Shown: positions 1 to 64,000 of the stretch, piece by piece
How positions within the stretch are numbered: position 1 is the stretch's first letter
Layout of the letters: each line of letters opens with the position of its first letter
DNA from: an uncultured Alphaproteobacteria bacterium
GTDB taxonomy: Bacteria; Pseudomonadota; Alphaproteobacteria; Rhizobiales; Beijerinckiaceae
Assembly: GCA_963759955.1 (NCBI GenBank)
Contig: CAVXCA010000026.1
Coordinates: forward strand, 3,348 to 67,347
Length of the DNA: 64,000 nucleotides
Reading direction: 5' to 3'
Program-made: the position numbers and the translations under genes
The notes under the pieces: generated by a model
Databases searched by the model: none
Seen by the model: only the letters and a program-made list of their open reading frames with translations
What the model was told of the DNA's origin: nothing

Positions 1-1036
1 CGATGATTTTATTGGGGTCGGCGGTCCAGGTGAAGGGCGCGGATTGCCGATTGTGCTCTTCGAGGAATCGATTGATGGCGGCCTGCAAATCGACGACCGA
101 TCGGAATACGCCGCGCTTGAGTTTGCGCTTGGTGAGCGTGGCGAAGAAGCCTTCGACGGCGTTGAGCCACGAGCAGGACGTCGGCGTGAAGTGGAAGACG
201 AACCGCTCGTGCCGAGCGAGCCACTGGAGCACTTTGGGATGCTTGTGGGCGGCGTAATTGTCGAGGATCACATGCACCATCTTGCCGGCGGGAACCCGAG
301 CGTCGATGGCGTTGAGAAAGCGGATGAACTCCTGATGGCGGTGGCGCTGCATGTTTTGGCCGATGACCGTGCCGTCGAGAATATTCATGGCGGCGAACAG
401 CGTCGTCGTGCCGTTCCTGACGTAGTCGTGGGTCATCGTGCCGGCGCGGCCCTTCTTGAGCGGCAGCCCGGGCTGGGTGCGGTCGAGCGCCTGAATTTGG
501 CTCTTCTCGTCGAGAGACAGGACGATGGCGTGCGCGGGCGGATCGACATAGAGCCCGACCACATCGCGCAGCTTCTCGATGAATTTCGGATCGTTGGAAA
601 GTTTGAACTGCCGCATGCGGTGCGGCTGAAGACCATGTTTGCGCCAGATGCGTTGAACCGAGCTGACGGAGACGCCCGAGGCCTTCGCCATCAAAGCGCC
701 GGTCCAATGCGTTGTCTCCCCCGGCGGCGGATCGAGCGTCAGGGCCACGACCCGCGCAACGATCTCGTCCGCCAGCAGCTTGACGCGCGAAGGCCGCGTC
801 TTGTCGCGCGCCAGCCCCTCGAACCCTTCGTCGGCGAACCGTTCCTGCCAGCGCCAGACACAAGTTTTCGACTTGCCCGTCCGGCGCATGATCTCGTTCG
901 TGCCCACGCCGTCGGCCGTCAAAAGCACGATCTGGCCCCGCCAAACGTGCTTCTGCGGCGCGTTGCGATCCTTGATCAGAGCCAAAAGCCGGAGCCGATC
1001 TTCCGCCGAAACGGCAAGCGATATTCCCGTGCGCAT
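1..1036 (-). CDS. IS630-family DDE transposase (runs off window; absent from ORF track)
   Basis: Manual translation from the ATG at 1036: MRTGISLAVSAEDRLRL...LDEKSQIQALDRTQPGLP...THDYVRNGTTTLFAA...ILDNYAAHKH...FTPTSCSWLNAVE...PFTWTADPNKII. These are typical IS630 motifs. Confidence 0.95.
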   Translation of the reverse strand, partial: MRTGISLAVSAEDRLRLLALIKDRNAPQKHVWRGQIVLLTADGVGTNEIMRRTGKSKTCVWRWQERFADEGFEGLARDKTRPSRVKLLADEIVARVVALTLDPPPGETTHWTGALMAKASGVSVSSVQRIWRKHGLQPHRMRQFKLSNDPKFIEKLRDVVGLYVDPPAHAIVLSLDEKSQIQALDRTQPGLPLKKGRAGTMTHDYVRNGTTTLFAAMNILDGTVIGQNMQRHRHQEFIRFLNAIDARVPAGKMVHVILDNYAAHKHPKVLQWLARHERFVFHFTPTSCSWLNAVEGFFATLTKRKLKRGVFRSVVDLQAAINRFLEEHNRQSAPFTWTADPNKII

Positions 1037-1105
1037 GCGCCAGACTCGCACATCGCCAGTCCGCCGGGAATCCTCAATAGGATTCAAATGTCAGATTTCA
1101 TCCAC
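1..1105 (-). mobile_element. IS630-family insertion sequence (partial; other end beyond window)
   Basis: Transposase on the minus strand. The terminus GTGGATGAAATCTGACATTTGAATC (minus strand) abuts a TA dinucleotide at 1106-1107, the IS630 target. Confidence 0.9.
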
Positions 1106-2177
1106 TAGAGTCAATTCGTTCAGCGGGAATGTCCTGGTAATTTGTTATAAGACGATAGAGCACCTGTCTCGCGTACTCGTCGTGATCGGGTAAAGAATAA
1201 CCGATAATCACCATTCGAAAGCTATAACCGCCGTCGCGCCCCATCCCCCTCCAATAGTCCTCCAACTGGTGCGCATATACGACTTTGGTAGTCGACGGCG
1301 CTATCAACGTCGGCGTCGACAAGAAAAAAGGTGGGGCAGAATAGAGGCGCTCGATGTCGAGTACGCGTTGGACTTCGCGAAGAGGGTCGTCCTCAAATCG
1401 TGGACCCACAACGATTGGCGTGGTCACGAAATTGCTGGGCGAGTTGAATATTGGGTCATCAGGTACATAACCAGGGTGGCCATCGCGGTCTGCGGATTCT
1501 TGCGTGAGGCGAAAACTCTTTCGACTGAACCAGTCGAGGGAGCCGTGCATCTTCAATATGGCAACTTCGCCATAACAAGATGGGTCGATCGAACCCGAGT
1601 TACCGATAATTGAGGTGTAACGCATCGGTGCTAGTCGATAAGGTTTTCCGACGTGCTCGCATGCTCGCTCCAGAAGTATGTCGTAGTTGAATGTAATTAC
1701 GCGATCCCAAGGCTGCAATTTCTCTGCGAACCGGAGATACAAAGAGGGAATTGAGGTTGGGGCTGGAGTGCGCTCGGTGAGAATTTGGCCAATCAACGTC
1801 TTTACAATGACCTGACTTTCGTTGCCGTCTTCGCTCCACGTGTCGGAGCCGCGGAGGCCGAGATAATGTTCAATGTCTAGAAATCCCAAGAACTCTTCAA
1901 AATCCACACCGTCGCGTTGCAACTGACGTCCTTCAGCACGCTCCTTGAATTCGATGTAGTCGTCCAGGTCTTTACGAAATTGCCCAGCACGGCCCGTCAT
2001 ACGCACCGCGCGACGGTACACTTCTTTCCAAAGCTCCTCTGCCAGCGGCAACCCAGCGGCGACAGAGAACCCGGCACCCAATATGTACAGCGCGTGCTTT
2101 TGCGAGGCCCACGCCTCGGCAAGATTTTCAGACACGGCAGGAGCCAGGCTCAAATTGGGTGAGTGCCGCAAGCGCAC
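1098..2177 (-). CDS. SIR2-like (SIR2_2) domain protein, 3' end interrupted by IS630
   Basis: Motifs ILGAGFS, ITFNYD, KMHGSLDW and IIGYSLP. The stop codon (1098-1100) lies inside the IS end. The start is uncertain (GTG 2177 or a downstream GTG). Confidence 0.85.
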   Translation of the reverse strand: MRLRHSPNLSLAPAVSENLAEAWASQKHALYILGAGFSVAAGLPLAEELWKEVYRRAVRMTGRAGQFRKDLDDYIEFKERAEGRQLQRDGVDFEEFLGFLDIEHYLGLRGSDTWSEDGNESQVIVKTLIGQILTERTPAPTSIPSLYLRFAEKLQPWDRVITFNYDILLERACEHVGKPYRLAPMRYTSIIGNSGSIDPSCYGEVAILKMHGSLDWFSRKSFRLTQESADRDGHPGYVPDDPIFNSPSNFVTTPIVVGPRFEDDPLREVQRVLDIERLYSAPPFFLSTPTLIAPSTTKVVYAHQLEDYWRGMGRDGGYSFRMVIIGYSLPDHDEYARQVLYRLITNYQDIPAERIDSSG

Positions 2178-2241
2178 CGATGGTCAAGACACTACCACTT
2201 TCTCGCATCGCGCAACTATCGAGGCAACCGTCATCCCGCGC

Positions 2242-3552
2242 TCACCAACTATCCGCGTCCCGCCGTTTCTTACGCCTCGGCCGCTTCGCCGGCACCTTCG
2301 GGAACGACGCGGCGATCCGCTCCTCCACTGGCGCACGTGGCATCATGTGGCGCGCATGTGCGAAGGCGACGACGCTTGCAAAGCGCGCGCCCAGCGGCGG
2401 GGGAGTGAGCGTGTCGATCAAGCGCGGCTCCAATGGCGCGCCGTCACGCATCAGTTTGATCCAAGCTCTATGATTGTTCGTCTGCGTCAACGGCACTGGA
2501 TTGCTCATGCCGAGTTCTCCCGCGAGACGCTTGGCGTCGTGAGCGCCGACGCGAAAGACGACAATCGTTCCGGCGTTGCCGAAGACGGCATGTTGTAGGG
2601 CTTCCGGAAGCTGGGCGATCTGCTGATTCGCCGCAACCAATGAGAGACGCCACTTGCGCGCTTCCGAGAGAATCGATGCGAAACTCTCGGTCGCGAAGTT
2701 TTGGAATTCATCGACGTACAGCGTGAAGTCGCGGCGCTCGTGCTCCGGCATGTGCCGGCGCGCTTCGGCCGCTTGCGAGCAAGCGGTGATGAGAAGCGCG
2801 CCCAAGAGGTGCGCCGGCTCCGTGCCAAGATTGCCCTTCGACAGATTGACGATGAGCACCTTGCCCTTATTCATTACGTCGGGGATTTTGAGCGTCGAAG
2901 AATTCTGACAGAGGATCGATCGAATGAACGGGTTGGCGAGGAATGCGCCAACTTTGTTTTGGATCGGCGCAATCGCCTCGTTGCGGAATCGTATGTCGTA
3001 GGCGGCGTACTCGGTCAACCAAAACGCGCGCACGACGGGGTCTTGGCAGCGGACGACAAGCCGATGGCGATAGTCGTCGTCGACCAGCAAACGGGGAAGT
3101 CCGAGCAATGTTTCATCGCGGGCGTCGAGCAGCAAGCGAATCGAATGACCGAGGATATATTCGAGGCGTGCGCCCCACGTGTTTGCCCAAATGTTTTTGA
3201 ATGACGAGACGATGTTCGCGGCGGTGGTCGCGCGCTCGGCTTCGGGGACGTTCGATAGGGGATTGTAAGCGAAGGTGTGGGTGGGGTCGGACGGGTCGAG
3301 ATAGATCACGTCCGCCCGGCGCTCCTTCGGAGCGAGGCTGGCGATGTGCTGGCTCGCATCGCCGTGGGGATCGAGAAAGCAGAAGCCCGCGCCGGCCTGA
3401 AGGTCGGCGTGCATGAGGTTGAGTAACAGTCCGGTCTTGCCGGTACCGGTCATGCCGACGACGTAGACATGCCGGCGGCGGTCAGCTTGCAACAGCGGCA
3501 CGCTCTCGCCGGTCGAGAGCGTGCCGAGAATCGTTTCGTGGTTCGTGAGCAT
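2242..3552 (-). CDS. Soluble TrwB/TraD/VirD4-HerA-like P-loop ATPase (T4SS DNA-binding domain type)
   Basis: Walker A GMTGTGKT, FCFLDPHGD, Walker B LYVDEFQNF, EARKWRL, ANQ, FGNAGT. No N-terminal TM segment. Likely ATG at 3552 (MLTNHETILG). Confidence 0.85.
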   Translation of the reverse strand: MLTNHETILGTLSTGESVPLLQADRRRHVYVVGMTGTGKTGLLLNLMHADLQAGAGFCFLDPHGDASQHIASLAPKERRADVIYLDPSDPTHTFAYNPLSNVPEAERATTAANIVSSFKNIWANTWGARLEYILGHSIRLLLDARDETLLGLPRLLVDDDYRHRLVVRCQDPVVRAFWLTEYAAYDIRFRNEAIAPIQNKVGAFLANPFIRSILCQNSSTLKIPDVMNKGKVLIVNLSKGNLGTEPAHLLGALLITACSQAAEARRHMPEHERRDFTLYVDEFQNFATESFASILSEARKWRLSLVAANQQIAQLPEALQHAVFGNAGTIVVFRVGAHDAKRLAGELGMSNPVPLTQTNNHRAWIKLMRDGAPLEPRLIDTLTPPPLGARFASVVAFAHARHMMPRAPVEERIAASFPKVPAKRPRRKKRRDADSW

Positions 3553-3721
3553 GGGAGGGCCGCCGCGCCGTGCCGAGTGTTCGCGCCGGTGGTGCAAGCT
3601 TCGGTCGGTTGGGGAGGCCCGCCATTGCCCGCGTGGTGAGCGCGAGCGAAGAGCTGCCTGCGGATATTGTAGCGCAGGGCAGGGGGAATAGTCGGGAGCG
3701 GTAAGGAACGGTTGAGAACCG

Positions 3722-3877
3722 TCCGCGCCAGTTCGTCGTGGCGCGCTTACGCGCGCCCGACCCAATAGGTTTTCCCGCAGCGACGTCCGTTAGGCGGAGC
3801 AAGTGGCTCGCTGATGTCCGATAGGCAGAAGAAAAGCTATTGGGTCGGGCGCGATAGCGCACGCGAACTGGCGCGGA
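3722..3877. repeat. Long bipartite inverted repeat
   Basis: 3722-3735 TCCGCGCCAGTTCG is the exact reverse complement of 3864-3877. 3752-3768 CGCGCCCGACCCAATAG is the exact reverse complement of 3837-3853. Confidence 0.9.
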
Positions 3878-3900
3878 ATCAGTGTGCTGTCGCCATTCGA

Positions 3901-3970
3901 TGGGGGAAACAGTTTCCCCCACCGTTTCCCCCTGCGCATATGCCACTTCGGTGGAAGGCGGTGGGGGAAT
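3901..3970. repeat. Cluster of TGGGGGAAA-like motifs including a perfect palindrome
   Basis: TGGGGGAAAC-A-GTTTCCCCCA (3901-3921), GTTTCCCCCT (3924-3933) and GTGGGGGAAT (3961-3970). Confidence 0.7.
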
Positions 3971-3980
3971 CGATCGCCCG

Positions 3981-5183
3981 CTAGGCGGAAGGCCGGGGCT
4001 CCAGCGCGCGGAATTCGTCGAGCATGTCGGCCCATTTCTGCATGAGCCCGACACGCTCGCGCCAATAGCTCGCGCGATTGTAGGCCCGCCGTATCGAATC
4101 GTCTTGCTGATGACCGAGCGCCGCTTCGATAACGTCGGGATTGAAGCCGTTCTCGTTGAGAATCGTGCTCGCGGTCGAGCGGAAACCGTGGGCGGTCATT
4201 TCGTCCTGGGTAAAGCCCATGCGGCGCAGGGCGGAGTTGAACGCGTTTTCGGACAGGGGCTTTCGGAACGAGCGCGTCGATGGAAAAATGAACGTGCTCA
4301 TTTCTGAGACCGGCCAAATGTCGCGCAAGATTGCGATGGCTTGTCGCGAAAGGGGAACGTCGTGCAGCCGGCGCATCTTCGTTCGCTCAGCGGGAATGCG
4401 CCAAACCGCTTTCTCGAAATTGATCTCTGACCGAGTCGCGCAACGAATCTCGCCCGGCCGTGCGAACGTCAGGGCGGAGAATTGCAGGGCCGCCTTGAGT
4501 GTCGGCCAGCCGTCGAAGGCGTCGATCGCGCGCAAGAGGCTCCCGAAGTGTCGCTCGTCGGTGATCGCCGCCCGCGGCTTGGAGTTCGGCTTAAGCAATG
4601 CGCCTTGTAGCGCGTAGCTGGGGTCGCTCGTCGCTCGCAGGGTAACGATCGCCAGCCGGAAGACTGAGCCGATAACGCCGCGCATCCGACGAGCCGTCTC
4701 TCGGCGTCCGCTCTTTTCGACCCGCTTCAAGAGATCGAGAATTTCGGCCGGGGTGATTTCAGTGATCGTGCGGGTCGAGATCGGACGGCACAGCTCCTCC
4801 AGGAACCATCTGTTCTTCTTCAGCGTCGATTGCGCCGCGCCGTTGGCCTCAAGCCGCTCGATGTATTCGCCAGCGATGACGCCGAAGGTGTTGTGCGACG
4901 TGGCTTCGGCGGCGATCCGGTCGAGTTTCTTTTGCACTGATGGATCGGTGCCCGCGATGATCTGCCGCTTCGCTTCTTCGCGCTTCCGCCTGGCGTCGGC
5001 CAACGAGACGATCGGGTAGGGGCCGATCGATAGGGTTCGCTCTTTGCCGAGAAAGAAGTAGCGCAGCCGCCAAAATTTGGAGCCGTTCGGCTGGACGACA
5101 AGGAAAAGACCGCCGCCGTCTGCGAGCTTGAACGCTTTCGCCGCGGGCTTGGCGTTGTCGACGGCGAGATTCGTGAGCGCCAT
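3981..5183 (-). CDS. P4-like tyrosine recombinase/integrase with N-terminal arm-binding domain
   Basis: N-terminal KLADGGGLFLVVQPNGSKFWRLRY. Catalytic R (ARPGEIR), K (RTKMR), HGFR, LGH and AY. Confidence 0.95.
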   Translation of the reverse strand: MALTNLAVDNAKPAAKAFKLADGGGLFLVVQPNGSKFWRLRYFFLGKERTLSIGPYPIVSLADARRKREEAKRQIIAGTDPSVQKKLDRIAAEATSHNTFGVIAGEYIERLEANGAAQSTLKKNRWFLEELCRPISTRTITEITPAEILDLLKRVEKSGRRETARRMRGVIGSVFRLAIVTLRATSDPSYALQGALLKPNSKPRAAITDERHFGSLLRAIDAFDGWPTLKAALQFSALTFARPGEIRCATRSEINFEKAVWRIPAERTKMRRLHDVPLSRQAIAILRDIWPVSEMSTFIFPSTRSFRKPLSENAFNSALRRMGFTQDEMTAHGFRSTASTILNENGFNPDVIEAALGHQQDDSIRRAYNRASYWRERVGLMQKWADMLDEFRALEPRPSA

Positions 5184-5184
5184 G

Positions 5185-5249
5185 GTGGGGTAAACCTGGG
5201 TATCTCGCCAGTGGGGAAAATGGGCGTTGCCCAGGAATCTACCCCAAAA
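5185..5249. promoter_or_regulatory. Putative integrase arm-type binding repeats
   Basis: GTGGGGTAAA (5185-5194), GTGGGGAAAA (5211-5220) and inverted TACCCCAAAA (5240-5249), located between the integrase start and the tRNA. Confidence 0.5.
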
Positions 5250-5359
5250 TCGACGCGACGCAACGTTCCACCATGCACAACCATGCGACGGGGAATGACG
5301 ATAACGATCTGATTTTCAGGGGAAAATGAGCGACTATGAGATACTACGAAACGATGTTG

Positions 5360-5445
5360 TGGTGCCCCTGGCCGGAATCGAACCAGCACTCCTTGCGGAA
5401 CTCGATTTTGAGTTCGAGCGCGTCTACCAGTTCCGCCACAGGGGC
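5360..5445 (-). tRNA. tRNA-Leu(CAA), class II, encoded CCA; one extra base in the anticodon loop
   Basis: GCCCCTGTGGCGGAACTGGTAGACGCGCTCGAACTCAAAATCGAGTTCCGCAAGGAGTGCTGGTTCGATTCCGGCCAGGGGCACCA: acceptor stem, D-loop, long variable arm and TTCGA T-loop. Confidence 0.93.
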
Positions 5446-5628
5446 CCGCGCCAAGCGGTCGCCGCGGCGATATAGAACGGCGGCGGGCGCGCGGTCAACG
5501 GTGGCGGCGGCGGCTTTAGCGCCTCGAATTCAGGAAATCCTCATCATCGCGCGCTATGCCGGCGCGATGGACTTCGCGGCCGCCGGCGGCTAAGCGTGCG
5601 GCGGCGCGGGCGTTCTCATCGGATCGGC

Positions 5629-6210
5629 ATGTTCAAGAGCCTCTATTCCAGGATCATCGCGCTCTCCGAGAGCGCCAACGCGCCTTACGCGCTCGCCGCG
5701 GTCGCTTTCGCCGAGAGTTCGTTCTTTCCCCTGCCCCCCGACGTGATCCTGGCGCCGATGTCGCTCGCCAAGCCGCAGCTCGCCTGGCGCTATGCGCTGA
5801 TCGCCACGATCGCCTCGGTCGTGGGCGGCGTCGTCGGCTATGGCATCGGCGCGCTGCTGTTCGACACGCTCGGCCAGTGGTTGATCCATCTATACGGCTA
5901 CGCCGACAAGATGGCGGCGCTGAAGGAGACCTATGCGCGATGGGGCGCGCTGGTGATCCTCATCAAGGGGTTGACGCCGATCCCCTATAAGCTGGTCACC
6001 ATCGTCAGCGGGCTGCTCGGCTACAACTTCGCGGCGTTCGTCGGGCTTTCGCTGGTGACGCGCGGCGCGCGGTTCTTTCTGCTTGCGGGCGCGCTCAATC
6101 ATTTCGGCGATCCGCTGCGCCTCGCGCTCGAACGTCATTTTGCCGTTTTCCTCGGGCTCATCGCGATCATGGTCGTGGCGGGCTTCGTCATCGCGACGCG
6201 GGTGCTCTGA
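5629..6210 (+). CDS. YqaA/DedA (SNARE-associated) family membrane protein
   Basis: AFAESSFFPLPPDV, ATIASVVGG, GLTPIPYK and RGARFF motifs. Confidence 0.9.
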   Translation: MFKSLYSRIIALSESANAPYALAAVAFAESSFFPLPPDVILAPMSLAKPQLAWRYALIATIASVVGGVVGYGIGALLFDTLGQWLIHLYGYADKMAALKETYARWGALVILIKGLTPIPYKLVTIVSGLLGYNFAAFVGLSLVTRGARFFLLAGALNHFGDPLRLALERHFAVFLGLIAIMVVAGFVIATRVL

Positions 6211-6719
6211 TGTCCTTTGTTGTGGCGGCTCTTCCCAAACGCGCGACCGACAACGCGCTGGCGATCGGCGGGCTCGCCTTCGCGACGATCGTCGCGGCGT
6301 GGGTGTTTCAAGCGCTCGGCTACGCCCCTTGCGATCTCTGCCTCGAGCAGCGTTACGCCTATTACGCCGGCGTTCCCCTCGCCGCCGTCGCATTCGCTCT
6401 GGCGGCGTCCGGAGCCAGCCGCGCCCTAATGCGCGGCGCGTTTTGGCTGCTGGCGCTGATCTTCGTCGGCAACGTCGTCCTGGCGACGTACCATTCGGGC
6501 GTCGAACTCCACCTCTGGCAGGGTCCGACCGCCTGCACCGGCGCGATCGACGCGCCAAAGGGCGCCGGCAACCTTCTTGATCAGCTCGCGACCGTCAAGG
6601 TCGTGAACTGCGACGTCGTGCAGATCAGGATTTTCGGCCTTTCGTTCGCCAACTGGAACATTCTCGTTTCCGGCGCCCTGGCGACGCTCGCCGCGCGCGC
6701 TGCGTTGGCGCGCGGCTGA
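6210..6719 (+). CDS. dsbB: Disulfide bond formation protein B
   Basis: TM helices, PCDLCLEQR (CxxC), and a second Cys pair in the periplasmic loop. Confidence 0.88.
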   Translation: MSFVVAALPKRATDNALAIGGLAFATIVAAWVFQALGYAPCDLCLEQRYAYYAGVPLAAVAFALAASGASRALMRGAFWLLALIFVGNVVLATYHSGVELHLWQGPTACTGAIDAPKGAGNLLDQLATVKVVNCDVVQIRIFGLSFANWNILVSGALATLAARAALARG

Positions 6720-6750
6720 AGGCCGCGATTGCGGCTAAGCGGACCTCGCT

Positions 6751-8280
6751 CTAAATCGGCGCCTTGCCCAGCGGCAAGCCGTTGACCTTCATCATGCCGT
6801 CTGCGCCGAGCTCCCCGATCCAGGTCAACGAGCCGTCGCTTTCGGTCTTGGCTAGGCCCTTGGCCATCGCCAGAACGGGAACCATCTTCTTTTCCGCCTC
6901 CGGGCCGAGGCCCTTCAGCGCCGCCTGCGTCTTGTCGAAATTGCGCATGTGCACGGTGAACGTTCCCGTAGGCATCTTGGCCTGATAGCGGACCTGGCCT
7001 TCGAACGCGATGTCGAGCTGCGGCGCGACGATGTGCGAAGGCGGGATGTCGACGACCAAGGGTCCTGCGCCGGTCAGCTTGGCCCAGACCTTTGCGTCGT
7101 CTTCGTCGGAGATCGGCGGCGCGTCGCCGACCAGATGCATGTCGGCGACCGCTTCCGCGCCCGCGGCCGTCAGATCGAAGCCGCTGACCTTGAACCCGAC
7201 GTCGAACGACGTCGGAACGAGATCGCGGAACATCGCGGGGACGAGGCCGGGCGGCAGCGTGAGGCCGCTCGCGGAGAAATGCTCCTCAAATCGGCTGGCG
7301 GAACCGGCCGCCGCGCCGCCGAGCCCCACCTTGGCGCCGTCGAAGGCGATCGGGCCCTGCGGCGTTTGCACGGTGAGCTTCTGCATTCCGACGTCTTCGT
7401 CGAGCGAGAGCTGGCTGGCGAGCGCCGCCGTCAGCAGCGTCTTGAAAGGCGCCTCGTTGGCGGCGAGTTCCGGTCGCGTCGGATGGGCGACCAGGAAAGC
7501 CCAGAGGTCGAGCAGCGGCTTCGGCTTCACGCCGCCCAATTTCATTTCGACGGACGCCTTGTCGGCCTGGGCGGCGATATTGACAGGCTTGGCGTTTGGC
7601 TTGGAATCGGCGTTCGGGTTGGCGCTCGCATCCGGTTTGATCGCGTTGGGATCGATCGTCATCGTCAAAGCGAGGGCGCCGATGGTTTCCTGCACGTCCG
7701 TCGCCTGCGCGCCGTCGGCGGACGCTTGGCTCGCCGTCGTGGCCTGCATCCCACCAAAATCCACCTTTTCGTCGATGCCGGGCCCCTGCGCGTGCATGGC
7801 GAATTTGTCGCCGCTCGCTTGGCCGCTCCGGACCCAGGAAGTCGCCGGATCGATCACCATGACGTTCTTCAGGCCGCCAAAAGTCATGGTCGAATCGAAG
7901 GTCAAGTCCTTGTGTTTCGAATGGGCGACGATAGTCGGGAACTCGCTCTGTTCGACGCGCCAGGCGCCGTCGTCCTGTTCGATCACTTTGAACTTCATGA
8001 TCGCAGAGTCGTAGCTGACGCCTGTGGCCTTGAGCGGAGCGAGAAGAGCGCCGATGTCGAACGCGACGAGGTAGTCTGCGCTCTCCGGCGTAACGACGAT
8101 CGAAGAAGGGGCGCCGGCGGTCTGTTGTCCGGCATAGGTCGCGAAGAATGCGCTGAGCTTTTGCGCTCCCTCGGGCGTGGCGGGCAAGTCTTTCGCGGCG
8201 GCGCCGACGGTGAGCGCGCCGAGCGCGGCGGTCGCGAGCAACGAGGCGCGCCAAGGAAAGCGAGTCTGGCGAGGCGGCAT
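6751..8280 (-). CDS. Large secreted hypothetical protein
   Basis: Signal peptide MPPRQTRFPWRASLLATAALGALTVGAAA from ATG 8280. The upstream part of the track ORF is a shadow frame. Confidence 0.8.
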   Translation of the reverse strand: MPPRQTRFPWRASLLATAALGALTVGAAAKDLPATPEGAQKLSAFFATYAGQQTAGAPSSIVVTPESADYLVAFDIGALLAPLKATGVSYDSAIMKFKVIEQDDGAWRVEQSEFPTIVAHSKHKDLTFDSTMTFGGLKNVMVIDPATSWVRSGQASGDKFAMHAQGPGIDEKVDFGGMQATTASQASADGAQATDVQETIGALALTMTIDPNAIKPDASANPNADSKPNAKPVNIAAQADKASVEMKLGGVKPKPLLDLWAFLVAHPTRPELAANEAPFKTLLTAALASQLSLDEDVGMQKLTVQTPQGPIAFDGAKVGLGGAAAGSASRFEEHFSASGLTLPPGLVPAMFRDLVPTSFDVGFKVSGFDLTAAGAEAVADMHLVGDAPPISDEDDAKVWAKLTGAGPLVVDIPPSHIVAPQLDIAFEGQVRYQAKMPTGTFTVHMRNFDKTQAALKGLGPEAEKKMVPVLAMAKGLAKTESDGSLTWIGELGADGMMKVNGLPLGKAPI

Positions 8281-8471
8281 GACGATTCCTTTTGTCCTGG
8301 AGACACACGGAGCGCGCGCTCTGAACGCGGCGCGCACGGATATTAGAGGAATTCCCGCCCGTCGTCGCGACTTCATCGTCGCACCGTGTTCGGGTTCGCC
8401 CATCGACGTTACGGTCTGGTGAACGCGCGCCTTCGAAGACCAGCAAGCGCCGGCGGGCGTTTGTCGACTGG

Positions 8472-9377
8472 TTATGGCGCGGGCAGCGCCGGCGCCGGGC
8501 GATTGCCGGGAATTTGCGCGAGCGCGACGCCGGCCTTCACCGCCGCCTGCACTTTCTCGAACGCGCGCACCTCGATCTGGCGCACGCGCTCGCGCGAAAC
8601 GCCGAATTCCGTCGAAAGCTCTTCGAGAGTCACCGGGTCGTCGGCGAGCCGGCGCGCTTCGAAGATGCGGCGCTCGCGGGCGTTGAGCACGCGCAGCGCC
8701 TTCTTCAGCGCGTCGAGCCGGGCGTCGCTTTCCTCGCGATCGGCCAGAACCGTCTCTTGGCTGGCGCTTTCGTCGACCAGCCAATCCTGCCACTCGCCGT
8801 CGCCCTCTTCGCGCAGCGGCGCATTGAGCGAGGCGTCGCCCCCCAAGCGCCGGTTCATGTCGACGACGTCCTGCTGGGCGACGCCCAGGCGCTTGGCGAT
8901 CACGGCGACCTGATCGGCGCGCAGATCGCCGTCGTCGAGCGCCGAAATACGGCTCTTGGCCTTGCGCAAGTTGAAGAACAGCTTCTTCTGGCTCGCGGTC
9001 GTGCCCATTTTGACCAGCGACCAGGAGCGCAAGATGTATTCCTGGATCGAGGCGCGGATCCACCACATCGCGTAGGTCGCGAGCTTGAAGCCTTTGTCCG
9101 GCTCGAAGCGCCTGACCGCCTGCATCAGGCCGACGTTGCCCTCGGAAATGACTTCGCCGATCGGCAGGCCGTAGCCCCGGTAGCCCATGGCGATCTTGGC
9201 CACCAGTCGCAAATGGGAGGTGACGAGCTTATGCGCGGCCTCGCGATCGCCATGCTCGCGCCACCGCTTGGCGAGCATGTATTCTTCCTGCGGCTCCAGC
9301 ATCGGGAACCGTTTGATTTCCGAGAGATAGCGCGAAAGGCCAGACTCTCCGGCAATAATGGGAAGGGCGGCGGCCAT
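8472..9377 (-). CDS. rpoH: RNA polymerase sigma-32 factor
   Basis: LVTSHLRLV, EGNVGLMQAV, YAMWWIRA and RpoH box KMGTTASQKKLFFNLRK. RBS GAGGAG. Confidence 0.96.
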   Translation of the reverse strand: MAAALPIIAGESGLSRYLSEIKRFPMLEPQEEYMLAKRWREHGDREAAHKLVTSHLRLVAKIAMGYRGYGLPIGEVISEGNVGLMQAVRRFEPDKGFKLATYAMWWIRASIQEYILRSWSLVKMGTTASQKKLFFNLRKAKSRISALDDGDLRADQVAVIAKRLGVAQQDVVDMNRRLGGDASLNAPLREEGDGEWQDWLVDESASQETVLADREESDARLDALKKALRVLNARERRIFEARRLADDPVTLEELSTEFGVSRERVRQIEVRAFEKVQAAVKAGVALAQIPGNRPAPALPAP

Positions 9378-9549
9378 CGGGTTCTCCTCAGGGGGAGCGC
9401 ACGCGGCGGCCCGCGCTCCGGCGGTCGCTCGAAGCGCCGCGTCGCTCGATATAGTTCGATCGACCATGGCCGAAAGAGGGCGAAACGCAAGAGTTCGATC
9501 GAGGGTTGGATGACAAATCGTTCATCTCGCGGCCGCGCCCGCAGGGACT

Positions 9550-10659
9550 TCAGCGGCCGATCGGCTCACGTAACGCCTTGACAACAGCAATAAAATTGTC
9601 CGGCGGGGGGCTCTCGAAGAACAGCGCCTCGCCGGTGATCGGATGCTCGAAACCCAGACTGGCCGCGTGCAGGGCCTGGCGTCCCAAGGCCGCCAGCGCG
9701 AGGCGCGCCTCAGCCGACAATTGGCTCGCCTTGGTCTTGAAGCCGGCGCCGTAGACCGAATCGCCGAGCAAGGGATGGCCGATATGGGCGAGATGCACGC
9801 GGATCTGATGGGTGCGGCCGGTCTCCAGCCGGCAGGCGACCAGGCTCGCCGGCCCGAGCGGCCGTTCGACGCGCCAATGGGTGATCGCTTCGCGGCCGCG
9901 ACCCGGGCCGACCACCGCCATTTTCTCACGATGGCGCGGATGGCGCCCGAGCGGCGCGTCCACCACGCCCGCCTTTCCGTCCATCGCGCCCCACACCAGG
10001 GCGCGATATTCGCGCACCAGCGAGCCGGTGCGCCCGTGATCGGCGAACAGCGCGGCGAGCCCTTGATGCGCGGCGTCGGTCTTGGCGACCACGATCAGCC
10101 CGGAGGTGTCCTTGTCGAGGCGATGCACGATGCCCGGCCGCTTCACCCCGCCGATCCCGGAAAGGCTGGCGCCGCAATGGCGGATCAGCGCATTGACCAA
10201 GGTGCCCGAGGAATGTCCAGGCGCGGGATGCACGACCAGCCCCGCGGGCTTGTTGAGGACGACGAGATGGTCGTCCTCGAATGCGATGTCCAGCGCGACG
10301 TCCTCCCCGACGAGTTCCGATTCCTCGGCGGGGGGCGCGACGACGACGATTTTCGCGCCTTCGGCCAATTTGGCCGCCGGATCGCGCGTCTCGACGCCGT
10401 CGACCGCGACCTGTCCGGCTTCGATCAGCCCCTTGAGCCGGGTGCGCGACAGCGCGAGGCGCCGCTCGCCCGCCGCGTGCGCCAAGAAGCGGTCGAGCCG
10501 CTCGCCCGCTTCGCCCGCGCCGACCTCGAAATCGATCGCGCCTTCGGCGGCGGCGAGCGCGGGCCGCTCGGCAGGCGCCGGATCGGGAAGCGCCGGCTCG
10601 GAAGGCGCGCCGTCCGACGCCGCGCGGCTCCACGCGCGGCTCTTCGCCTTGGCGTTCAC
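9550..10659 (-). CDS. rluD: RluA-family 23S rRNA pseudouridine synthase
   Basis: S4 domain, NKPAGLVVHP, HRLDKDTSG and GRTHQIRVH. Confidence 0.92.
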   Translation of the reverse strand: MNAKAKSRAWSRAASDGAPSEPALPDPAPAERPALAAAEGAIDFEVGAGEAGERLDRFLAHAAGERRLALSRTRLKGLIEAGQVAVDGVETRDPAAKLAEGAKIVVVAPPAEESELVGEDVALDIAFEDDHLVVLNKPAGLVVHPAPGHSSGTLVNALIRHCGASLSGIGGVKRPGIVHRLDKDTSGLIVVAKTDAAHQGLAALFADHGRTGSLVREYRALVWGAMDGKAGVVDAPLGRHPRHREKMAVVGPGRGREAITHWRVERPLGPASLVACRLETGRTHQIRVHLAHIGHPLLGDSVYGAGFKTKASQLSAEARLALAALGRQALHAASLGFEHPITGEALFFESPPPDNFIAVVKALREPIGR

Positions 10660-11652
10660 TTAGCCCCCTGGCCGCGCCGGCGCACGCGCGCGGCGGGTTC
10701 GGCGGCCGCCGGGGCGACCAGCGGGCCGAGCGCGGCGACGATCGCTTCGAGGCTCGGCCGCACGCCCGGCCGATGGGCGTCGAGACCGCGCCGCATCGCC
10801 GCCAGATGGGCGGGCTTGGTCCCGCAGCATCCGCCGATGATGCGCGCGCCGGCGTCGACCGCGAGGCCGGCGTAGGCCGCCATCAGTTCCGGCGAGCCGG
10901 AGTAGTGGATATGAGCGCCATGCCATTGGGGTATTCCCGCATTGGCCTTGGCGATCAGGACTCCTTCGGGCCGCGCCTCGCTCATGGCGAGGATCGAGAC
11001 CAAGAGATCGGCGGCGCCGACGCCGCAGTTGGCGCCGAACGCGAGCGGCTGAGGATCGAAATCCGCCGACGAGTTCGGCGAAGGCGGCCGGAGCGAGTCC
11101 CATCATCGTCTTGCCCGCGGTGTCGAAACTCGCGGTCGCGGTATAGGGCATCCCCAAGCGGCCTGCCGCGCGCGCCGCGGCGCGGATTTCATCAGGCGAG
11201 GACATAGTCTCGATCCACACGACGTCGGCGTCGCCTTCGCGCAGCCCTTCGATCTGTTCGACGAAGATTTCTACGGCCTCGTCCTCGGCGAGCGGGCCGA
11301 GCGGCGCCAAGAGATCGCCGGTCGGCCCGAGCGAGCCGGCGACGACGACGCGGCGCCCCGCGCCTTTCGCCACGGCGCGCGCATTCTCAGCCGCCAATCG
11401 ATTGAGTTCGCGCGTTCGCCTCTCGAGGCCGTGCAAGGCCAGGCGGCGGCGGTTGCCGCCGAAGCTATTGGTCAGGATGATGTCCGCGCCGGCGTCGACG
11501 AAGCTTTGGTGCAGCGCCCGGATCGCCTCGGGACGGGTGGCGTTCCATAATTCTGGGTTGTCGCCCGCAGTCAACCCAGCCTCAAACAAGTTCGTCCCCG
11601 TCGCGCCGTCGGCGAGCAGCGGACGACCCTCGGCGAGCAGAGTCTGGAGCAT
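10656..11652 (-). CDS. bmt: Homocysteine S-methyltransferase family protein (Bmt/MetH N-terminal type); +1 frameshift at 11058-11063
   Basis: LLADGATGT, AGADIILTNSFG and ETMS in one frame. GANCGVG, NAGIP and IIGGCCGT in the next. Removing one base restores a 332-codon frame. Confidence 0.85.
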
Positions 11653-11953
11653 GGATTCCTCGTGAAGGGGGCGAGCAGCGGCCGCGAACGGAAAGCTCCC
11701 CGCGCTGGGCAGATTTAGGCGCGGCTGGCCGCGATGACAAGCGGGCGTGGCAAACCTTGATCGAGCGGGCGCGCCGGGCTCGGCTCCGCCTTGATTTGAA
11801 CGGTGTGTTCCGGTATTCCGTAAGGCATCGATTACCGGCCGACGACTTGGCCCCGTATCTCGCGATGCGTGCCGACGAACCTCCCTGCATCGATATTCGC
11901 GCCGTCGCCGGCGCGCCAATGCGTATCGACACTCTCATATACGGAACTCTCCG

Positions 11954-12163
11954 ATGGCAACGGGTACGGTGAAGTGGTTCAACGCCACCAAAGGGTATGG
12001 CTTCATTCAGCCTGACGACGGCGGCAAGGACGTATTCGTCCACATCAGCGCGGTCGAGCGCGCGGGTCTTCGCGAACTCAATGAAGGCCAAAAAGTCTCT
12101 TACGAAATCGTCGCGGATAAGCGCACTGGCAAGTCCTCGGCCGGAAATCTCAGCGTCGCTTAA
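11954..12163 (+). CDS. cspA: Cold-shock protein
   Basis: [17 protein letters not shown] and DVFVHISA. Confidence 0.97.
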
Positions 12164-12280
12164 CAAGACCCTCCGTCCACTCGGCGGACCCGACCCAAGG
12201 CCCCGGCGACAAGCGGTGGGCTCTTGCCTATTGTGACGCCTTTCGCGCGGCGCGCCAGCGCCCAGCGGGGAGGACGAAGA

Positions 12281-13804
12281 ATGTCGAGCGAAGGGCGCGC
12301 CAGCGAGACTTTTCTCGGGCTGGACATCGGCACGTCGTCCGTCAAGGCCCTGCTGATCGACTTCGATCAACAGGTCGTAGCGGACGTTTCCGTCCCGTTG
12401 TCGCTGTCGCGGCCGCATCTTTTGTGGAGCGAGCAGAACCCTCTCGATTGGGTCGAAGGGGTCGAGGCCGCCGCCGCCGCGGTTCGGCGTCACGCGCCGC
12501 AGGCGTTCGCCCGTCTTGCCGGGATCGGTCTTTCCGGGCAGATGCACGGCGCGACGTTGCTCGACGCCAACGACGCGCCGCTGCGGCCGGCGATTCTTTG
12601 GAATGACGGCCGCGCCTTCGCCGAATGCGCCGAGCTCGAGCGCCGCGTTCCAGAGTTTCGCCGCCGCGCCGGCAACATCGCGATGCCGGGCTTCACCGCG
12701 CCCAAGGTTCTCTGGGTCGCCGCGCACGAGCCGGAGGTGTTCGCTGCGACCGCCCGCGTCCTGCTGCCCAAGGATTTCGTTCGCCTGCGCTTGTCCGGCG
12801 AGGCCGTTTCGGACATGTCCGACGCCTCGGGCACGCTCTGGCTCGACATCGCGCATCGCCGCTGGGACGACGAGCTTCTCGCCGCCAGCGGGCTCAAGCG
12901 TTCGCAAATGCCGCGCCTGGTCGAGGGCTCGGCGGTTTCGGCCGTGCTCTCCCCCGCCGTCGCGAGCGCCTGGGGCCTCGCAGGGCGGCGCATTCCCATC
13001 GCCGGCGGCGCCGGCGACAACGCGGCCTCCGCAGTCGGCGTCGGCGCGATCCAAGCCGGCGCGGGTTTCGTTTCGCTCGGCACGTCGGGCGTGATCTTTT
13101 CGGCGACCGATCGCTTCGTCAGCCTGCCCGAGCGCACGCTGCACGCATTCTGCCATGCGCTGCCGGGTCGTTGGCACGCCATGGCGGTGATGCTGTCGGC
13201 GGCTTCCGCGCTCAGCTGGATTGCGAAAACGCTCGGCCGCGCCGACGACATCGCCGGCTGCGTCGAAGCCGCCGAGGCCTTCGCTCGGACGCCGGACGCC
13301 GTCGCGGCGGCGCCGGTTTTCCTGCCCTATCTCAGCGGCGAACGCACGCCCCACAACGATGCGGCCGCCACCGGGCTATTCGCGGGCCTGCGCGCCGATC
13401 ACGGCGCGGACGCGCTGATTTACGCGGTGCTCGAAGGCGTCGCGTTCGCCTTCGCCGACGGCGTCGAGGTGCTCGCCGCGGCCGGCGCGCGGCCGCGCCA
13501 GTCGATGTTGGTGGGCGGAGGCGCGCGTTCCAGTTTCTGGGGCCAGATGATCGCCGACGCCACGGGGCTGACGATCGACCTCGCCGCCGGGGCGGAAGCG
13601 GGCGCGGCGTTCGGCGCGGCGCGGCTGGCGATGCTGGCGGCGGGGGCCGGCGACGAGGGCGCTGTCTGCCGCCGTCCCGCGATCGAGCGGCAATTCGTCC
13701 CCGACGCGGCGAGCGCGGCGCTTCACGCCCCGCGACTGCGGCGTTTTCACGCGCTCTACGCCGCGGAGAAAGAGATTCGCGAGGCCAAATTCGCCAGGAT
13801 GTGA
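12281..13804 (+). CDS. xylB: Xylulokinase (FGGY kinase)
   Basis: LGLDIGTSSVK, GQMHG, ILWNDGR, GDNAA, PYLSGERTP and GGGARS. RBS GGAGG. Confidence 0.9.
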   Translation: MSSEGRASETFLGLDIGTSSVKALLIDFDQQVVADVSVPLSLSRPHLLWSEQNPLDWVEGVEAAAAAVRRHAPQAFARLAGIGLSGQMHGATLLDANDAPLRPAILWNDGRAFAECAELERRVPEFRRRAGNIAMPGFTAPKVLWVAAHEPEVFAATARVLLPKDFVRLRLSGEAVSDMSDASGTLWLDIAHRRWDDELLAASGLKRSQMPRLVEGSAVSAVLSPAVASAWGLAGRRIPIAGGAGDNAASAVGVGAIQAGAGFVSLGTSGVIFSATDRFVSLPERTLHAFCHALPGRWHAMAVMLSAASALSWIAKTLGRADDIAGCVEAAEAFARTPDAVAAAPVFLPYLSGERTPHNDAAATGLFAGLRADHGADALIYAVLEGVAFAFADGVEVLAAAGARPRQSMLVGGGARSSFWGQMIADATGLTIDLAAGAEAGAAFGAARLAMLAAGAGDEGAVCRRPAIERQFVPDAASAALHAPRLRRFHALYAAEKEIREAKFARM

Positions 13805-13880
13805 TCGCAAGACCTAACTCTTCTTGAAGACGAGCGACCTAAGCTGCGCCGCTGTCTTCGATCGCTTTGGAGTACGAGTC

Positions 13881-14912
13881 ATGGCCTTCCTGACTTGGCT
13901 GCGGGCGGGAATTCTCGACCGACTGGTGCAGACTTTCGGCGCGACGGCGCCTTACGGCGCGACGGCGTTGGCCGGCGCCCTGACCTGCTCGGTCGCCTAT
14001 TACGTCTGGCGCCGGCGCTCGCGCGGCCGCCCGATGAGCGCGAGAGGCTTCGTGCGCTGGCTCTTCGCCGGGCGCATCTTCTGGAATCCTTCCTCGCTCA
14101 TGGACATGCGCCTGTGGATTCTCAACGGGCTGGTGCTCGCCTGGGCTTACGGCTTCCTCGCGGTCGGCGCCGTCTTCTGCAAGAACGCGGTCGCGGCGGC
14201 GATGACCGACGCGTTCGGTTCGCATCAGCCGACCGTCTGGCCGGCCTGGACGGTGCTGACCATGGCGACGCTGTTCGAATTGCTCGCCTATGAACTCGCC
14301 TATTGGTTCGGCCATTACCTCTTCCACCGCATTCCCGCGCTATGGGAGTTCCACAAGGTGCATCATTCGGCCGAGGTGATGACGCCTTTCACCGAGCTGC
14401 GCCAACATCCGATCGAAATCCTCGCGTTCGTGAACCTGGTCGCCATCGCCACCGGCACGGTGTTCGGCGTGATGACCTACGCCTTCGGGCCCGGCGTCCA
14501 GCCCTTCACCTTGCTCAACAGCAATATCCTGCTGATGCTGTTCCTCATCACCTACGGCCACCTGCGCCATACTCATATGTGGATCTCGTTCACCGGTCTG
14601 GCGGGCAAGATCTTGCAGAGCCCGGCCCATCATCAGCTCCATCACTCCGACAACCCCTTGCATTGGGACAAGAATCTCGGCTTCGCGCTCGCGGTGTGGG
14701 ACTGGGCGTTCGGGACGCTGTACATTCCACAGCCGACCCGCGAGGCCATCCGCTTCGGCGTCGGCCCGACCCAGGGCGAGTTCAGCACCGTGACGCGCAA
14801 TTACGTGCTGCCGTTCGTCCGTTTCGGCGAGCACGTCGCCAAAGCCGCGCGCCATCTCGTCCCCGCGGCGCACGGCGCGATCGGAGCCGATGCCGGCAAG
14901 TTGCGCGGCTGA
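13881..14912 (+). CDS. Sterol desaturase / fatty acid hydroxylase superfamily membrane protein
   Basis: His boxes HYLFH, HKVHH, HLRH and HHQLHH. KNLG...WDWAFGT. Confidence 0.88.
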   Translation: MAFLTWLRAGILDRLVQTFGATAPYGATALAGALTCSVAYYVWRRRSRGRPMSARGFVRWLFAGRIFWNPSSLMDMRLWILNGLVLAWAYGFLAVGAVFCKNAVAAAMTDAFGSHQPTVWPAWTVLTMATLFELLAYELAYWFGHYLFHRIPALWEFHKVHHSAEVMTPFTELRQHPIEILAFVNLVAIATGTVFGVMTYAFGPGVQPFTLLNSNILLMLFLITYGHLRHTHMWISFTGLAGKILQSPAHHQLHHSDNPLHWDKNLGFALAVWDWAFGTLYIPQPTREAIRFGVGPTQGEFSTVTRNYVLPFVRFGEHVAKAARHLVPAAHGAIGADAGKLRG

Positions 14913-15030
14913 CGGCATTTCATGGAAGCGCCCGCGAGGGCTCGTCCCTCTGTTCGCCGGCGCCGAACACAAGGTGACGAGCGCGTCCTGGCCCCTGTAA
15001 GATCGTCGCCCATCGAACTGGCGAGGCAAC

Positions 15031-15786
15031 ATGGCCGAGGACAAATTCGCGCTCGTCACGGGCGCCGGACGCGGAATCGGGCGCGCGGCGGCCTTGGCGC
15101 TCGCCAAGGCCGGCTGGCATGTCGCCCTCGCCGGCCGCAGCTTCGAGCCGCTCGCCGCAGTCGCGCGAGAGATCGAAGCGTCGGAGCGGCGCGCGCTCGC
15201 GCTAAGCTGCGACGTCGGCGACCCCGTCGCCGTCAAGGCGCTGTTCGCGGCGCTCGAACGCGATTTCGGACGGCTCGATCTCCTGTTCAACAACGCCGGG
15301 GCGGGCGCTCCCGCCGTGCCGATTGACGAGCTGAGCTACGAGCAATGGAAGGCGGTCGTCGACGTCAACCTGACTGGCGCGTTCCTGTGCGCGCAGGGCG
15401 CGATCGCCTTGATGAAGCGCCAGAGCCCGCGCGGCGGGCGCATCATCAACAACGGCTCGATTTCCGCTCATGCGCCGCGCCCCAACAGCGCCCCCTACAC
15501 GGCGACCAAGCACGCGATCGCCGGCTTGACCAAGTCGATCGCGCTCGACGGGCGCGCTTTCGACATCGCCTGCGGGCAGATCGACATCGGCAACGCGCTG
15601 ACCGAAATGGCGTTCAAGATGACCCAGGGCGTGCCGCAGGCGGACGGGCGCATCGCCGTCGAGCCGACGATCGACGTGGCTGAGGTCGGCGACGCGATCG
15701 TTCACATGGCGAGCCTGCCGCTCGCCTCGAACATCTTGTCGATGACGTTGATGGCGACCAAGATGCCCTTCGTCGGGCGGGGCTGA
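15031..15786 (+). CDS. SDR family oxidoreductase
   Basis: [12 protein letters not shown] and YTATK. Confidence 0.92.
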
Positions 15787-15800
15787 AACGCGAGGCCTTT

Positions 15801-16805
15801 TTAGTTCGGCGCGGCGATCAACGGCTCGAGCGGCGCAGCAATGGCGCCGCGGGCCATTTCGCGGTCGAACCGGGCGAGGCCCCCCTCCTCGTTGCCGTTG
15901 GGGTGGACGAGCACGATCGACCCCTCGCCCGGCTTCTGACCGAGCGCGAGCCAGGCGTCGGCCCCGAGCGAAATCAGATGATGGCGGCGCACCGCCTGCA
16001 TCAACGGCGCGTTGGAGATCAGGCCGGGAAAGCGGAAAAACAGCGACGGCGTCTGGCCGTTGGCGATGAGGAGACGCTCGGTGTCGAGAATCTCCGCGTC
16101 GGCGTCGACGCCCCTGGTGAGCAGAAAGTTGCGCTCGTCGGGTTCGCCGCGCCGATAGGGATGATGATAGGTGTGGTCGACCCAGAGGATGTCGAGCGCG
16201 CCGACCGCCTGCTTGTCGACGAGCCAGCGATAATCCTGGAAGTGATGGGTGAGCCAAAGACCCGAGATCGACAACGCCACCGGGGTATGCGGCCCTTGGG
16301 CCGCGAGCTTGTCGAAGAACGGCCGGTCGAGCGGACGTCGGCTGGGACAGAGATCGCCAGTGACGAAGGCGCCGGCGGCGCCGCCGTGGGTGAGGCCGGC
16401 GTTCTGCAGAAAGCCGCGGTGGACGAGACCCGGCGCTTCGGCCGATCGCGCGACCGCGCCCATGATGCGCGTGTCGGCGAGGGACTCTTCGGCCGCGTCC
16501 TGGCAGGTCCAGCAGGCGGCGCGCTCCAGCCGGGTCGACAGCTTCTGCGGATCGGCGAGGAGCAGAATCGGCGCGCCGGCGATGGTCATCGTCCGGATCG
16601 CCACCGCCTCGCGCCCGTCCGCGGCGCGGCAGGTCCGCAACACCGATTGATAATCCTCGACTGCATCCTTGCTCGCGAGCCGCTCGGACGGGGCGGGCGC
16701 ATACAGGCAGGGAGAAGCGTCGCCCGCTTCGGCGGCGCGCGCGACAGCGCCCATGGCGAGGACGAAGAGGACGAGGGCGCATGAGCGCAGGCGACGCGTC
16801 GGCAA
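15801..16805 (-). CDS. Secreted polysaccharide deacetylase-like protein
   Basis: Signal peptide. TGDLCP, HTYHHP and FFRFPGL resemble NodB-type motifs. Confidence 0.6.
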   Translation of the reverse strand: MPTRRLRSCALVLFVLAMGAVARAAEAGDASPCLYAPAPSERLASKDAVEDYQSVLRTCRAADGREAVAIRTMTIAGAPILLLADPQKLSTRLERAACWTCQDAAEESLADTRIMGAVARSAEAPGLVHRGFLQNAGLTHGGAAGAFVTGDLCPSRRPLDRPFFDKLAAQGPHTPVALSISGLWLTHHFQDYRWLVDKQAVGALDILWVDHTYHHPYRRGEPDERNFLLTRGVDADAEILDTERLLIANGQTPSLFFRFPGLISNAPLMQAVRRHHLISLGADAWLALGQKPGEGSIVLVHPNGNEEGGLARFDREMARGAIAAPLEPLIAAPN

Positions 16806-17003
16806 GCAGAAACTCCTTCGGGCGCGGCCGCGTCAAACCGCGCCGCGCATCAATCATAACAGAGGTTTGGGCGCCGTTTTGTGATCATTTCGCGACGCCC
16901 TCCGCAATTTGGACCGGCCGGGCTGGAACATGGCGGTCCGCCGGCGCATATTGGTTGATCGTCGAGGGCGCGCGTCGAAGCGACGCGCGCGGAAGGATTT
17001 AAG

Positions 17004-17357
17004 ATGATCCCGATCGCTCTATTGATTGCGCTGGCGGGCGCTCCCCCTTCCGTCAGTCTGGCGAGCATATGCCAAAGCGCGCAAGCGGCGGCGCTTCCAG
17101 AGGACAAGAAGGCGGCTTACGACAGCTGCGTGCGCGACGAGAATGACGCGCTCGATCGACTGCGAGCGAAGTGGGCGCACTATTCGGCGGCCGCGCGAGC
17201 GGCCTGCGTCGGCAGCGACGCCGTCACGCTGAGCTACGTCGAACTGCTGACCTGCCTCGAAATGCAGCCGGGCGGCAGCCTCAGCTTGCAGGGCGCCGAT
17301 GACGCCGCCTCGACAGGCGCCGGCGTCGCGCCGCTCAAGCGCCCACCCAAACAGTAG
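17004..17357 (+). CDS. Small secreted four-cysteine hypothetical protein
   Basis: Hydrophobic N-terminus and four spaced Cys residues. Confidence 0.7.
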   Translation: MIPIALLIALAGAPPSVSLASICQSAQAAALPEDKKAAYDSCVRDENDALDRLRAKWAHYSAAARAACVGSDAVTLSYVELLTCLEMQPGGSLSLQGADDAASTGAGVAPLKRPPKQ

Positions 17358-17480
17358 CCGTGAGCCGCCCGCGCCTTTCGACAGCGATATCAGCGACGGC
17401 GCGACGGCCGGCCCACCTTGCTTAGTCGAGTCAATCTGTCTATTGACTAGACGGATTAGTCCTCCCGAGACGCTGTCGCC

Positions 17481-18389
17481 ATGCCCAACGCTTTGCCCCT
17501 GCACCTCAGGCGCCTTGAGACGGAAGCAATTCACATAATGCGCGAGGTTGTCGCTGAGTTTTGCGCGCCAGTTATGCTATATTCGGTCGGCAAGGACTCC
17601 AGCGCGATGCTGCACATCGCGTTCAAGGCCTTCTATCCCGCGCCGCCGCCCTTTCCGCTGCTGCATGTCGACACGACCTGGAAGTTTCGCGAGATGATCG
17701 CGTTCCGCGACGAGACGGCGCGGCGGCTGGGGCTCGACCTGCGCGTCCATGTCAACCAAGAGGGCGTCGCGCGCGGCGTTTCTCCCGTCGCCTCGGGCAG
17801 CCGGGTCCATACCGAGGTGATGAAGACGGAAGCGCTGCGCCAGGCCCTCGACCAGGGCGGCTTCGACGCAGCGTTCGGCGGCGCCCGGCGCGACGAAGAA
17901 AAGAGCCGCGCCAAGGAGCGCGTGTTCTCGCATCGCTCGGCCGCGCACGTCTGGGACCCGCGCAACCAGCGGCCCGAGCTTTGGCGCCTCTACAACACGC
18001 GTATCCGCGAGGGCGAATCGATGCGCGTCTTCCCCTTGTCGAACTGGACCGAACTCGACGTCTGGGAATACGTGCGCGCCGAAGAGATTCCGGTCGTTCC
18101 CCTTTATTTCGCCAAAGAGCGCCCCGTCGTCGAGCGCGAGGGAACGCTGATCATGGTCGACGACGACCGTCTGCCGCTACGACCGGGCGAAGAGCCGCAG
18201 ATGCGTCGCGTGCGCTTCCGCACGCTCGGGTGCTATCCTTTGACCGGCGCGATCGAATCGGACGCCGACACGCTCGACGCGATCGTCGCGGAAATGCGCG
18301 CCGCCACGACCTCCGAACGGCAGGGGCGGCTGATCGACGCCGACGAATCGGCCTCGATGGAAAAGAAGAAGCGCGAGGGGTACTTTTGA
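17481..18389 (+). CDS. cysD: Sulfate adenylyltransferase subunit 2
   Basis: [24 protein letters not shown] and FRTLGC. Confidence 0.95.
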
Positions 18390-18390
18390 G

Positions 18391-20262
18391 ATGGACGCTT
18401 CGCTGGAAGATCGAGCTCGGCCCACGCTGCGCCTGCTGACCTGCGGCTCCGTCGACGACGGCAAATCGACGCTGATCGGCCGCCTGCTCTACGAGCAGAA
18501 GCTGATTCTCGACGATCAGCTCTCGGCGCTCGAGCGCGACTCGAAGAAACACGGCACGGTCGGGGCGGAGATCGATTTCGCGCTGCTGGTCGACGGCCTG
18601 GAGGCCGAGCGCGAGCAGGGCATCACCATCGACGTCGCCCACCGCTATTTCGCCACGCCGCGCCGCTCGTTCATCGTCGCCGACACGCCCGGACACGAGC
18701 AATACACCCGCAACATGGCCACCGGCGCCTCGAACGCCGATCTGGCGATTCTGCTGGTCGACGCCCGCAAGGGCCTGCTCACCCAGACCCACCGCCACGC
18801 GATCATCGCCTCGCTGCTCGGCATCCGTCACGTCGTGCTGGCGGTCAACAAGATCGACCTCGTCGAATACGACGAGGCGACGTTCCGACGCATCGTCGCC
18901 GCGTTCGAGGAGTTCGCCAGACCGCTCGGCTTCCGATCGACGCTCGCGATTCCGATCTCGGCCCGCCACGGCGACAATGTTTCCTCGAAATCCACGCGCA
19001 CCCCCTGGTACGACGGACCGGCGCTGATCGATTATCTCGAACGCGTGGAAGTCGAGGAAGACCGCCGGCAAGCGCCGTTCCGCCTGCCGGTGCAATGGGT
19101 CAACCGGCCGCATTTGGATTTTCGCGGTTTCGCGGGAACGATCGCGAGCGGGGTCATCCGGCGCGGCGACGCGATCGTGGTGGCGTCCTCGGGCCGGCAG
19201 AGCGTGGTGACGACGATTCTGACCGCCGGCCGCGAAGCGGAGGAAGCGGGGCCGGGCGAGGCGGTGACGCTGACGCTCGCCGACGAGATCGACATCGCGC
19301 GCGGCGACGTGCTCGCGCGCCCCGACGCCCGCCCCGAAGTCGCCGATCAGTTCACCGCGCATCTCATCTGGATGAGCCAGGATCCGCTGCTGCCCGGCCG
19401 CTCCTACCTACTGAAAATCGGCGCGAAGACGACGCCGGCGACGGTGACCGAGCTCAAGCATCGCATCGACGTCGACAATCTCGACAAGCTCGCCGCCAAG
19501 ACGCTGGCGCTCAACGAGGTCGGCCTCGCCAATATCGCGACGACCATGCCGGTCGCCTACGACCCCTACCCCGAAAATCGCGAAACCGGGGCCTTCATCC
19601 TCATCGACCGCGTGACCAACGAAACCGCCGCCGCGGGCATGATCGCGCACGGCTTGCGCCGCGCCACCAACATTCACCGTCAAGGCCTGACGGTGACGCG
19701 CGAGGCTCACGCCGCCCTCAAGCATCAGCGCCCGGCGATTCTCTGGTTCACCGGCCTTTCCGGCGCCGGCAAGTCGACCATCGCCAACCTCGTCGAGTCG
19801 ACGCTGCTCGCGCGCGGCGTGCACACCGCGCTGCTCGACGGCGACAACGTCCGCCACGGCCTCAACAAGGATCTCGGCTTCACCGCCGCCGATCGCGTCG
19901 AGAACATCCGCCGCATCGCGGAAGTCGCGCGGTTGATGTCCGACGCCGGGCTGATCGTCCTCACCTCGTTCATTTCGCCGTTTCGCGCCGAGCGGCGCCT
20001 CGCGCGCGAAATCGCCGCGGCGGGCGAGTTCGTCGAAATCTACGTCGAGGCGCCGCTGGAGACGGTGATCGCGCGCGACCCCAAGGGCCTCTACAAGCGC
20101 GCGCTGGCCGGGCAGATTAAAAATTTCACCGGCATCGATCAGCCCTACGAAGCGCCAGAGGCGGCCGAACTCGTGCTCCACACCGCTCAATCGACGCCCG
20201 AAGCGCTCGCGGAGCGGGTGGTCGTCGAGTTGGCGGCGCGCGGCCATATCGATCGCCTGTAA
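18391..20262 (+). CDS. cysNC: Bifunctional sulfate adenylyltransferase subunit 1 / APS kinase (CysN/CysC, NodQ-like)
   Basis: [29 protein letters not shown]-terminal [11 protein letters not shown] and [10 protein letters not shown]. Confidence 0.95.
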
Positions 20263-20394
20263 CCCGTTCCCTCGCGGGCATTGCGCCCAGTCCAAAAACG
20301 CGCTTCGATGGGCCACGCCATACGGAAGGCGGCGGCGGTGCGCGCGGCGCGCCCGTCCGGCGCGCCCGAGTTGCGCGATTGTCAGGGGAGTTTC

Positions 20395-21984
20395 ATGAAA
20401 GCCATCGCCTTCGCCAGCCTCGGGCTGGCCGCCTTACTCTTGGCGTCGACCGCTGCGTCGGCCAAGACGCTCGTCTATTGTTCGGAAGGCAGTCCGGAGA
20501 ATTTCCAGCCGGCGATCAACACCACCGGCACCAGCTTCGACGCGGCGCGGCCGGTTTACAATCGCCTGACCGAATTCAAGCGCGGCACGACCGAAGTGAT
20601 CCCCGGCCTCGCGCAAAGCTGGGACATCGCCGACGGCGGCAAGACGATCACCTTCCATCTGCGCAAGGGCGTGAAGTTTCATTCGGTGAAGGATTTCAAG
20701 CCGACCCGCGACTTCAACTCCGACGACGTGCTGTTCTCGTTCGACCGGCAATGGAAGCCCGACCACCCCTACTACAAAGTCTCGGGCGGCAAGTACGACT
20801 ACTTCAACGATATGGACATGCCCACGCTACTCGATTCGATCGAGAAGAAGGACGATTACACCGTCGTCTTCAAGCTGAAGACGCCGGACGTCGCCATCCT
20901 CGCCAACCTGGCGATGGATTTCGCCTCCATCGCCTCGGCCGAATACGCCGACTTTCTGATGAAGAAGGGAACGCCGGAACAATTCGACCAGGTGCCCGTC
21001 GGCACCGGGCCGTTCTCCTTCGTCGCCTACCAGAAGGACTCGGTCATCCGCTATAAGGCCAACAAGGACTATTTCGGCGAGAAGCCGCTGGTCGACGACC
21101 TGATTTTCGCCATTACTCCCGACGCGACGGCGCGCTACGCCAAGCTGAAGGCGGGCGAATGCCACATCAACGGCTATCCGCGCCCAGCCGACCTCGCGGA
21201 AATGAAGAAGGACCCGTCGCTCAAAGTCCTCAGCGCCCCCGGCCTGAACATCGCGTTCTGGGCGTTCAACGTCACCAAGCCGCCGCTCGACAAGAAGGAA
21301 GTGCGTCAGGCGCTCAGCATGGCGATCGACCGCGACGCGATCATCAAGGACGTCTACCTCGGCGCCGGCGAGAAGGCCAAGACGCTGATCCCGCCCACCA
21401 TGTGGTCCTATGACGACAAGATCGTCGATTACCCCTACGATCCCGAGAAGGCGAAAGCGGCGTTGAAGGCCGCGGGCGTGACGACGCCGCTCGAAATCGA
21501 TCTGTGGTACATGCCGGTGCAGCGCCCTTACAATCCGAACGGCAAGCGCATCGGCGAAATGATGCAGGCCGACCTCGCAAAGATCGGCGTCGACGCCAAG
21601 CTCGTCACTTACGAATGGGGCGAGTACCGCAAGCGCGCCCAGGCCGGCGAAGACATGACGGCGCAGCTCGGCTGGACGGGCGACAACGGCGATCCCGACA
21701 ATTTCTTCTTCCTCGACGGCTGCACCGACAATAAGCCCGCGTCCAACAATATTCCCAAGTGGTGCAACGCCGAGTTCAACGATCTCTTGGTCAAAGCGCG
21801 CACGATTCCCGATCAGGCCGCCCGCGCCAAGCTCTATCAACGCATGCAGGAGATCGAGCACGATGAGGCGCCGGAATTGCTCCTCGCCCACTCGACCGTG
21901 TTCGAGGCGACGCGCGCCAACGTGACGGGCTACAAGCAGAGCCCGTTCGGCACGCACACCTTCGAAGGCGTCGACGTCAAGTAG
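20395..21984 (+). CDS. dppA: Dipeptide ABC transporter substrate-binding protein
   Basis: Signal peptide, LVYCSEGSPE, GTGPF and MPVQRPYNPN. Confidence 0.92.
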   Translation: MKAIAFASLGLAALLLASTAASAKTLVYCSEGSPENFQPAINTTGTSFDAARPVYNRLTEFKRGTTEVIPGLAQSWDIADGGKTITFHLRKGVKFHSVKDFKPTRDFNSDDVLFSFDRQWKPDHPYYKVSGGKYDYFNDMDMPTLLDSIEKKDDYTVVFKLKTPDVAILANLAMDFASIASAEYADFLMKKGTPEQFDQVPVGTGPFSFVAYQKDSVIRYKANKDYFGEKPLVDDLIFAITPDATARYAKLKAGECHINGYPRPADLAEMKKDPSLKVLSAPGLNIAFWAFNVTKPPLDKKEVRQALSMAIDRDAIIKDVYLGAGEKAKTLIPPTMWSYDDKIVDYPYDPEKAKAALKAAGVTTPLEIDLWYMPVQRPYNPNGKRIGEMMQADLAKIGVDAKLVTYEWGEYRKRAQAGEDMTAQLGWTGDNGDPDNFFFLDGCTDNKPASNNIPKWCNAEFNDLLVKARTIPDQAARAKLYQRMQEIEHDEAPELLLAHSTVFEATRANVTGYKQSPFGTHTFEGVDVK

Positions 21985-21993
21985 GCTCGGGCC

Positions 21994-22025
21994 GGGCCCC
22001 GCGCTTTCCCCACGGCGCGGGGCCC
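21994..22025. terminator. Intercistronic GC-rich stem-loop between dppA and dppB
   Basis: GGGCCCCGCGC / GCGCGGGGCCC inverted repeat. Confidence 0.6.
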
Positions 22026-22044
22026 ACATTTTCCTGGACGGCCC

Positions 22045-23058
22045 ATGCTGATTTATTTTGTCCGTCGGCTCGCGCTGACCATTCCGACGTTCTTTGCGCT
22101 GATGTTCGCGACTTTCGTCGCGATCCGTCTGGTGCCCGGCGATCCTGTGGAAGTACGGGTGGGCGAGCACGGCATTTCGCCTGAGCGGCTCGCCTTCTTC
22201 CGTCACCAATTGGGGCTCGATCTGCCGGTCTGGCGGCAATTCCTCGATTACGTCTGGCGCATCCTGCATGGCGATTTCGGCGTGTCGTTGGCGACACAGC
22301 AGAAAGTGCTGACCGAATTCCTCACCCTGTTCCCCGCGACGGTCGAATTGTCGATCTTCGCGATGGCGTTCGCGATTCTGGTCGGCGTTCCCGCCGGCGC
22401 GGTCGCCGCGGTCAAGCGCGGCGGATTCTTCGATCAGGCGCTGATGACGATCTCGCTGTTCGGCTATTCCATGCCGATCTTCTGGTGGGGCCTGCTGCTC
22501 ATCATGTTCGTGTCGGTGAAACTCGGCCTGACGCCGGTCGCCGGCCGCGTCGACCTCATCAACTTCTATTACGATCAGCCCACCGGCTTCATGACCGTCG
22601 ATGCGCTGCTGTCCGGTCAGCCCGGCGCTTTCCTCGATGCCCTTCATCATCTCATTCTGCCCGCCATCGTGCTCGGAACCGTGCCGCTCGGCGTGGTTGC
22701 GCGGATGACGCGCTCTTCGATGCTCGAAGTGCTGAGCGAGGACTACGTGCGCACCGCGCGCGCCAAGGGGCTCTCGCCGTTGCGGGTCATCGGCGTGCAC
22801 GCGCTACGCAACGCCCTGCTGCCGGTCGTCACGGTGATCGGCCTTTCGGTCTCGAGCCTGCTCGCCGGCGCGGTTCTCACCGAAACGATCTTCTCCTGGC
22901 CGGGGGTCGGCCATTGGCTGATCGAATCGATCAGCCGGCGCGATTACCCCGCGTTGCAAGGCGGAGTGATGCTGATCTCCGCGGTCGTCATCTCGGTCAA
23001 TCTCATCGTCGACCTCGTCTACGGCGCCATCAACCCGAGAATCCGCCATGGCCGCTGA
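22045..23058 (+). CDS. dppB: Dipeptide ABC permease
   Basis: PGDP, TM helices and EAA motif (EDYVRTARAKGL). Confidence 0.92.
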   Translation: MLIYFVRRLALTIPTFFALMFATFVAIRLVPGDPVEVRVGEHGISPERLAFFRHQLGLDLPVWRQFLDYVWRILHGDFGVSLATQQKVLTEFLTLFPATVELSIFAMAFAILVGVPAGAVAAVKRGGFFDQALMTISLFGYSMPIFWWGLLLIMFVSVKLGLTPVAGRVDLINFYYDQPTGFMTVDALLSGQPGAFLDALHHLILPAIVLGTVPLGVVARMTRSSMLEVLSEDYVRTARAKGLSPLRVIGVHALRNALLPVVTVIGLSVSSLLAGAVLTETIFSWPGVGHWLIESISRRDYPALQGGVMLISAVVISVNLIVDLVYGAINPRIRHGR

Positions 23059-23971
23059 CGTCGCGATTCCCGCTGCCGCCGCCGACGAGGGCGCGCGCGT
23101 CCTCGCGCAGCCCTCGCCGATCGCCGCCTTCTGGGCGGCGTTTCGCGAGAATAAAGGCGCTGTGCTCGGTCTCACGGTCGTCTTGACGATCATCGCCGTC
23201 GCGCTCGGCGCCGATTTCCTCGCGCCGCACTCGCCGATCGAGCAGTTTCGCGACGCGGTGCGCGCGCCGCCGGTCTGGCAGACCGGGGGCTCGTGGCGTT
23301 TCGCGCTCGGTACCGACGGCGACGGCCACGACACGCTTTCGCGACTGATCTACGGCGCGCGCGTTTCGCTGTTCATCGGCCTTTCCGTGATGAGCGTTTC
23401 GTTCGTCGTCGGCGTCGTGCTCGGCCTGGCCAGCGCGATGGCGGGCTCGGTCGCCGACGTTCTGATCACCCGCGTGATGGATCTCATCATGGCGGTGCCG
23501 AGCCTGGTGCTCGCCATCCTCGTCGTCGCCATCCTCGGGCCGAGCCTCGCCAACACCATCGTCGCGGTGACCATCGTCTATCTCCCGCGCTACGTGCGTC
23601 TGGTGCGCGCTTCGGCGCTGGGCGAGCTCAATAAGGACTATGTGACGGCGGCGCGCGTCGTCGGCGTCGGCCCGCTGCGGCTGACCTTTTCGACAGTGCT
23701 GCCGAACTGCCTCGCACCGCTCATCGTCCAGGCGGCGCTCGGCGTCTCGGATGCGATCCTCGAGGCCGCCGGCCTCGGCTTTCTCGGCTTGGGCGCGCAG
23801 CCGCCGACGCCGGAGTGGGGCGCCATGCTCGCCGATTCGCGCGAGTTCATCCGTTCCGATCCCTGGATCGTCACGTTGCCGGGTCTTGCGATCCTGATCA
23901 CCGTCGTCGCGATCAACCTGACCGGCGACGGGTTGCGCGACGCGCTCGATCCCAAGATGCGGCGGAGCTAG
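23048..23971 (+). CDS. dppC: Dipeptide ABC permease
   Basis: LGTDGDGHD, DYVTAARVVG and PPTPEWG. Confidence 0.92.
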   Translation: MAADVAIPAAAADEGARVLAQPSPIAAFWAAFRENKGAVLGLTVVLTIIAVALGADFLAPHSPIEQFRDAVRAPPVWQTGGSWRFALGTDGDGHDTLSRLIYGARVSLFIGLSVMSVSFVVGVVLGLASAMAGSVADVLITRVMDLIMAVPSLVLAILVVAILGPSLANTIVAVTIVYLPRYVRLVRASALGELNKDYVTAARVVGVGPLRLTFSTVLPNCLAPLIVQAALGVSDAILEAAGLGFLGLGAQPPTPEWGAMLADSREFIRSDPWIVTLPGLAILITVVAINLTGDGLRDALDPKMRRS

Positions 23972-23976
23972 GCGCC

Positions 23977-24971
23977 ATGCCCCTGCTCGAAGTGCGCAAT
24001 CTCAGCGTCGCCTTCGCCACCCGCCACGGCGAATTCCTGGCAGTGGACGGCGTTGACGTGACGGTCGACCGGGACGAGGTGCTCGCCATCGTCGGCGAGT
24101 CCGGTTCAGGCAAGTCGGTGGCGATGCTCGCGGTGATGGGCCTGCTGCCCTTCACCGCGCGCGTCAGCGCCGACCGCATGGCGTTCGACGGCGCTGACCT
24201 GATGACGATGACGCCCAAGGAGCGCCGTCGCATCGCCGGCAAGGATTTGGCGATGATCTTTCAGGAGCCGATGTCCTCGCTCAATCCGTGTTTCACCGTC
24301 GGCTTTCAGGTCGGCGAAGCGCTCAAGACCCATCTCGGCCTCGATCGCCGCGCCCGCGCAAAGCGCGTCGTCGAGCTGTTGGAGGAGGTCGGCATTCCCG
24401 ACCCCGCGAGCCGCACGAAGGCTTTTCCCCATCAGCTCTCCGGCGGCATGAGCCAGCGGGTGATGATCGCGATGGCGCTGGCGTGCCGGCCCAAGCTGCT
24501 GATCGCCGACGAGCCGACGACCGCGCTCGATGTGACGATCCAGGCGCAGATCCTCGATCTCCTGGTGTCGCTACGCAAGCAGAACGGCATGGGCCTGGTG
24601 CTCATCACCCACGACATGGGCGTCGTCGCCGAGACCGCCGATCGCGTCATCGTGCAATATGCGGGTCAGCAGGTGGAGGCGAACACGACGCGCGGCCTCT
24701 TCGCCGATCCGCACCATCCCTATACCGCGGCCCTGCTCGCCGCGCTTCCCGAACGCGCGACCGAGCGCCGCCTGCCGGCCATTCCCGGCGTCGTCCCCGG
24801 CCAGTTCGATCGGCCCAAGGGGTGCCTGTTCGCGCCGCGTTGCGCCTTTGTCTTCGACGCGTGCCGGCGCGCCGCGCCGACCCCCGCCGCGGCGGAGATG
24901 GGGCGCGCCCTGTGCTACACGCCGCTGAGCGGCGGCGTTCCGACGGCGGCGGCGAAGGCGGGGGCGCCCGC

Positions 24972-24975
<4 letters not shown>
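23977..24975 (+). CDS. dppD: Dipeptide ABC ATPase
   Basis: [23 protein letters not shown] and HPYT. Confidence 0.92.
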
Positions 24976-25930
<955 letters not shown>

Positions 25931-25934
<4 letters not shown>

Positions 25935-27547
25935 GCGCGAGCGAAACTTACGATTATATCGTCGTCGGCGCGGGGTCGGCGGGCTGCGTGCTCGCCAACC
26001 GGCTTTCCGCCGATCCGCGCAACCGCGTGTTGCTCCTCGAAGCGGGCGGGCGCGACAATTGGATCTGGCTGCATATCCCCGTCGGCTACCTCTATGCCAT
26101 CGGCGACCCGCGCGCCGACTGGTGCTTCAAGACGCAAAGCGAACCCGGCCTCAACGGCCGCGCGATCGCCTATCCGCGCGGCCGCGTCGTCGGCGGCTCG
26201 TCGGCCATCAACGGCATGATCTACATGCGCGGCCAAGCCGCCGACTACGACGGCTGGCGCCAACTCGGCCTCGAGGGCTGGGGCTGGAACGACGTCCTGC
26301 CGTTCTTCACGCGTCACGAAGACCACCACGCCGGCGCCAGCGCGCTGCACGGCGCCGGCGGCGAGTGGCGCGTCGAGCGCCAGCGCCTGTCCTGGCCGAT
26401 CCTCGACGCGGTGCGCGAGGCGGCGGCCGAAATCGGCATACCCAAAGTCGACGACTTCAATGGCGGCGACAACGAGGGCTGCGATTATTTCGAAGTCAAT
26501 CAGCGCCGCGGTCGGCGCTGGAGCGCGGCGCGCGGCTTTCTCGCGCCCGTCCTCAACCGCCCCAATCTGCGCCTCGTCACCGGCGCCCAAGCCGAACGGC
26601 TGGTCTTCGAAGGGCGCCGCGCCGTCGCCCTGCGCTACGCGCAAAGCGGGCGAAGTTTTGAGGCGCGCGCCCGGGGCGAGATCGTCCTCGCCGCCGGCGC
26701 GATCGGCACGCCGCAGCTTCTGGAGCTGTCGGGCGTCGGCCGCCCGGATGTCCTTGCCGGCCTCGGCCAAGAGGTCGTGCACGCGCTGCCCGGCGTCGGC
26801 GAGAACCTGCAGGACCATTTGCAGTTGCGGACCATCTTCCGCGTTTCCGGCGCGCGCACGCTGAACGTCGAGGCCCGCTCGCTGTTGCGACGCGCTGGAA
26901 TGGCGCTGGACTATGCGTTGCGGCGGCGCGGCCCGATGACGATGGCGCCCTCGCAACTCGGGCTGTTCGCCAAGACCTCGCCGGATTTCGCAACCGCCAA
27001 TGTGGAATTCCATGTCCAGCCGCTTTCGCTCGATCGTTTCGGCGAGCCCTTGCACGAGTTTCCCGCAATAACCCTCAGCGTGTGCAACTTGCGGCCTACA
27101 AGTTGTGGTTCATGTCATGCGGCAAGCGCGGACCCGCGCGCCGCGCTGGTCATCAAGCCGAACTATCTCACGTCGGATCAAGATGTTCGTGTCGCCGTCG
27201 ACTCGATCCGGCTCGCGCGTCGCCTTGCCGCCGCGCCGGCTTTGGCGCGCTACCGCCCCGATGAACTACGACCGGGGGTTGCGGCACAAAGCAACTTGGA
27301 GCTCGCGGCGGCGGCGGGCGAGATCGGCACGACGATTTTCCATCCCGTCGGCACCGCGAAAATGGGCCGCGACGACGATCCGGGCGCGGTGACCGACGCG
27401 CGGCTGCGCGTGCGCGGGCTGGCGGCATTGCGCGTCGCCGACGCCTCCGTGATGCCGCGCATCACCTCCGGCAACACCAATTCGCCGACCATGATGATCG
27501 CCGAGAAGGCCGCGGCGATGATTCTCGCCGACGCCGGGGGGCGGTGA
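25931..27547 (+). CDS. GMC family (choline dehydrogenase-like) flavoprotein oxidoreductase
   Basis: VGAGSAG, GGSSAING, GENLQDH, HPVGT and GNTNSP. Confidence 0.92.
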
Positions 27548-27548
27548 G

Positions 27549-28022
27549 ATGCGCGAGCCGCCGCCGCCCGGGCTCGTCGACGGCCGCCAGTCCGAGACGG
27601 CGTCGGGGATCGCGCGCGGGGTGCGCCGGCTGTTGCGCGCGCGGGGATTTTCCACTGTCACCGAGCTGCCGCTGCTCGACGGCCGCCGCGCCGACGTGGT
27701 CGCGCTCAACGGCGAGGGCGCGCTGCTGATCGTCGAGATCAAGTCGTCGGTCGCCGATTTTCGCGCCGACCACAAGTGGCGCGACTACGCCGCCCATTGC
27801 GACCGGCTCTATTTCGCTATTTCCGAACAAATGCCCGTCGAGATCATGCCCCTGGACGCCGGCCTGATCGTCGCCGACCCCTACGGCGCGGAAATCCTGC
27901 GCGAGGCGACGCCGCGCGCCATCGCCCCAGCGACCCGCCGCGCCGTGACGCTACGCTTCGCGCAAGCCGCCGCCGACCGGCTGCATCGCCTCGCCGACCC
28001 CGGCGCGCTGTCCGAATTCTGA
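27549..28022 (+). CDS. mmcB: MmcB-family putative DNA repair endonuclease
   Basis: GRRADVVAL, EIKSSVADFRADHKW and CDRLYF (PD-(D/E)xK-like). Confidence 0.85.
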   Translation: MREPPPPGLVDGRQSETASGIARGVRRLLRARGFSTVTELPLLDGRRADVVALNGEGALLIVEIKSSVADFRADHKWRDYAAHCDRLYFAISEQMPVEIMPLDAGLIVADPYGAEILREATPRAIAPATRRAVTLRFAQAAADRLHRLADPGALSEF

Positions 28023-28073
28023 TCCGTGCGTCCGCCGGCGCCTCGCCCGACCGCGCCGCGCCGCGGAAAGCCG

Positions 28074-29450
28074 CTATCGGCTTGCGGCCTGGTTCTGCGG
28101 GCAAGCCTCGTCGAACAGCAATGTCGCGTCGTCGGCGCCGACGGGATCGATCGTCACCGGCGGCTGGCTGGCGTGGGCCTCCCCGTCCGTCCCGGTGGGG
28201 GTTTCCCCGTTCGGTTCGATGAAACTGACGACGGCGCGCCCGTCGCGGTTCAGCCGGCAAAAGGCCTCGAGGGGAATCGCCACCCGCATCGGCTCGCCCG
28301 CGGCGGGCTTTGCCACGCGAAATTCCGCGCCCTCGGGATAGAGGATGAGGAAAATCCCCGAGCCGGGCGCCTCGACCGGCGCGCCGCCGGCCGAATCGCG
28401 CGCCAGGAAGGTCGCAAGCACCCCGCCGCCCCCGCGGCGGTAAGCGAACGACGCTTCGAGCGCCGCCGGGCGGCCCGCGAGCGGGCGTTCGAGCGGCGAG
28501 GCGACCTTCGCCGTAAAAAGCGATGCGGCGCCCGACTGCGCGTCGATCGGCTGTCCTCTCAAGCCGTTCGCCCCCGCGTCCTCGACGATGGGCGATGCGC
28601 CGTCGACCCAGATTGTCGCCAGACGCGAAGTCGCGAGTTCCTCGGCGGTCAGCCAGCGGACGTCCTTCGCCGGCGTCGTCAGCATCAGCTTCATCACGGG
28701 ATCGAGGACGCCCATTTCCTGGAGATAGCGGCCGACGCTGTCGTCGACGCCTCTATCGGCGGCCTTTCTCGTCGTCGCTGTCGAGCGGCGCTCGGCGACG
28801 AGCTTACGGGAGAGTTCGAGCTTCACGCCGGCCAGGACGAGATAGCGCACCGCGTACGAGCGCTTGACCTCGGTCTTGGTGACGAGCTCGGTCATTTGAT
28901 GAACGCCGACGAACGACAGCGGGCTGACGTATCGTTCGATTCCGCCGGCCAGCACGAGCGTGCACGCCGAAGCGCAATAGGCGCCGAACGACATCGCCGA
29001 GCCTCGCGCCTCGCCGCAATTCCTCACGCTCGCGGCGCAGGGCGCGATGGCGGTGTGGGCGACGACGACGGCCAGGCGCCTGGCGCGGATCAAGCGGCCC
29101 ATCGCGATCGCGTCTTGCACCGAGCCGCCGGCTGAATTGATGAGGATCGGCAGGCGGCGATCGCCGACCGCCGCGACGACGCGGGCCAGCGCGTCGGCCG
29201 TCCCTATGACGATCTTGCCTTCGGCCGATATCCATTCCGGGCAGTCCGGCTGGCAGGCCGAGCCGTCGCTCCTGACGCGGACGAATTGCATCGGGGCCTG
29301 GGAAATCGGCGCCGCCTGAGGCGCGGGCGCGGCCTCGCCATGGCGGGCCGCGACGGCCCCGCCCGCGAGCAGCGCGACTGTCACGACGACTCGCGCCGCG
29401 CGTGCGAGGACGCGACCCACGCGAGGGCGGAAATGTTGCGCGGAAAGCAT
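28074..29450 (-). CDS. Periplasmic ClpP/crotonase-fold protein (COG3904-like) with C-terminal extension
   Basis: Signal-like N-terminus, [22 protein letters not shown] and VGVHQ. Confidence 0.7.
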
Positions 29451-29535
29451 GTTGGCAATTATCGCGGCGGATGTTTCCCATGTCGAGCCCCGCGTCGGTT
29501 TCCATCGCACGCGCGCTTGTGCTAACGAACCGCGC

Positions 29536-30390
29536 ATGACCACTCGCATCGATCGCCGTTTCGCCGCCCTGAGCGCCCAGCGCCGCGCCGCGCTCGTCAC
29601 CTTCGTGATGGCGGGCGATCCGGACGCGGCGACGTCGCTCGCGATCGTCGAGGCGTTGCCGAAGGCCGGCGCCGACGTGATCGAGATCGGCATGCCGTTC
29701 ACCGATCCGATGGCCGACGGGCCGGCGATTCAGGCTGCGGGCCTGCGCGCGCTTCATGGCGGGCAGACCTTGCGCAAGACCCTGGCGCTGGTGCGCGAAT
29801 TTCGCGCCGGGGACGCAGATACGCCGGTCTTGCTGATGGGCTATTACAACCCGATCTACGTCTACGGCGTCGAAGCGTTCCTGCGCGACGCCGACGCCGC
29901 CGGAGTCGACGGGCTGATCGTCGTCGACCTGCCGCCGGAGGAAGACGAGGAGTTGTGCCTGCCGGCGTTGAAGGCCGGGCTCAATTTCATCCGCCTGGCG
30001 GCGCCGACCACGGACGACAAGCGCCTTCCGACCGTTCTCGCCAACACCTCCGGCTTTGTCTATTATGTGTCGATCACCGGCATTACGGGTTCGGCGGCGC
30101 CCGACGCGTCGAAAGTCGGCGAGGCGGTTGCGCGCATCAAGCGCCACACGGATCTGCCGGTCGCAGTCGGGTTCGGCGTCAAGGACGCCGCGAGCGCGGC
30201 CGGCATCGCCGCCAAGGCGGACGGTGTCGTCGTCGGATCGGCGCTGGTCGACGCCTTGCGCGCCTCGCTCGTCGACGGCAAGGCGGGGCCCGGCACGGTC
30301 GCCGCGGTCGCCGGGCTGGTCGAGAAGATCGCGGCCGGCGTGCGCGGCGTCGTCAAGGCCGCGCCGGAGTTAGCGAGGGAAGGCCGATGA
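29536..30390 (+). CDS. trpA: Tryptophan synthase alpha chain
   Basis: [31 protein letters not shown] and VGFGV. Confidence 0.97.
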
Positions 30391-31253
30391 ACTGGATTTC
30401 CAACGTCGTCCCGCCGAAGATCCGCTCCTTCCTGCGGCGCGACACGCCGGAAAACCTGTGGGTCAAGTGCCCCGAGAGCGGCCAGCTCGTCTTCCACAAG
30501 GACCTCGAAGCCAATCTCATGGTGGTGCCGGGCTCCGGCTACCACATGGCGATCGCCCCCAAGGCGCGCCTCGCCGCGCTGTTCGACGAAGGCCAATTCG
30601 AAGAGCTGCCGGTGCAGGAGACGCCGACCGACCCGTTGAAATTTCGCGACGTCAAGCGTTACGCCGACCGTCTCAAGGAGCACCGCGCCAAGACCGGATC
30701 TCAAGACGCTATCACGCTCGCGGTCGGCCGCATCGAGGGCCTCGCGACGACGGTGGCCGTGCACGACTTCGCGTTTCAGGGCGGCACGCTCGGCATCGCC
30801 GCGGGCGAGACGATCGTCACCGGGATGACCGAAGCGGTCGCGCGGCGCACGCCGTTCATCATCTTCACCGCCTCGGGCGGGGCGCGCATGCAGGAGGGCA
30901 TGTTCGCGCTGATGCAGATGCCGCGCACGACGGTGGCGGTCCAGCGCCTGCGCGCGGCCAAGCTGCCCTACATCGTGGTGCTGACCAATCCCACCACCGG
31001 CGGCGTCACCGCGTCCTATGCGATGCTCGGCGACGTGCAGATCGCCGAACCCGGCGCCGTGATCGGCTTCGCCGGCGCGCGCGTCATCGAACAGACCGTT
31101 CGCGAGCGTCTGCCCGAGGGCTTTCAGCGCGCCGAATTCCTTCAGGCTCACGGCATGGTCGACATGGTCGTGCCGCGTCCTCAGATGCGCGCGACGCTGG
31201 CGCGGCTGTGCCGGATGCTGACCAAGACGCCGGGCGAGCCGGCGGCGGCTTGA
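30387..31253 (+). CDS. accD: Acetyl-CoA carboxylase carboxyltransferase beta
   Basis: [14 protein letters not shown] and [10 protein letters not shown]. Confidence 0.97.
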
Positions 31254-31275
31254 CGGGCCGAGTGCGGAGCGCCGC

Positions 31276-32580
31276 ATGAGCCCGACCGACGCGATCTCGG
31301 CGCGCTTCGCGCCGCTGCACCCCAAGCGCATCGACCTTTCGCTCGGCCGCATTCAGCGCCTGCTCGGCGACCTCGGCTCGCCGCACAAGCGCCTGCCGCC
31401 GGTCGTGCATGTCGCGGGAACCAACGGCAAGGGCTCGACCGTCGCCTTCATGCGCGCCGCGCTCGAAGCGGCGGGAAAACGCGTCCACGTCTACACCTCG
31501 CCCCATCTGGTGCGCTTCAACGAGCGCATCCGCCTCGCCGGCGCGCTGGTCGACGACGAGCGCCTCGCGGGGGCGCTCGACCGCTGCGAGGCGGTCAACG
31601 CGGGGCAGTCGATTTCGGTGTTCGAGATCACGACGGCGGCGGCGCTGCTGCTGTTCAGCGAGACGCCCGCCGATTATCTGCTGCTCGAAGTGGGTTTAGG
31701 CGGCCGCTTCGACGCCACCAACGTCATCGACGCGCCGGCCGCGTCGATCATCACGCCGGTCTCGCTCGACCATCCGGAATTCCTCGGCGCAACGGTCGAA
31801 AAGATCGCCTACGAAAAGGCCGGCATTTTGCGACGCGGCGCGCCAGCGATCATCGCCGAGCAGGAGGAGGACGCTCTTCGCGTCATCGAACGCGAGGCGT
31901 TGCGCGTCGGCGCGCCGCTCATCGTCGCGGGACGCGACTTCTTCGCCCGCGCCGAACACGGCCGCTTCATATTCGAAGACCACGACGGCCTGCTCGACCT
32001 GCCGCTGCCGCGCCTGGCCGGCCGCCACCAGCACGGCAACGCGGCGACGGCGATCGCGGCGCTGCGCGCGATCGAGCCGGATTTGCCGACGCGCGCGCTC
32101 GAACAGGCAATGCTGGAGGCCGACTGGCCCGCCCGCCTGCAACGCCTGCGCAGCGGGCCGCTGGTCGCGCTGGCGCCCGCCCAGGCCGAAGTCTGGCTCG
32201 ACGGCGCCCATAACGAAGCGGGCGGGCGGGTCCTGGCCGAGGCGATGGCCGATTTCGAGGATCAGGCGCCGCGCCCGCTGGCGCTGATCTGCGGCACGCT
32301 GACGACCAAGGACACTGCCGGCTTCCTCAGTCATTTCAAGGGACTCGCGCAGGAGACGCTTGCCGTGCCGATCGCCGGCGAACACGCCGGCCGCCCCGCC
32401 GAGGAGGTCGCCGCGATCGCCCGCAGCGTCGGCCTTTCCGCCGCCGCGTGCGACAGCGTCGCTTCGGCGCTGCGCTTCCTGGCGGCGCGCGACTGGCCGA
32501 AGCCGCCGCGCATCCTGATCGCCGGATCGCTCTATCTCGCGGGCGACGTGCTCGAAGAGAACGACGCCGCGCCGAGATGA
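31276..32580 (+). CDS. folC: Folylpolyglutamate synthase / dihydrofolate synthase
   Basis: VAGTNGKGS, YTSPHL, EVGLGGRFDATN and DGAHN. Confidence 0.96.
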   Translation: MSPTDAISARFAPLHPKRIDLSLGRIQRLLGDLGSPHKRLPPVVHVAGTNGKGSTVAFMRAALEAAGKRVHVYTSPHLVRFNERIRLAGALVDDERLAGALDRCEAVNAGQSISVFEITTAAALLLFSETPADYLLLEVGLGGRFDATNVIDAPAASIITPVSLDHPEFLGATVEKIAYEKAGILRRGAPAIIAEQEEDALRVIEREALRVGAPLIVAGRDFFARAEHGRFIFEDHDGLLDLPLPRLAGRHQHGNAATAIAALRAIEPDLPTRALEQAMLEADWPARLQRLRSGPLVALAPAQAEVWLDGAHNEAGGRVLAEAMADFEDQAPRPLALICGTLTTKDTAGFLSHFKGLAQETLAVPIAGEHAGRPAEEVAAIARSVGLSAAACDSVASALRFLAARDWPKPPRILIAGSLYLAGDVLEENDAAPR

Positions 32581-32601
32581 CGGCGGTCGCCGAAATTCCT
32601 C

Positions 32602-35424
32602 TCAACCGACGTCCGGCTCGCCGCATCGCGCCAATACGGCCTCGCGGGCGGCGTCGCGCAGACGCAGCACCGAATGAAAGTCCCGTCCGCTCGGCTGGAT
32701 CGGCTCGGCAATGTCTATGGTGATCGCGGCCCATCGCGGAAACCACTGGTCGCTGCGCAGCACTGCCCGCGTTCCCCGAATGGCGCCGGGAATGACCGCC
32801 AGGCCGGCGTCGGCCGCCGTCTTGAACGCTCCGAGATGAAACGCGCAAAGCCCTGGCTTGCGCGTGAACCCGCCCTCCGGAAAGGACACGAGGACGCCGC
32901 CCCGCCGGGCGGCGCCCGTCACCATCTCGGCGTCGGCGAGGCTGCCCATGACATCGGTGCGCTCGACGAACAACACGCCCAGCCGCGGCAGCGCCGCGCC
33001 GGCGACATGCTGGGCGGCAAGTTCCTTCTTGGCGACGAAGACCGGCTCGCCAGGCAGGACTGCGGCGAGGACCAGGACGTCCGCGTAGCTCGAATGGTTG
33101 AAGACCAGGATGGCGTTCGGGGACAACAGCCGCTCGCGACCGTTGAGCGAAACCGGAATGCCCATCGCGGCGAGCGCCGTGCGCGCCACGACGTGAAGCG
33201 CGCGCCATCGCCAGTCGAGCCGCGGCAGGATCATGACCGCGACCCAGCCCACCAGGAAGCCGCTCGCCAACACCGCCCACCACCATCCCGCATAGACAAG
33301 CTCGGCGAGCGAGCGCCCCCAGCGGCGCAGCGTCGGGCCGACGCCGGCGAGCTGCAACCGCAGCATCTGCCGCCACACCGCTGCGCCCGACGGAGCGCCG
33401 AGGCGGCCGGTCTCGTAAAGAGTCTTGGCGGCGCTGCGCCGGATCTTGCCGCTCGACGTCTTCGGCAGCGAACGCGGCGGCGCCAGCACGATCGCATCCG
33501 GCGCCACGCCGAATCGGTCGGCCGCGACATCCTGGGCGTTGGCGCGCAACGCCTCGCGGGCTTTCCCATCGGTTTCCCGCGTCTCCGCCACGACGATCAG
33601 TTGCTCGGTGCCGAGCTTCGGATCGCTCACGCCGAAGACCGCCACCCCGCCCTTGCGGACGCCTGGAATCTCGCCGACCGCTTCCTCCACTTCCTGCGGA
33701 TAGATATGGCGCCCGCCGCGGATGATGATGTCCTTGATGCGCCCGGTGACGAACACCTCGCCGTTCGCCACATAGGCGCGGTCGCCGCTGTCGAGCCATC
33801 CCTCGTGGAACAGCTGCGCGGTCTTGGCCGCGTTACGGAAATAGCCCGAGGTCGCCGACGGACCGCGGAATTCGAGCCGGCCCTCGCGCCGCTCGGGGAG
33901 TTCCCGTCCGGCCTCGTCGACGATGCGGATTTCATGATCCGGCAAGGGCCGCCCGCAGGCGACGACCTCCAGCGGCTTCGCGTCGTCCGGCCGGGCCGGC
34001 GCCGCCACGCCGTCGCGGCTCAGCGCCTCGCGATCGACGCGATCGACGACCGGCCCGCGACCCATCGGCGGAAACGCCAGGCCGACCGCGTCCTCGGCGA
34101 GCCCGTAGACCGGCGCCATCGCCTCGGCTCGGAAGCCGTAGCGACCGAAACGTTCGATGAACCGGCGCAGCGTGTGGACGCTGACCGGTTCGGCACCGTT
34201 GGCCACCATCCGCAGCGAGCTCAGATCGAGGCCCTCCAGATCGGCGTCGTCGATCTTGTTCAGGCACAGCTCGAAGGCGAAATTGGGCGCCGCCGAAAGC
34301 GTCGCCCGGCAGCGATGCATCGCCCAGAGCCAGCTCTCGGGGCGCGCCAGGAAGCCAAGCGGCGACATCACGGTGAGCGGCGCGCCGAAGTAGAGGCAGC
34401 CCAGCCACGCCCCGATCAATCCCATGTCGTGATAGAGCGGCAGCCAGCTCACGAAGACGTCGGCCGAGCTCGCCTCCATGACGGCGCCCATCGCGCGGAT
34501 GTTGGCGAGCAGGTTGGCGTGGCTGAGGACGACGCCCTTGGGATCGCCGGTGCTGCCCGAGGTGTATTGAATGAGCGCCGTCGCCGAGGCGTCGATCTTG
34601 GGCGCCTGCAACTCGGCGCTGTCCGCTCTCAGCGCCGCCGGGCTCTCGACCGTGCGCAAGGTCTCCACCTGGGCGCGCAGCAGGCGACCAACGCCCAGGC
34701 CCTCCGGGACGGTCACCAGCATGGTCGCGCCGGCGTTGCGCAGAATTCCGGCCTGCCGGCGCAAATGGTCCTCGATCTGCGACAACCGCGTCGGCGGATA
34801 GATCGGAACCGGAACGGCGCCGGCGTATAGGACCCCGAAGAAGGTGATGAAGAAATCGAGGCTGGTCGGCAGCATCAGCGCGATGCGGTCGCCCGGCACG
34901 ACGTCGCGCGCGACGAGACCGGCCGCGACGCGGCGCCCCGCGTCGGCGAGATCGCCGTAGGTCAAGCGATCGGGCTCGGCCGCGTCGTCGCGCAGCAAGC
35001 TCAAATGGACGCGCTCGCGATGCTGCGCGGCGTGCCAGTCGAGCGCCTCGGTGAGGGTGGCGGCCTCCGAGGCGGGCGCAACGAGCGCGAGCGGCCGCGC
35101 GGGCTCCGGAATATTGGCCGTTCCTTCACGCGGGCGCGCTCGTTCGAGGGCGCGCGCCACGTCCGCGACCGTCTCCGCTTCGCTGATCGCGTCGATCGGA
35201 AGCCGGACCCGGAACGCGCGCTCGATGCGCAGGACCAATTCGGTGCGTCCGAGGCTGTCGATCCCGAGATCGCGATCGAGCCGGCTCGCGAGCGCCACCT
35301 CGACGGCGGGCCCCTGCCGCCCCCTGAGCTCCTGAACGAGACCGCGGACGACCGCGACGAGCTCGCGGCTTCGCGCAAGCTCGCCGGCGGATTCAGGGTC
35401 GGTCGCGGGCGATGAAGTGTCCAC
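32602..35424 (-). CDS. Tri-domain ACP - fatty acyl-AMP ligase-like - PlsC acyltransferase fusion
   Basis: DLGIDSL (phosphopantetheine Ser). YTSGSTGDPKG, SWLPLYHDMGLIG, NGAEP and YGLAE. TM segment, then NHSSYAD and FPEG. Confidence 0.88.
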   Translation of the reverse strand: MDTSSPATDPESAGELARSRELVAVVRGLVQELRGRQGPAVEVALASRLDRDLGIDSLGRTELVLRIERAFRVRLPIDAISEAETVADVARALERARPREGTANIPEPARPLALVAPASEAATLTEALDWHAAQHRERVHLSLLRDDAAEPDRLTYGDLADAGRRVAAGLVARDVVPGDRIALMLPTSLDFFITFFGVLYAGAVPVPIYPPTRLSQIEDHLRRQAGILRNAGATMLVTVPEGLGVGRLLRAQVETLRTVESPAALRADSAELQAPKIDASATALIQYTSGSTGDPKGVVLSHANLLANIRAMGAVMEASSADVFVSWLPLYHDMGLIGAWLGCLYFGAPLTVMSPLGFLARPESWLWAMHRCRATLSAAPNFAFELCLNKIDDADLEGLDLSSLRMVANGAEPVSVHTLRRFIERFGRYGFRAEAMAPVYGLAEDAVGLAFPPMGRGPVVDRVDREALSRDGVAAPARPDDAKPLEVVACGRPLPDHEIRIVDEAGRELPERREGRLEFRGPSATSGYFRNAAKTAQLFHEGWLDSGDRAYVANGEVFVTGRIKDIIIRGGRHIYPQEVEEAVGEIPGVRKGGVAVFGVSDPKLGTEQLIVVAETRETDGKAREALRANAQDVAADRFGVAPDAIVLAPPRSLPKTSSGKIRRSAAKTLYETGRLGAPSGAAVWRQMLRLQLAGVGPTLRRWGRSLAELVYAGWWWAVLASGFLVGWVAVMILPRLDWRWRALHVVARTALAAMGIPVSLNGRERLLSPNAILVFNHSSYADVLVLAAVLPGEPVFVAKKELAAQHVAGAALPRLGVLFVERTDVMGSLADAEMVTGAARRGGVLVSFPEGGFTRKPGLCAFHLGAFKTAADAGLAVIPGAIRGTRAVLRSDQWFPRWAAITIDIAEPIQPSGRDFHSVLRLRDAAREAVLARCGEPDVG

Positions 35425-35576
35425 GCGATGACCTTAACGGCGCCGATGCGCGGCGCCTTGACGCGGATCATGCGCGATCGCGGCGCCCGCCCGTGGGCTG
35501 CGCTAGACTGCGCCCCGTCGGTGAGACATTGCCGCCTCGCCGGCCTCTCCAATTCACTTGCCGCTCCGACCGCGCC

Positions 35577-36338
35577 CTACCCCTTCGCTTTCTGCATGAA
35601 CGCCATGAACGCGGCGCGCGCTTCGGGCGAGCGCAGGCGCTCGTGGAAGAGGCCCAGTTCCTCGTCCATGCGCTGGAGCAGCGCCGAGGGATCGCCGCGC
35701 AGCAATCGCCGAGTGGCGAGCATCGCTTCGCGCGGCTTGGCGGCGAGCGCCTGCGCTTTGGCGAGCGCGTGGGCGTAGAGCGCGTCCGGCGCGACGATCG
35801 CGTTGACGAGGCCGAGCTCGCGCGCCGCCTCGGCGTCGAACGGCTCGGCGAGCAGCAGGACCTCGGCCGCCTTGGCGGCGCCGAAGCGTTGCGGCGCCAG
35901 CAGCGACGAGCCGGCTTCCGGCACCAGGCCGAGATTGACGAAGGGCATTTGGAAGCGCGCGCTCGGCGCGGCGTAGACGAGATCGCAATGGAAGCACAGC
36001 GTCGTGCCGATGCCGACCGCCGGCCCTTCGATCGCGGCGACGAGCGGCTTGTCGAAGGTCGCCAGCGTGCGGATGAAGCGCACGCCCGGCGATTCGGCGT
36101 TCGAGGCCGCCGCGGCGAACGTCCCGGAGAGAAAGTCGCCGATGTCGTTGCCGGCGGTGAAGACGCCTTGCGAGCCGGCGAGCAGCAGCGCGCCGACGTT
36201 CGGCTCGCGGCTCGCCTCGGCGAACGCGGCGACCAGGCTTTCGTACATCGCGCCGGTCAGCGCATTCTTTTTCTCGGGCCGCGCCAAAGTGACGCAGGAA
36301 ACCCCGCCCTCGCGCCGAACGCGAACCAACTCGCTCAT
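35577..36338 (-). CDS. Enoyl-CoA hydratase/isomerase family protein
   Basis: RPEKKNALT, FTAGNDI, AVGIG and GLVPEAGSS. Confidence 0.92.
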   Translation of the reverse strand: MSELVRVRREGGVSCVTLARPEKKNALTGAMYESLVAAFAEASREPNVGALLLAGSQGVFTAGNDIGDFLSGTFAAAASNAESPGVRFIRTLATFDKPLVAAIEGPAVGIGTTLCFHCDLVYAAPSARFQMPFVNLGLVPEAGSSLLAPQRFGAAKAAEVLLLAEPFDAEAARELGLVNAIVAPDALYAHALAKAQALAAKPREAMLATRRLLRGDPSALLQRMDEELGLFHERLRSPEARAAFMAFMQKAKG

Positions 36339-38125
36339 GCCGTCTCCGTCAGAATGGTTTCGTAAGGCTCCAGCGCGCCGGCGCCCGAAAGGATGGAGCG
36401 CGCGAGGCCGGGGGCCGCGGTCGCGAGCTTTTCCGCGAAGAAGCGCGCGAGGCCGATGCGTCCGCGCTGCGTCTCGTCGCCGCGCGCCGCCAGATCCTGC
36501 GCGGCGAGTCCGGCTTTGACGAGACATGCCCCGCCCAGCGCGAGACCGAACAATTTCAGATACGCCGAGGCGCCGGCGAGCGCGGAATTCGGGTCGGCGC
36601 CGAGCGCCTCGCGCATGAAGCCCGTGGCCCGTTCGAGCGCGTCGACCGCCTCGCCCAAGATCGCGGCGCTCGCGCCGAAGCCGGCCTCGCCGCGCTCGGC
36701 GACCTCGGCGAGGATCGCGCGCATGCCGGCGATTTCGCGCGCAGCGACAGCGCCGCCGGAGAGCGGCAATTTGCGCTGCACGAGGTCGATCGCCTGGACG
36801 CCGTTGGCGCCTTCGTAGATCGCGGCGATGCGCGCGTCGCGCATGTGCTGAGCGGCGCCGGTTTCCTCGATATAGCCCATGCCGCCATGGACCTGCACGC
36901 CGAGCGAGGCGACTTCGTCGCCAACGTCGGTCGAGAACGCCTTGGCGACCGGCGTCAGCAGCGCGGCGCGCTCGCCCGCCGCCGCGCGCTCCTCGGCGCT
37001 CGGCGCATGAAACGAGCGGTCGATCGCGACCGCAGTCAGGTGGCAGACGCCGCGCGCGGCCTGGATGAGCGCCTTCATCGTCATCAGCATGCGCTGGACA
37101 TCCGGATGCTCGACGATCGGGCTCATGCCGGCGCCGCCTTTGGCGCTGCGCCCCTGGCGGCGCTCACGCGCGTAGGCGAGCGCCTGTTGCAGCGCCCGCT
37201 CGCCGATCGCCACGCCCTGCAGGCCGACGGCGAGCCGCGCGCTGTTCATCATCACGAACATCGCCGCCAGGCCGCGATTTTCCTCGCCGACCAGCCAGCC
37301 CTTGGCCCCGCCGGCGTCGCCGTAGATCATGACGCAGGTCGGCGAAGCGTGAATCCCGAGCTTGTGCTCGATGCTCGCGCAGCGCACGTCGTTGCGGGCC
37401 CCGAGCGAACCGTCGGCTTCGACGAAGAATTTCGGCACGAGGAACAGCGACAGGCCGCGCGTTCCGTGCGGCGCGTCGGGCAGGCGCGCAAGCACGAGGT
37501 GGACGATGTTGTCGGCCATATCGTGTTCGCCGTAGGTGATGAAAATCTTCTGGCCGAATACGCGATAAGTTCCGTCCTCGGCGCGTTCGGCGCGGGTCTT
37601 CACCGCGGCGAGGTCCGAGCCGGCCTGCGGCTCGGTCAGGTTCATCGTCCCCGTCCAGGCGCCGCTGACCAACCGCTTCAGATAGGTTTCGCGCAGCGCC
37701 TCGCTTCCGTACGCTTTGAGCGCGCCAATCGCCGCTTCGCTGAGCAGCGGACACAGCGCGAACCCCATCGACGCGCCGCTCCACATCTCGCCGCAGGCGA
37801 AATTGACCGAGTGCGGCAATCCCATGCCGCCGTATTCGGGGGAAGCGGTCACGCCGGCCCAGCCCGCCTCGGCCCATTGCCGATAGGCCTCGCGAAAGCC
37901 CGGCGGCGTCGTGACAGCGCCGTTCTGGCAAACCGCGCCGATCTGATCGCCGACGCGATTGAGCGGCGCGATCGCTTCGGTGGCGAATCGGCCGGCTTCG
38001 GAGATCACCGCAGCGACGGTGTCGGCGTCGACGTCGCCGAACAAGCCGGATTCGATCGCTTCGTCGAGTCCGGCGACGTGCTTGAGCGAAAAGAGGATGT
38101 CGGCGACCGGCGATCGATAGGACAT
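36335..38125 (-). CDS. Acyl-CoA dehydrogenase (long, ~600 aa type)
   Basis: MNLTEPQAGSDL, GQKIFIT, EHKLGIHASPT, QVHGGMG and IYEG. Confidence 0.93.
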   Translation of the reverse strand: MSYRSPVADILFSLKHVAGLDEAIESGLFGDVDADTVAAVISEAGRFATEAIAPLNRVGDQIGAVCQNGAVTTPPGFREAYRQWAEAGWAGVTASPEYGGMGLPHSVNFACGEMWSGASMGFALCPLLSEAAIGALKAYGSEALRETYLKRLVSGAWTGTMNLTEPQAGSDLAAVKTRAERAEDGTYRVFGQKIFITYGEHDMADNIVHLVLARLPDAPHGTRGLSLFLVPKFFVEADGSLGARNDVRCASIEHKLGIHASPTCVMIYGDAGGAKGWLVGEENRGLAAMFVMMNSARLAVGLQGVAIGERALQQALAYARERRQGRSAKGGAGMSPIVEHPDVQRMLMTMKALIQAARGVCHLTAVAIDRSFHAPSAEERAAAGERAALLTPVAKAFSTDVGDEVASLGVQVHGGMGYIEETGAAQHMRDARIAAIYEGANGVQAIDLVQRKLPLSGGAVAAREIAGMRAILAEVAERGEAGFGASAAILGEAVDALERATGFMREALGADPNSALAGASAYLKLFGLALGGACLVKAGLAAQDLAARGDETQRGRIGLARFFAEKLATAAPGLARSILSGAGALEPYETILTETA

Positions 38126-38266
38126 GGCGCTCCTCAAGTGCGGGCGTCGGCGACGTCTTGGCGTCGCGTCGCTTGACGGCTAGCTTGTCGCGCAGATAGC
38201 TGCGCGGCAAGCGGGAAGAACGTTTACGTATAAACCAAATGCCGCGCAAGGCGGCGAGGCGCCCCT

Positions 38267-39265
38267 ATGCCGTCGAGCCATCGTCGAGTGACCCGCATAA
38301 CGCCGGCCGACGCCGAGAGCATCGCCGCGGCCGCCGCAGTCTTGCGCGCCGGCGGTCTCGTGGCGATGCCGACTGAAACGGTCTACGGCCTGGCGGCCGA
38401 CGCGACCTCGGACGCGGCGGTGGCGGCGATCTATGCGGCCAAGGGACGGCCGGTGTTCAACCCGCTGATCGCCCATTTCGCCGATCGGGAGAGCGCCGAG
38501 CGCGAGGCGATCTTCGATGAGAATGCGAAGAGACTGGCGCGCGCGTTCTGGCCGGGGCCGCTGACGCTCGTGGCGCCCGCCTCGCCGACCTGCCGGATCA
38601 GCCTTCTCGCCCGCGCCGGCCTCGACAGTCTCGCGCTCCGCGCGCCCGACCACCCGATCGCGCGCGCGCTGATCGCGGCGGCCGGGGTTCCGCTCGCCGC
38701 GCCCTCGGCCAATCGCTCGGGACGAGTCAGCCCGACGCGGGCCGAACACGTCGCCGCCGATCTCGACGGCCGGATCGATTGGATCCTCGACGCCGGTCCG
38801 ACGCCGCTGGGATTGGAGTCGACGATTCTCGCCTGCCTGGGCGGGGCGCCGCGTCTGCTGCGCCCCGGCGCGATCGCCAAAGAGCGAATCGAGGCCGAAT
38901 TGGGCATTGCGATTGCGAGCGAGCCGTCGGCGGGCGGTGGGGACGAGCCGATCGCGCCGGGACTGCTGAAATCGCATTACGCGCCTCACGCCGCGCTTCG
39001 TCTCGCGGCGAGCCGAGCGACGCGCGAGGAGGCAGCGCTCGATTTCGGCGGCGCCCTTTCTTCGAGCCCGGCCAAGGCAAGGCTCGATCTGTCGCCGGGC
39101 GGCGATCTCGACGAGGCGGCCGCCAACCTGTTCGCCTATCTGCGGGCGCTCGACGCCACGGGCGCGCCACGCATCGCGGTCGCGCCGATCCCCGAAAATG
39201 GTCTCGGCGCGGCGATCAACGACCGCCTGCGCCGCGCCGCCGCGCCACGGGAAGGCGCCGCATAG
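38267..39265 (+). CDS. tsaC: Threonylcarbamoyl-AMP synthase (Sua5 type)
   Basis: PTETVYGL, KGRPVFNPLI, APSANRSG and GLESTI, plus a SUA5 C-terminal domain (HYAP). Confidence 0.93.
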   Translation: MPSSHRRVTRITPADAESIAAAAAVLRAGGLVAMPTETVYGLAADATSDAAVAAIYAAKGRPVFNPLIAHFADRESAEREAIFDENAKRLARAFWPGPLTLVAPASPTCRISLLARAGLDSLALRAPDHPIARALIAAAGVPLAAPSANRSGRVSPTRAEHVAADLDGRIDWILDAGPTPLGLESTILACLGGAPRLLRPGAIAKERIEAELGIAIASEPSAGGGDEPIAPGLLKSHYAPHAALRLAASRATREEAALDFGGALSSSPAKARLDLSPGGDLDEAAANLFAYLRALDATGAPRIAVAPIPENGLGAAINDRLRRAAAPREGAA

Positions 39266-39397
39266 ACTTTCGGCGCGCGGCCTATCGCCGCGGCGTCGCC
39301 TAAATCTTTCTCTTTCTTGCATATCCGACTTGCGCAATTGCACGTCCTCGGGGAATCTTCGCGCCGTCACGTAGCGTGATTCACGGATCTTCGAGAT

Positions 39398-40303
39398 ATG
39401 AATTCCGCCTTGGACTGGGATGAGTTTCGGTTGGTCAAAGCCATCGCCGACGCCCGCTCCCTCGTCGGCGCCGCGGAGGCGCTGGGCCTCAATCACTCGA
39501 CGATTTTCCGTCGACTCGGCGCCATCGAAACCGCGATCGGCGCGCGGCTGTTCGAGCGTTCGCGCACCGGCTACCAGCCGACCGCGGCGGGCGACGAAAT
39601 GATCGGGCTGGCGACCGCGATGGCCGATTCGATCATCGAGTTCGAGCGCCGAGTCGCCGGCCGCGACGTCAAGCCGACCGGGGAATTGCGCGTCACCATG
39701 GTCGACGCCTTCGCGGTTACGTTGTTGCCGCCGATCATTGCGCGTTTTCGCACAGTCAATCCCGGCGTCCAGCTCGACCTGATCGTCGCCGCGCAGACCC
39801 TCAATCTTTCGCGCCGCGACGCCGACGTGGCGATTCGCACCACCAACGAGCCGCCCGAGGCGCTGGTCGGTCGGCGCATCTGCGTCTGTCGTTGGGCCGT
39901 TTACTGCTCGGCGGAGGTCGCGGCGGAGTTCGGCCCCCGGGTCGTCGCGGCGGCGCCCTGGATCGGCTTTGGCGAGAATTTCGCGCCTCCTTTGGGCAAA
40001 CGTTGGATCGACGAGAACGTCGGACCGCGCCGTCAGGTCTGCCGCGTCAATTCCGTGCTCGGGATGGCGGAGGCGACGGCGGTCGGCGTCGGCGCGGCGA
40101 TCCTGCCGTGCTTTATCGGCGACCAGCGCCCCGAACTGACCCGCATCGGCCCCCCACAGCCCGAACTCGACGTCGATCTGTGGATCCTCACCCACGCCGA
40201 CCTGCGCCATTCCGCGCGCGTGCGCGCCTTCATGGATTTGGCCGGCGCCGAATTGGTCAAGATGCGCAAGATCATCGAGGGCTCCGCGGGGGAGCCGGGC
40301 TAA
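39398..40303 (+). CDS. LysR family transcriptional regulator
   Basis: N-terminal HTH (NHSTIFRRL...LFERSRTGY) and LSRRDADVAIR. Confidence 0.92.
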   Translation: MNSALDWDEFRLVKAIADARSLVGAAEALGLNHSTIFRRLGAIETAIGARLFERSRTGYQPTAAGDEMIGLATAMADSIIEFERRVAGRDVKPTGELRVTMVDAFAVTLLPPIIARFRTVNPGVQLDLIVAAQTLNLSRRDADVAIRTTNEPPEALVGRRICVCRWAVYCSAEVAAEFGPRVVAAAPWIGFGENFAPPLGKRWIDENVGPRRQVCRVNSVLGMAEATAVGVGAAILPCFIGDQRPELTRIGPPQPELDVDLWILTHADLRHSARVRAFMDLAGAELVKMRKIIEGSAGEPG

Positions 40304-41715
40304 CCAGGGCTTCGCCCCGCCGCCAACGGGGCTGCGCCGGCGCTCCTTGCGCGTTCGATCCGGGCGGCGCGCGTGCGCATCGTCACCAGTTCCTCCGCCG
40401 CGGTCGGATGGACCGCCATCGTCGCGTCGAGGTCGGCCTTTCTCGCGCCCATCTTGACGGCGATGGCGAGGACTTGGATCATCTCGCCCGCTTCGTGGCC
40501 GAGGATATGCGCGCCGACCACGCGATCGCTCGCCGCGTCGACGACGAGTTTCATGATCGTGCGCTCCTTGCTGCCCGAGAGCGTCGCCTTCATCGGCCGG
40601 AAGTTGGTCTTATAGATGTCGACGACTTCGTAGCGCTCCACCGCCTCGGCCTCGGTGAGGCCGACCGAGCCGATCTCCGGGGTCGCGAACACCGCGTGGG
40701 CGACGTTGTCGTGATCGACGATCCCTTCGCCCCCGCCGAACAGGCGATCGGCGAGCGCATGGCCCTCGCGGATCGCCACCGGCGTCAGGTTGATTCGATT
40801 GGTCACGTCGCCGACCGCATGGATCGAAGGAATATTCGAGGCGGAGACGCGATCGACGATCACCGCGCCGACCGCGTCGAGCGCCACCCCGGCGGACTCC
40901 AGCCCGAGGCCCTTGGTGTTGGGCCTGCGGCCGGTGGCGACCAGGACCTGGTCGACCTCGATCGCCTCGCCGTCCGAGAGGGCGACATCGAGGCACGCGC
41001 CGCGCTTCTCGATCCGCGTCGGCAGGCAGCCAAACCGCAGCTTCACGCCGGCGCGGGCGAGCTCGTCGCGCAAGCCCTCGCGCATGTCTTCGTCGAAGCC
41101 CCTGAGCACATTGCTCGCGCGCATGACCTGGACCACTTCGGCGCTGAGCCGCGCGAACAGCGAGGCGAATTCGACCGCGATGTACCCCCCGCCGACAACG
41201 AGCAGCCGACTCGGGAACGTCGCGAGGTCGAAAATCTCGTTGGAGGAAATGGCGAGCTCGAGACCGGCGATCGAGCCCGGGAATTCGGGCCTCGCGCCCG
41301 TTGCGACAAGGATATGCCGCGCGCTGACGGTTCGCCCGCCAGCGAGCCGAACGCGATGGGCGTCGATCACCTCGGCGCGCTGTTCGATCAGCTCGACGCC
41401 GGCCTTATCGAGATTGGCGCGATAGACGGCGGAGAGGCGCGAAATCTCGCGCTCCTTGGCCGCCACCAGCGTCGGCCAATCGAAACGCGTCGGCCCGACG
41501 CTCCAGCCAAACCCTTCGGCGTCGGAAAAATAGTCGGCGAAGCGGCTCGCATAGACCAGCAGCTTCTTGGGCACGCAACCGCGGATCACGCAGGTTCCGC
41601 CGACGCGGAATTCCTCGGCGACGACGACTTTCGCGCCGTGCTCCGCCGCAATTCGCCCCGCCCGAACCCCACCCGATCCGGCCCCGATGACAAAAAGGTC
41701 GACGTCGAACGCCAT
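40300..41715 (-). CDS. gor: Glutathione-disulfide reductase
   Basis: IGAGSGG, GGTCVIRGCVPKK and HPTAAEE. Confidence 0.93.
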   Translation of the reverse strand: MAFDVDLFVIGAGSGGVRAGRIAAEHGAKVVVAEEFRVGGTCVIRGCVPKKLLVYASRFADYFSDAEGFGWSVGPTRFDWPTLVAAKEREISRLSAVYRANLDKAGVELIEQRAEVIDAHRVRLAGGRTVSARHILVATGARPEFPGSIAGLELAISSNEIFDLATFPSRLLVVGGGYIAVEFASLFARLSAEVVQVMRASNVLRGFDEDMREGLRDELARAGVKLRFGCLPTRIEKRGACLDVALSDGEAIEVDQVLVATGRRPNTKGLGLESAGVALDAVGAVIVDRVSASNIPSIHAVGDVTNRINLTPVAIREGHALADRLFGGGEGIVDHDNVAHAVFATPEIGSVGLTEAEAVERYEVVDIYKTNFRPMKATLSGSKERTIMKLVVDAASDRVVGAHILGHEAGEMIQVLAIAVKMGARKADLDATMAVHPTAAEELVTMRTRAARIERARSAGAAPLAAGRSPG

Positions 41716-41755
41716 GGCGCGAACCTTTCCTTGGCGAGCGTATCGAGCGCGTTCG

Positions 41756-42278
41756 CTAGAAATCAGTGCCCTTCTTCTTCATTTCCTCGTGGGCGCGAGC
41801 GAGGATGTCCGTAGACAACTGCTCGCGCCAGGCGCGCGCCAATTGGCCGACTTGCTGAACCAGCACGGGTTGGGTCGCGAGATATTTCTTGCCGCTCGGG
41901 GTGTCGAAAAACGTCACGGTGTCCTTGAGCTCCTGCTCGGTCATCCGGCTTGCGAGAAACTTCGCCGAATTCCGCGACGATGCCTTGCTCGGACTTGACG
42001 AATTCGGGCTCGATGGCCACCAGCGTCGCCCGCAGGGAGTCCTTCAGCTCCGGCCGGGTCGCCGTAATGTTGCGGTCGAGACCCGAGAGCATTTCCGGCA
42101 CCATCATATCGAGCGACGGTTTGATGCCGACGTCGACCAGGATCTGGTTGGCGTAATTGAGCGCGGCGGGCGTCGGCTCGTCGGCGCGCGCGCCGGCGAT
42201 CGAGATCGCCAAGACGACAATGGCGGCGAGCGACGCTTTGATTTTCGATTGGGACGAGAACACGATTTCACTCTCCAT
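41756..42278 (-). CDS. DUF2059-like exported protein; +1 frameshift at 41967-41972
   Basis: Signal peptide. The C-terminus TEQELKDTVTFFDTPSGKKYL is in the next frame. Removing one base gives 174 codons. Confidence 0.75.
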
Positions 42279-42292
42279 TGCAGTTGTGGCGA

Positions 42293-42994
42293 TCAGGCGA
42301 TCGCGCCGATGGTTTCGACGCCGTTCGGGCCCGCGATCACGGCGGCGCTCGCCAGCCCGAGGAACAGGCCATGGTCGACGACGCCAGGAATGAACGCGAG
42401 CGCGCGATCGAGCGCTTCCGGGTCAAAGATCGCGCCGAAGGCGCAATCCAGGATGTAATGACCGCCGTCGGTGACGAAAATTCGATCTTCGCGCCGGCGC
42501 AGTTCGATTGGCCCGGTCAACCCGAGAGCCGCGCACGCGCGCTCGACGCGCCGACGCGTCGCGGCGAGGCCGAAGGGGACGACTTCGATCGGCAGAGGAA
42601 AGGCGCCCAGGCGCGCGACGCGTTTCGTCGAATCCGCGATCACCAGCATGCGCCGGGAAGACGCCGCAACGATCTTCTCGCGCAGCAAGGCGCCGCCGCC
42701 GCCTTTGATCAGACGCAGCGAGGAATCGATCTCGTCGGCGCCGTCGACGGTGAGGTCGAGTTCGGGAATCTCGTCCAGCGTCGCCAGCCGCACGCCGAGC
42801 GCCGCCGCCTGACGGAAAGTCGCCTCCGAGGTCGGCACGCCTACGACGTCGAGGCCTTGCCGAACGCCTTCGCCGATCAGATCGACGAAATGACGCGCGG
42901 TCGAGCCGGTGCCGAGACCGAGCTTCATTCCCGAGCGCACGAAGGTCATCGCGCGTTCGGCGGCTTGACGTTTGAAGACTTCGCTGTCCGACAA
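42293..42994 (-). CDS. rpiA: Ribose-5-phosphate isomerase A
   Basis: GLGTGST, DGADE and [11 protein letters not shown]. Confidence 0.96.
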
Positions 42995-43124
42995 AGGCCG
43001 AAACTCCGCAATCGCGTTGGGCGCGCGCGTCCACTCGCAAGCGTCGGCGCCCCGCCGGGGCGTCGCGCGCCGATGGCCTAGCGGCTCGGCGGCAGAAAGG
43101 CAACTCGCGGCGAGGCCGGATCGC

Positions 43125-44426
43125 CTATCGGCGCGCCGCCTCGACGACGTCTTCGAAGGTCGTCAAACCCGTCCGCGGCGCGTTGACGAGAACCGCCATA
43201 TTGCCGGGCGCGTGCTGGTTCTTCCACATCTTGGTGTGCGCAAGAGGAATCTTGTCCCAGGGGAAGACTTCCGACATGCACGGGTCGATGCGACGGTCGA
43301 TCACGAATTTGTTGGCCGCCGCCGCCTGCTTGAGATTGGCGAAATGCGACCCCTGGATGCGCTTCTGCCGCATCCAGACGAAGCGGGCGTCGAACGTGAG
43401 GTTGAAACCGGTCGTGCCGGCGCAGAACACCACCATGCCACCGCGCTTGACGACGAAACAGGACACCGGGAACGTCTGCTCGCCCGGATGCTCGAACACC
43501 GTGTCGACGTCCCGCTTTCCCGTGATGTCCCAGATCGCCTTGCCGAACTTGCGCGCGCCCGCCATGAACGTGGCGTATTCGGGCGAATTGACCTTGGGCA
43601 ACTGGCCCCAGCAGGAAAATTCCTTGCGATTGATGGCGCCCTTGGCGCCGAGCGACATCACGTAGTCGCGCTTCGATTCGTCGGAGATGACGCCGATCGC
43701 ATTGGCGCCCGCCGCCGCGCAAAGCTGGACTCCGAACACGCCGAGCCCGCCCGAGGCGCCCCAGACCAGAACGTTGTCGCCCGGCTTCAGCCGATGCGGC
43801 TCGTGACCGAACAGCATGCGGTAGGCGGTGGCCAGCGTCAGCGTGTAGGAGGCGCTTTCCTCCCAGGTCAGGTGCTTGGGCCGCGTCATCAGCTGGCGAT
43901 CCTGCACGCGGCAGAACTGCGCGAACGAGCCATCGGGAGTCTCGTAGCCCCAGATGCGCTGCGAAGCGGAGAACATCGGATCGCCGCCGTTGCATTCCTC
44001 GTCGTCGCCGTCGTCCTGGTTGCAGTGGACGACCACCTCGTCGCCGACCTTCCAGCGCTTCACCTTCGATCCGACCGCCCAGACGATCCCCGCCGCGTCC
44101 GATCCGGCGATATGGAAGGGATGCTTATGAACGTCGAGCACCGAGACCGGCTCTCCGAGCGCGGCCCATACGCCGTTGTAGTTGACGCCGGCGGCCATCA
44201 CGAGAACGAGCACGTCGTGGCTGTCCAATGGCCAAGTGGGCACGACCTCGACCTGCATCGACTGCTCGGGCGGTCCATGCCGGTCTTTGCGCACGACCCA
44301 GGCGTACATCGACGCCGGCACGTGACCGAGCGGGGGAATTTCGCCGATTTCGTAAAGATCTTTCTTCAAAGTCGATGCGGCGTCCGGAAGGTCCGGCGCC
44401 GCGCCGCCCGCTGGGCGAGTGTTCAT
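43125..44426 (-). CDS. ccr: Crotonyl-CoA carboxylase/reductase
   Basis: [29 protein letters not shown] and [20 protein letters not shown]. Confidence 0.95.
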
Positions 44427-44710
44427 GGCGTTCCTCGTATGGCGCGGCTTGGCGCTGAGAGGCCCTGCGCCCAACCCGTGAGCGCGAGCCTCGATTTGCA
44501 ACGGTCTTATTGCACCGCAGCATCAACCATGACGCGGCGCACGGCTAAAATCAATCCCACTTTTGGCTCTTCGAGCGCTACGCATTTCGTGCGGTCATGT
44601 TCACCGGCCGCAAAGGAATTTCAGGATATGAGGGGCGCGGGACGCGCCGTGCGCCGTAACGTCCCATGCGGAACTTGCCGCGCCGCAGTGCGGAACGAGG
44701 AAAAGCCGAA

Positions 44711-45025
44711 ATGGCCGCCATGTCGCCCTTTTTCACCATGATCAACTCGCTCGAAGGGTTCGAGTTCGTCTGCTTTTGGCTCGCGGCGTTCGTCGGATTC
44801 GTCCTGATCGGATTTCTGCTCGACTACCTCATGGGTCGGCAAGGTTTCGGCCCTTACGTCAACTCCGTGCTGGCGGTCGGCGGCGTGTGCGCCGGGCTCT
44901 ACGTGCGATACAACTATTGTCTGCCGTATGTTCGCTATGAGCCCTATTTGAGCTTCGGCCTGTTGTTCACGGCGCCGGTCTTCCTGGTCCTGATCTTGAG
45001 CTTCATGCGAACGCGGGTCTTTTAG
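44711..45025 (+). CDS. Small membrane protein (about 3 TM)
   Basis: Three hydrophobic stretches and host-like codon usage. Confidence 0.7.
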   Translation: MAAMSPFFTMINSLEGFEFVCFWLAAFVGFVLIGFLLDYLMGRQGFGPYVNSVLAVGGVCAGLYVRYNYCLPYVRYEPYLSFGLLFTAPVFLVLILSFMRTRVF

Positions 45026-45082
45026 GCTCGAACGATCGAACGCGGCGCTTTTTCATTCCCGCAGCTTTGATCGTTCGACGCG

Positions 45083-45864
45083 CTATGACCGCGGAATATC
45101 GGGCTTCGACGCGCCAACGCGCATGACGGCCTGGGTGCGGTTCGCCGCGTGCAGTTTTCTCATGATGCTGCGCAGATGCACCTTGACCGTGCTTTCGGAC
45201 ATTTGCAGATCGAAGGCGATGTTCTTGTTTGCGCGACCGGCGCGCAAGCTGTTGAGAACATCGCGTTCGCGCGCGGTGAGACTTTCTCGAGGGGCGCGGG
45301 CAATTCGTTCGGGCGCGCGGCGGCGGGCGGGACGGCGTCCTGCGGCGGGCGCTGTGCGGCGAGAGCTCGACCGTTCGCTTCTTCCTGGCGATCGAAGAGC
45401 TCGGCCGGCAGAAAGCTTCCGCCCGCCGCCATCAGCCTGACCGAGGCGACGGCGATCTCCACGCTTGCGCTCGGCATCACGATCCCAGCGACGCCCAGCG
45501 TTGTGACCAATTTTGCGACGGCCGCATTGTCGGCATGCAGATAGGCGCCGATCGGCGATCCCGCGGCGACGCGGCGCAACGTTTCGAAGGCGCCGCGCAA
45601 CTGCGCCGGTTCGCATCCCGAGCGCGGATCAAGGCCGATCAGCACGAGGCGGGCAGGTCCCGGAACGACTTCGTCGACGGAGGTCGCGCCCTCGACCGCC
45701 ACGTCGGGGAGGAACGACACGAGCGCGTACGCGAGGCACTCGCGAAGCCACTTTCGCGATTCGATCAGGACGATGCGCGCGGCCTGCGGTTTCCCGCTTG
45801 GCGCGGCGGGGCCTCCTTGGGTCTGCCGACTGCCGCCGGCCGGATTTCGATCGCGCTCGCTCAT
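45083..45864 (-). CDS. LuxR/NarL-type regulator with atypical receiver domain; frameshift at about 45280-45286
   Basis: Receiver-like N-terminus in ORF 45160..45894. The HTH (LTARERDVL...NKNIAFDLQMSESTVKVH) is in ORF 45083..45616. Confidence 0.85.
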
Positions 45865-46499
45865 TCGCCCAGGCCGCGCATTTTGCGATCCCACTCGAGA
45901 GTATTTGTTTCCAAATCAGAGACGGCGCCCACGGCGCGGCGTCCAATTCTCGGTTGATCTCCAGGCGCGGCGCAATTTGCGGGCCACCGCCACGTGTAAC
46001 GTTACGGGACGAAAGCGATTTCGATCGATCCGCCTGAGGGCCGCAACTTTCACAACGCGTCGACGATCTTTGTCGCGCCGCCAAGTTGCCGACCGGCTCT
46101 GTTCGCGTGCTTGGCCACGCCGACGAAGGCGGCCGCCTCCGGCCGGTCGGAACGACAGTCGATCGGGGCCTATCGTCGCGCACCCCACCGATGAAAACGT
46201 AACTCCGCGGCACTGGCGAAAGTGCTGAAATCAAAGATGGTTATGCCCAGCGTTCTATCCCGGGAATAGCCCTAGGCGCGTGGCTACAATGGACAAATAT
46301 GCGTCCATATTGCTGACATAATTATTGGTAAAATGACCGATGTTGGCATTTTGTAACGGCTCAATCGCATCGAATGTGCGATACAGCTTGTGTACTGTTC
46401 ATATCCAGTATTAACACCCTCATCACGAGCCAACAATAATCGTCGATAGCCATACTAGTGTGGTTGTTGTTCCGTCTATTGTAGACAAGGAGTGAGTAT

Positions 46500-46985
46500 T
46501 TGAGACGAACACTACTGACGGCCGCGCTCATGGCGGCTTTTTTGTTGCCGGCAGCCGCGCAGCCGAGCGGACAACCGGAAACCCCGATGACTTCCGATTC
46601 AACTGCTGGTTCGTCTGCGCACTGGAGCGCAGGAGGCGACGTGCTCGTCGAGGCGGGGCGATGGATCGGTTCGGGCAACATGACAGGCACATTCGGCCCG
46701 TGGTGCGCGGACGCGGTTTCCTTCTGGCTGCGCCGCACCGGCCACCGGCCGCTCGCCAATCGTATGGCCGCCTCGGCGCTCGCCTACGGCCGGCGCCTGC
46801 CCGGCCCGCAAGCCGGCGCGATCGCGGTGATGAGCACGCACCGCGCCTGGGCCGGCCATGTCGGCCTTGTCGAGGGCGTCGAGCCGGACGGCTCGATCCG
46901 CCTCATTTCCGGCAACTGGGGCCACCGCGTCGCCGAGGCGGTCATCCCGCGCAACTCCGTCGTCGCGTTCGTCGAGGTGCAATAA
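46500..46985 (+). CDS. Secreted CHAP-domain (TIGR02594-like) amidase/peptidase
   Basis: Signal peptide, PWCADAV (Cys), GHVGLV (His) and SGNW. RBS AAGGAG before the TTG. Confidence 0.8.
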   Translation: MRRTLLTAALMAAFLLPAAAQPSGQPETPMTSDSTAGSSAHWSAGGDVLVEAGRWIGSGNMTGTFGPWCADAVSFWLRRTGHRPLANRMAASALAYGRRLPGPQAGAIAVMSTHRAWAGHVGLVEGVEPDGSIRLISGNWGHRVAEAVIPRNSVVAFVEVQ

Positions 46986-46998
46986 CAGGACGGCGGCG

Positions 46999-47040
46999 AG
47001 AGCGAGGCCCGTTTGCTTTGAAGCGCGGCCTCGCTCTTAA
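46999..47040 (+). terminator. Putative terminator hairpin after the CHAP gene
   Basis: AGAGCGAGGCC / GGCCTCGCTCT inverted repeat. Confidence 0.45.
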
Positions 47041-47191
47041 GTTCCGGGCGCGGGGCGCCTTGCCGAACCGCCGCGCCGATCGGCCAGCCTGCTAGCCCTC
47101 GCCGCGCTTTTCTGCGATTGTGCTGTGCACAAAATCGAGCGAGACGAAACGGAGACGGCGCGCAATGCAAGCGGGTGGTAAATCGGAAACG

Positions 47192-49187
47192 ATGGCGGCG
47201 CGCGACAAGCCGTGGATTTTCCGCACCTACGCTGGCCATTCCAACGCGGTCGAATCCAATCGCCTCTATCGCGGCAATCTGGCCAAGGGCCAGACCGGCC
47301 TCTCCATCGCCTTCGATCTGCCCACTCAGACTGGCTACGACAGCGATCACCCCTTGGCGCGCGGCGAGGTCGGCAAGGTCGGCGTCGCGATCTCCCACAT
47401 CGGCGACATGCGGGCCCTGTTCGAGGGCATACCGCTCGCCTCGATGAACACGTCGATGACGATCAACGCCACCGCCCCCTGGTTGATGGCGCTCTACGTC
47501 GCCGTCGCCGACGAACAGGGTGCGCCGCGCGCCCAGCTTCAGGGCACCACCCAGAACGACATCATCAAGGAATATCTCTCCCGCGGCTCTTACGTCTTCG
47601 CGCCCGGCCCGTCGCTGCGCCTGACCAAGGACCTGATTCTGTTTTGCGCGCGCGAAACGCCGAAATGGAACCCGATGAACGTCTGCTCCTATCATCTCCA
47701 GGAAGCGGGAGCGACGCCGGTGCAGGAGCTCAGCTACGCGTTGGCGACGGCGATCGCCGTTCTCGACCGCGTGCGCGAGTTCGGGCGAAGTCGACGCGGC
47801 CGGCTTCGCCAACGTCGTCGGCGGCATTTCGTTCTTCGTCAACGCCGGCATGCGGTTCGTCACCGAGCTCGCCAAGATGCGCGCGTTCACCGAGCTGTGG
47901 GACGAAATCACCCGCGAACGTTACGGCGTCGCCGATCCCGCCAAGCGCCGCTTCCGCTACGGCGTGCAGGTCAATTCGTTGGGGTTGACCGAGCAGCAGC
48001 CCGAGAACAACGCCTACCGCATCCTGATCGAGATGCTCTCGGTCGTGTTGTCGAAGAAAGCGCGCGCCCGCGCCGTCCAGTTGCCGGCGTGGAACGAGGC
48101 GCTCGGCCTGCCGCGTCCGTTCGACCAGCAATGGTCGCTGCGCCTGCAGCAGATCATGGCGTTCGAGACCGATCTTCTGGAATACGGCGACATTTTCGAC
48201 GGCAGCGCCGTCATCGAGGACCGCGTCGCCGCGTTGAAACGCGAGGCGATGGCCGAGCTCGCCGCGATCGACGCGATGGGCGGCGCGATCGCCGCGATCG
48301 AATCGGGCGAAATGAAACGCAAGCTGGTCGAATCCAACACCCGCCGGCTCGAGGCGATCGAACGCGGCGAACAGCGCGTCGTCGGCGTCAATTGCTTCAC
48401 GACGAGCGAGCCCTCGCCGCTGATGGCGGGCGACAGCGCGATCCTGACGCTCTCGCCCGAGGTCGAGGCGGAGCAGGTCGCGCGCCTGAAGGCATGGCGC
48501 GCGACGCGCGACGAATCGCGCGTGGCTGCGGCGCTCGAAGCCTTGCGCGCCGCGGCCAAGAGCGGCGCCAATATCATGCCGGCCTCGATCGAGGCCGCCA
48601 AGACGGGCGTGACGACCGGCGAATGGGGAGCGGCGCTGCGCGCCGAATTCGGCGAATACCGCGCCCCCACCGGCGTCAGTCCGCGGGCGCGCCAGGAGGC
48701 CGCCGATCTCGACCCGCTGCGCGGCGAGGTCGAGCGGGTGTCGCTCAAGCTCGGCCACCGCTTGAAGTTCCTGGTCGGCAAGCCGGGGCTCGACGGCCAC
48801 TCGAACGGCGCCGAACAGATCGCGGTGCGCGCCACCGACGCCGGCATGGACGTCGTCTACGACGGCATTCGCCTCACCCCGCAAGAGATCGTCGAGCGGG
48901 CCAAGGCCGGGGTCGATTGCGTCGGCCTGTCGATCCTTTCAGGATCGCATCTGGCGATGACGCACGAAGTTCTGGAGCTCATGAAGGCGGCGGGTCTTAG
49001 CCGCGTGCCGGTGGTCGTGGGCGGCATCATCCCCCCCGACGACGCCGAGAAATTGCGCGCCGCCGGCGTCGCGGCGGTCTATACCCCCAAGGATTTCGCC
49101 ATCAACGGCATTATCGGCGACGTCGTGGCGCATGTCGAACGCGGGTTCGAGGAGCGGGCGCGGAGCGCGGGAGCAGGGTTGGCGTGA
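47192..49187 (+). CDS. ecm: Ethylmalonyl-CoA mutase (MeaA); +1 frameshift at 47777-47782
   Basis: PWIFRTYAGHS, SIAFDLPTQ, RFRYGVQVNSLG and B12-binding GLDGHSNG. Removing one base gives 665 codons. Confidence 0.93.
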
Positions 49188-49580
49188 ATCGCAACGACGC
49201 AGGGAGCGCGGCCGGCCGCGGGCGCCGACGCGGGGGCCGCAGGATTCGCGTCGCGGCGCTCGGGGCGGTGAGCGGAGCCAGCGCATCGCGGCGGGGGCAG
49301 CGGTCGGGTCGACTGAGGGCGGCGCCGTTTTCGGGCGCGATGGTTTGTTTTCAAGGACTTGCGTGACGAATTTCCGCCGGGCCACCGCGCGGCGAGGCCT
49401 TCGCCCGCCAGCGGACGCCAGGCCGTCGAGGGGTTGGGTCAACGAAATAATGCGATTCGTATCACCGTAATTCGTATCCTGCCCTGTAATTCCAGCGCGT
49501 CGGCGCTGCGCGTTTGCCTGAATCCGCCAGTCCCGGTATATTTATCTCGAAACGTGAGGCCATCGGGGGAATGTCGGTTC

Positions 49581-50100
49581 ATGCAGCCTTTACCGTACTT
49601 CAAATCCATCGGTGTTTTGTTTTTGTCGATGGCGCCTACGGTGATTTTTTTGCCTCACGATGTATTTCGTACTTGGTATGAAATCGGAAGCTGTGGGCCT
49701 TCTGATATTTGGCCTAACCGTAGTGTTCTGGATGGCCTGTCTTTATCGTCTGGCGACATTGTTTCTTTTCGACAGGACGGATTCGGCCGAACTTCAGCTT
49801 ATCGGCGCTGTGCGGTTCGGCGAGGCCATTGACGCATTTTTGACCGGGAAAGGCGCAACCTGGCCGTTCGCAAAACTCTCTGCATCGAAGCATATGCTTC
49901 GACTGCAAACGCCTTGGGGCGATTTTGTCAGGCAAAACAACGACCAATTTGGCGCGATTCACAAGACCGGTTCGAGCAAATTTCGCTTCGACGGATTTGA
50001 GTCAACCGCCGGCCAGCCGATCACGTTCTTCGTGATGCCGTGGGACGCGGCGAAGATCGAGCGTGAACTGGGGGCGCTTGGCTATTGCGTCGAATATTGA
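49581..50100 (+). CDS. Hypothetical membrane protein; probable frameshift in the T7 run at 49645-49651
   Basis: MQPLPYFKSIGVLFLSMAPTVIF joins CLTMYFVLG...ATWPFAKL if one T is removed. AT-rich. Confidence 0.5.
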
Positions 50101-50152
50101 ATTTGTTCCGTAGGACTTCCGTCTGCGGATAAACATAGGGATCGTCGCTCAT
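50090..50152 (-). pseudogene. N-terminal remnant of a Fic-family protein
   Basis: MSDDPYVYPQTEVLRNKFNIR matches the DPY(L/V)YP..(I/V)(M/L)RN.(L/F)NIR start of Fic proteins. No HPFxxGNGR motif follows. Confidence 0.6.
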
Positions 50153-50588
50153 GCCGACTGTTCTGAGGGTAGCGCCAGTTGCGCGATTGGTGGCGCGTAA
50201 CCGCCACAGGGAGGCATTCTGAGCAACCGCGATATTGAACCCGTCCGTGTTGATGTAGCTCTTTCCTCTCGCAGAGACTCTCCACACTCGCTTCGCGCTC
50301 ATTTTCCTTTTTGTCTCGGTCGGTTCGGCAGGGAGCGCCGTCGACCTCATGGAAGCGACTTTTTCCGAAGCCGGAAGTTTTTTGGCCTCCATGAGAAAAG
50401 ACGGCGCGGCGGGTCGGCGGGAGCGGCCGTCAAGCACGGAACCGGCTGCGTCTCGTCGAAGGGGATGCCGGGGAATACGCCAGGGCATACACACAAGTAG
50501 AATTCCCGTTGTTCGTAAGATAGATACGCCTCATGAAGACGCGCCCTTATTCAATTTTCGTTAGACGGCGCTCAACAGGCGAGCGCTC

Positions 50589-51314
50589 TCACGCCATATA
50601 CTGGCCGCCATTCGCGGTCAGGGTCGATCCCGTGATGAACCCGGCGTCGTCGGAGACGAGGAACAGCACGCAGCGCGCGATCTCCTCGGGCTGGCCGAGC
50701 CGGCGCACCGGGATCTGCGGAATGATCGATTTCTCCAACACTTCTTTGGGCACCGCCATCACCATCTCGGTGGCGATGTAGCCCGGGCAGATCGCATTGA
50801 CGGTGACGCCCTTGTTGGCGTTCTCCTGCGCGAGCGCCTTGGTGAAGCCGAGATCGCCGGCCTTCGCGGCCGAATAGTTGACCTGCCCCATCTGACCCTT
50901 CTGGCCGTTGATCGAGGAGATGTTGACGATGCGCCCGAAGCCGCGCTCGCGCATGCCTTCGATCACCGGGCGGCACATGTTGAACAGCGAGCTGAGGTTG
51001 GTGTTGATGACCGCGTACCATTGTTCCGGGGTCATCTTGTGGAACATGCCGTCCTTGGTGATTCCGGCGTTGTTGACGAGAATCTCGACCGGACCGAGAT
51101 CCTTGGCGACCTCGGCGAGGCCGGCCGAGCAAGCCTCGAAGCTGGCCACGTCCCATTTGTAGACGTGAACTCCGGTTTCAGCCTTGAACTTCGCGGCCGC
51201 TTCGTCGTTGCCGTGGTAAGTCGCCGCAACGCTGTATCCGGCCGCAGCCAGGGCCTTCGAAACAGCGGCGCCGATCCCGCGCGTGCCACCGGTGACGACT
51301 GCGACTTTGCTCAT
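50589..51314 (-). CDS. phaB: Acetoacetyl-CoA reductase
   Basis: TGGTRGIG, NNAGITKD and GQVNYSAAKAG. Confidence 0.95.
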   Translation of the reverse strand: MSKVAVVTGGTRGIGAAVSKALAAAGYSVAATYHGNDEAAAKFKAETGVHVYKWDVASFEACSAGLAEVAKDLGPVEILVNNAGITKDGMFHKMTPEQWYAVINTNLSSLFNMCRPVIEGMRERGFGRIVNISSINGQKGQMGQVNYSAAKAGDLGFTKALAQENANKGVTVNAICPGYIATEMVMAVPKEVLEKSIIPQIPVRRLGQPEEIARCVLFLVSDDAGFITGSTLTANGGQYMA

Positions 51315-51411
51315 CTTTCTCTCCTTTGATGACGCGTTTCCCCACGGCGCCGCCTCGTCGGGCGGCGTCCTTGCCGTTATCGAATCGCCGCGTCGAACCG
51401 CGGCGCTTCGT

Positions 51412-52590
<1,179 letters not shown>

Positions 52591-52879
52591 AGCGCACTCC
52601 CTTTGGAAAACCGCGATAGCGCCGAGATGGGCGTCAGCGTCTTTCGCTTCGGGATCGTCTTACACGAACGCCGTCGGCCGACGCCAGTGGCGAATGGAAC
52701 GAGAGGGCGTTCGGCGAGGCCGCCCAATGAGGACGATTTTAGCGAATTTGGCGACAACTCGATGAAAATATCGCGTTCCGACGGGCGCCGCAGCGCAAAA
52801 AAGTGTTTGGAGGACGCCAAAAAGGGCTTATCCTCCCAAAGTCCGGCTAGGACGAGCGTAGAGTGGAAACGGTAGAGCG

Positions 52880-53473
52880 ATGTCGAATTCAACCACGCCG
52901 ATCACCATCAAGAAATACGCGAACAGGCGTCTCTACAACACCGCTTCCAGCGCCTACGTCACCCTCGCCGATTTGGCGAAAATGGTTAAGACGGGCGAAG
53001 ATTTCGTCGTCTACGACGCCAAGACGAACGAAGATATCACGCGCTCGGTTCTCGCACAGATCATCTTCGAACAGGAAGGCATCGAGGGCCAATCGCTGCT
53101 GCCGATCACCTTCTTGCGTCAAATCATCCGCTTCTACGGCGACAGCGTGCAAGCGCTGCTTCCCAGCTATCTCGAATACTCGATCGACCAGTTCAACGGC
53201 GAGAAGCAGGCGATGCGCGAGGCGGCGAGCCGCGCGTTCGGCCAAGGCCCGTTCTCGGCCTCCTCGTTCAGCGCGCTCCAAGAAATGACGCGCAAGAACC
53301 TCGCGGCCTTTACGCAGGCGCTAGGCCTTTTTTCCCCGTTCGCGGGCGGCGCGGCGCCGTCGAACGGAGCCCAGAAGCCCGAAGCGCCCGTGGCCAACGC
53401 CGATATCGACGAACTGAAGGCGCAATTGGCGGAGATGCGGCGGCGTCTGGACAGCATCGCCGAAAAGAGCTGA
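52880..53473 (+). CDS. phaR: Polyhydroxyalkanoate synthesis repressor
   Basis: IKKYANRRLYNT...YVTL and EDITRSVLAQII. Confidence 0.95.
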   Translation: MSNSTTPITIKKYANRRLYNTASSAYVTLADLAKMVKTGEDFVVYDAKTNEDITRSVLAQIIFEQEGIEGQSLLPITFLRQIIRFYGDSVQALLPSYLEYSIDQFNGEKQAMREAASRAFGQGPFSASSFSALQEMTRKNLAAFTQALGLFSPFAGGAAPSNGAQKPEAPVANADIDELKAQLAEMRRRLDSIAEKS

Positions 53474-53501
53474 TCGCCGCCGCGAGGCCAGGAGCAAGCG
53501 C

Positions 53502-55286
53502 TCACGCCCCGCGTAGCGCCTGTCGAGGTTCGGCGGCGCGCGGCTCGTAGATTTCCGGGCGGCCGAGAAGATGGCCCTGGAGATAGTCGATTTGCCATTC
53601 GCCGAGCAGTCGGCGCGCTTCGGCGTCCTCGACCCATTCCGCCACCGTTTCGATGCCCAGATGGCGCGCAAGCTCGGCGAGGGTGCGCACGAAGAAGCGA
53701 TCGTCGACAGAGCGCGCGACGTTTTGCACGAACGCGCCGTCGATCTTGACGATGTCGACGCCGAGGCGGCGCAAATTGCGGAACGACGTGTGTCCGGCGC
53801 CGAAATCGTCCATCGCGATGGCGACGCCGAGGGCTTTCATATGGCCGAGGACGCGCGCGGCCTCGTCGATCGGCTCGATCGCCAGCGTTTCCACGATTTC
53901 CACGATCAGCCGCTCGGCGGTTCCCGGACGGGTCGCGAGCGCCGCCTTGAAGCGGTCGATCCAGTCGGGGGCTCGCAAGGTGGCGACGGAGATGTTGACG
54001 GCGACCCTCAGTGCGGGTTCGGCGGCGAGGCGGTCGAGCGCCAGTTCGAGCACGCGGTGATCGAGCTGCGCGACCAGGCCGAGTTTTTCCGCGACCGGAA
54101 GCAGCACTTCGGGGCCGACGAGGCCGCCGTCGTCCTGACGCACGCGCAGCAGCGCTTCGACAAATGCGGTTTCTCCTCCCTTGGTCGCGACGACGGGTTG
54201 GTAGGCGAGCACGATTCGACGCTGGTTGAGCGCCGAGATGATCTCGTCGGCGATCGCGGCCTCCCGCCGTTGCGCTTCGCTCTGCGCCTGGCCCGGCGTG
54301 TAGAGCGCGTAGCGATTGGCCTCGCCGGCGGCTTGTTCAAAAGCCTCTTCGGCGCGCTGGAGAAGACGGCAGGCGTTGCGCCCGTGCCGGGGCGCGAGCG
54401 CCGCGCCGATGCGAACCGAGGCCCGCACCGGACCGATCGCGGTTTCAAACAATTCGCCGTTGACGCGGCGCGCGAGCCGCGGCGCCGCCATCATCAGCTG
54501 CTCGGGGCTGCCTGCGGACAGGAGAACGGCGAACTTGCCGCCGGCGTAATGCGCGACCTCGTCGATCGCGCGCATGTTCGCCCCGAGGCGACGGCCCACC
54601 ATGGCGATCACCTCGTCCGTCGCTTCATAGCCGTGGCGCCGATTGAGCTCGGCGAGGTTTTCGACGCCGACGATCAGAACGGCGAACGTCGTTTCGCCCG
54701 GCCGCGCGTGCGCAAAGCGCGACTCGAGCGCCTCGTTGAATCGCCGCCGGCTCGCGCGCGCGCCGTGGCGACCGCCGGACGTCTCTTCCGCGGAACCGGA
54801 TTGCGGATCTTCGCTGCGCTGCAAGATTCTGAGGACGCCATGCGCGCGCGCCGGCCGACCGTGCGCGTCGGCGAACCAACGACCGAAATCCTCGACGGCG
54901 CAAATCGCTCGCTCCGACGGCGCGAGGCGATAGAAAACGCGATACGGCGCGCCGTCGCCGTCGTCGCCCGCCGCGGCGTTGTGAATCGCCTGAGACCGCG
55001 ATGATTCCGAATCCGCCGTGACCAGTTCGGCGAAGGCCGCCCCGGTCGCGAGCGAGGCCGCGGCAAAGCCCGCGAGCGTCTCCGCGACATTGGCGCCCCA
55101 GGTCAAACTGTCGCTGGCGATGTCCCAGTCATAGACGACCGCGCTCACAGAGCGAAGGACCGCGCGTGGGTCGAGGGCGCGCTGCGCCACCGCGGCCGGC
55201 CGATCGGGCGCCTCGCGCGACGACGGAAACTGCGTTTCGCCCGCCGCCGGCGTTTCGCGTTCGGAAAAGCTGTCGACGTCTTGCAA
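53502..55286 (-). CDS. PAS-like / degenerate GGDEF / EAL c-di-GMP phosphodiesterase
   Basis: YDWDI sensor-like N-terminus. GGDEF position reads AGGKF. Intact EAL and DDFGAGH. Confidence 0.9.
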   Translation of the reverse strand: MQDVDSFSERETPAAGETQFPSSREAPDRPAAVAQRALDPRAVLRSVSAVVYDWDIASDSLTWGANVAETLAGFAAASLATGAAFAELVTADSESSRSQAIHNAAAGDDGDGAPYRVFYRLAPSERAICAVEDFGRWFADAHGRPARAHGVLRILQRSEDPQSGSAEETSGGRHGARASRRRFNEALESRFAHARPGETTFAVLIVGVENLAELNRRHGYEATDEVIAMVGRRLGANMRAIDEVAHYAGGKFAVLLSAGSPEQLMMAAPRLARRVNGELFETAIGPVRASVRIGAALAPRHGRNACRLLQRAEEAFEQAAGEANRYALYTPGQAQSEAQRREAAIADEIISALNQRRIVLAYQPVVATKGGETAFVEALLRVRQDDGGLVGPEVLLPVAEKLGLVAQLDHRVLELALDRLAAEPALRVAVNISVATLRAPDWIDRFKAALATRPGTAERLIVEIVETLAIEPIDEAARVLGHMKALGVAIAMDDFGAGHTSFRNLRRLGVDIVKIDGAFVQNVARSVDDRFFVRTLAELARHLGIETVAEWVEDAEARRLLGEWQIDYLQGHLLGRPEIYEPRAAEPRQALRGA

Positions 55287-55375
55287 GCGATTCGCCCCCG
55301 ATCGGCGCGTGGTCGAGCGCCCGCGACGAAGAGACGCAGGCGCCTTCGCCGCCTCTTCGACAATGAGCGGAATGG

Positions 55376-55391
55376 GTTAACGCAAAGTTTA
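55376..55391. promoter_or_regulatory. Putative CtrA box
   Basis: GTTAA-CGCAAAG-TTTA, one mismatch to TTAA-N7-TTAAC on the minus strand, about 90 bp upstream of the EAL gene. Confidence 0.45.
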
Positions 55392-55432
55392 CGCTTAAGG
55401 TTCCGGCAACCAAGAATCGCGGAGCGCGACGT

Positions 55433-56203
55433 TCAGAAGCGATCTTTGCGCGCGCGAATCTCGGCGAATACGGCGGCCGGATCGACGCCGGCCATGCCGA
55501 GCGCCGCCTGGAGGCTCGGCAATTCCGCGCGAAGAAAAGGATTGGCCGCCAGTTCGGCCGCCATCGTCGTCGGCAAGGTGGGCTGGCCGGCCGCGCGCAA
55601 CGCGGCGACCTCGGCGGCGCGGCTCTTGAGAACGGCGTTGTCGGGTTCGATCGTCAGCGCGAAGCGCGCGTTGGCCTCGGTGTATTCGTGGCCGCAATAG
55701 ACCTCGGTTTCTCCCGGCAGCGCCGCGAGTTTGACCAGCGAATCCCACATCACGGAATAAGGCGCCTCGAACACCCGCCCGCAGCCTAGGGAAAACAGCG
55801 TGTCGCCGGTGAAGACGATCTCGTCCTGCTCGAACCAATAGACGATGTGGCCGGCGGTGTGCCCCGGCGTCTCGATAACCCTGGCGGCGAGGGGCCCGAC
55901 ATGAACGTAGTCGCCTTCGCTCAAGCGCGTATCGAGCGAATCGATGCGCGCCGCTTCCTTGGCGGGTCCCGCGACGCGTAATTTGGGAAAGCGCGCCCTG
56001 AGGCCGGGAATGCCCTGGACGTGATCGAAATGGTGATGGGTGACGAGAAGATCGGTGAGCTCCCAGCCTTGCGCGGCGGCGGCGGCGATGATCGCGTCGG
56101 CGTCGGCCGCGTCGATCGCCGCGGTCGCGCCCGAGCCCGAATCGTGAATCAGGACGCCGTAATTGTCCTTGAGGCAGAGAAACTGATGCACATGCGTCGT
56201 CAT
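55433..56203 (-). CDS. gloB: Hydroxyacylglutathione hydrolase (glyoxalase II)
   Basis: DNY, THHHFDH, TPGHT, GDTLF and CGHEYT. Confidence 0.95.
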
Positions 56204-56304
56204 GCCGATTCTTCCCCCGCCAAGCTTCGCCGCGGCGCCGTCATTTGCGCCGCGGCGCGGACTGGTCCAAATTCACTCGCGCTTGCCGATAGGCCTAACC
56301 GTCC

Positions 56305-57054
56305 ATGCCGCTCGACGTCAACGATCTCCTCAGTTTCTACGCCTCGCCGCTCGGCGACGTCTCGCGTCGGCTGATCGGGCGGGTGCTGCGGGCGCGCTGG
56401 AACAATTGCGCGCAATTGTCGCTTATGGCCTTGGGCTATGGCGGGCCCTATCTCGAGCGCTTTCGCGACGAGGCGCAGCGCGTCCTCGCATTCATGCCGG
56501 CCGAGCAGGGCGTGGTCAACTGGCCGGCGAGCGGGCGCTCCGCCTCGGCGCTGGTCGCCCCGGACATGCTGCCGCTGCCCGACGGCTCGATCGATCGCGT
56601 CCTCGTCGTCCACGCGCTGGAGACGGCCGAGCATCCGAGCGTCGTGCTCGAAGAAGTCTGGCGCGTGCTGACGCCGGGCGGGCGGATGATCGTGGTGACG
56701 CCGTCGCGGCGCGGCGTATGGGCGCGCGTCGACGGCACGCCGTTCGGCCAGGGCCAGCCCTATTCGAAGGGGCAGTTGCGCGACCTGATGCGCGAGGCGC
56801 TATTCTCGCCGATCTATTGGGGCGAGGCGCTTTACGCGCCCCCGTTCCGCCGCCGCTTCTTCATCAATTCCGCGCCGGCGATCGAACGGGTCGGCGCCGC
56901 GATCGGCATCCCCTTCGCCGGGGTGCAAATCGTCGAAGCGACCAAACAGGTCTATCGCCCGGTCGGCGTGCGCCGCCTTGCGCGCCGCGAGGTCGTCGCT
57001 CTCCAGCCCCGACTCGCGCCCACCGCGCATCGCGAGACGGCGCGCCGTTTTTGA
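56305..57054 (+). CDS. Class I SAM-dependent methyltransferase-like protein (YafS-like)
   Basis: [14 protein letters not shown] and RVLTPGGR. Divergent from gloB, as is conserved. Confidence 0.85.
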
Positions 57055-57116
57055 GATTGTCGCCGGCGGCGGATCGTGCTTTTAACGCGCCGTCTTTCCC
57101 CCGGAGACGAGAACTC

Positions 57117-57746
57117 ATGCCGCAATCCGATCGCCTGCTTGTTCTCTTGCGCCACGGCCAGAGCGAGTGGAATCTCAAGAACCTGTTCACCGGCTGGAAG
57201 GACCCCGACCTGTCGCCGCTCGGCGTCGAGGAGGCCAAGGAAGCGGGTCGGCGACTCAAGAGGCGCGGCCTCGTCTTCGACATCGCCTTCACTTCGGTGC
57301 TGGTGCGCGCGCAGCACACGCTGGCGCTGACGCTCGCCGAACTCGGCCAGACCGGCCTCGCCGAAGTGCGCGATCAGGCGCTCAACGAGCGCCACTACGG
57401 CGACCTCTGCGGACTCAACAAGGACGACGCGCGCAAGAAGTGGGGCGAGGAGCAGGTTCACCTGTGGCGGCGCAGCTACGACGTCCAACCGCCCGGCGGC
57501 GAGAGCCTCAGGGACACGGTCGCGCGCGCGCTTCCCTATTACTGCCAAACCATTCTGCCCGCGGTGCTCCGCGGCGAGCGCGTCCTCGTCTCCGCCCACG
57601 GCAACAGCCTGCGCGCGCTGGTGATGGTGCTCGACCGCCTGACGCCGCAAACGATTCCCGCCATGGAGATCGCCACCGGCGTGCCGCTGGTCTATCGCCT
57701 GAAGGCGGATTCGACGGTCGAATCGAAGGAGATTTTGACCGACTGA
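57117..57746 (+). CDS. gpmA: 2,3-bisphosphoglycerate-dependent phosphoglycerate mutase
   Basis: [16 protein letters not shown] and AHGNSLR. Confidence 0.96.
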
Positions 57747-57830
57747 GGCGCGGGGCTGCGCTCTGCCGTCTCGAGACGAACTCGTCTAAGCTACGCCTCG
57801 GTGATTCGCTTAATTTCCCGAGGTCCGGCG

Positions 57831-58250
57831 ATGCGGCGTGCGAAACCCATTCTTACGGCCCTGGCGATCTTCGCCGCCGGGCCGGCGACGGCGGCGCAAT
57901 ATGAATTCCTCGCGGCGCCGCAGATCAATCTCTCTTTGGTCTATAGACTGGATAAACTGACCGGCGACGTCATTGCTTGCCAGTACGCCCATAACCCGGG
58001 CAAGACCGACATCGAGCCCGGCGCCTTCGGCATCACCAACTGTTATCGCAGCGGCGAAGGCGCAACCAAGCAGGAACCGGGCGACTACGGACTCGTCGCG
58101 ACCCGGCATGAGCAAGAGGGCGGCGTCTTTCGTGTGGATTACCGCACCGGCGCGCTGAGCATCTGTTATCTCTATTTCCAGCGGGAAAAGCAGGGCGATC
58201 ACGAAGTGATCGTCGATCAATACGTCGTCTGCACCCCGCCCTATAAGTAG
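57831..58250 (+). CDS. Secreted hypothetical protein
   Basis: Signal peptide. Internal repeat R(L/V)D..TG....C and four Cys residues. Confidence 0.75.
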   Translation: MRRAKPILTALAIFAAGPATAAQYEFLAAPQINLSLVYRLDKLTGDVIACQYAHNPGKTDIEPGAFGITNCYRSGEGATKQEPGDYGLVATRHEQEGGVFRVDYRTGALSICYLYFQREKQGDHEVIVDQYVVCTPPYK

Positions 58251-58495
58251 CGCGGACGCAAGACCGGCGGCGAGAAAAGCGAGCGACATTCCGGCCGCCT
58301 TGTCGGCGCACCGCCGATCGCGCTGTTTCGGCCGCCTCGACACATCCGGAACAAGGCGCTCCGCGCCGGACGCGACCAGCGATCGCATCGACAATGACCG
58401 GCGCCGCAATCGCTCGCGACGCGAGCCGCCGCTTGCATTATAGAGATCGCCGTTCTCGCCGCCGAACTCGGCGAGGCGAGGAATTCGGTCAAGTC

Positions 58496-59851
58496 ATGGT
58501 CGACGCGCGTCCAATTTTTCCGCATCGCGACACCATCTTCGCTCCCGCCTCGGGAAGCGGGCGGGCGGCGATCGCCGTGCTGCGGCTCTCCGGCCCGGCT
58601 TGCGCCACGGCCCTGGAGGCGTTGGCGCCGGGCGCGCCCTTTGCCGACCGCGTCGCGGCGCTTCGGCTGTTGCGCGATCCCGCCACCGGCGAAGCGCTCG
58701 ATCGCGCGCTGGTGATCCGTTTCCTCGCGCCTCGCAGTTTCACCGGCGAGGAGATGGCCGAGCTGCATGTGACGGGCGGGCGCGCGGTGATCGCCGGGGT
58801 CATCGGCGCGCTGGCGAGAGTTCCCGGGCTGCGTCCGGCCGGGCCCGGCGAATTCGCCTGGCGCGCATTCGAGAACGGCAAGCTCGACCTTTCCGAGGTC
58901 GAGGGCCTCGCCGATCTCGTCGATGCCGAGACCGCGGCGCAACGCCGCCAGGCCCTGCGCATCGCCGGCGGCGCGCTGAGCCGCGAAACCGAAGCGATTC
59001 GTTCGAAGCTCCTCGAGGCGATGGCGATCCTGGAGGCACAGATCGATTTCTCCGACGTCGAGGACGCCGACGCGCTTTCGCTCGATGCGGCGCGCGCGAT
59101 GGCGGCCGAGGCGGCCCTGCACGTGCGCGCGGCGCTCGCCGGCGCCGAAGCGGGCGAGCGGCTGCGCGAGGGGTTCAACGTCGTGATCGCCGGTCCGCCC
59201 AATGTCGGCAAATCGACGCTGATGAACGCGCTCGCGCGCCGCGACGTCTCCATCGTCTCGGCGATTCCCGGCACCACGCGCGATCTGGTGGAAGTGCCGC
59301 TCGAGCTCAGAGGCTATCCGGTCACGCTGGTCGACACCGCGGGGATCCGCGAAACTGACGATCCGATCGAGCGCGAGGGCGTCGCGCGCGCGCGCCGCCG
59401 CGCTCGAGAGGCGGATCTGACGCTGTGGCTGAGCGACGCCGCGGAGGCGGGCGCTGCGCCCGCGCCCGCCGGCGGACCGGTCATCGCGGTTCTGACCAAG
59501 GCCGACCGGCCACCCGCCAACGGGGCGGACGACGCGGCGAAGGGCGCCGCGATCCGAATCTCCGCTCTCACCGGCGCCGGCATCGAGCAATTGCTTGACG
59601 CCGTCGCCGATCTCGCCGAAGAGCGGATGGCCGGGCCGGCGCCGGCGCTGATCACGCTGGAGCGGCACCGAGCGGCTTTCGCCGATGCGCTTGGGGCGCT
59701 GGAGCGAGCGCTCGACCCGGCCGCCCAAGAGCTGGAGCTCGTCGCCGAAGACCTGCGCCTCGCGGCGCGGGCTTTGGAGCGGATCGGGGGCCGCATCGAC
59801 GTCGAAGACGTGCTCGGCGACATATTTTCGCGGCTTTGCGTCGGCAAATGA
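58496..59851 (+). CDS. mnmE: tRNA modification GTPase
   Basis: [33 protein letters not shown] and IFSRLCVGK. Confidence 0.96.
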
Positions 59852-59855
59852 GATC

Positions 59856-59871
59856 TGTTTCACGTGAAACA
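59856..59871. promoter_or_regulatory. parS centromere site
   Basis: Perfect TGTTTCACGTGAAACA. Confidence 0.95.
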
Positions 59872-59886
59872 ATCGAGACGACGGGA

Positions 59887-61755
59887 ATGAACGGTTACGA
59901 CGTCATCGTCATCGGGGGCGGGCACGCCGGCTGCGAAGCGGCGGCGGCGGCAGCGCGTTTCGGCGCGCGCACCGCGCTAGTGACGCAGAAACGCGAAACG
60001 ATCGGCGTGATGTCGTGCAACCCCGCGATCGGCGGGCTCGGCAAGGGCCATCTCGTGCGCGAAATCGACGCCCTCGACGGGCTGATGGCGCGCGCCGCCG
60101 ACGCTGCCGGGATTCAGTTCCGCGTTCTCAACCGTCGCAAGGGACCGGCCGTCCAGGGTCCGCGCGCCCAAGCCGATCGCAAACTCTACCGCCTGGCGAT
60201 GCAGCGCCTGATCGCTCAGACCGCCAATCTCACCGTCGTCGAAGCCGAGGCGAGTCGCTTCGTCATCGAGGACGGCGCGGTCGCCGGGGTCGAGCTCGCC
60301 GACGGCCGCGCGCTGTCCTGCGGCGCCGTCGTCGTCACCACTGGCACGTTCCTGCGCGGCGTCATTCATCTCGGAGAAGAGCGCACTCCCGCCGGCCGCA
60401 TCGGCGATCCCGCGTCGGTCGCCCTCGCTCGCTCGCTCGACGCCGCCGGCTTCGCCCTCGCGCGCCTCAAGACCGGCACGCCGCCGCGGCTCGATGGGAC
60501 GACCATCGACTGGTCCGGGCTCGAAGTGCAGCCCGGCGACGATCCGCCCGAGCCGTTCTCGGCGATGACGGAAAAGATCACGACGCCGCAGATTCCGTGT
60601 CACATCACGCGCACCAACCCAGCCGGCCACGCGATCGTGCGCGCCAACGCCCATCGCACGGCGGTCTATTCGGGCGCGATTTCCGGGCGCGGGCCGCGCT
60701 ATTGCCCCTCGATCGAGGACAAGGTGATCCGCTTCGCCGACCGCGAAAGCCATCAGATCTTTCTCGAGCCGGAGGGGCTCGACGACGCCACCGTCTATCC
60801 CAACGGCATCTCCACCTCGCTGCCCGCCGACGTTCAGGCGGCGTTTCTCGCCACCATCCCCGGCCTGAAACACGCGCGCATCCTGCGCCCCGGCTACGCC
60901 ATCGAATACGACTATGTCGATCCGCGCGAACTCGATTCCAGTCTGGCGGCGCGGCGCGTCGCCGGGCTGTATCTCGCCGGCCAGATCAACGGCACCACCG
61001 GCTACGAAGAGGCCGCCGCCCAGGGCCTCGTCGCCGGGCTCAACGCCGCCCGCTTCGTCGGTGGAGCGGCCCCTGCCCTGTTCGATCGCGCCGAGTCCTA
61101 CCTCGGCGTGATGATCGACGACCTCGTCACCAAGGGCGTCAGCGAGCCCTATCGCATCTTCACCTCCCGCGCCGAATATCGCCTGTCGCTGCGCGCCGAC
61201 AACGCCGACGAGCGTCTGACCGCCAAGGGCCTCGCGCTCGGCTGCGTCGGCGCTGAGCGCGCGGCGCTCCATCGCGCCGCAGCCGACCGGCTCGCGACCG
61301 CCCGCGCGATGATGAAAACCGCCGCGGCCTCCCCCACCGCGCTCGCCGCCGCGGGGATCGCGGTCAATCAAGACGGGCTGCGCCGCTCGGCGTTCGAGTT
61401 GGCAGCCCAGCCGCATCTGACCATCGAGACGCTCGCCCGCGTCTGGCCCGAGCTCGCCGCGATCGACGCCCCACTCGCCAGACGCCTCGAGGCCGACGCC
61501 AAATACGCCGTCTACCTCGACCGCCAGGACGAAGACGTCGCGCGCTATCGCCGCAGCGAGGCGCTGACCATTCCCACCGATTTCGACTATTCGAGCCTCT
61601 CCGGGCTCTCCAGCGAACTCAAGGCCAAGTTCATCGCCGTGCGCCCCGCGAGCCTCGGCCAAGCGGGCCGCATCGAAGGCGCCACCCCAGCCGCCCTCGC
61701 CCTGATCGCGGCCCATGCGCGCCGCCGAGCCCGCGAACGCGGAGCGGACGCATGA
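59887..61755 (+). CDS. mnmG: tRNA uridine 5-carboxymethylaminomethyl modification enzyme (GidA)
   Basis: [30 protein letters not shown] and [12 protein letters not shown]. Confidence 0.97.
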
Positions 61756-61765
61756 GACCCGCCAG

Positions 61766-61857
61766 CCCTCACCCCAACCCCTCTCCCGCAAGCGGGAGAG
61801 GGGCTTTTCCCCTTCTCCCGCTTGCGGGAGAAGGTGGCGCGAAGCGCCGGATGAGGG
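61766..61857. repeat. Alphaproteobacterial REP-like palindromic pair
   Basis: CCCTCTCCCGCAAGCGGGAGAGGG followed by CCTTCTCCCGCTTGCGGGAGAAGG, bracketed by CCCTCA...TGAGGG. Confidence 0.8.
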
Positions 61858-61867
61858 CCCGCGCCCC

Positions 61868-61883
61868 TGTTTCACGTGAAACA
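61868..61883. promoter_or_regulatory. parS centromere site
   Basis: Perfect TGTTTCACGTGAAACA. Confidence 0.95.
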
Positions 61884-61891
61884 CCGCCGCG

Positions 61892-62527
61892 ATGACCAGC
61901 GATCGCGCCAAGGCCCTCGCGCTCGTTCCGGTCTCGCCCGAGACCGAAGCGCGGCTCGCGATCTACGTCGACTTGCTCGGCCGATGGCGAAAGGTCACCA
62001 ACCTGATCTCCGAGGCGACGTTCGCCGAAGTCTGGACCCGCCACATCGCCGACAGCGCTCAGCTCGTCGCCCTGGCGCCGAACGCCCGGCGTTGGGTCGA
62101 CATGGGTTCCGGGGCCGGCTTCCCCGGCATGGTGATCGCCATTCAGCTCGCCGACGTCCCCGGCGCGCTCGTCCATTGCCTTGAAAGCGACCAGCGCAAG
62201 TGCGCGTTCTTGCGCGAAGTCGCCCGCGCCACCGGCGCGCCGGCGCAAATTCACCCCGTCCGAATCGAATCCATCGACCCCGAAACCCTTGCGCCTGTGG
62301 ACGCCGTAACCGCGCGCGCGTTCGCCCCCTTGCCTCGGCTGCTCGAATTGGCCAAAGTATGGCTCGCCCAAGGCGCGGTCGGCATCTTTCCGCGCGGACG
62401 CTCGGCCGAAGCGCAGCTCGAGACCTACCCCGCCGCGCCAGACCTCGCGATCGACCTCGTCGCCAGCAAGCTCGATGCCGAAGCCGCCATCCTTCGGGTT
62501 CGAAGCGCTTCAAAGGCCCGTTCATGA
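61892..62527 (+). CDS. rsmG: 16S rRNA m7G527 methyltransferase (GidB)
   Basis: HIADS, DMGSGAGFPG and TARAFA. Confidence 0.95.
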   Translation: MTSDRAKALALVPVSPETEARLAIYVDLLGRWRKVTNLISEATFAEVWTRHIADSAQLVALAPNARRWVDMGSGAGFPGMVIAIQLADVPGALVHCLESDQRKCAFLREVARATGAPAQIHPVRIESIDPETLAPVDAVTARAFAPLPRLLELAKVWLAQGAVGIFPRGRSAEAQLETYPAAPDLAIDLVASKLDAEAAILRVRSASKARS

Positions 62528-63381
62528 CCAACAACGCCCCGTCCGCCACCGAACCTGCCGAGCAAGACCCCGCGCCGTCGTCGTCGCCGCGCATCCTGGT
62601 CCTCGCCAACCAGAAGGGCGGGGTCGGCAAGACCACCACCGCCATCAACCTCGGCACCGCGCTCGCGGCCATCGGCGAACGCGTGCTCATCATCGACCTC
62701 GACCCTCAGGGCAACGCCTCGACTGGCCTCGGCATCGACCGCAAGTCCCGCACTTCGTCGACTTACGACGCGCTGGTCGGCGAGCGCACGCTCGCCCAGA
62801 TCATCACGCCCACCGCCGTGCCGCGGCTGCTCATCGCGCCTTCGACGATGGACCTGCTCGGCGTCGAGCTGGAAATCTCCGGCCACCCCGACCGTTCCCA
62901 TAAACTAAAGAACGCAATCACAACGTTCTTTTCCCGCGACAACACCGACGAGGCTATCACTTACGTCTTGATCGACTGCCCGCCCTCGCTCAACCTGCTC
63001 ACCATCAACGCCCTCGCCGCCGCCGACTCGGTCCTCGTTCCCCTGCAATGCGAATTCTTCGCGCTCGAAGGCCTTTCCCAATTGCTCAAGACCGTCGACC
63101 AGGTCCGCCGCTCGCTTAACCCTTCGTTGACCATCCACGGCATCGTTCTGACGATGTTCGACCCGCGCAATTCTCTGGCCAGCCAGGTCGTCGCCGACGT
63201 GCGCGCGTTCATGGGCGAAAAAGTCTACGACACGGTGATTCCCCGCAACGTCCGCGTTTCCGAGGCGCCATCGCACGGCAAGCCGGTGTTGCTTTACGAC
63301 CTCAAGTGCATGGGCAGCCAAGCCTATCTGAAGCTCGCTTCCGAGGTCATACAACGCGAAGGACGCTGGAGCGCCGCCTGA
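62524..63381 (+). CDS. parA: Chromosome partitioning ATPase
   Basis: NQKGGVGKTT, DLDPQGNAS, IDCPPS and EAPSHG. Confidence 0.96.
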   Translation: MTNNAPSATEPAEQDPAPSSSPRILVLANQKGGVGKTTTAINLGTALAAIGERVLIIDLDPQGNASTGLGIDRKSRTSSTYDALVGERTLAQIITPTAVPRLLIAPSTMDLLGVELEISGHPDRSHKLKNAITTFFSRDNTDEAITYVLIDCPPSLNLLTINALAAADSVLVPLQCEFFALEGLSQLLKTVDQVRRSLNPSLTIHGIVLTMFDPRNSLASQVVADVRAFMGEKVYDTVIPRNVRVSEAPSHGKPVLLYDLKCMGSQAYLKLASEVIQREGRWSAA

Positions 63382-63414
63382 CGCGCGCCCCGTCCGTCCC
63401 ATAGGAGCTTATCG

Positions 63415-64000
63415 ATGGCAGAAGACGCCGCCCGCCACGCCGATCATCGCCCGCGCCTCGGGCGCGGGCTCGCCGCCCTGCTCGGCGACGCCGGCCAGGA
63501 GCCCGCCGCCGCAGGGCGCTCCGGCGCGCGCAAGGCGCCGATCGAATTCCTCCACCCCAATCCCCGCAACCCTCGCAAGGCCTTCCCCGACGGCGAACTC
63601 GACGAGCTCGCCGCCTCGATCCGCGAGCGCGGCGTCATACAGCCGGTGCTGGTCCGCTCGATTCCTCGCGTCGCCGACGCCTACGAGATTATTGCCGGCG
63701 AGCGGCGCTGGCGAGCGGCGCAGCGCGCCGGCCTGCACGAGATACCGATCATTGTTGTGGAAGCAGGCGATCGCGAGGCGCTGGAAATCGCCATCGTCGA
63801 AAACGTCCAGCGCGCCGACCTCAACGCGCTCGAAGAGGCCAGCGGCTACGCGCAACTCGCCGCCGATTACAGCTATGCCCACGCCGACATCGCGCGGATC
63901 GTCGGCAAAAGCCGCAGCCATATCGCCAATACGATGCGACTGACCCAACTGCCCGAACACAGCCGCAGCCTGCTCGCCTCGGGCGCGATTTCCGCCGGCC
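63415..64000 (+). CDS. parB: Chromosome partitioning protein (partial, runs off window)
   Basis: RLGRGLAALL, IIAGERRWRAA and VENVQRADL. Confidence 0.95.
   Translation, partial: MAEDAARHADHRPRLGRGLAALLGDAGQEPAAAGRSGARKAPIEFLHPNPRNPRKAFPDGELDELAASIRERGVIQPVLVRSIPRVADAYEIIAGERRWRAAQRAGLHEIPIIVVEAGDREALEIAIVENVQRADLNALEEASGYAQLAADYSYAHADIARIVGKSRSHIANTMRLTQLPEHSRSLLASGAISAG

Follow-up and report, generated by a model that had tools for sequence, protein, structure and literature searches.

The MOB-C relaxases are related to restriction endonucleases and make up the least understood relaxase class. To our knowledge, MOB-C transfer origins (oriT) have been mapped only in a few plasmids, namely pAD1, pAM373, and CloDF13. 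The oriT2 of pAD1 and the oriT of pAM373, both experimentally defined, belong to Enterococcus faecalis pheromone plasmids, which reportedly rely on the MOB-C relaxase TraX; in pAD1 the nick is said to lie inside a large inverted repeat, with short repeats reportedly setting specificity.

In pAM373, which was typed as MOBC and whose relaxase matches PF13814, re-checking of the sequence located short repeats with a 12-bp period (five to six direct copies) between the coupling-protein and relaxase genes and, beyond them, a bipartite inverted repeat of 142 bp whose arms measure 18 and 25 bp, with bulges of 12/17 nt and a fold z of -14. Furthermore, among 232 pAD1-like plasmids, homology spans the inverted repeat only (~92%) and stops at the repeats. 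PF13814 corresponds to the MobC relaxase superfamily (PMC5357655), and in streptococcal IME_Class_8 a VirD4-type coupling protein is combined with a PF13814/MobC relaxase and an integrase (Coluzzi et al., 2017, PMC5357655); the passages of this article that could be consulted describe no oriT for these elements.

Here, we analyzed a stretch of 64,000 nucleotides of alphaproteobacterial DNA, referred to in its whole length as the window. From sequence and by analogy with the enterococcal plasmids, a branched inverted repeat at 3722-3877, together with adjoining 9-mers at 3902-3969, is probably the oriT of a small MOB-C-type integrative mobilizable element inserted at a tRNA gene. Since the region resembles the enterococcal MOB-C oriT in build, it most likely represents a known kind of site rather than a new mechanism.

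Structure and conservation of the inverted repeat

The inverted repeat comprises four stems or side hairpins and an apical cluster, as follows:

3722-3877 (156 nt, unstranded): whole branched inverted repeat, proposed oriT core, recognized by its arms, its fold, and its presence in about 30 loci
3722-3735 (unstranded): P1 outer stem, 5' arm, pairing with 3864-3877 (14/14 complementary)
3864-3877 (unstranded): P1 outer stem, 3' arm, complementary to 3722-3735
3740-3757 (unstranded): P2 side hairpin GGCGCGC-TTAC-GCGCGCC with a 7-bp stem, recognized by covariation
3758-3774 (unstranded): P3 inner stem, 5' arm including the TTTTC extension, pairing with 3831-3847, recognized by covariation
3831-3847 (unstranded): P3 inner stem, 3' arm, recognized by complementarity and covariation
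3849-3860 (unstranded): P4 side hairpin GCGC-GATA-GCGC, recognized by covariation
3784-3827 (plus strand): apical cluster of P5 (3784-3796), P7 (3797-3809), and P6 (3815-3827), recognized as direct-repeat family D1

The first-pass annotation had described a bulged hairpin with perfect outer arms of 14 bp and inner arms of 17 bp, separated by bulges of 16 and 10 nt, around a 68-nt core with an additional TTTTC/GAAAA pairing. The outer arms were recovered at the same positions, the inner arms (3752-3768/3837-3853) were again perfectly complementary, and both bulge lengths agreed; moreover, the inner arms reach 23 nt at 96% (3752-3774/3831-3853), the TTTTC/GAAAA pairing being part of this extension. 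The plain-bulge shape had to be abandoned, because the bulges at 3740-3757 and 3849-3860 are small covarying hairpins and the structure is consequently a four-way junction. Within the core, comparison disclosed three further short helices, among which GTCCGNTAGGC (minus strand, CCTAWCGGAC) occurs twice, as P5 and P6. As had also been observed, no ORF explains the structure, and the indels among homologues are not multiples of three.

Folding as RNA and as DNA, which had been suggested as a check, gave a stability far beyond chance on both strands: -95.5 kcal/mol for the minus strand (z -7.8) and -99.2 kcal/mol for the plus strand (z -7.1) as RNA, and -64.1 kcal/mol (z -8.7) as DNA, with 0/200 dinucleotide shuffles folding as well in each of the three cases (z -7 to -9).

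The same element, 153-156 nt long, occupies the same place in about 30 related loci. Within the genus, 10 of the 128 other genomes have it, one of them in three to four copies, and it was also found in 17 metagenome contigs. The covariance model detected none in 150 genomes from other genera of the order, and the viral contigs searched gave no match. A weak match at locus L142 (genome G136) looks like chance and was discarded. The hairpin is the best-conserved DNA of its module (81-100% identity, vs 69-88% for the ATPase gene), the window copy is 100% identical to the hairpin of one intact relative, and homology with the divergent elements L029 and L030 stops exactly at the 3' end of P1 (3878-3880).

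The covariation test on related islands, likewise proposed in the first-pass annotation, showed that the pairing is conserved, with compensatory changes in 19 of 53 base pairs vs 6.3 in shuffles (0/500 reached 19), and 97% of cells paired vs 34-44% for slid structures. Covariation backs every helix and was also seen on an alignment not fitted to the model. P1 is nearly invariant in 25 sequences, two of its pairs being compensatory in distant members. Compensatory changes affect three of the seven P2 pairs (GGCTCTC/GAGAGCC, GGCGCTC/GAGCGCC, GCCGC/GCGGC), with freely varying loops; 7 of the 16 P3 pairs, including a locus (L032) with TTTTGC/GCAAAA in place of CAATAG/CTATTG; and three of the four P4 pairs (GCTC/GAGC, GCGT/ACGC), with GATA, GGTA, GAA, GACT, or GAAT as loops. 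The apical helices P5-P7 covary weakly. The long hairpin is real and conserved; in principle, covariation of inverted-repeat half-sites could also reflect co-evolution with a dimeric DNA-binding protein.

The mobilization module and the flanking repeats

The surroundings of the hairpin in the window include the following features:

3902-3969 (unstranded): putative specificity repeats, 9-mers with 12-bp spacing
2242-3552 (minus strand): TraG/VirD4/HerA-like ATPase of 436 aa, first gene of the module (Pfam TrwB_AAD_bind, TraG-D_C, DUF87)
3981-5183 (minus strand): P4-type tyrosine integrase (Pfam Arm-DNA-bind_3, Phage_int_M, Phage_integrase)
5360-5445: probable tRNA-Leu gene adjoining the integrase, from a tRNA search
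1098-2177 (minus strand): SIR2-like gene (Pfam SIR2_2), cargo of the window copy, outside the conserved module

Across the family, an integrase or an AlpA-like ORF comes first, then the repeats, the hairpin, and the ATPase, next (where present) orf117 and a TrwB-like protein of 690 aa, and finally the relaxase and the primase. This order holds in all loci with enough flank except L139, whose relaxase match, at 31% identity, is both weak and distant, and L141, where the hairpin occurs without a recognizable ATPase or relaxase. The relaxase belongs to PF13814 (MOB-C) and the primase is of the DnaG type with a Zn-ribbon; in at least 15 related loci the hairpin lies inside the mobilization module, adjoining the ATPase and PF13814 relaxase genes. 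The ATPase, which also gave weak NCBIfam TraD and VirD4-like matches, is always found 120-170 nt downstream of the hairpin. On the other side, integrases have been swapped between relatives (24-97% identity), or an AlpA-like ORF takes their place. No second copy of the att repeat of the tRNA end was detected in the contig, nor within 10 kb in intact relatives.

In the window copy, SIR2 and IS630 have been inserted, and homology with all relatives stops at about 2276. The ATPase-SIR2 operon postulated in the first-pass annotation is no conserved unit, since SIR2 occurs in the window copy only and a relaxase normally follows the ATPase. A SIR2-HerA defence pair was rejected as well, the PADLOC matches being weak and the relatives having the relaxase in place of SIR2. 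All that is left of the relaxase of the window element is a frameshifted fragment truncated by IS21 (contig C26, 2491-3118), just outside the window; therefore, this copy, whose cis site is intact, is probably an orphan oriT that would be usable only in trans.

Between hairpin and integrase, the repeats consist of GGGGGAAAC at 3902-3910 (plus strand), inverted copies GTTTCCCCC at 3912-3920 and 3924-3932 with a 12-bp period, and GGGGGAA at 3963-3969. Related loci have three direct copies and one inverted copy, and other elements maintain the arrangement with different 9-mers (GGCATAAAC, GGCGGAAAC, GGCATATAC); identity in the repeat region falls to 53-66%, against 81-96% for the hairpin. Elements of the GGGGGAAAC type and of the GGCATAAAC type occur together in one genome (G090). 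Across related elements, the 9-mer motif follows the type of relaxase, and not that of the ATPase or integrase. Thus, L152 has an ATPase of the window type (90%) and a relaxase of the L029 type (86%), and both its hairpin variant and its repeat motif are of the L029 type, whereas L140 has an integrase of 72% identity, yet its relaxase and repeat motif are of the window type. Because the motif does not follow integrase identity, a reading of the 9-mers as integrase arm sites was rejected. The two to three direct plus inverted copies also resemble an operator or iteron set.

A second and very distant element of the same genome, C51 (relaxase 27%, ATPase 37%), reproduces this layout with unrelated sequence: an AlpA-like ORF, a terminator, TAGGGGTAC repeats, and a bipartite inverted repeat capped by three apical hairpins (z -9.5). 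The apical motif is present there as two copies of TGTCCGATAG outside the inverted repeat, for which reason the P5/P6 copies may be protein sites rather than hairpins.

A probable transfer origin and competing explanations

Transfer origin, replication origin, leader RNA, and ncRNA had all been offered in the first-pass annotation. The transfer origin is supported by a hairpin that is fixed in a module of ATPase, MOB-C relaxase, and primase genes across some 30 loci, varies with the relaxase type, and has the pAM373/pAD1 architecture. In the mechanism that we infer from the sequence, the PF13814 (TraX-like) relaxase would recognize its own element through the short repeats as specificity sites; the inverted repeat would be extruded or folded into the branched hairpin of P1-P4 and the apical cluster; and the relaxase would nick a single strand inside this structure or next to it. 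From there, the neighboring TraG/VirD4-like ATPase would pass the nucleoprotein on to a type IV secretion system provided by a helper, and the element-encoded DnaG-type primase may help second-strand synthesis.

Single-stranded initiation signals offer another comparison. The ssoA-type origins, the ICEBs1 sso, G4-type ssi, and Frpo-type ssDNA promoters are imperfect palindromes of 150-300 nt in non-coding mobile-element DNA, acting as orientation-specific folded single strands, and a three-hairpin cluster is typical of the G4 complementary-strand origin. The region could accordingly be an ssi, sso, or oriV of the excised element, with the folded strand recognized by a DnaG-type primase or RNA polymerase and the repeats serving as iterons, which we consider unlikely. 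The module always includes the Zn-ribbon primase gene, the short repeats look like iterons, and the relaxase family bears the name "replication-relaxation"; moreover, the apical part consists of three small hairpins, as in G4, with G.T pairs only on the plus strand (62 G.T vs 10 A.C cells overall), suggesting that one strand matters. However, the asymmetry in the main stems is only 5 vs 3 events, and, in contrast to those signals, no -35/-10 pair was found in the stems, whether by scan or by eye. Furthermore, the repeats track the relaxase, which fits an oriT at least as well; the same layout in pAM373/pAD1 is an oriT; and no replication initiator was seen besides the relaxase. We know of no ssoA, sso, ssi, or Frpo element flanked by relaxase-matched repeats.

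The primase gene and the family name leave room for a possible replication or priming origin, and such a role could coexist with an oriT. In a doubtful extension of this model, the transferred plus strand would refold in the recipient as a four-way junction with a three-hairpin cap, and primase or RNA polymerase would read the fold and start second-strand synthesis or early gene expression. If true, this dual-purpose ssDNA signal would be a class of conjugation signal new for MOB-C elements.

Two conserved features downstream of the hairpin bear on transcription:

3666-3671 (minus strand): -10-like box TACAAT, probable promoter of the ATPase operon, recognized by its invariance in related loci
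3649-3661 (minus strand): conserved GCAGGCAGCTCTT after the TACAAT box

The box, which a strict consensus scan missed, is invariant as TAYAAT in 13 loci, always between the hairpin and the ATPase gene, and is duplicated in L139 and L154 ahead of inserted toxin-antitoxin-like cassettes. Its proximity makes a purely regulatory role possible, in which the AlpA-like protein, the relaxase, or some other regulator of the ATPase-relaxase operon would use the palindrome and 9-mers as operators, with no part for these sites in DNA transfer. The invariant box and the conserved leader just downstream agree with this explanation, as do the hairpin 3' arm, which in loci of the L029 and L166 types occupies the expected place of a -35 element, and the AlpA-family ORF adjoining upstream in many loci. 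We regard it as quite unlikely: a branched structure of 156 nt with covarying side hairpins and free loops goes far beyond the needs of an operator, the spacing between hairpin and box ranges from 6 to ~70 nt with cassettes of 0.6-0.85 kb able to sit in between, and the repeat motif does not track the neighboring integrase. For the favored transfer origin, a probable promoter of the ATPase-relaxase operon lying just downstream means that relaxosome binding could autoregulate the operon.

A structured RNA, either a 5' leader of the ATPase mRNA on the minus strand or an antisense small RNA on the plus strand regulating the module, appears very unlikely. The fold is predicted to be very stable on both strands, and some of the covarying changes are compatible with G.U pairing, the plus strand having the larger share. 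However, with the invariant TAYAAT box on the downstream side of the hairpin, transcription of the operon probably begins beyond the hairpin, which disfavors the leader and ncRNA options of the first-pass annotation. No promoter-like signal was detected around the hairpin on either strand, and 3450-4100 has no terminator-like site on either strand and no T-run at the hairpin; a separate canonical intrinsic terminator of the upstream gene precedes the repeats in L166-type loci. In addition, the better-folding strand is antisense to all neighboring genes. A scan of Rfam 15 at a permissive threshold reached no gathering score and returned only chance-level miRNA and sRNA matches, the best being a miRNA-precursor model with 23 bits vs a gathering score of 90 (E 1.2).

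Finally, a selfish dispersed repeat (MITE/REP-like) or an integrase-gene terminator, as a long intergenic palindrome directly downstream of the integrase gene might suggest, is hardly credible: the former is rejected because the 4.6-Mb genome has a single copy of the hairpin, and the hairpin always holds one position in one module; against the latter, there is no T-run and the hairpin is also present where no integrase is adjacent.

Relationship to described MOB-C systems

In the searches made, the region resembled no known oriT or plasmid in sequence: blastn of the region against 72,556 plasmids gave no match, the relaxase protein found nothing among plasmids, and the covariance model found nothing in pAM373. 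Likewise, the relaxases of this family and those of the pAD1/pAM373 type were not alignable by BLASTP. Patescibacteria loci with ATPases of ~45% identity were set aside, having neither the model hairpin nor a consistent large inverted repeat upstream. Transfer-origin finders that use sequence similarity would miss oriTs of this kind.

The family provides a secondary-structure model of a MOB-C-type site backed by covariation, in which what looked like "bulges" in the large inverted repeat are genuine side hairpins, and its natural swaps are evidence that the relaxase goes with the flanking repeats and not with the inverted repeat. Covariance model and repeat layout together give a searchable signature for the predicted oriTs of small defence-carrying islands of Alphaproteobacteria; moreover, a decayed island with SIR2 cargo and no relaxase could be moved in trans by intact relatives.

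As far as the consulted passages of PMC5357655 describe IME_Class_8, the present elements share with it the compact integrative mobilizable design of VirD4-like ATPase, MobC relaxase, and integrase (Coluzzi et al., 2017), but they use P4-type tyrosine integrases or an AlpA-like gene instead of serine integrases, and their module adds a DnaG-type primase.

The likeness to pAD1 and pAM373 concerns architecture. As in pAM373, a large bipartite inverted repeat (142 bp there, 156 bp here) with two perfect arm pairs and unequal bulges (12/17 nt there, 16/10 nt here) lies directly beside short repeats of 12-bp period; as in both plasmids, the inverted repeat is kept among related elements while the short repeats are not, and the module includes a TraG-like ATPase and a PF13814 relaxase. 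The differences are of position and detail: the site lies upstream of the ATPase at the module edge, and not between coupling protein and relaxase; the repeats are two to three direct plus inverted copies, and not the five to six direct copies of pAM373; the bulges here are covarying side hairpins that make the structure a four-way junction; and the host replicon is an island of an alphaproteobacterial chromosome, where pAD1 and pAM373 are Gram-positive plasmids.

The hairpin and its surroundings in the window

The branched inverted repeat at 3722-3877 of the window (156 nt; hereafter the hairpin) is most likely an oriT, a reading that we hold with moderate confidence; it would belong to an integrative mobilisable element of MOB-C type and be orphaned here because the cognate relaxase is broken. 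All surrounding genes lie on the minus strand, and the local features are the following (C26 denotes positions on the contig itself, the rest those of the window).

C26:32-2346, IS21 element (IstA/IstB), which follows and truncates the relaxase fragment
C26:2491-3118, just left of the window, PF13814-type relaxase fragment, residues 14-222, frameshifted
2-1087, minus strand, IS630-type transposase (DDE_3)
1098-2177, minus strand, SIR2-like gene
2242-3552, minus strand, TraG/VirD4/HerA-like ATPase, 436 aa
3666-3671, minus strand, -10-like TACAAT, followed by the conserved GCAGGCAGCTCTT
3722-3877, hairpin, preceded by 9-mer repeats, between the integrase and ATPase genes
3902-3910, GGGGGAAAC
3912-3920 and 3924-3932, GTTTCCCCC, 12-bp period
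3963-3969, GGGGGAA
3981-5183, minus strand, P4-type tyrosine integrase
5360-5445, minus strand, tRNA gene, 86 nt, reported by ARAGORN as 'tRNA-???'

By eye, the tRNA gene is probably a class II tRNA-Leu with a CAA anticodon loop, and it is likely the integration site of the island. Intact relatives match the relaxase fragment at 87% identity; the genome, 91% complete, yielded no intact PF13814 gene. Several insertions mark the decay of the element, with the SIR2 cargo and the IS630-type insertion sequence (IS) sitting between ATPase and relaxase; homology of the window to all relatives ends at about 2276, and among related loci only the window copy has SIR2 after the ATPase.

The arms described in the first-pass annotation were recovered in full, the outer ones (3722-3735/3864-3877) being complementary at 14 of 14 positions and the inner ones (3752-3768/3837-3853) perfect, while the proposed TTTTC/GAAAA pairing extends the latter to 23 nt at 96%. 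The folding that it had called for gave -95.5 kcal/mol (z -7.8) for minus-strand RNA, -99.2 kcal/mol (z -7.1) for plus-strand RNA and -64.1 kcal/mol (z -8.7) for plus-strand DNA, with none of 200 shuffles as good in any case. An Rfam search returned chance-level matches only. With a single copy in the 4.6-Mb assembly, the hairpin is not a dispersed repeat.

Distribution, conservation and comparative structure

Of 128 other genomes of the genus, 10 carry the hairpin DNA. Searching public metagenome contigs for an invariant core pattern of 23 bases brought in 17 further loci; viral contigs yielded none. Twenty distinct copies served to build a covariance model, which matched four loci reached via relaxase homologues of about 60% identity (136-143 bits) and one in a more distant alphaproteobacterial MAG whose ATPase is 51% identical (L032, 60 bits). 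It found no hairpin in 150 genomes from other genera of the order, in Patescibacteria loci with about 45%-identical ATPases, or in plasmid pAM373. The 436-aa ATPase itself has hundreds of such homologues in Patescibacteria (CPR) genomes (L033-L110), which is unusually high for an alphaproteobacterial mobile-element protein. In one relative (L030, G011:C2), an IS256-family IS at 6183-7484 (Transposase_mut, E 1e-122) splits the hairpin, having entered the inner stem at CCCAATA, and the downstream ATPase is still intact.

Identity to the window is 81-100% in the hairpin, 69-88% in ATPase coding DNA, 66-93% in the spacer up to the start codon and 53-66% in the repeat region, which is essentially unalignable. 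Hairpin length is constant at 153-156 nt, and in the most divergent close relatives (L029, L030) homology stops exactly at the outer arm, at 3878-3880. Within the 5' leader of the ATPase (3553-3660, minus strand), ACCGACCGAAGCTYGYACCA...CGAACACTCGGCACGGC is nearly invariant even at 64-68% ATPase protein identity; this could act in control at the level of translation or RNA, or serve as a protein site.

Comparative data support a predicted four-way junction (helices P1, P2, P3 and P4) capped by three short helices (P5, P7 and P6). The unequal bulges noted at first pass are present, but each is a hairpin itself. In P2 (3740-3757), GGCGCGC/GCGCGCC is replaced by GGCGCTC/GAGCGCC, GGCTCTC/GAGAGCC or GCCGC/GCGGC under freely varying loops (TTAC, GAA, GTAA, GCAT, GCAA, TTT, GCGA), and in P4 (3849-3860) GCGC/GCGC becomes GCTC/GAGC or GCGT/ACGC, with loops GATA, GGTA, GAA, GACT and GAAT. 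The inner stem, P3, changes from AATAG/CTATT to AATAC/GTATT, and in L032 the whole block CAATAG/CTATTG is swapped for TTTTGC/GCAAAA. In a 20-sequence MAFFT alignment unfitted to structure, 97.3% of 1007 cells were paired (slid controls, 32-45%), with compensatory changes in 5 of 53 pairs (23 cells). A 25-sequence model-fitted alignment gave 97.2% (slid controls, 34-44%) and compensatory changes in 19 of 53 pairs (shuffle mean 6.3; 0 of 500 reached 19), at least one in each of the seven helices; since this alignment favours structure and the sequences are related to one another, these counts are supportive rather than formal probabilities.

On the plus strand, which is antisense to all neighbouring genes, G.T pairs exceed A.C mismatches by 62 to 10 cells; in the main stems the comparison is only 5 to 3 events, and the bias arises in the apical cluster. 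There, P5 and P6 are two direct copies of GTCCGNTAGGC. A distant element elsewhere in this genome has the same motif, as two copies of TGTCCGATAG at 13-bp spacing, outside its inverted repeat, so P5 and P6 may be protein-binding sites rather than hairpins.

That element is a mobilisation module on another contig, C51, apparently intact and very divergent.

C51:36000-47000 (L170), distant mobilisation module
8431-8444/8586-8599 and 8453-8472/8560-8579 of L170, arms of a bipartite inverted repeat, z -9.5

Identities are 27% for its relaxase, 37% for its ATPase and 50% for its primase; the relaxase is a distant homologue with no Pfam hit, an AlpA-family ORF scores above the Pfam cut-off, and a 724-aa TraG-like protein is also encoded. 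The intergenic region has the layout of the window in unrelated sequence: a terminator, TAGGGGTAC repeats in both orientations, the inverted repeat with three apical hairpins, the TGTCCGATAG pair, a TATAAT box and the ATPase gene.

Module order, repeat words and rival readings

At all loci with sufficient flank, except L139 and L141, the module opens with an integrase or an AlpA-like 68-aa ORF with its own intrinsic terminator, followed by short repeats, the hairpin, the 436-aa ATPase gene 120-170 nt downstream, in one subtype only a 117-aa ORF and a 690-aa TrwB-like paralogue, a PF13814 Replic_Relax protein and, lastly, a DnaG Zn-ribbon primase-like protein. L139 has a weak, distant relaxase match (31% identity), and L141 a hairpin with no recognisable ATPase or relaxase. 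Integrases are freely swapped, as their identities to that of the window range from 24 to 97%. Flanks of L166-L169 carry varied defence-type cargo, including a LmuB_C/Lamassu-like gene, an MmeI-type restriction-modification gene, OLD/AAA_15 and UvrD-like genes, nSTAND3, type I restriction subunits and an ArdC-like anti-restriction gene; defence genes, SIR2 of the window among them, apparently travel on elements of this family. PF13814 corresponds to the MobC relaxase superfamily, and a class of integrative mobilisable elements combining a MobC relaxase, a VirD4-type coupling protein and an integrase is described (PMC5357655).

Between hairpin and upstream gene the arrangement is constant, with one 9-mer in both orientations, and other elements build it from other words (GGCATAAAC, GGCGGAAAC/GGCAGAAA, GGCATATAC, GAGGGAAAC). 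Wherever the relaxase is at least 85% identical, the word is GGGGGAAAC, and L140 has it despite an integrase only 72% identical. At relaxase identities of 74-78% (L138) and 71-73% (L154) the words are GGCATAAAC and GGCGGAAAC, and L029 and L152, whose relaxases are about 51-55% identical to the window type and 86% to each other, use GGCATATAC. The repeat word tracks the relaxase. L152, which couples a window-type ATPase (90%) to a relaxase, hairpin variant and repeat word of L029 type, is a natural swap: cis site and relaxase thus stay matched across the exchange of the gene that lies between them. In one genome (G090; L137, L138, L143, L144), three to four copies are present that differ in repeat word (GGGGGAAAC and GGCATAAAC) and in integrase, which fits coexisting elements of distinct specificity. 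On the oriT reading, the 9-mers would confer specificity for the relaxase, with the branched inverted repeat as the conserved processing site.

Among the four proposals of the first-pass annotation, oriT is favoured by synteny, the repeat-relaxase match and the pAM373 architecture. The main rival, an origin for single-strand priming or for replication that the element's primase would serve, could coexist with an oriT, and we regard it as unlikely. A purely regulatory palindrome seems more doubtful still. A structured RNA, whether leader or ncRNA, is very improbable: a TAYAAT hexamer invariant in 13 loci lies between hairpin and ATPase gene, at 6 to about 70 nt from the hairpin, so the operon mRNA probably begins past it, and a toxin-antitoxin-like cassette bringing its own TACAAT copy is interposed in L139 and L154. 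These two-gene cassettes (L139, 8243-8820; L154, hairpin-ATPase spacer of about 1.0 kb) include one ORF that is ParE/RelE-like by eye. Against both RNA and terminator readings, a strict consensus scan of both strands around the hairpin gave no promoter or terminator, and L166-type upstream genes have their own canonical terminator ahead of the repeats.

Comparison with the oriT of pAM373 and pAD1

Our yardstick for a MOB-C oriT was pAM373 (NC_002630), which is typed as MOBC and whose relaxase matches PF13814 above the cut-off. Between its coupling-protein and relaxase genes, five to six repeats of 12-bp period (14552-14629) come first, and after them a bipartite inverted repeat of 142 bp: its outer arms measure 18 bp and its inner arms 25 bp, the bulges are unequal (12 and 17 nt) and the loop has 27 nt (DNA fold z -14). 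Francia and Clewell, in 2002, reportedly found the large inverted repeat homologous between pAD1 and pAM373 and the short repeats non-homologous and specificity-setting, and the nick is said to lie within the inverted repeat. The homology and non-homology were verified at the sequence level in 232 pAD1-like plasmids, whose match to pAM373 comprises the inverted repeat only (~92%), ending where the repeats start. The oriT of both plasmids was mapped in the region that holds the repeats and the inverted repeat, between ORF53 and ORF57 (PMC3084688); the prototype of MOB-C relaxases is TraX of pAD1 (PMC6736028; PMC5714925).

The kind of site is already known and the mechanism not new; this clade and element type were without an earlier description of such sites, and what makes the present case valuable is the covariation-backed structure together with the natural swap. 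In sequence the window element and the pAM373 site are not similar. The two have four architectural properties in common.

Follow-up and report, generated by a model that had tools for sequence, protein, structure and literature searches.

Single-base insertions that break genes at GANTC in an alphaproteobacterial draft assembly are probably a methylation-linked long-read artefact

Results

Broken genes in the window

We examined a 64,000-nt stretch of one contig from an uncultured alphaproteobacterium (the window), in which a tRNA gene and four protein-coding genes seem to be broken (Table 1). A preliminary description of this DNA had pointed to the five words listed in the table and had proposed that the tRNA gene, the bmt-like gene, the DUF2059 gene, and ecm each contain one surplus base. 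All five words are present where it had placed them, and alignments to relatives confirm the surplus base in those four genes.

Table 1. Features of the window with a break or a frame change
Feature	Position	Strand	Break
tRNA-Leu(CAA)	5360..5445	-	8-nt anticodon loop; extra base in GAGTTC 5410-5415; relatives have GAGTC
Homocysteine S-methyltransferase ("bmt"-like)	10656..11662	-	one extra base in GAAATC 11058-11063 splits the gene
DUF2059 gene	41757..42294	-	one extra base in GAATTC 41967-41972 splits the gene
LuxR/GerE-family regulator	45083..45784	-	frame shifted by +2/-1 close to GACTTTC 45280-45286; not counted as a GANTC error
Ethylmalonyl/methylmalonyl-CoA mutase family ("ecm")	47184..49187	+	one extra base in GAGTTC 47777-47782 splits the gene

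Frame switches were detected with our own codon-usage frame caller. It reports four internal switches on the same strand within the window, at 11064, 41960, and 47781 (phase +1) and at 45278 (phase +2). (Another switch, at 51316, merely marks the boundary of a gene and is not a break.) At the four sites with a surplus base, the window is longer than each aligned relative by exactly one base, except that one other assembly shares the extra T of the tRNA. For the bmt-like gene, this holds for 10 of 10 aligned relatives. The DUF2059 gene was aligned to the two closest relatives, G005 and G002, in which none of the four sites has the extra base, and neither does rpoB (see below). At the ecm site, the relatives have GATTC or GAATC.

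The pieces of the split genes fit together. The two parts of the bmt-like gene match positions 1-191 and then 197-281 of the Pfam family S-methyl_trans, so the profile coordinates continue over the break. Similarly, the parts of ecm match MM_CoA_mutase at 43-233 and then 242-512, with the B12-binding domain next, and the C-terminal piece of the DUF2059 gene matches positions 8-59 of the 60 in PF09832. The breaks by insertion that we examined each amount to one extra base, and the coding signal is intact and the Pfam coordinates are contiguous on the two sides. GAANTC and GANTTC hexamers make up 1.6% of the window, and the odds that four of four insertion sites would lie inside them by chance are roughly 1e-6 to 1e-7.

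We then considered the tRNA. ARAGORN finds one tRNA at this location, of a type that it cannot assign. The anticodon arm reads CTCGA, ACTCAAAA, TCGAG, with an 8-nt loop. In the comparably aligned relatives from the same genus, and in the more distant G023, the site reads GAG-TCGAG and the loop is 7 nt (CTCAAAA); the exceptions are G007 and G009. Other distant relatives are compatible with a 7-nt loop, but their alignment is less clean. The identical extra T is present in G007, which belongs to another species, and absent in the two closest relatives. This gene is the sole tRNA-Leu(CAA) that we found in the genome.

The LuxR-family regulator is another matter. The preliminary description had noted that its break reverts to GACTC, and the word and the frame change are indeed there, but a statistical link to GANTC is absent: genome-wide, GANTTTC occurs at 1 of 106 +2/-1 events, against a background of 1.5%. 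None of 60 genomes of the genus has a LuxR orthologue in the syntenic position. A single homologue could be aligned (72% identity), and it puts two separate 1-nt gaps in this gene. We therefore excluded this break from the GANTC cases.

Insertions at GANTC across the genome

The genome that we tested is a draft assembly of 4.62 Mb in 110 contigs. Switches of the frame path were counted only if the nearest in-frame stop was 60 nt or more away. (We dropped a genome-wide, position-by-position score for one-base shifts, which was dominated by gene boundaries such as stop codons and ATGA overlaps. In the comparison to G005, genuine intergenic indels swamped the list of isolated gaps of 1-2 nt, so we kept the gaps that coincide with frame switches.)

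The genome-wide enrichment test that the preliminary description had called for was strongly positive (p about 1e-35). Ninety-five of the 304 insertion-type frame switches are within 15 nt of GAANTC or GANTTC, as compared to 7.07% of random coding positions (p = 1.3e-35). An unbiased k-mer test on the 304 internal switches of this type gave GAGTTC/GAACTC as the top 6-mer (17.4% vs. 1.7%, p = 6e-36). The enriched classes are the four in which an A or T is doubled, all of the form GAANTC/GANTTC: GAACTC (10.5-fold), GAAGTC (3.5-fold), GAATTC (3.3-fold), and GAAATC (2-fold). The remaining six GANNTC classes are at 0- to 1.3-fold at insertion-type switches, and every departure by one base loses the enrichment (HAANTC, 0.98-fold; GAANTD, 1.22-fold; GBANTC, 1.13-fold; GAAN[A/C/G]C, 0.4- to 1.3-fold; CAANTG, 0.78-fold). 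Neither GATC (the Dam-type motif) nor the other palindromic controls are enriched at frame switches in this genome.

The flanks of the motif also matter. The events prefer C at position -1 (74% vs. 46%), T at -2 (43% vs. 20%), and C as the variable base N (55% vs. 16%). Homopolymer runs of at least 4 show no enrichment near them. (At variable third-codon positions, a doubled A in GASTC looks the same as a C or G inserted in GAWTC, and the only unambiguous case is the tRNA.)

GANTC does not account for everything. Against 0.8 Mb of aligned sequence from G005, 36 frame switches correspond to a net gain of one base here, and 20 of these are at the motif. Because only about a third of the raw +1 calls genome-wide, and 56-65% of the reference-confirmed insertions, are at the motif, other sources of error coexist in this assembly. 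The suggestion that all of the breaks fall in GANTC is thus correct for the +1 breaks of the window and not for the genome as a whole. Deletion-type events have a weak link to G/C runs (1.7-fold, p = 0.008). When we set the GANTC-linked events aside and looked for another error motif, we obtained only words typical of ribosome-binding sites and start codons, which we consider to be false positives from gene boundaries, plus a weak GACTC.

The motif events are spread evenly over the contigs and show no strand bias (52 vs. 44 for the strand of the contig; 51 on the coding strand vs. 45 on the template strand). This bears on another potential explanation, programmed recoding. tRNAs with expanded anticodon loops are the classical suppressors of +1 frameshifts, and two tRNA genes in this genome have such loops, so the 8-nt-loop tRNA might read four-base codons and suppress the +1 insertions. 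But the motif falls on both strands, so there is no single four-base codon, and no shift site on the mRNA strand, that the events have in common. Also, the tRNA's own extra base is inside GANTC and is missing in the closest relatives. We find this explanation barely credible.

Essential genes and other assemblies

The single-copy rpoB is split at GACTTC (G000:C40, about 108950, where G000 is the studied genome). If it is read with one base fewer, the conserved GYNFEDSILLSE is restored. In the genomes of the genus, this site is GAATC or GAGTC in 28 of 29 cases, and G010 has the same extra base. Mfd and a nifB-like gene were hit as well. Other assemblies from the genus contain indels of the same kind, along with rpoB insertions at G/C runs.

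Could the insertions be real? Methylated GANTC, especially TCGACTCG, might be a hotspot for slippage, with true +1 insertions in some or all of the population. The extra bases do stand in the deposited sequence, and a hotspot would also predict that other species carry the identical insertion at the corresponding site, as the assemblies show for the tRNA in G007 and for rpoB in G010. (If so, the same insertions would have arisen repeatedly across species, and about 75-100 genes would be true recent pseudogenes or population variants.) Several pieces of evidence argue against this. First, rpoB, which is present in one copy, and the sole tRNA-Leu(CAA) are hit, and if about 100 frameshifts were fixed in the consensus, one of them in RNA polymerase, it would not be viable. 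Second, the coding signal remains full on either side of the breaks, and the Pfam coordinates are contiguous. Third, the insertions are missing in the nearest relatives, and the signature as a whole is missing in one relative whose CcrM is the same (see below). Real insertions at a hotspot are therefore very improbable. As for gene decay more broadly, the targets include rpoB and Mfd as well as the sole tRNA-Leu(CAA), each break that we examined is one surplus base, and the coding signal is intact, so we rejected true pseudogenes.

CcrM and a relative without the signature

CcrM is a cell-cycle adenine methyltransferase whose target is GANTC. The genome encodes a full-length CcrM (G000:C56:372529-373716), which matches CcrM of Caulobacter (6PBD) along the entire length (E = 1.5e-157). 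(It scores 604 bits against the NCBIfam model for CcrM, which is below the strict cutoff of 830 bits.) The error motif matches the specificity of CcrM: G, A, T, and C are all required, and N is free.

The CcrM of G005 is 93% identical to that of the studied genome. In 1.16 Mb of G005, the same caller found 21 +1 switches, or 18 per Mb as compared to 66 per Mb here, and the GANTC signature is missing, with only 1 of the 21 at the motif. Since G005 has such a similar CcrM without the signature, the signature must have a technical cause. Among the named relatives, the nearest are genomes from Microflora Danica, and these were built solely from nanopore reads, with Flye and a single round of Medaka 1.8.0.

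A technical cause need not involve methylation. The k-mers around TCGACTCG might be hard for the basecaller, regardless of methylation, and the match to the CcrM motif would then be a coincidence. The strong dependence on the flanks fits with this, as does the clean G005, which implies that CcrM alone is not sufficient for the signal. On the other hand, all four specified bases of G-A-N-T-C are needed, single departures from it are not enriched, and there is enrichment for all four values of N. In addition, the literature links errors at GANTC to models that are not aware of methylation (PMC12392509, PMC12710330). We consider an effect of sequence context alone to be unlikely.

Discussion

We propose that the broken genes and the broken tRNA reflect a known long-read artefact at GANTC, a methylation-linked error in the nanopore consensus, and that the genes are intact (probability about 0.87). 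The preliminary description had reached the same view, and the hit in rpoB, the recurrence in other assemblies, the clean G005, and the full-length CcrM all support it.

For the studied genome, we infer the sequencing platform, the methylation of GANTC, and the mechanism at the level of the signal. Most likely, the assembly was made from nanopore reads of native DNA only. N6-methyladenine would distort the signal, which would lead the basecaller or polisher to insert a base at the motif. The consensus would then sometimes gain a spurious base inside GANTC, giving GAANTC, or GANTTC if the error is on the other strand. With modest coverage, the wrong call may prevail at about 1% of sites overall, and at 8-11% of sites in the worst context, TCGA*CTCG. 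The real ecm, bmt-like gene, DUF2059 gene, tRNA-Leu, rpoB, and others would be intact.

Nanopore assembly errors linked to GANTC have been published for Brucella (PMC12392509) and for agrobacteria (PMC12710330), and methylation-aware models were reported to reduce them (PMC12392509, PMC12710330). As in our case, those errors lie at the CcrM motif, affect a minority of its copies, are mostly in coding sequence, and survive polishing that is unaware of methylation. However, they are mainly substitutions, with a handful of GANTC cases, in the genomes of isolates (PMC12392509, PMC12710330), whereas here we see one-base insertions that give GAANTC/GANTTC and that hit roughly 75-100 genes in a single draft metagenome assembly. 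In the papers that we consulted on GANTC-linked nanopore errors, we found no explicit description of a signature that is dominated by insertions. Errors at Dam (GATC) and Dcm (CCWGG) sites in Gammaproteobacteria are similar in that modification of a base within a short palindrome shifts the signal and thereby biases the consensus (cited in PMC12392509), but the motif and the enzyme are different, and GATC is not enriched at frame switches here. Homopolymer indels also cause single-base frameshifts in assemblies from long reads only (PMC9262707, PMC13543314), and they coexist with the GANTC events in this assembly, but the GANTC events are not at homopolymers.

The GANTC frameshifts are a known artefact and not new biology. 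Still, about 75-100 genes, including ecm, rpoB, the nifB-like gene, and a tRNA, would be misannotated as pseudogenes, with many more in sister assemblies, and the false frameshifts lower the scores for genome completeness. A frame switch at GAANTC/GANTTC in a genome that encodes CcrM could serve as a rule for quality checks and repair, and our results favor re-polishing such assemblies with methylation-aware models. The footprint would also be an indirect read-out of GANTC methylation by this uncultured alphaproteobacterium.

Breaks in the window

All five gene-breaking words reported in the preliminary description are present (5/5; see table), and its identities for the four protein genes also hold up: the flanking pieces match successive stretches of a single Pfam profile in each case. 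We followed reading frames with a seven-state frame path in every contig of the draft genome containing the window (G000; 4.62 Mb, 110 contigs, 66% G+C; window at C26:3348-67347), with a codon-usage model trained on 485 long open frames of G000. This caller found four same-strand frame switches away from gene ends in the window, so with the tRNA break the list was complete. (Another +1 switch, at 51316, reflects a normal gene boundary: there is no net indel relative to the closest relatives, G005 and G002, and both a start codon and a ribosome-binding site are present.)

Broken genes in the window, with the word read at each break, frame switches from the frame caller and Pfam matches
Gene	Word	Position	Frame switch	Phase	Pfam match
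tRNA-Leu	GAGTTC	5410-5415
bmt-like gene	GAAATC	11058-11063	11064	+1 (inserted base)	S-methyl_trans 1-191, then 197-281
DUF2059 gene	GAATTC	41967-41972	41960	+1 (inserted base)	DUF2059
LuxR gene	GACTTTC	45280-45286	45278	+2 (+2/-1)	GerE
ecm	GAGTTC	47777-47782	47781	+1 (inserted base)	MM_CoA_mutase 43-233, then 242-512 + B12-binding domain

GAANTC and GANTTC (GANTC, the target of the adenine methyltransferase CcrM, with one extra base) cover 1.6% of the window. All four insertion sites (4/4) lie within these hexamers, which is far above chance. The window has one more base in ecm than three relatives (which have GATTC, GAATC or CAATC), and one more in the bmt-like and DUF2059 genes than every aligned relative, with the gap inside the hexamer.

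ARAGORN found one tRNA gene (5360-5445, minus strand) and left it untyped. Its anticodon arm is CTCGA-ACTCAAAA-TCGAG, with an 8-nt loop. G005 and G002 (97-99% identical) and most other relatives have GAG-TCGAG, and their loop is the canonical one of 7 nt, CTCAAAA. Here GAGTC has unambiguously become GAGTTC, doubling the base at the position of the adenine that CcrM would methylate on one strand. The same extra T is found at the same GANTC site in tRNA-Leu(CAA) of a different species (G007; locus L063, G007:C27:176393-176481), and G009, another genome of the genus, has a substitution within the tRNA's GAGTC. The broken gene is the sole tRNA-Leu(CAA) in G000. It adjoins an integrase-like frame (3981-5183, minus strand) and is probably an integration site. 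Another tRNA-Leu-like gene, located outside the window (G000:C66:219-304), likewise has eight nucleotides in its anticodon loop (ttacaggt). ARAGORN typed it as tRNA-?(Cys|Leu)(acag), with two stem mismatches, and there is no GANTC at the site; this is probably an assembly error of another kind.

The suggestion that the LuxR break is also a GANTC case was not borne out. GANTTTC occurs at 1 of 106 +2/-1 events genome-wide (LuxR alone), versus a background of 1.5%, and the best homologue (72% identity) shows two separate one-base gaps, GAGA[C]TTT and GGG[G]. Possible causes of the break are a double error, an error in a homopolymer and a true lesion. G005 and G002 lack an orthologue of the gene (window 45083-45894) at the syntenic place, and the flanking genes are about 4.3 kb apart in G005 versus about 2 kb in the window, so the region is accessory DNA. 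Matching sequence is found in only 4 of 60 other genomes of the genus.

Enrichment across the genome

The caller found 410 internal frame switches in G000, 304 insertion-type and 106 deletion-type. We made an unbiased k-mer comparison between the 30-nt surroundings of insertion-type switches and 40,000 coding positions drawn at random. The top k-mer was GAGTTC/GAACTC (17.4% vs 1.7%, p 6e-36). Enrichment was confined to hexamers that double the A of GA (or the T of TC): GAACTC 10.5x, GAAGTC 3.5x, GAATTC 3.3x and GAAATC 2x, versus 0-1.3x for the six remaining GANNTC classes. The genome-wide enrichment of frameshifts at the motif that the preliminary description proposed to test for is strong, with GAANTC/GANTTC at 95 of 304 insertion-type switches (background 7.07%, p 1.3e-35). 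Deletion-type switches show no such enrichment (8/106 vs 7.07%). Variants one base away gave no signal (HAANTC 0.98x, GAANTD 1.22x, GBANTC 1.13x, GAAN[A/C/G]C 0.4-1.3x, CAANTG 0.78x). Therefore, the specificity is for exactly G-A-N-T-C.

With events oriented as GAANTC, N is C in 55%, versus 16% of GANTC sites. (At variable third-codon positions, insertion of C/G into GAWTC may be an alternative to a doubled base.) C is preferred at -1 (74% vs 46%), along with T at -2 and G at +6. About 0.1-1.6% of half-sites are affected overall, and 8-11% in TCGA[A]CTCG(A). Events are spread evenly across contigs, are not located at homopolymers, and have no strand bias (contig strand 52 vs 44, coding strand 51 vs 45).

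Comparison with relatives

We took 1.16 Mb of G005 (about 88% DNA identity), of which 0.8 Mb aligned. The alignment covers 51 switches, and 36 insertion-type switches fall where G000 has a net gain of one base. Of these confirmed insertions, 20 are at GAANTC/GANTTC; by our reading of the alignments, about 5 of the remaining 16 lie between genes or in poor alignment, which puts the motif's share at about 56-65%. At two of the non-GANTC insertions (G000:C50:63331 and G000:C101:52579) the sequence is CGGTTCCG, and G005 has CGATCCG or CGGTCCG there. The pair might hint at another word prone to error (GGWCC-like), though two cases do not suffice to tell.

The same caller found 21 insertion-type switches in the 1.16 Mb of G005 (18 per Mb vs 66 per Mb in G000), and only 1 of the 21 is near the motif. 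This run shows the caller's false-positive floor, and the signature is absent from G005. Nevertheless, G005 has an intact CcrM, 93% identical (30 of the 31 genomes sampled in the genus have one too), so the difference between G000 and G005 has a technical and not a biological cause. G007 (390 kb sampled) is also insertion-rich (36 vs 2), with 7 at the motif (19% vs 6%).

Methyltransferase and sequencing platform

The CcrM of G000 (G000:C56:372529-373716, 397 aa) matches Caulobacter CcrM (PDB 6PBD) over its full length, including the C-terminal domain (E 1.5e-157). Against the NCBIfam CcrM model it reaches 604 bits, short of the 830 bits set by a strict cut-off that is tuned to Caulobacter.

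Among named genomes, the closest homologues of ecm come from the "MFD...bin" set and one Roseiarcus sp. The assemblies of the MFD (Microflora Danica) set were built purely from nanopore reads, using Flye followed by a single Medaka 1.8.0 round (PMC12313526). Several genomes of the genus (G006, G009, G014, G034 and others) have few contigs, low completeness (e.g. 4.8 Mb, 6 contigs, 61%) and truncated CcrM matches, which points to widespread indel errors in its long-read assemblies. Thus, G000 is likely of nanopore origin.

GANTC-associated errors have been reported in nanopore assemblies of Brucella, in which CcrM was found (PMC12392509), and of agrobacteria, where methylation-aware models gave fewer (PMC12710330). 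Those reports stress substitutions; the insertions in G000 are a variant of the published artefact. A long-read artefact that methylation does not cause seems improbable given the exact match to the CcrM target.

Essential genes are hit

In 20 motif-linked events sampled at random, the genes hit include ones that we take, from their sequences, to encode the RNA polymerase beta subunit, Mfd and a NifB-like protein. The single-copy rpoB of G000 (C40:107331-111423) is split at ...GAAGACTTCGATC...; without one base it reads ...GYNFEDSILLSERIV..., presumably a conserved RpoB motif. We compared 500 nt around this site across 29 genomes of the genus, and 28 of them read GAATC or GAGTC. Another species, G010, has the identical extra base (L234, G010:C3:254878-255376), and in four further assemblies one-base insertions of their own fall at G/C runs.

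Real hotspot mutations at the motif would also place insertions there, but they would have split the single-copy rpoB and broken the sole tRNA-Leu(CAA), and we consider them very unlikely. Recoding of such frames is less credible still. A consensus in which RNA polymerase carries a frameshift and about 100 others, all recent, fall at one methylation motif is not the genome of a living cell. With these genes affected, and with G005 having CcrM without the signature, we favor the original reading of consensus errors: the extra bases are a methylation-linked long-read artefact (probability about 0.87). The affected genes should be handled as intact, and the errors can help in checking the quality of annotations and point indirectly to a GANTC methylome.
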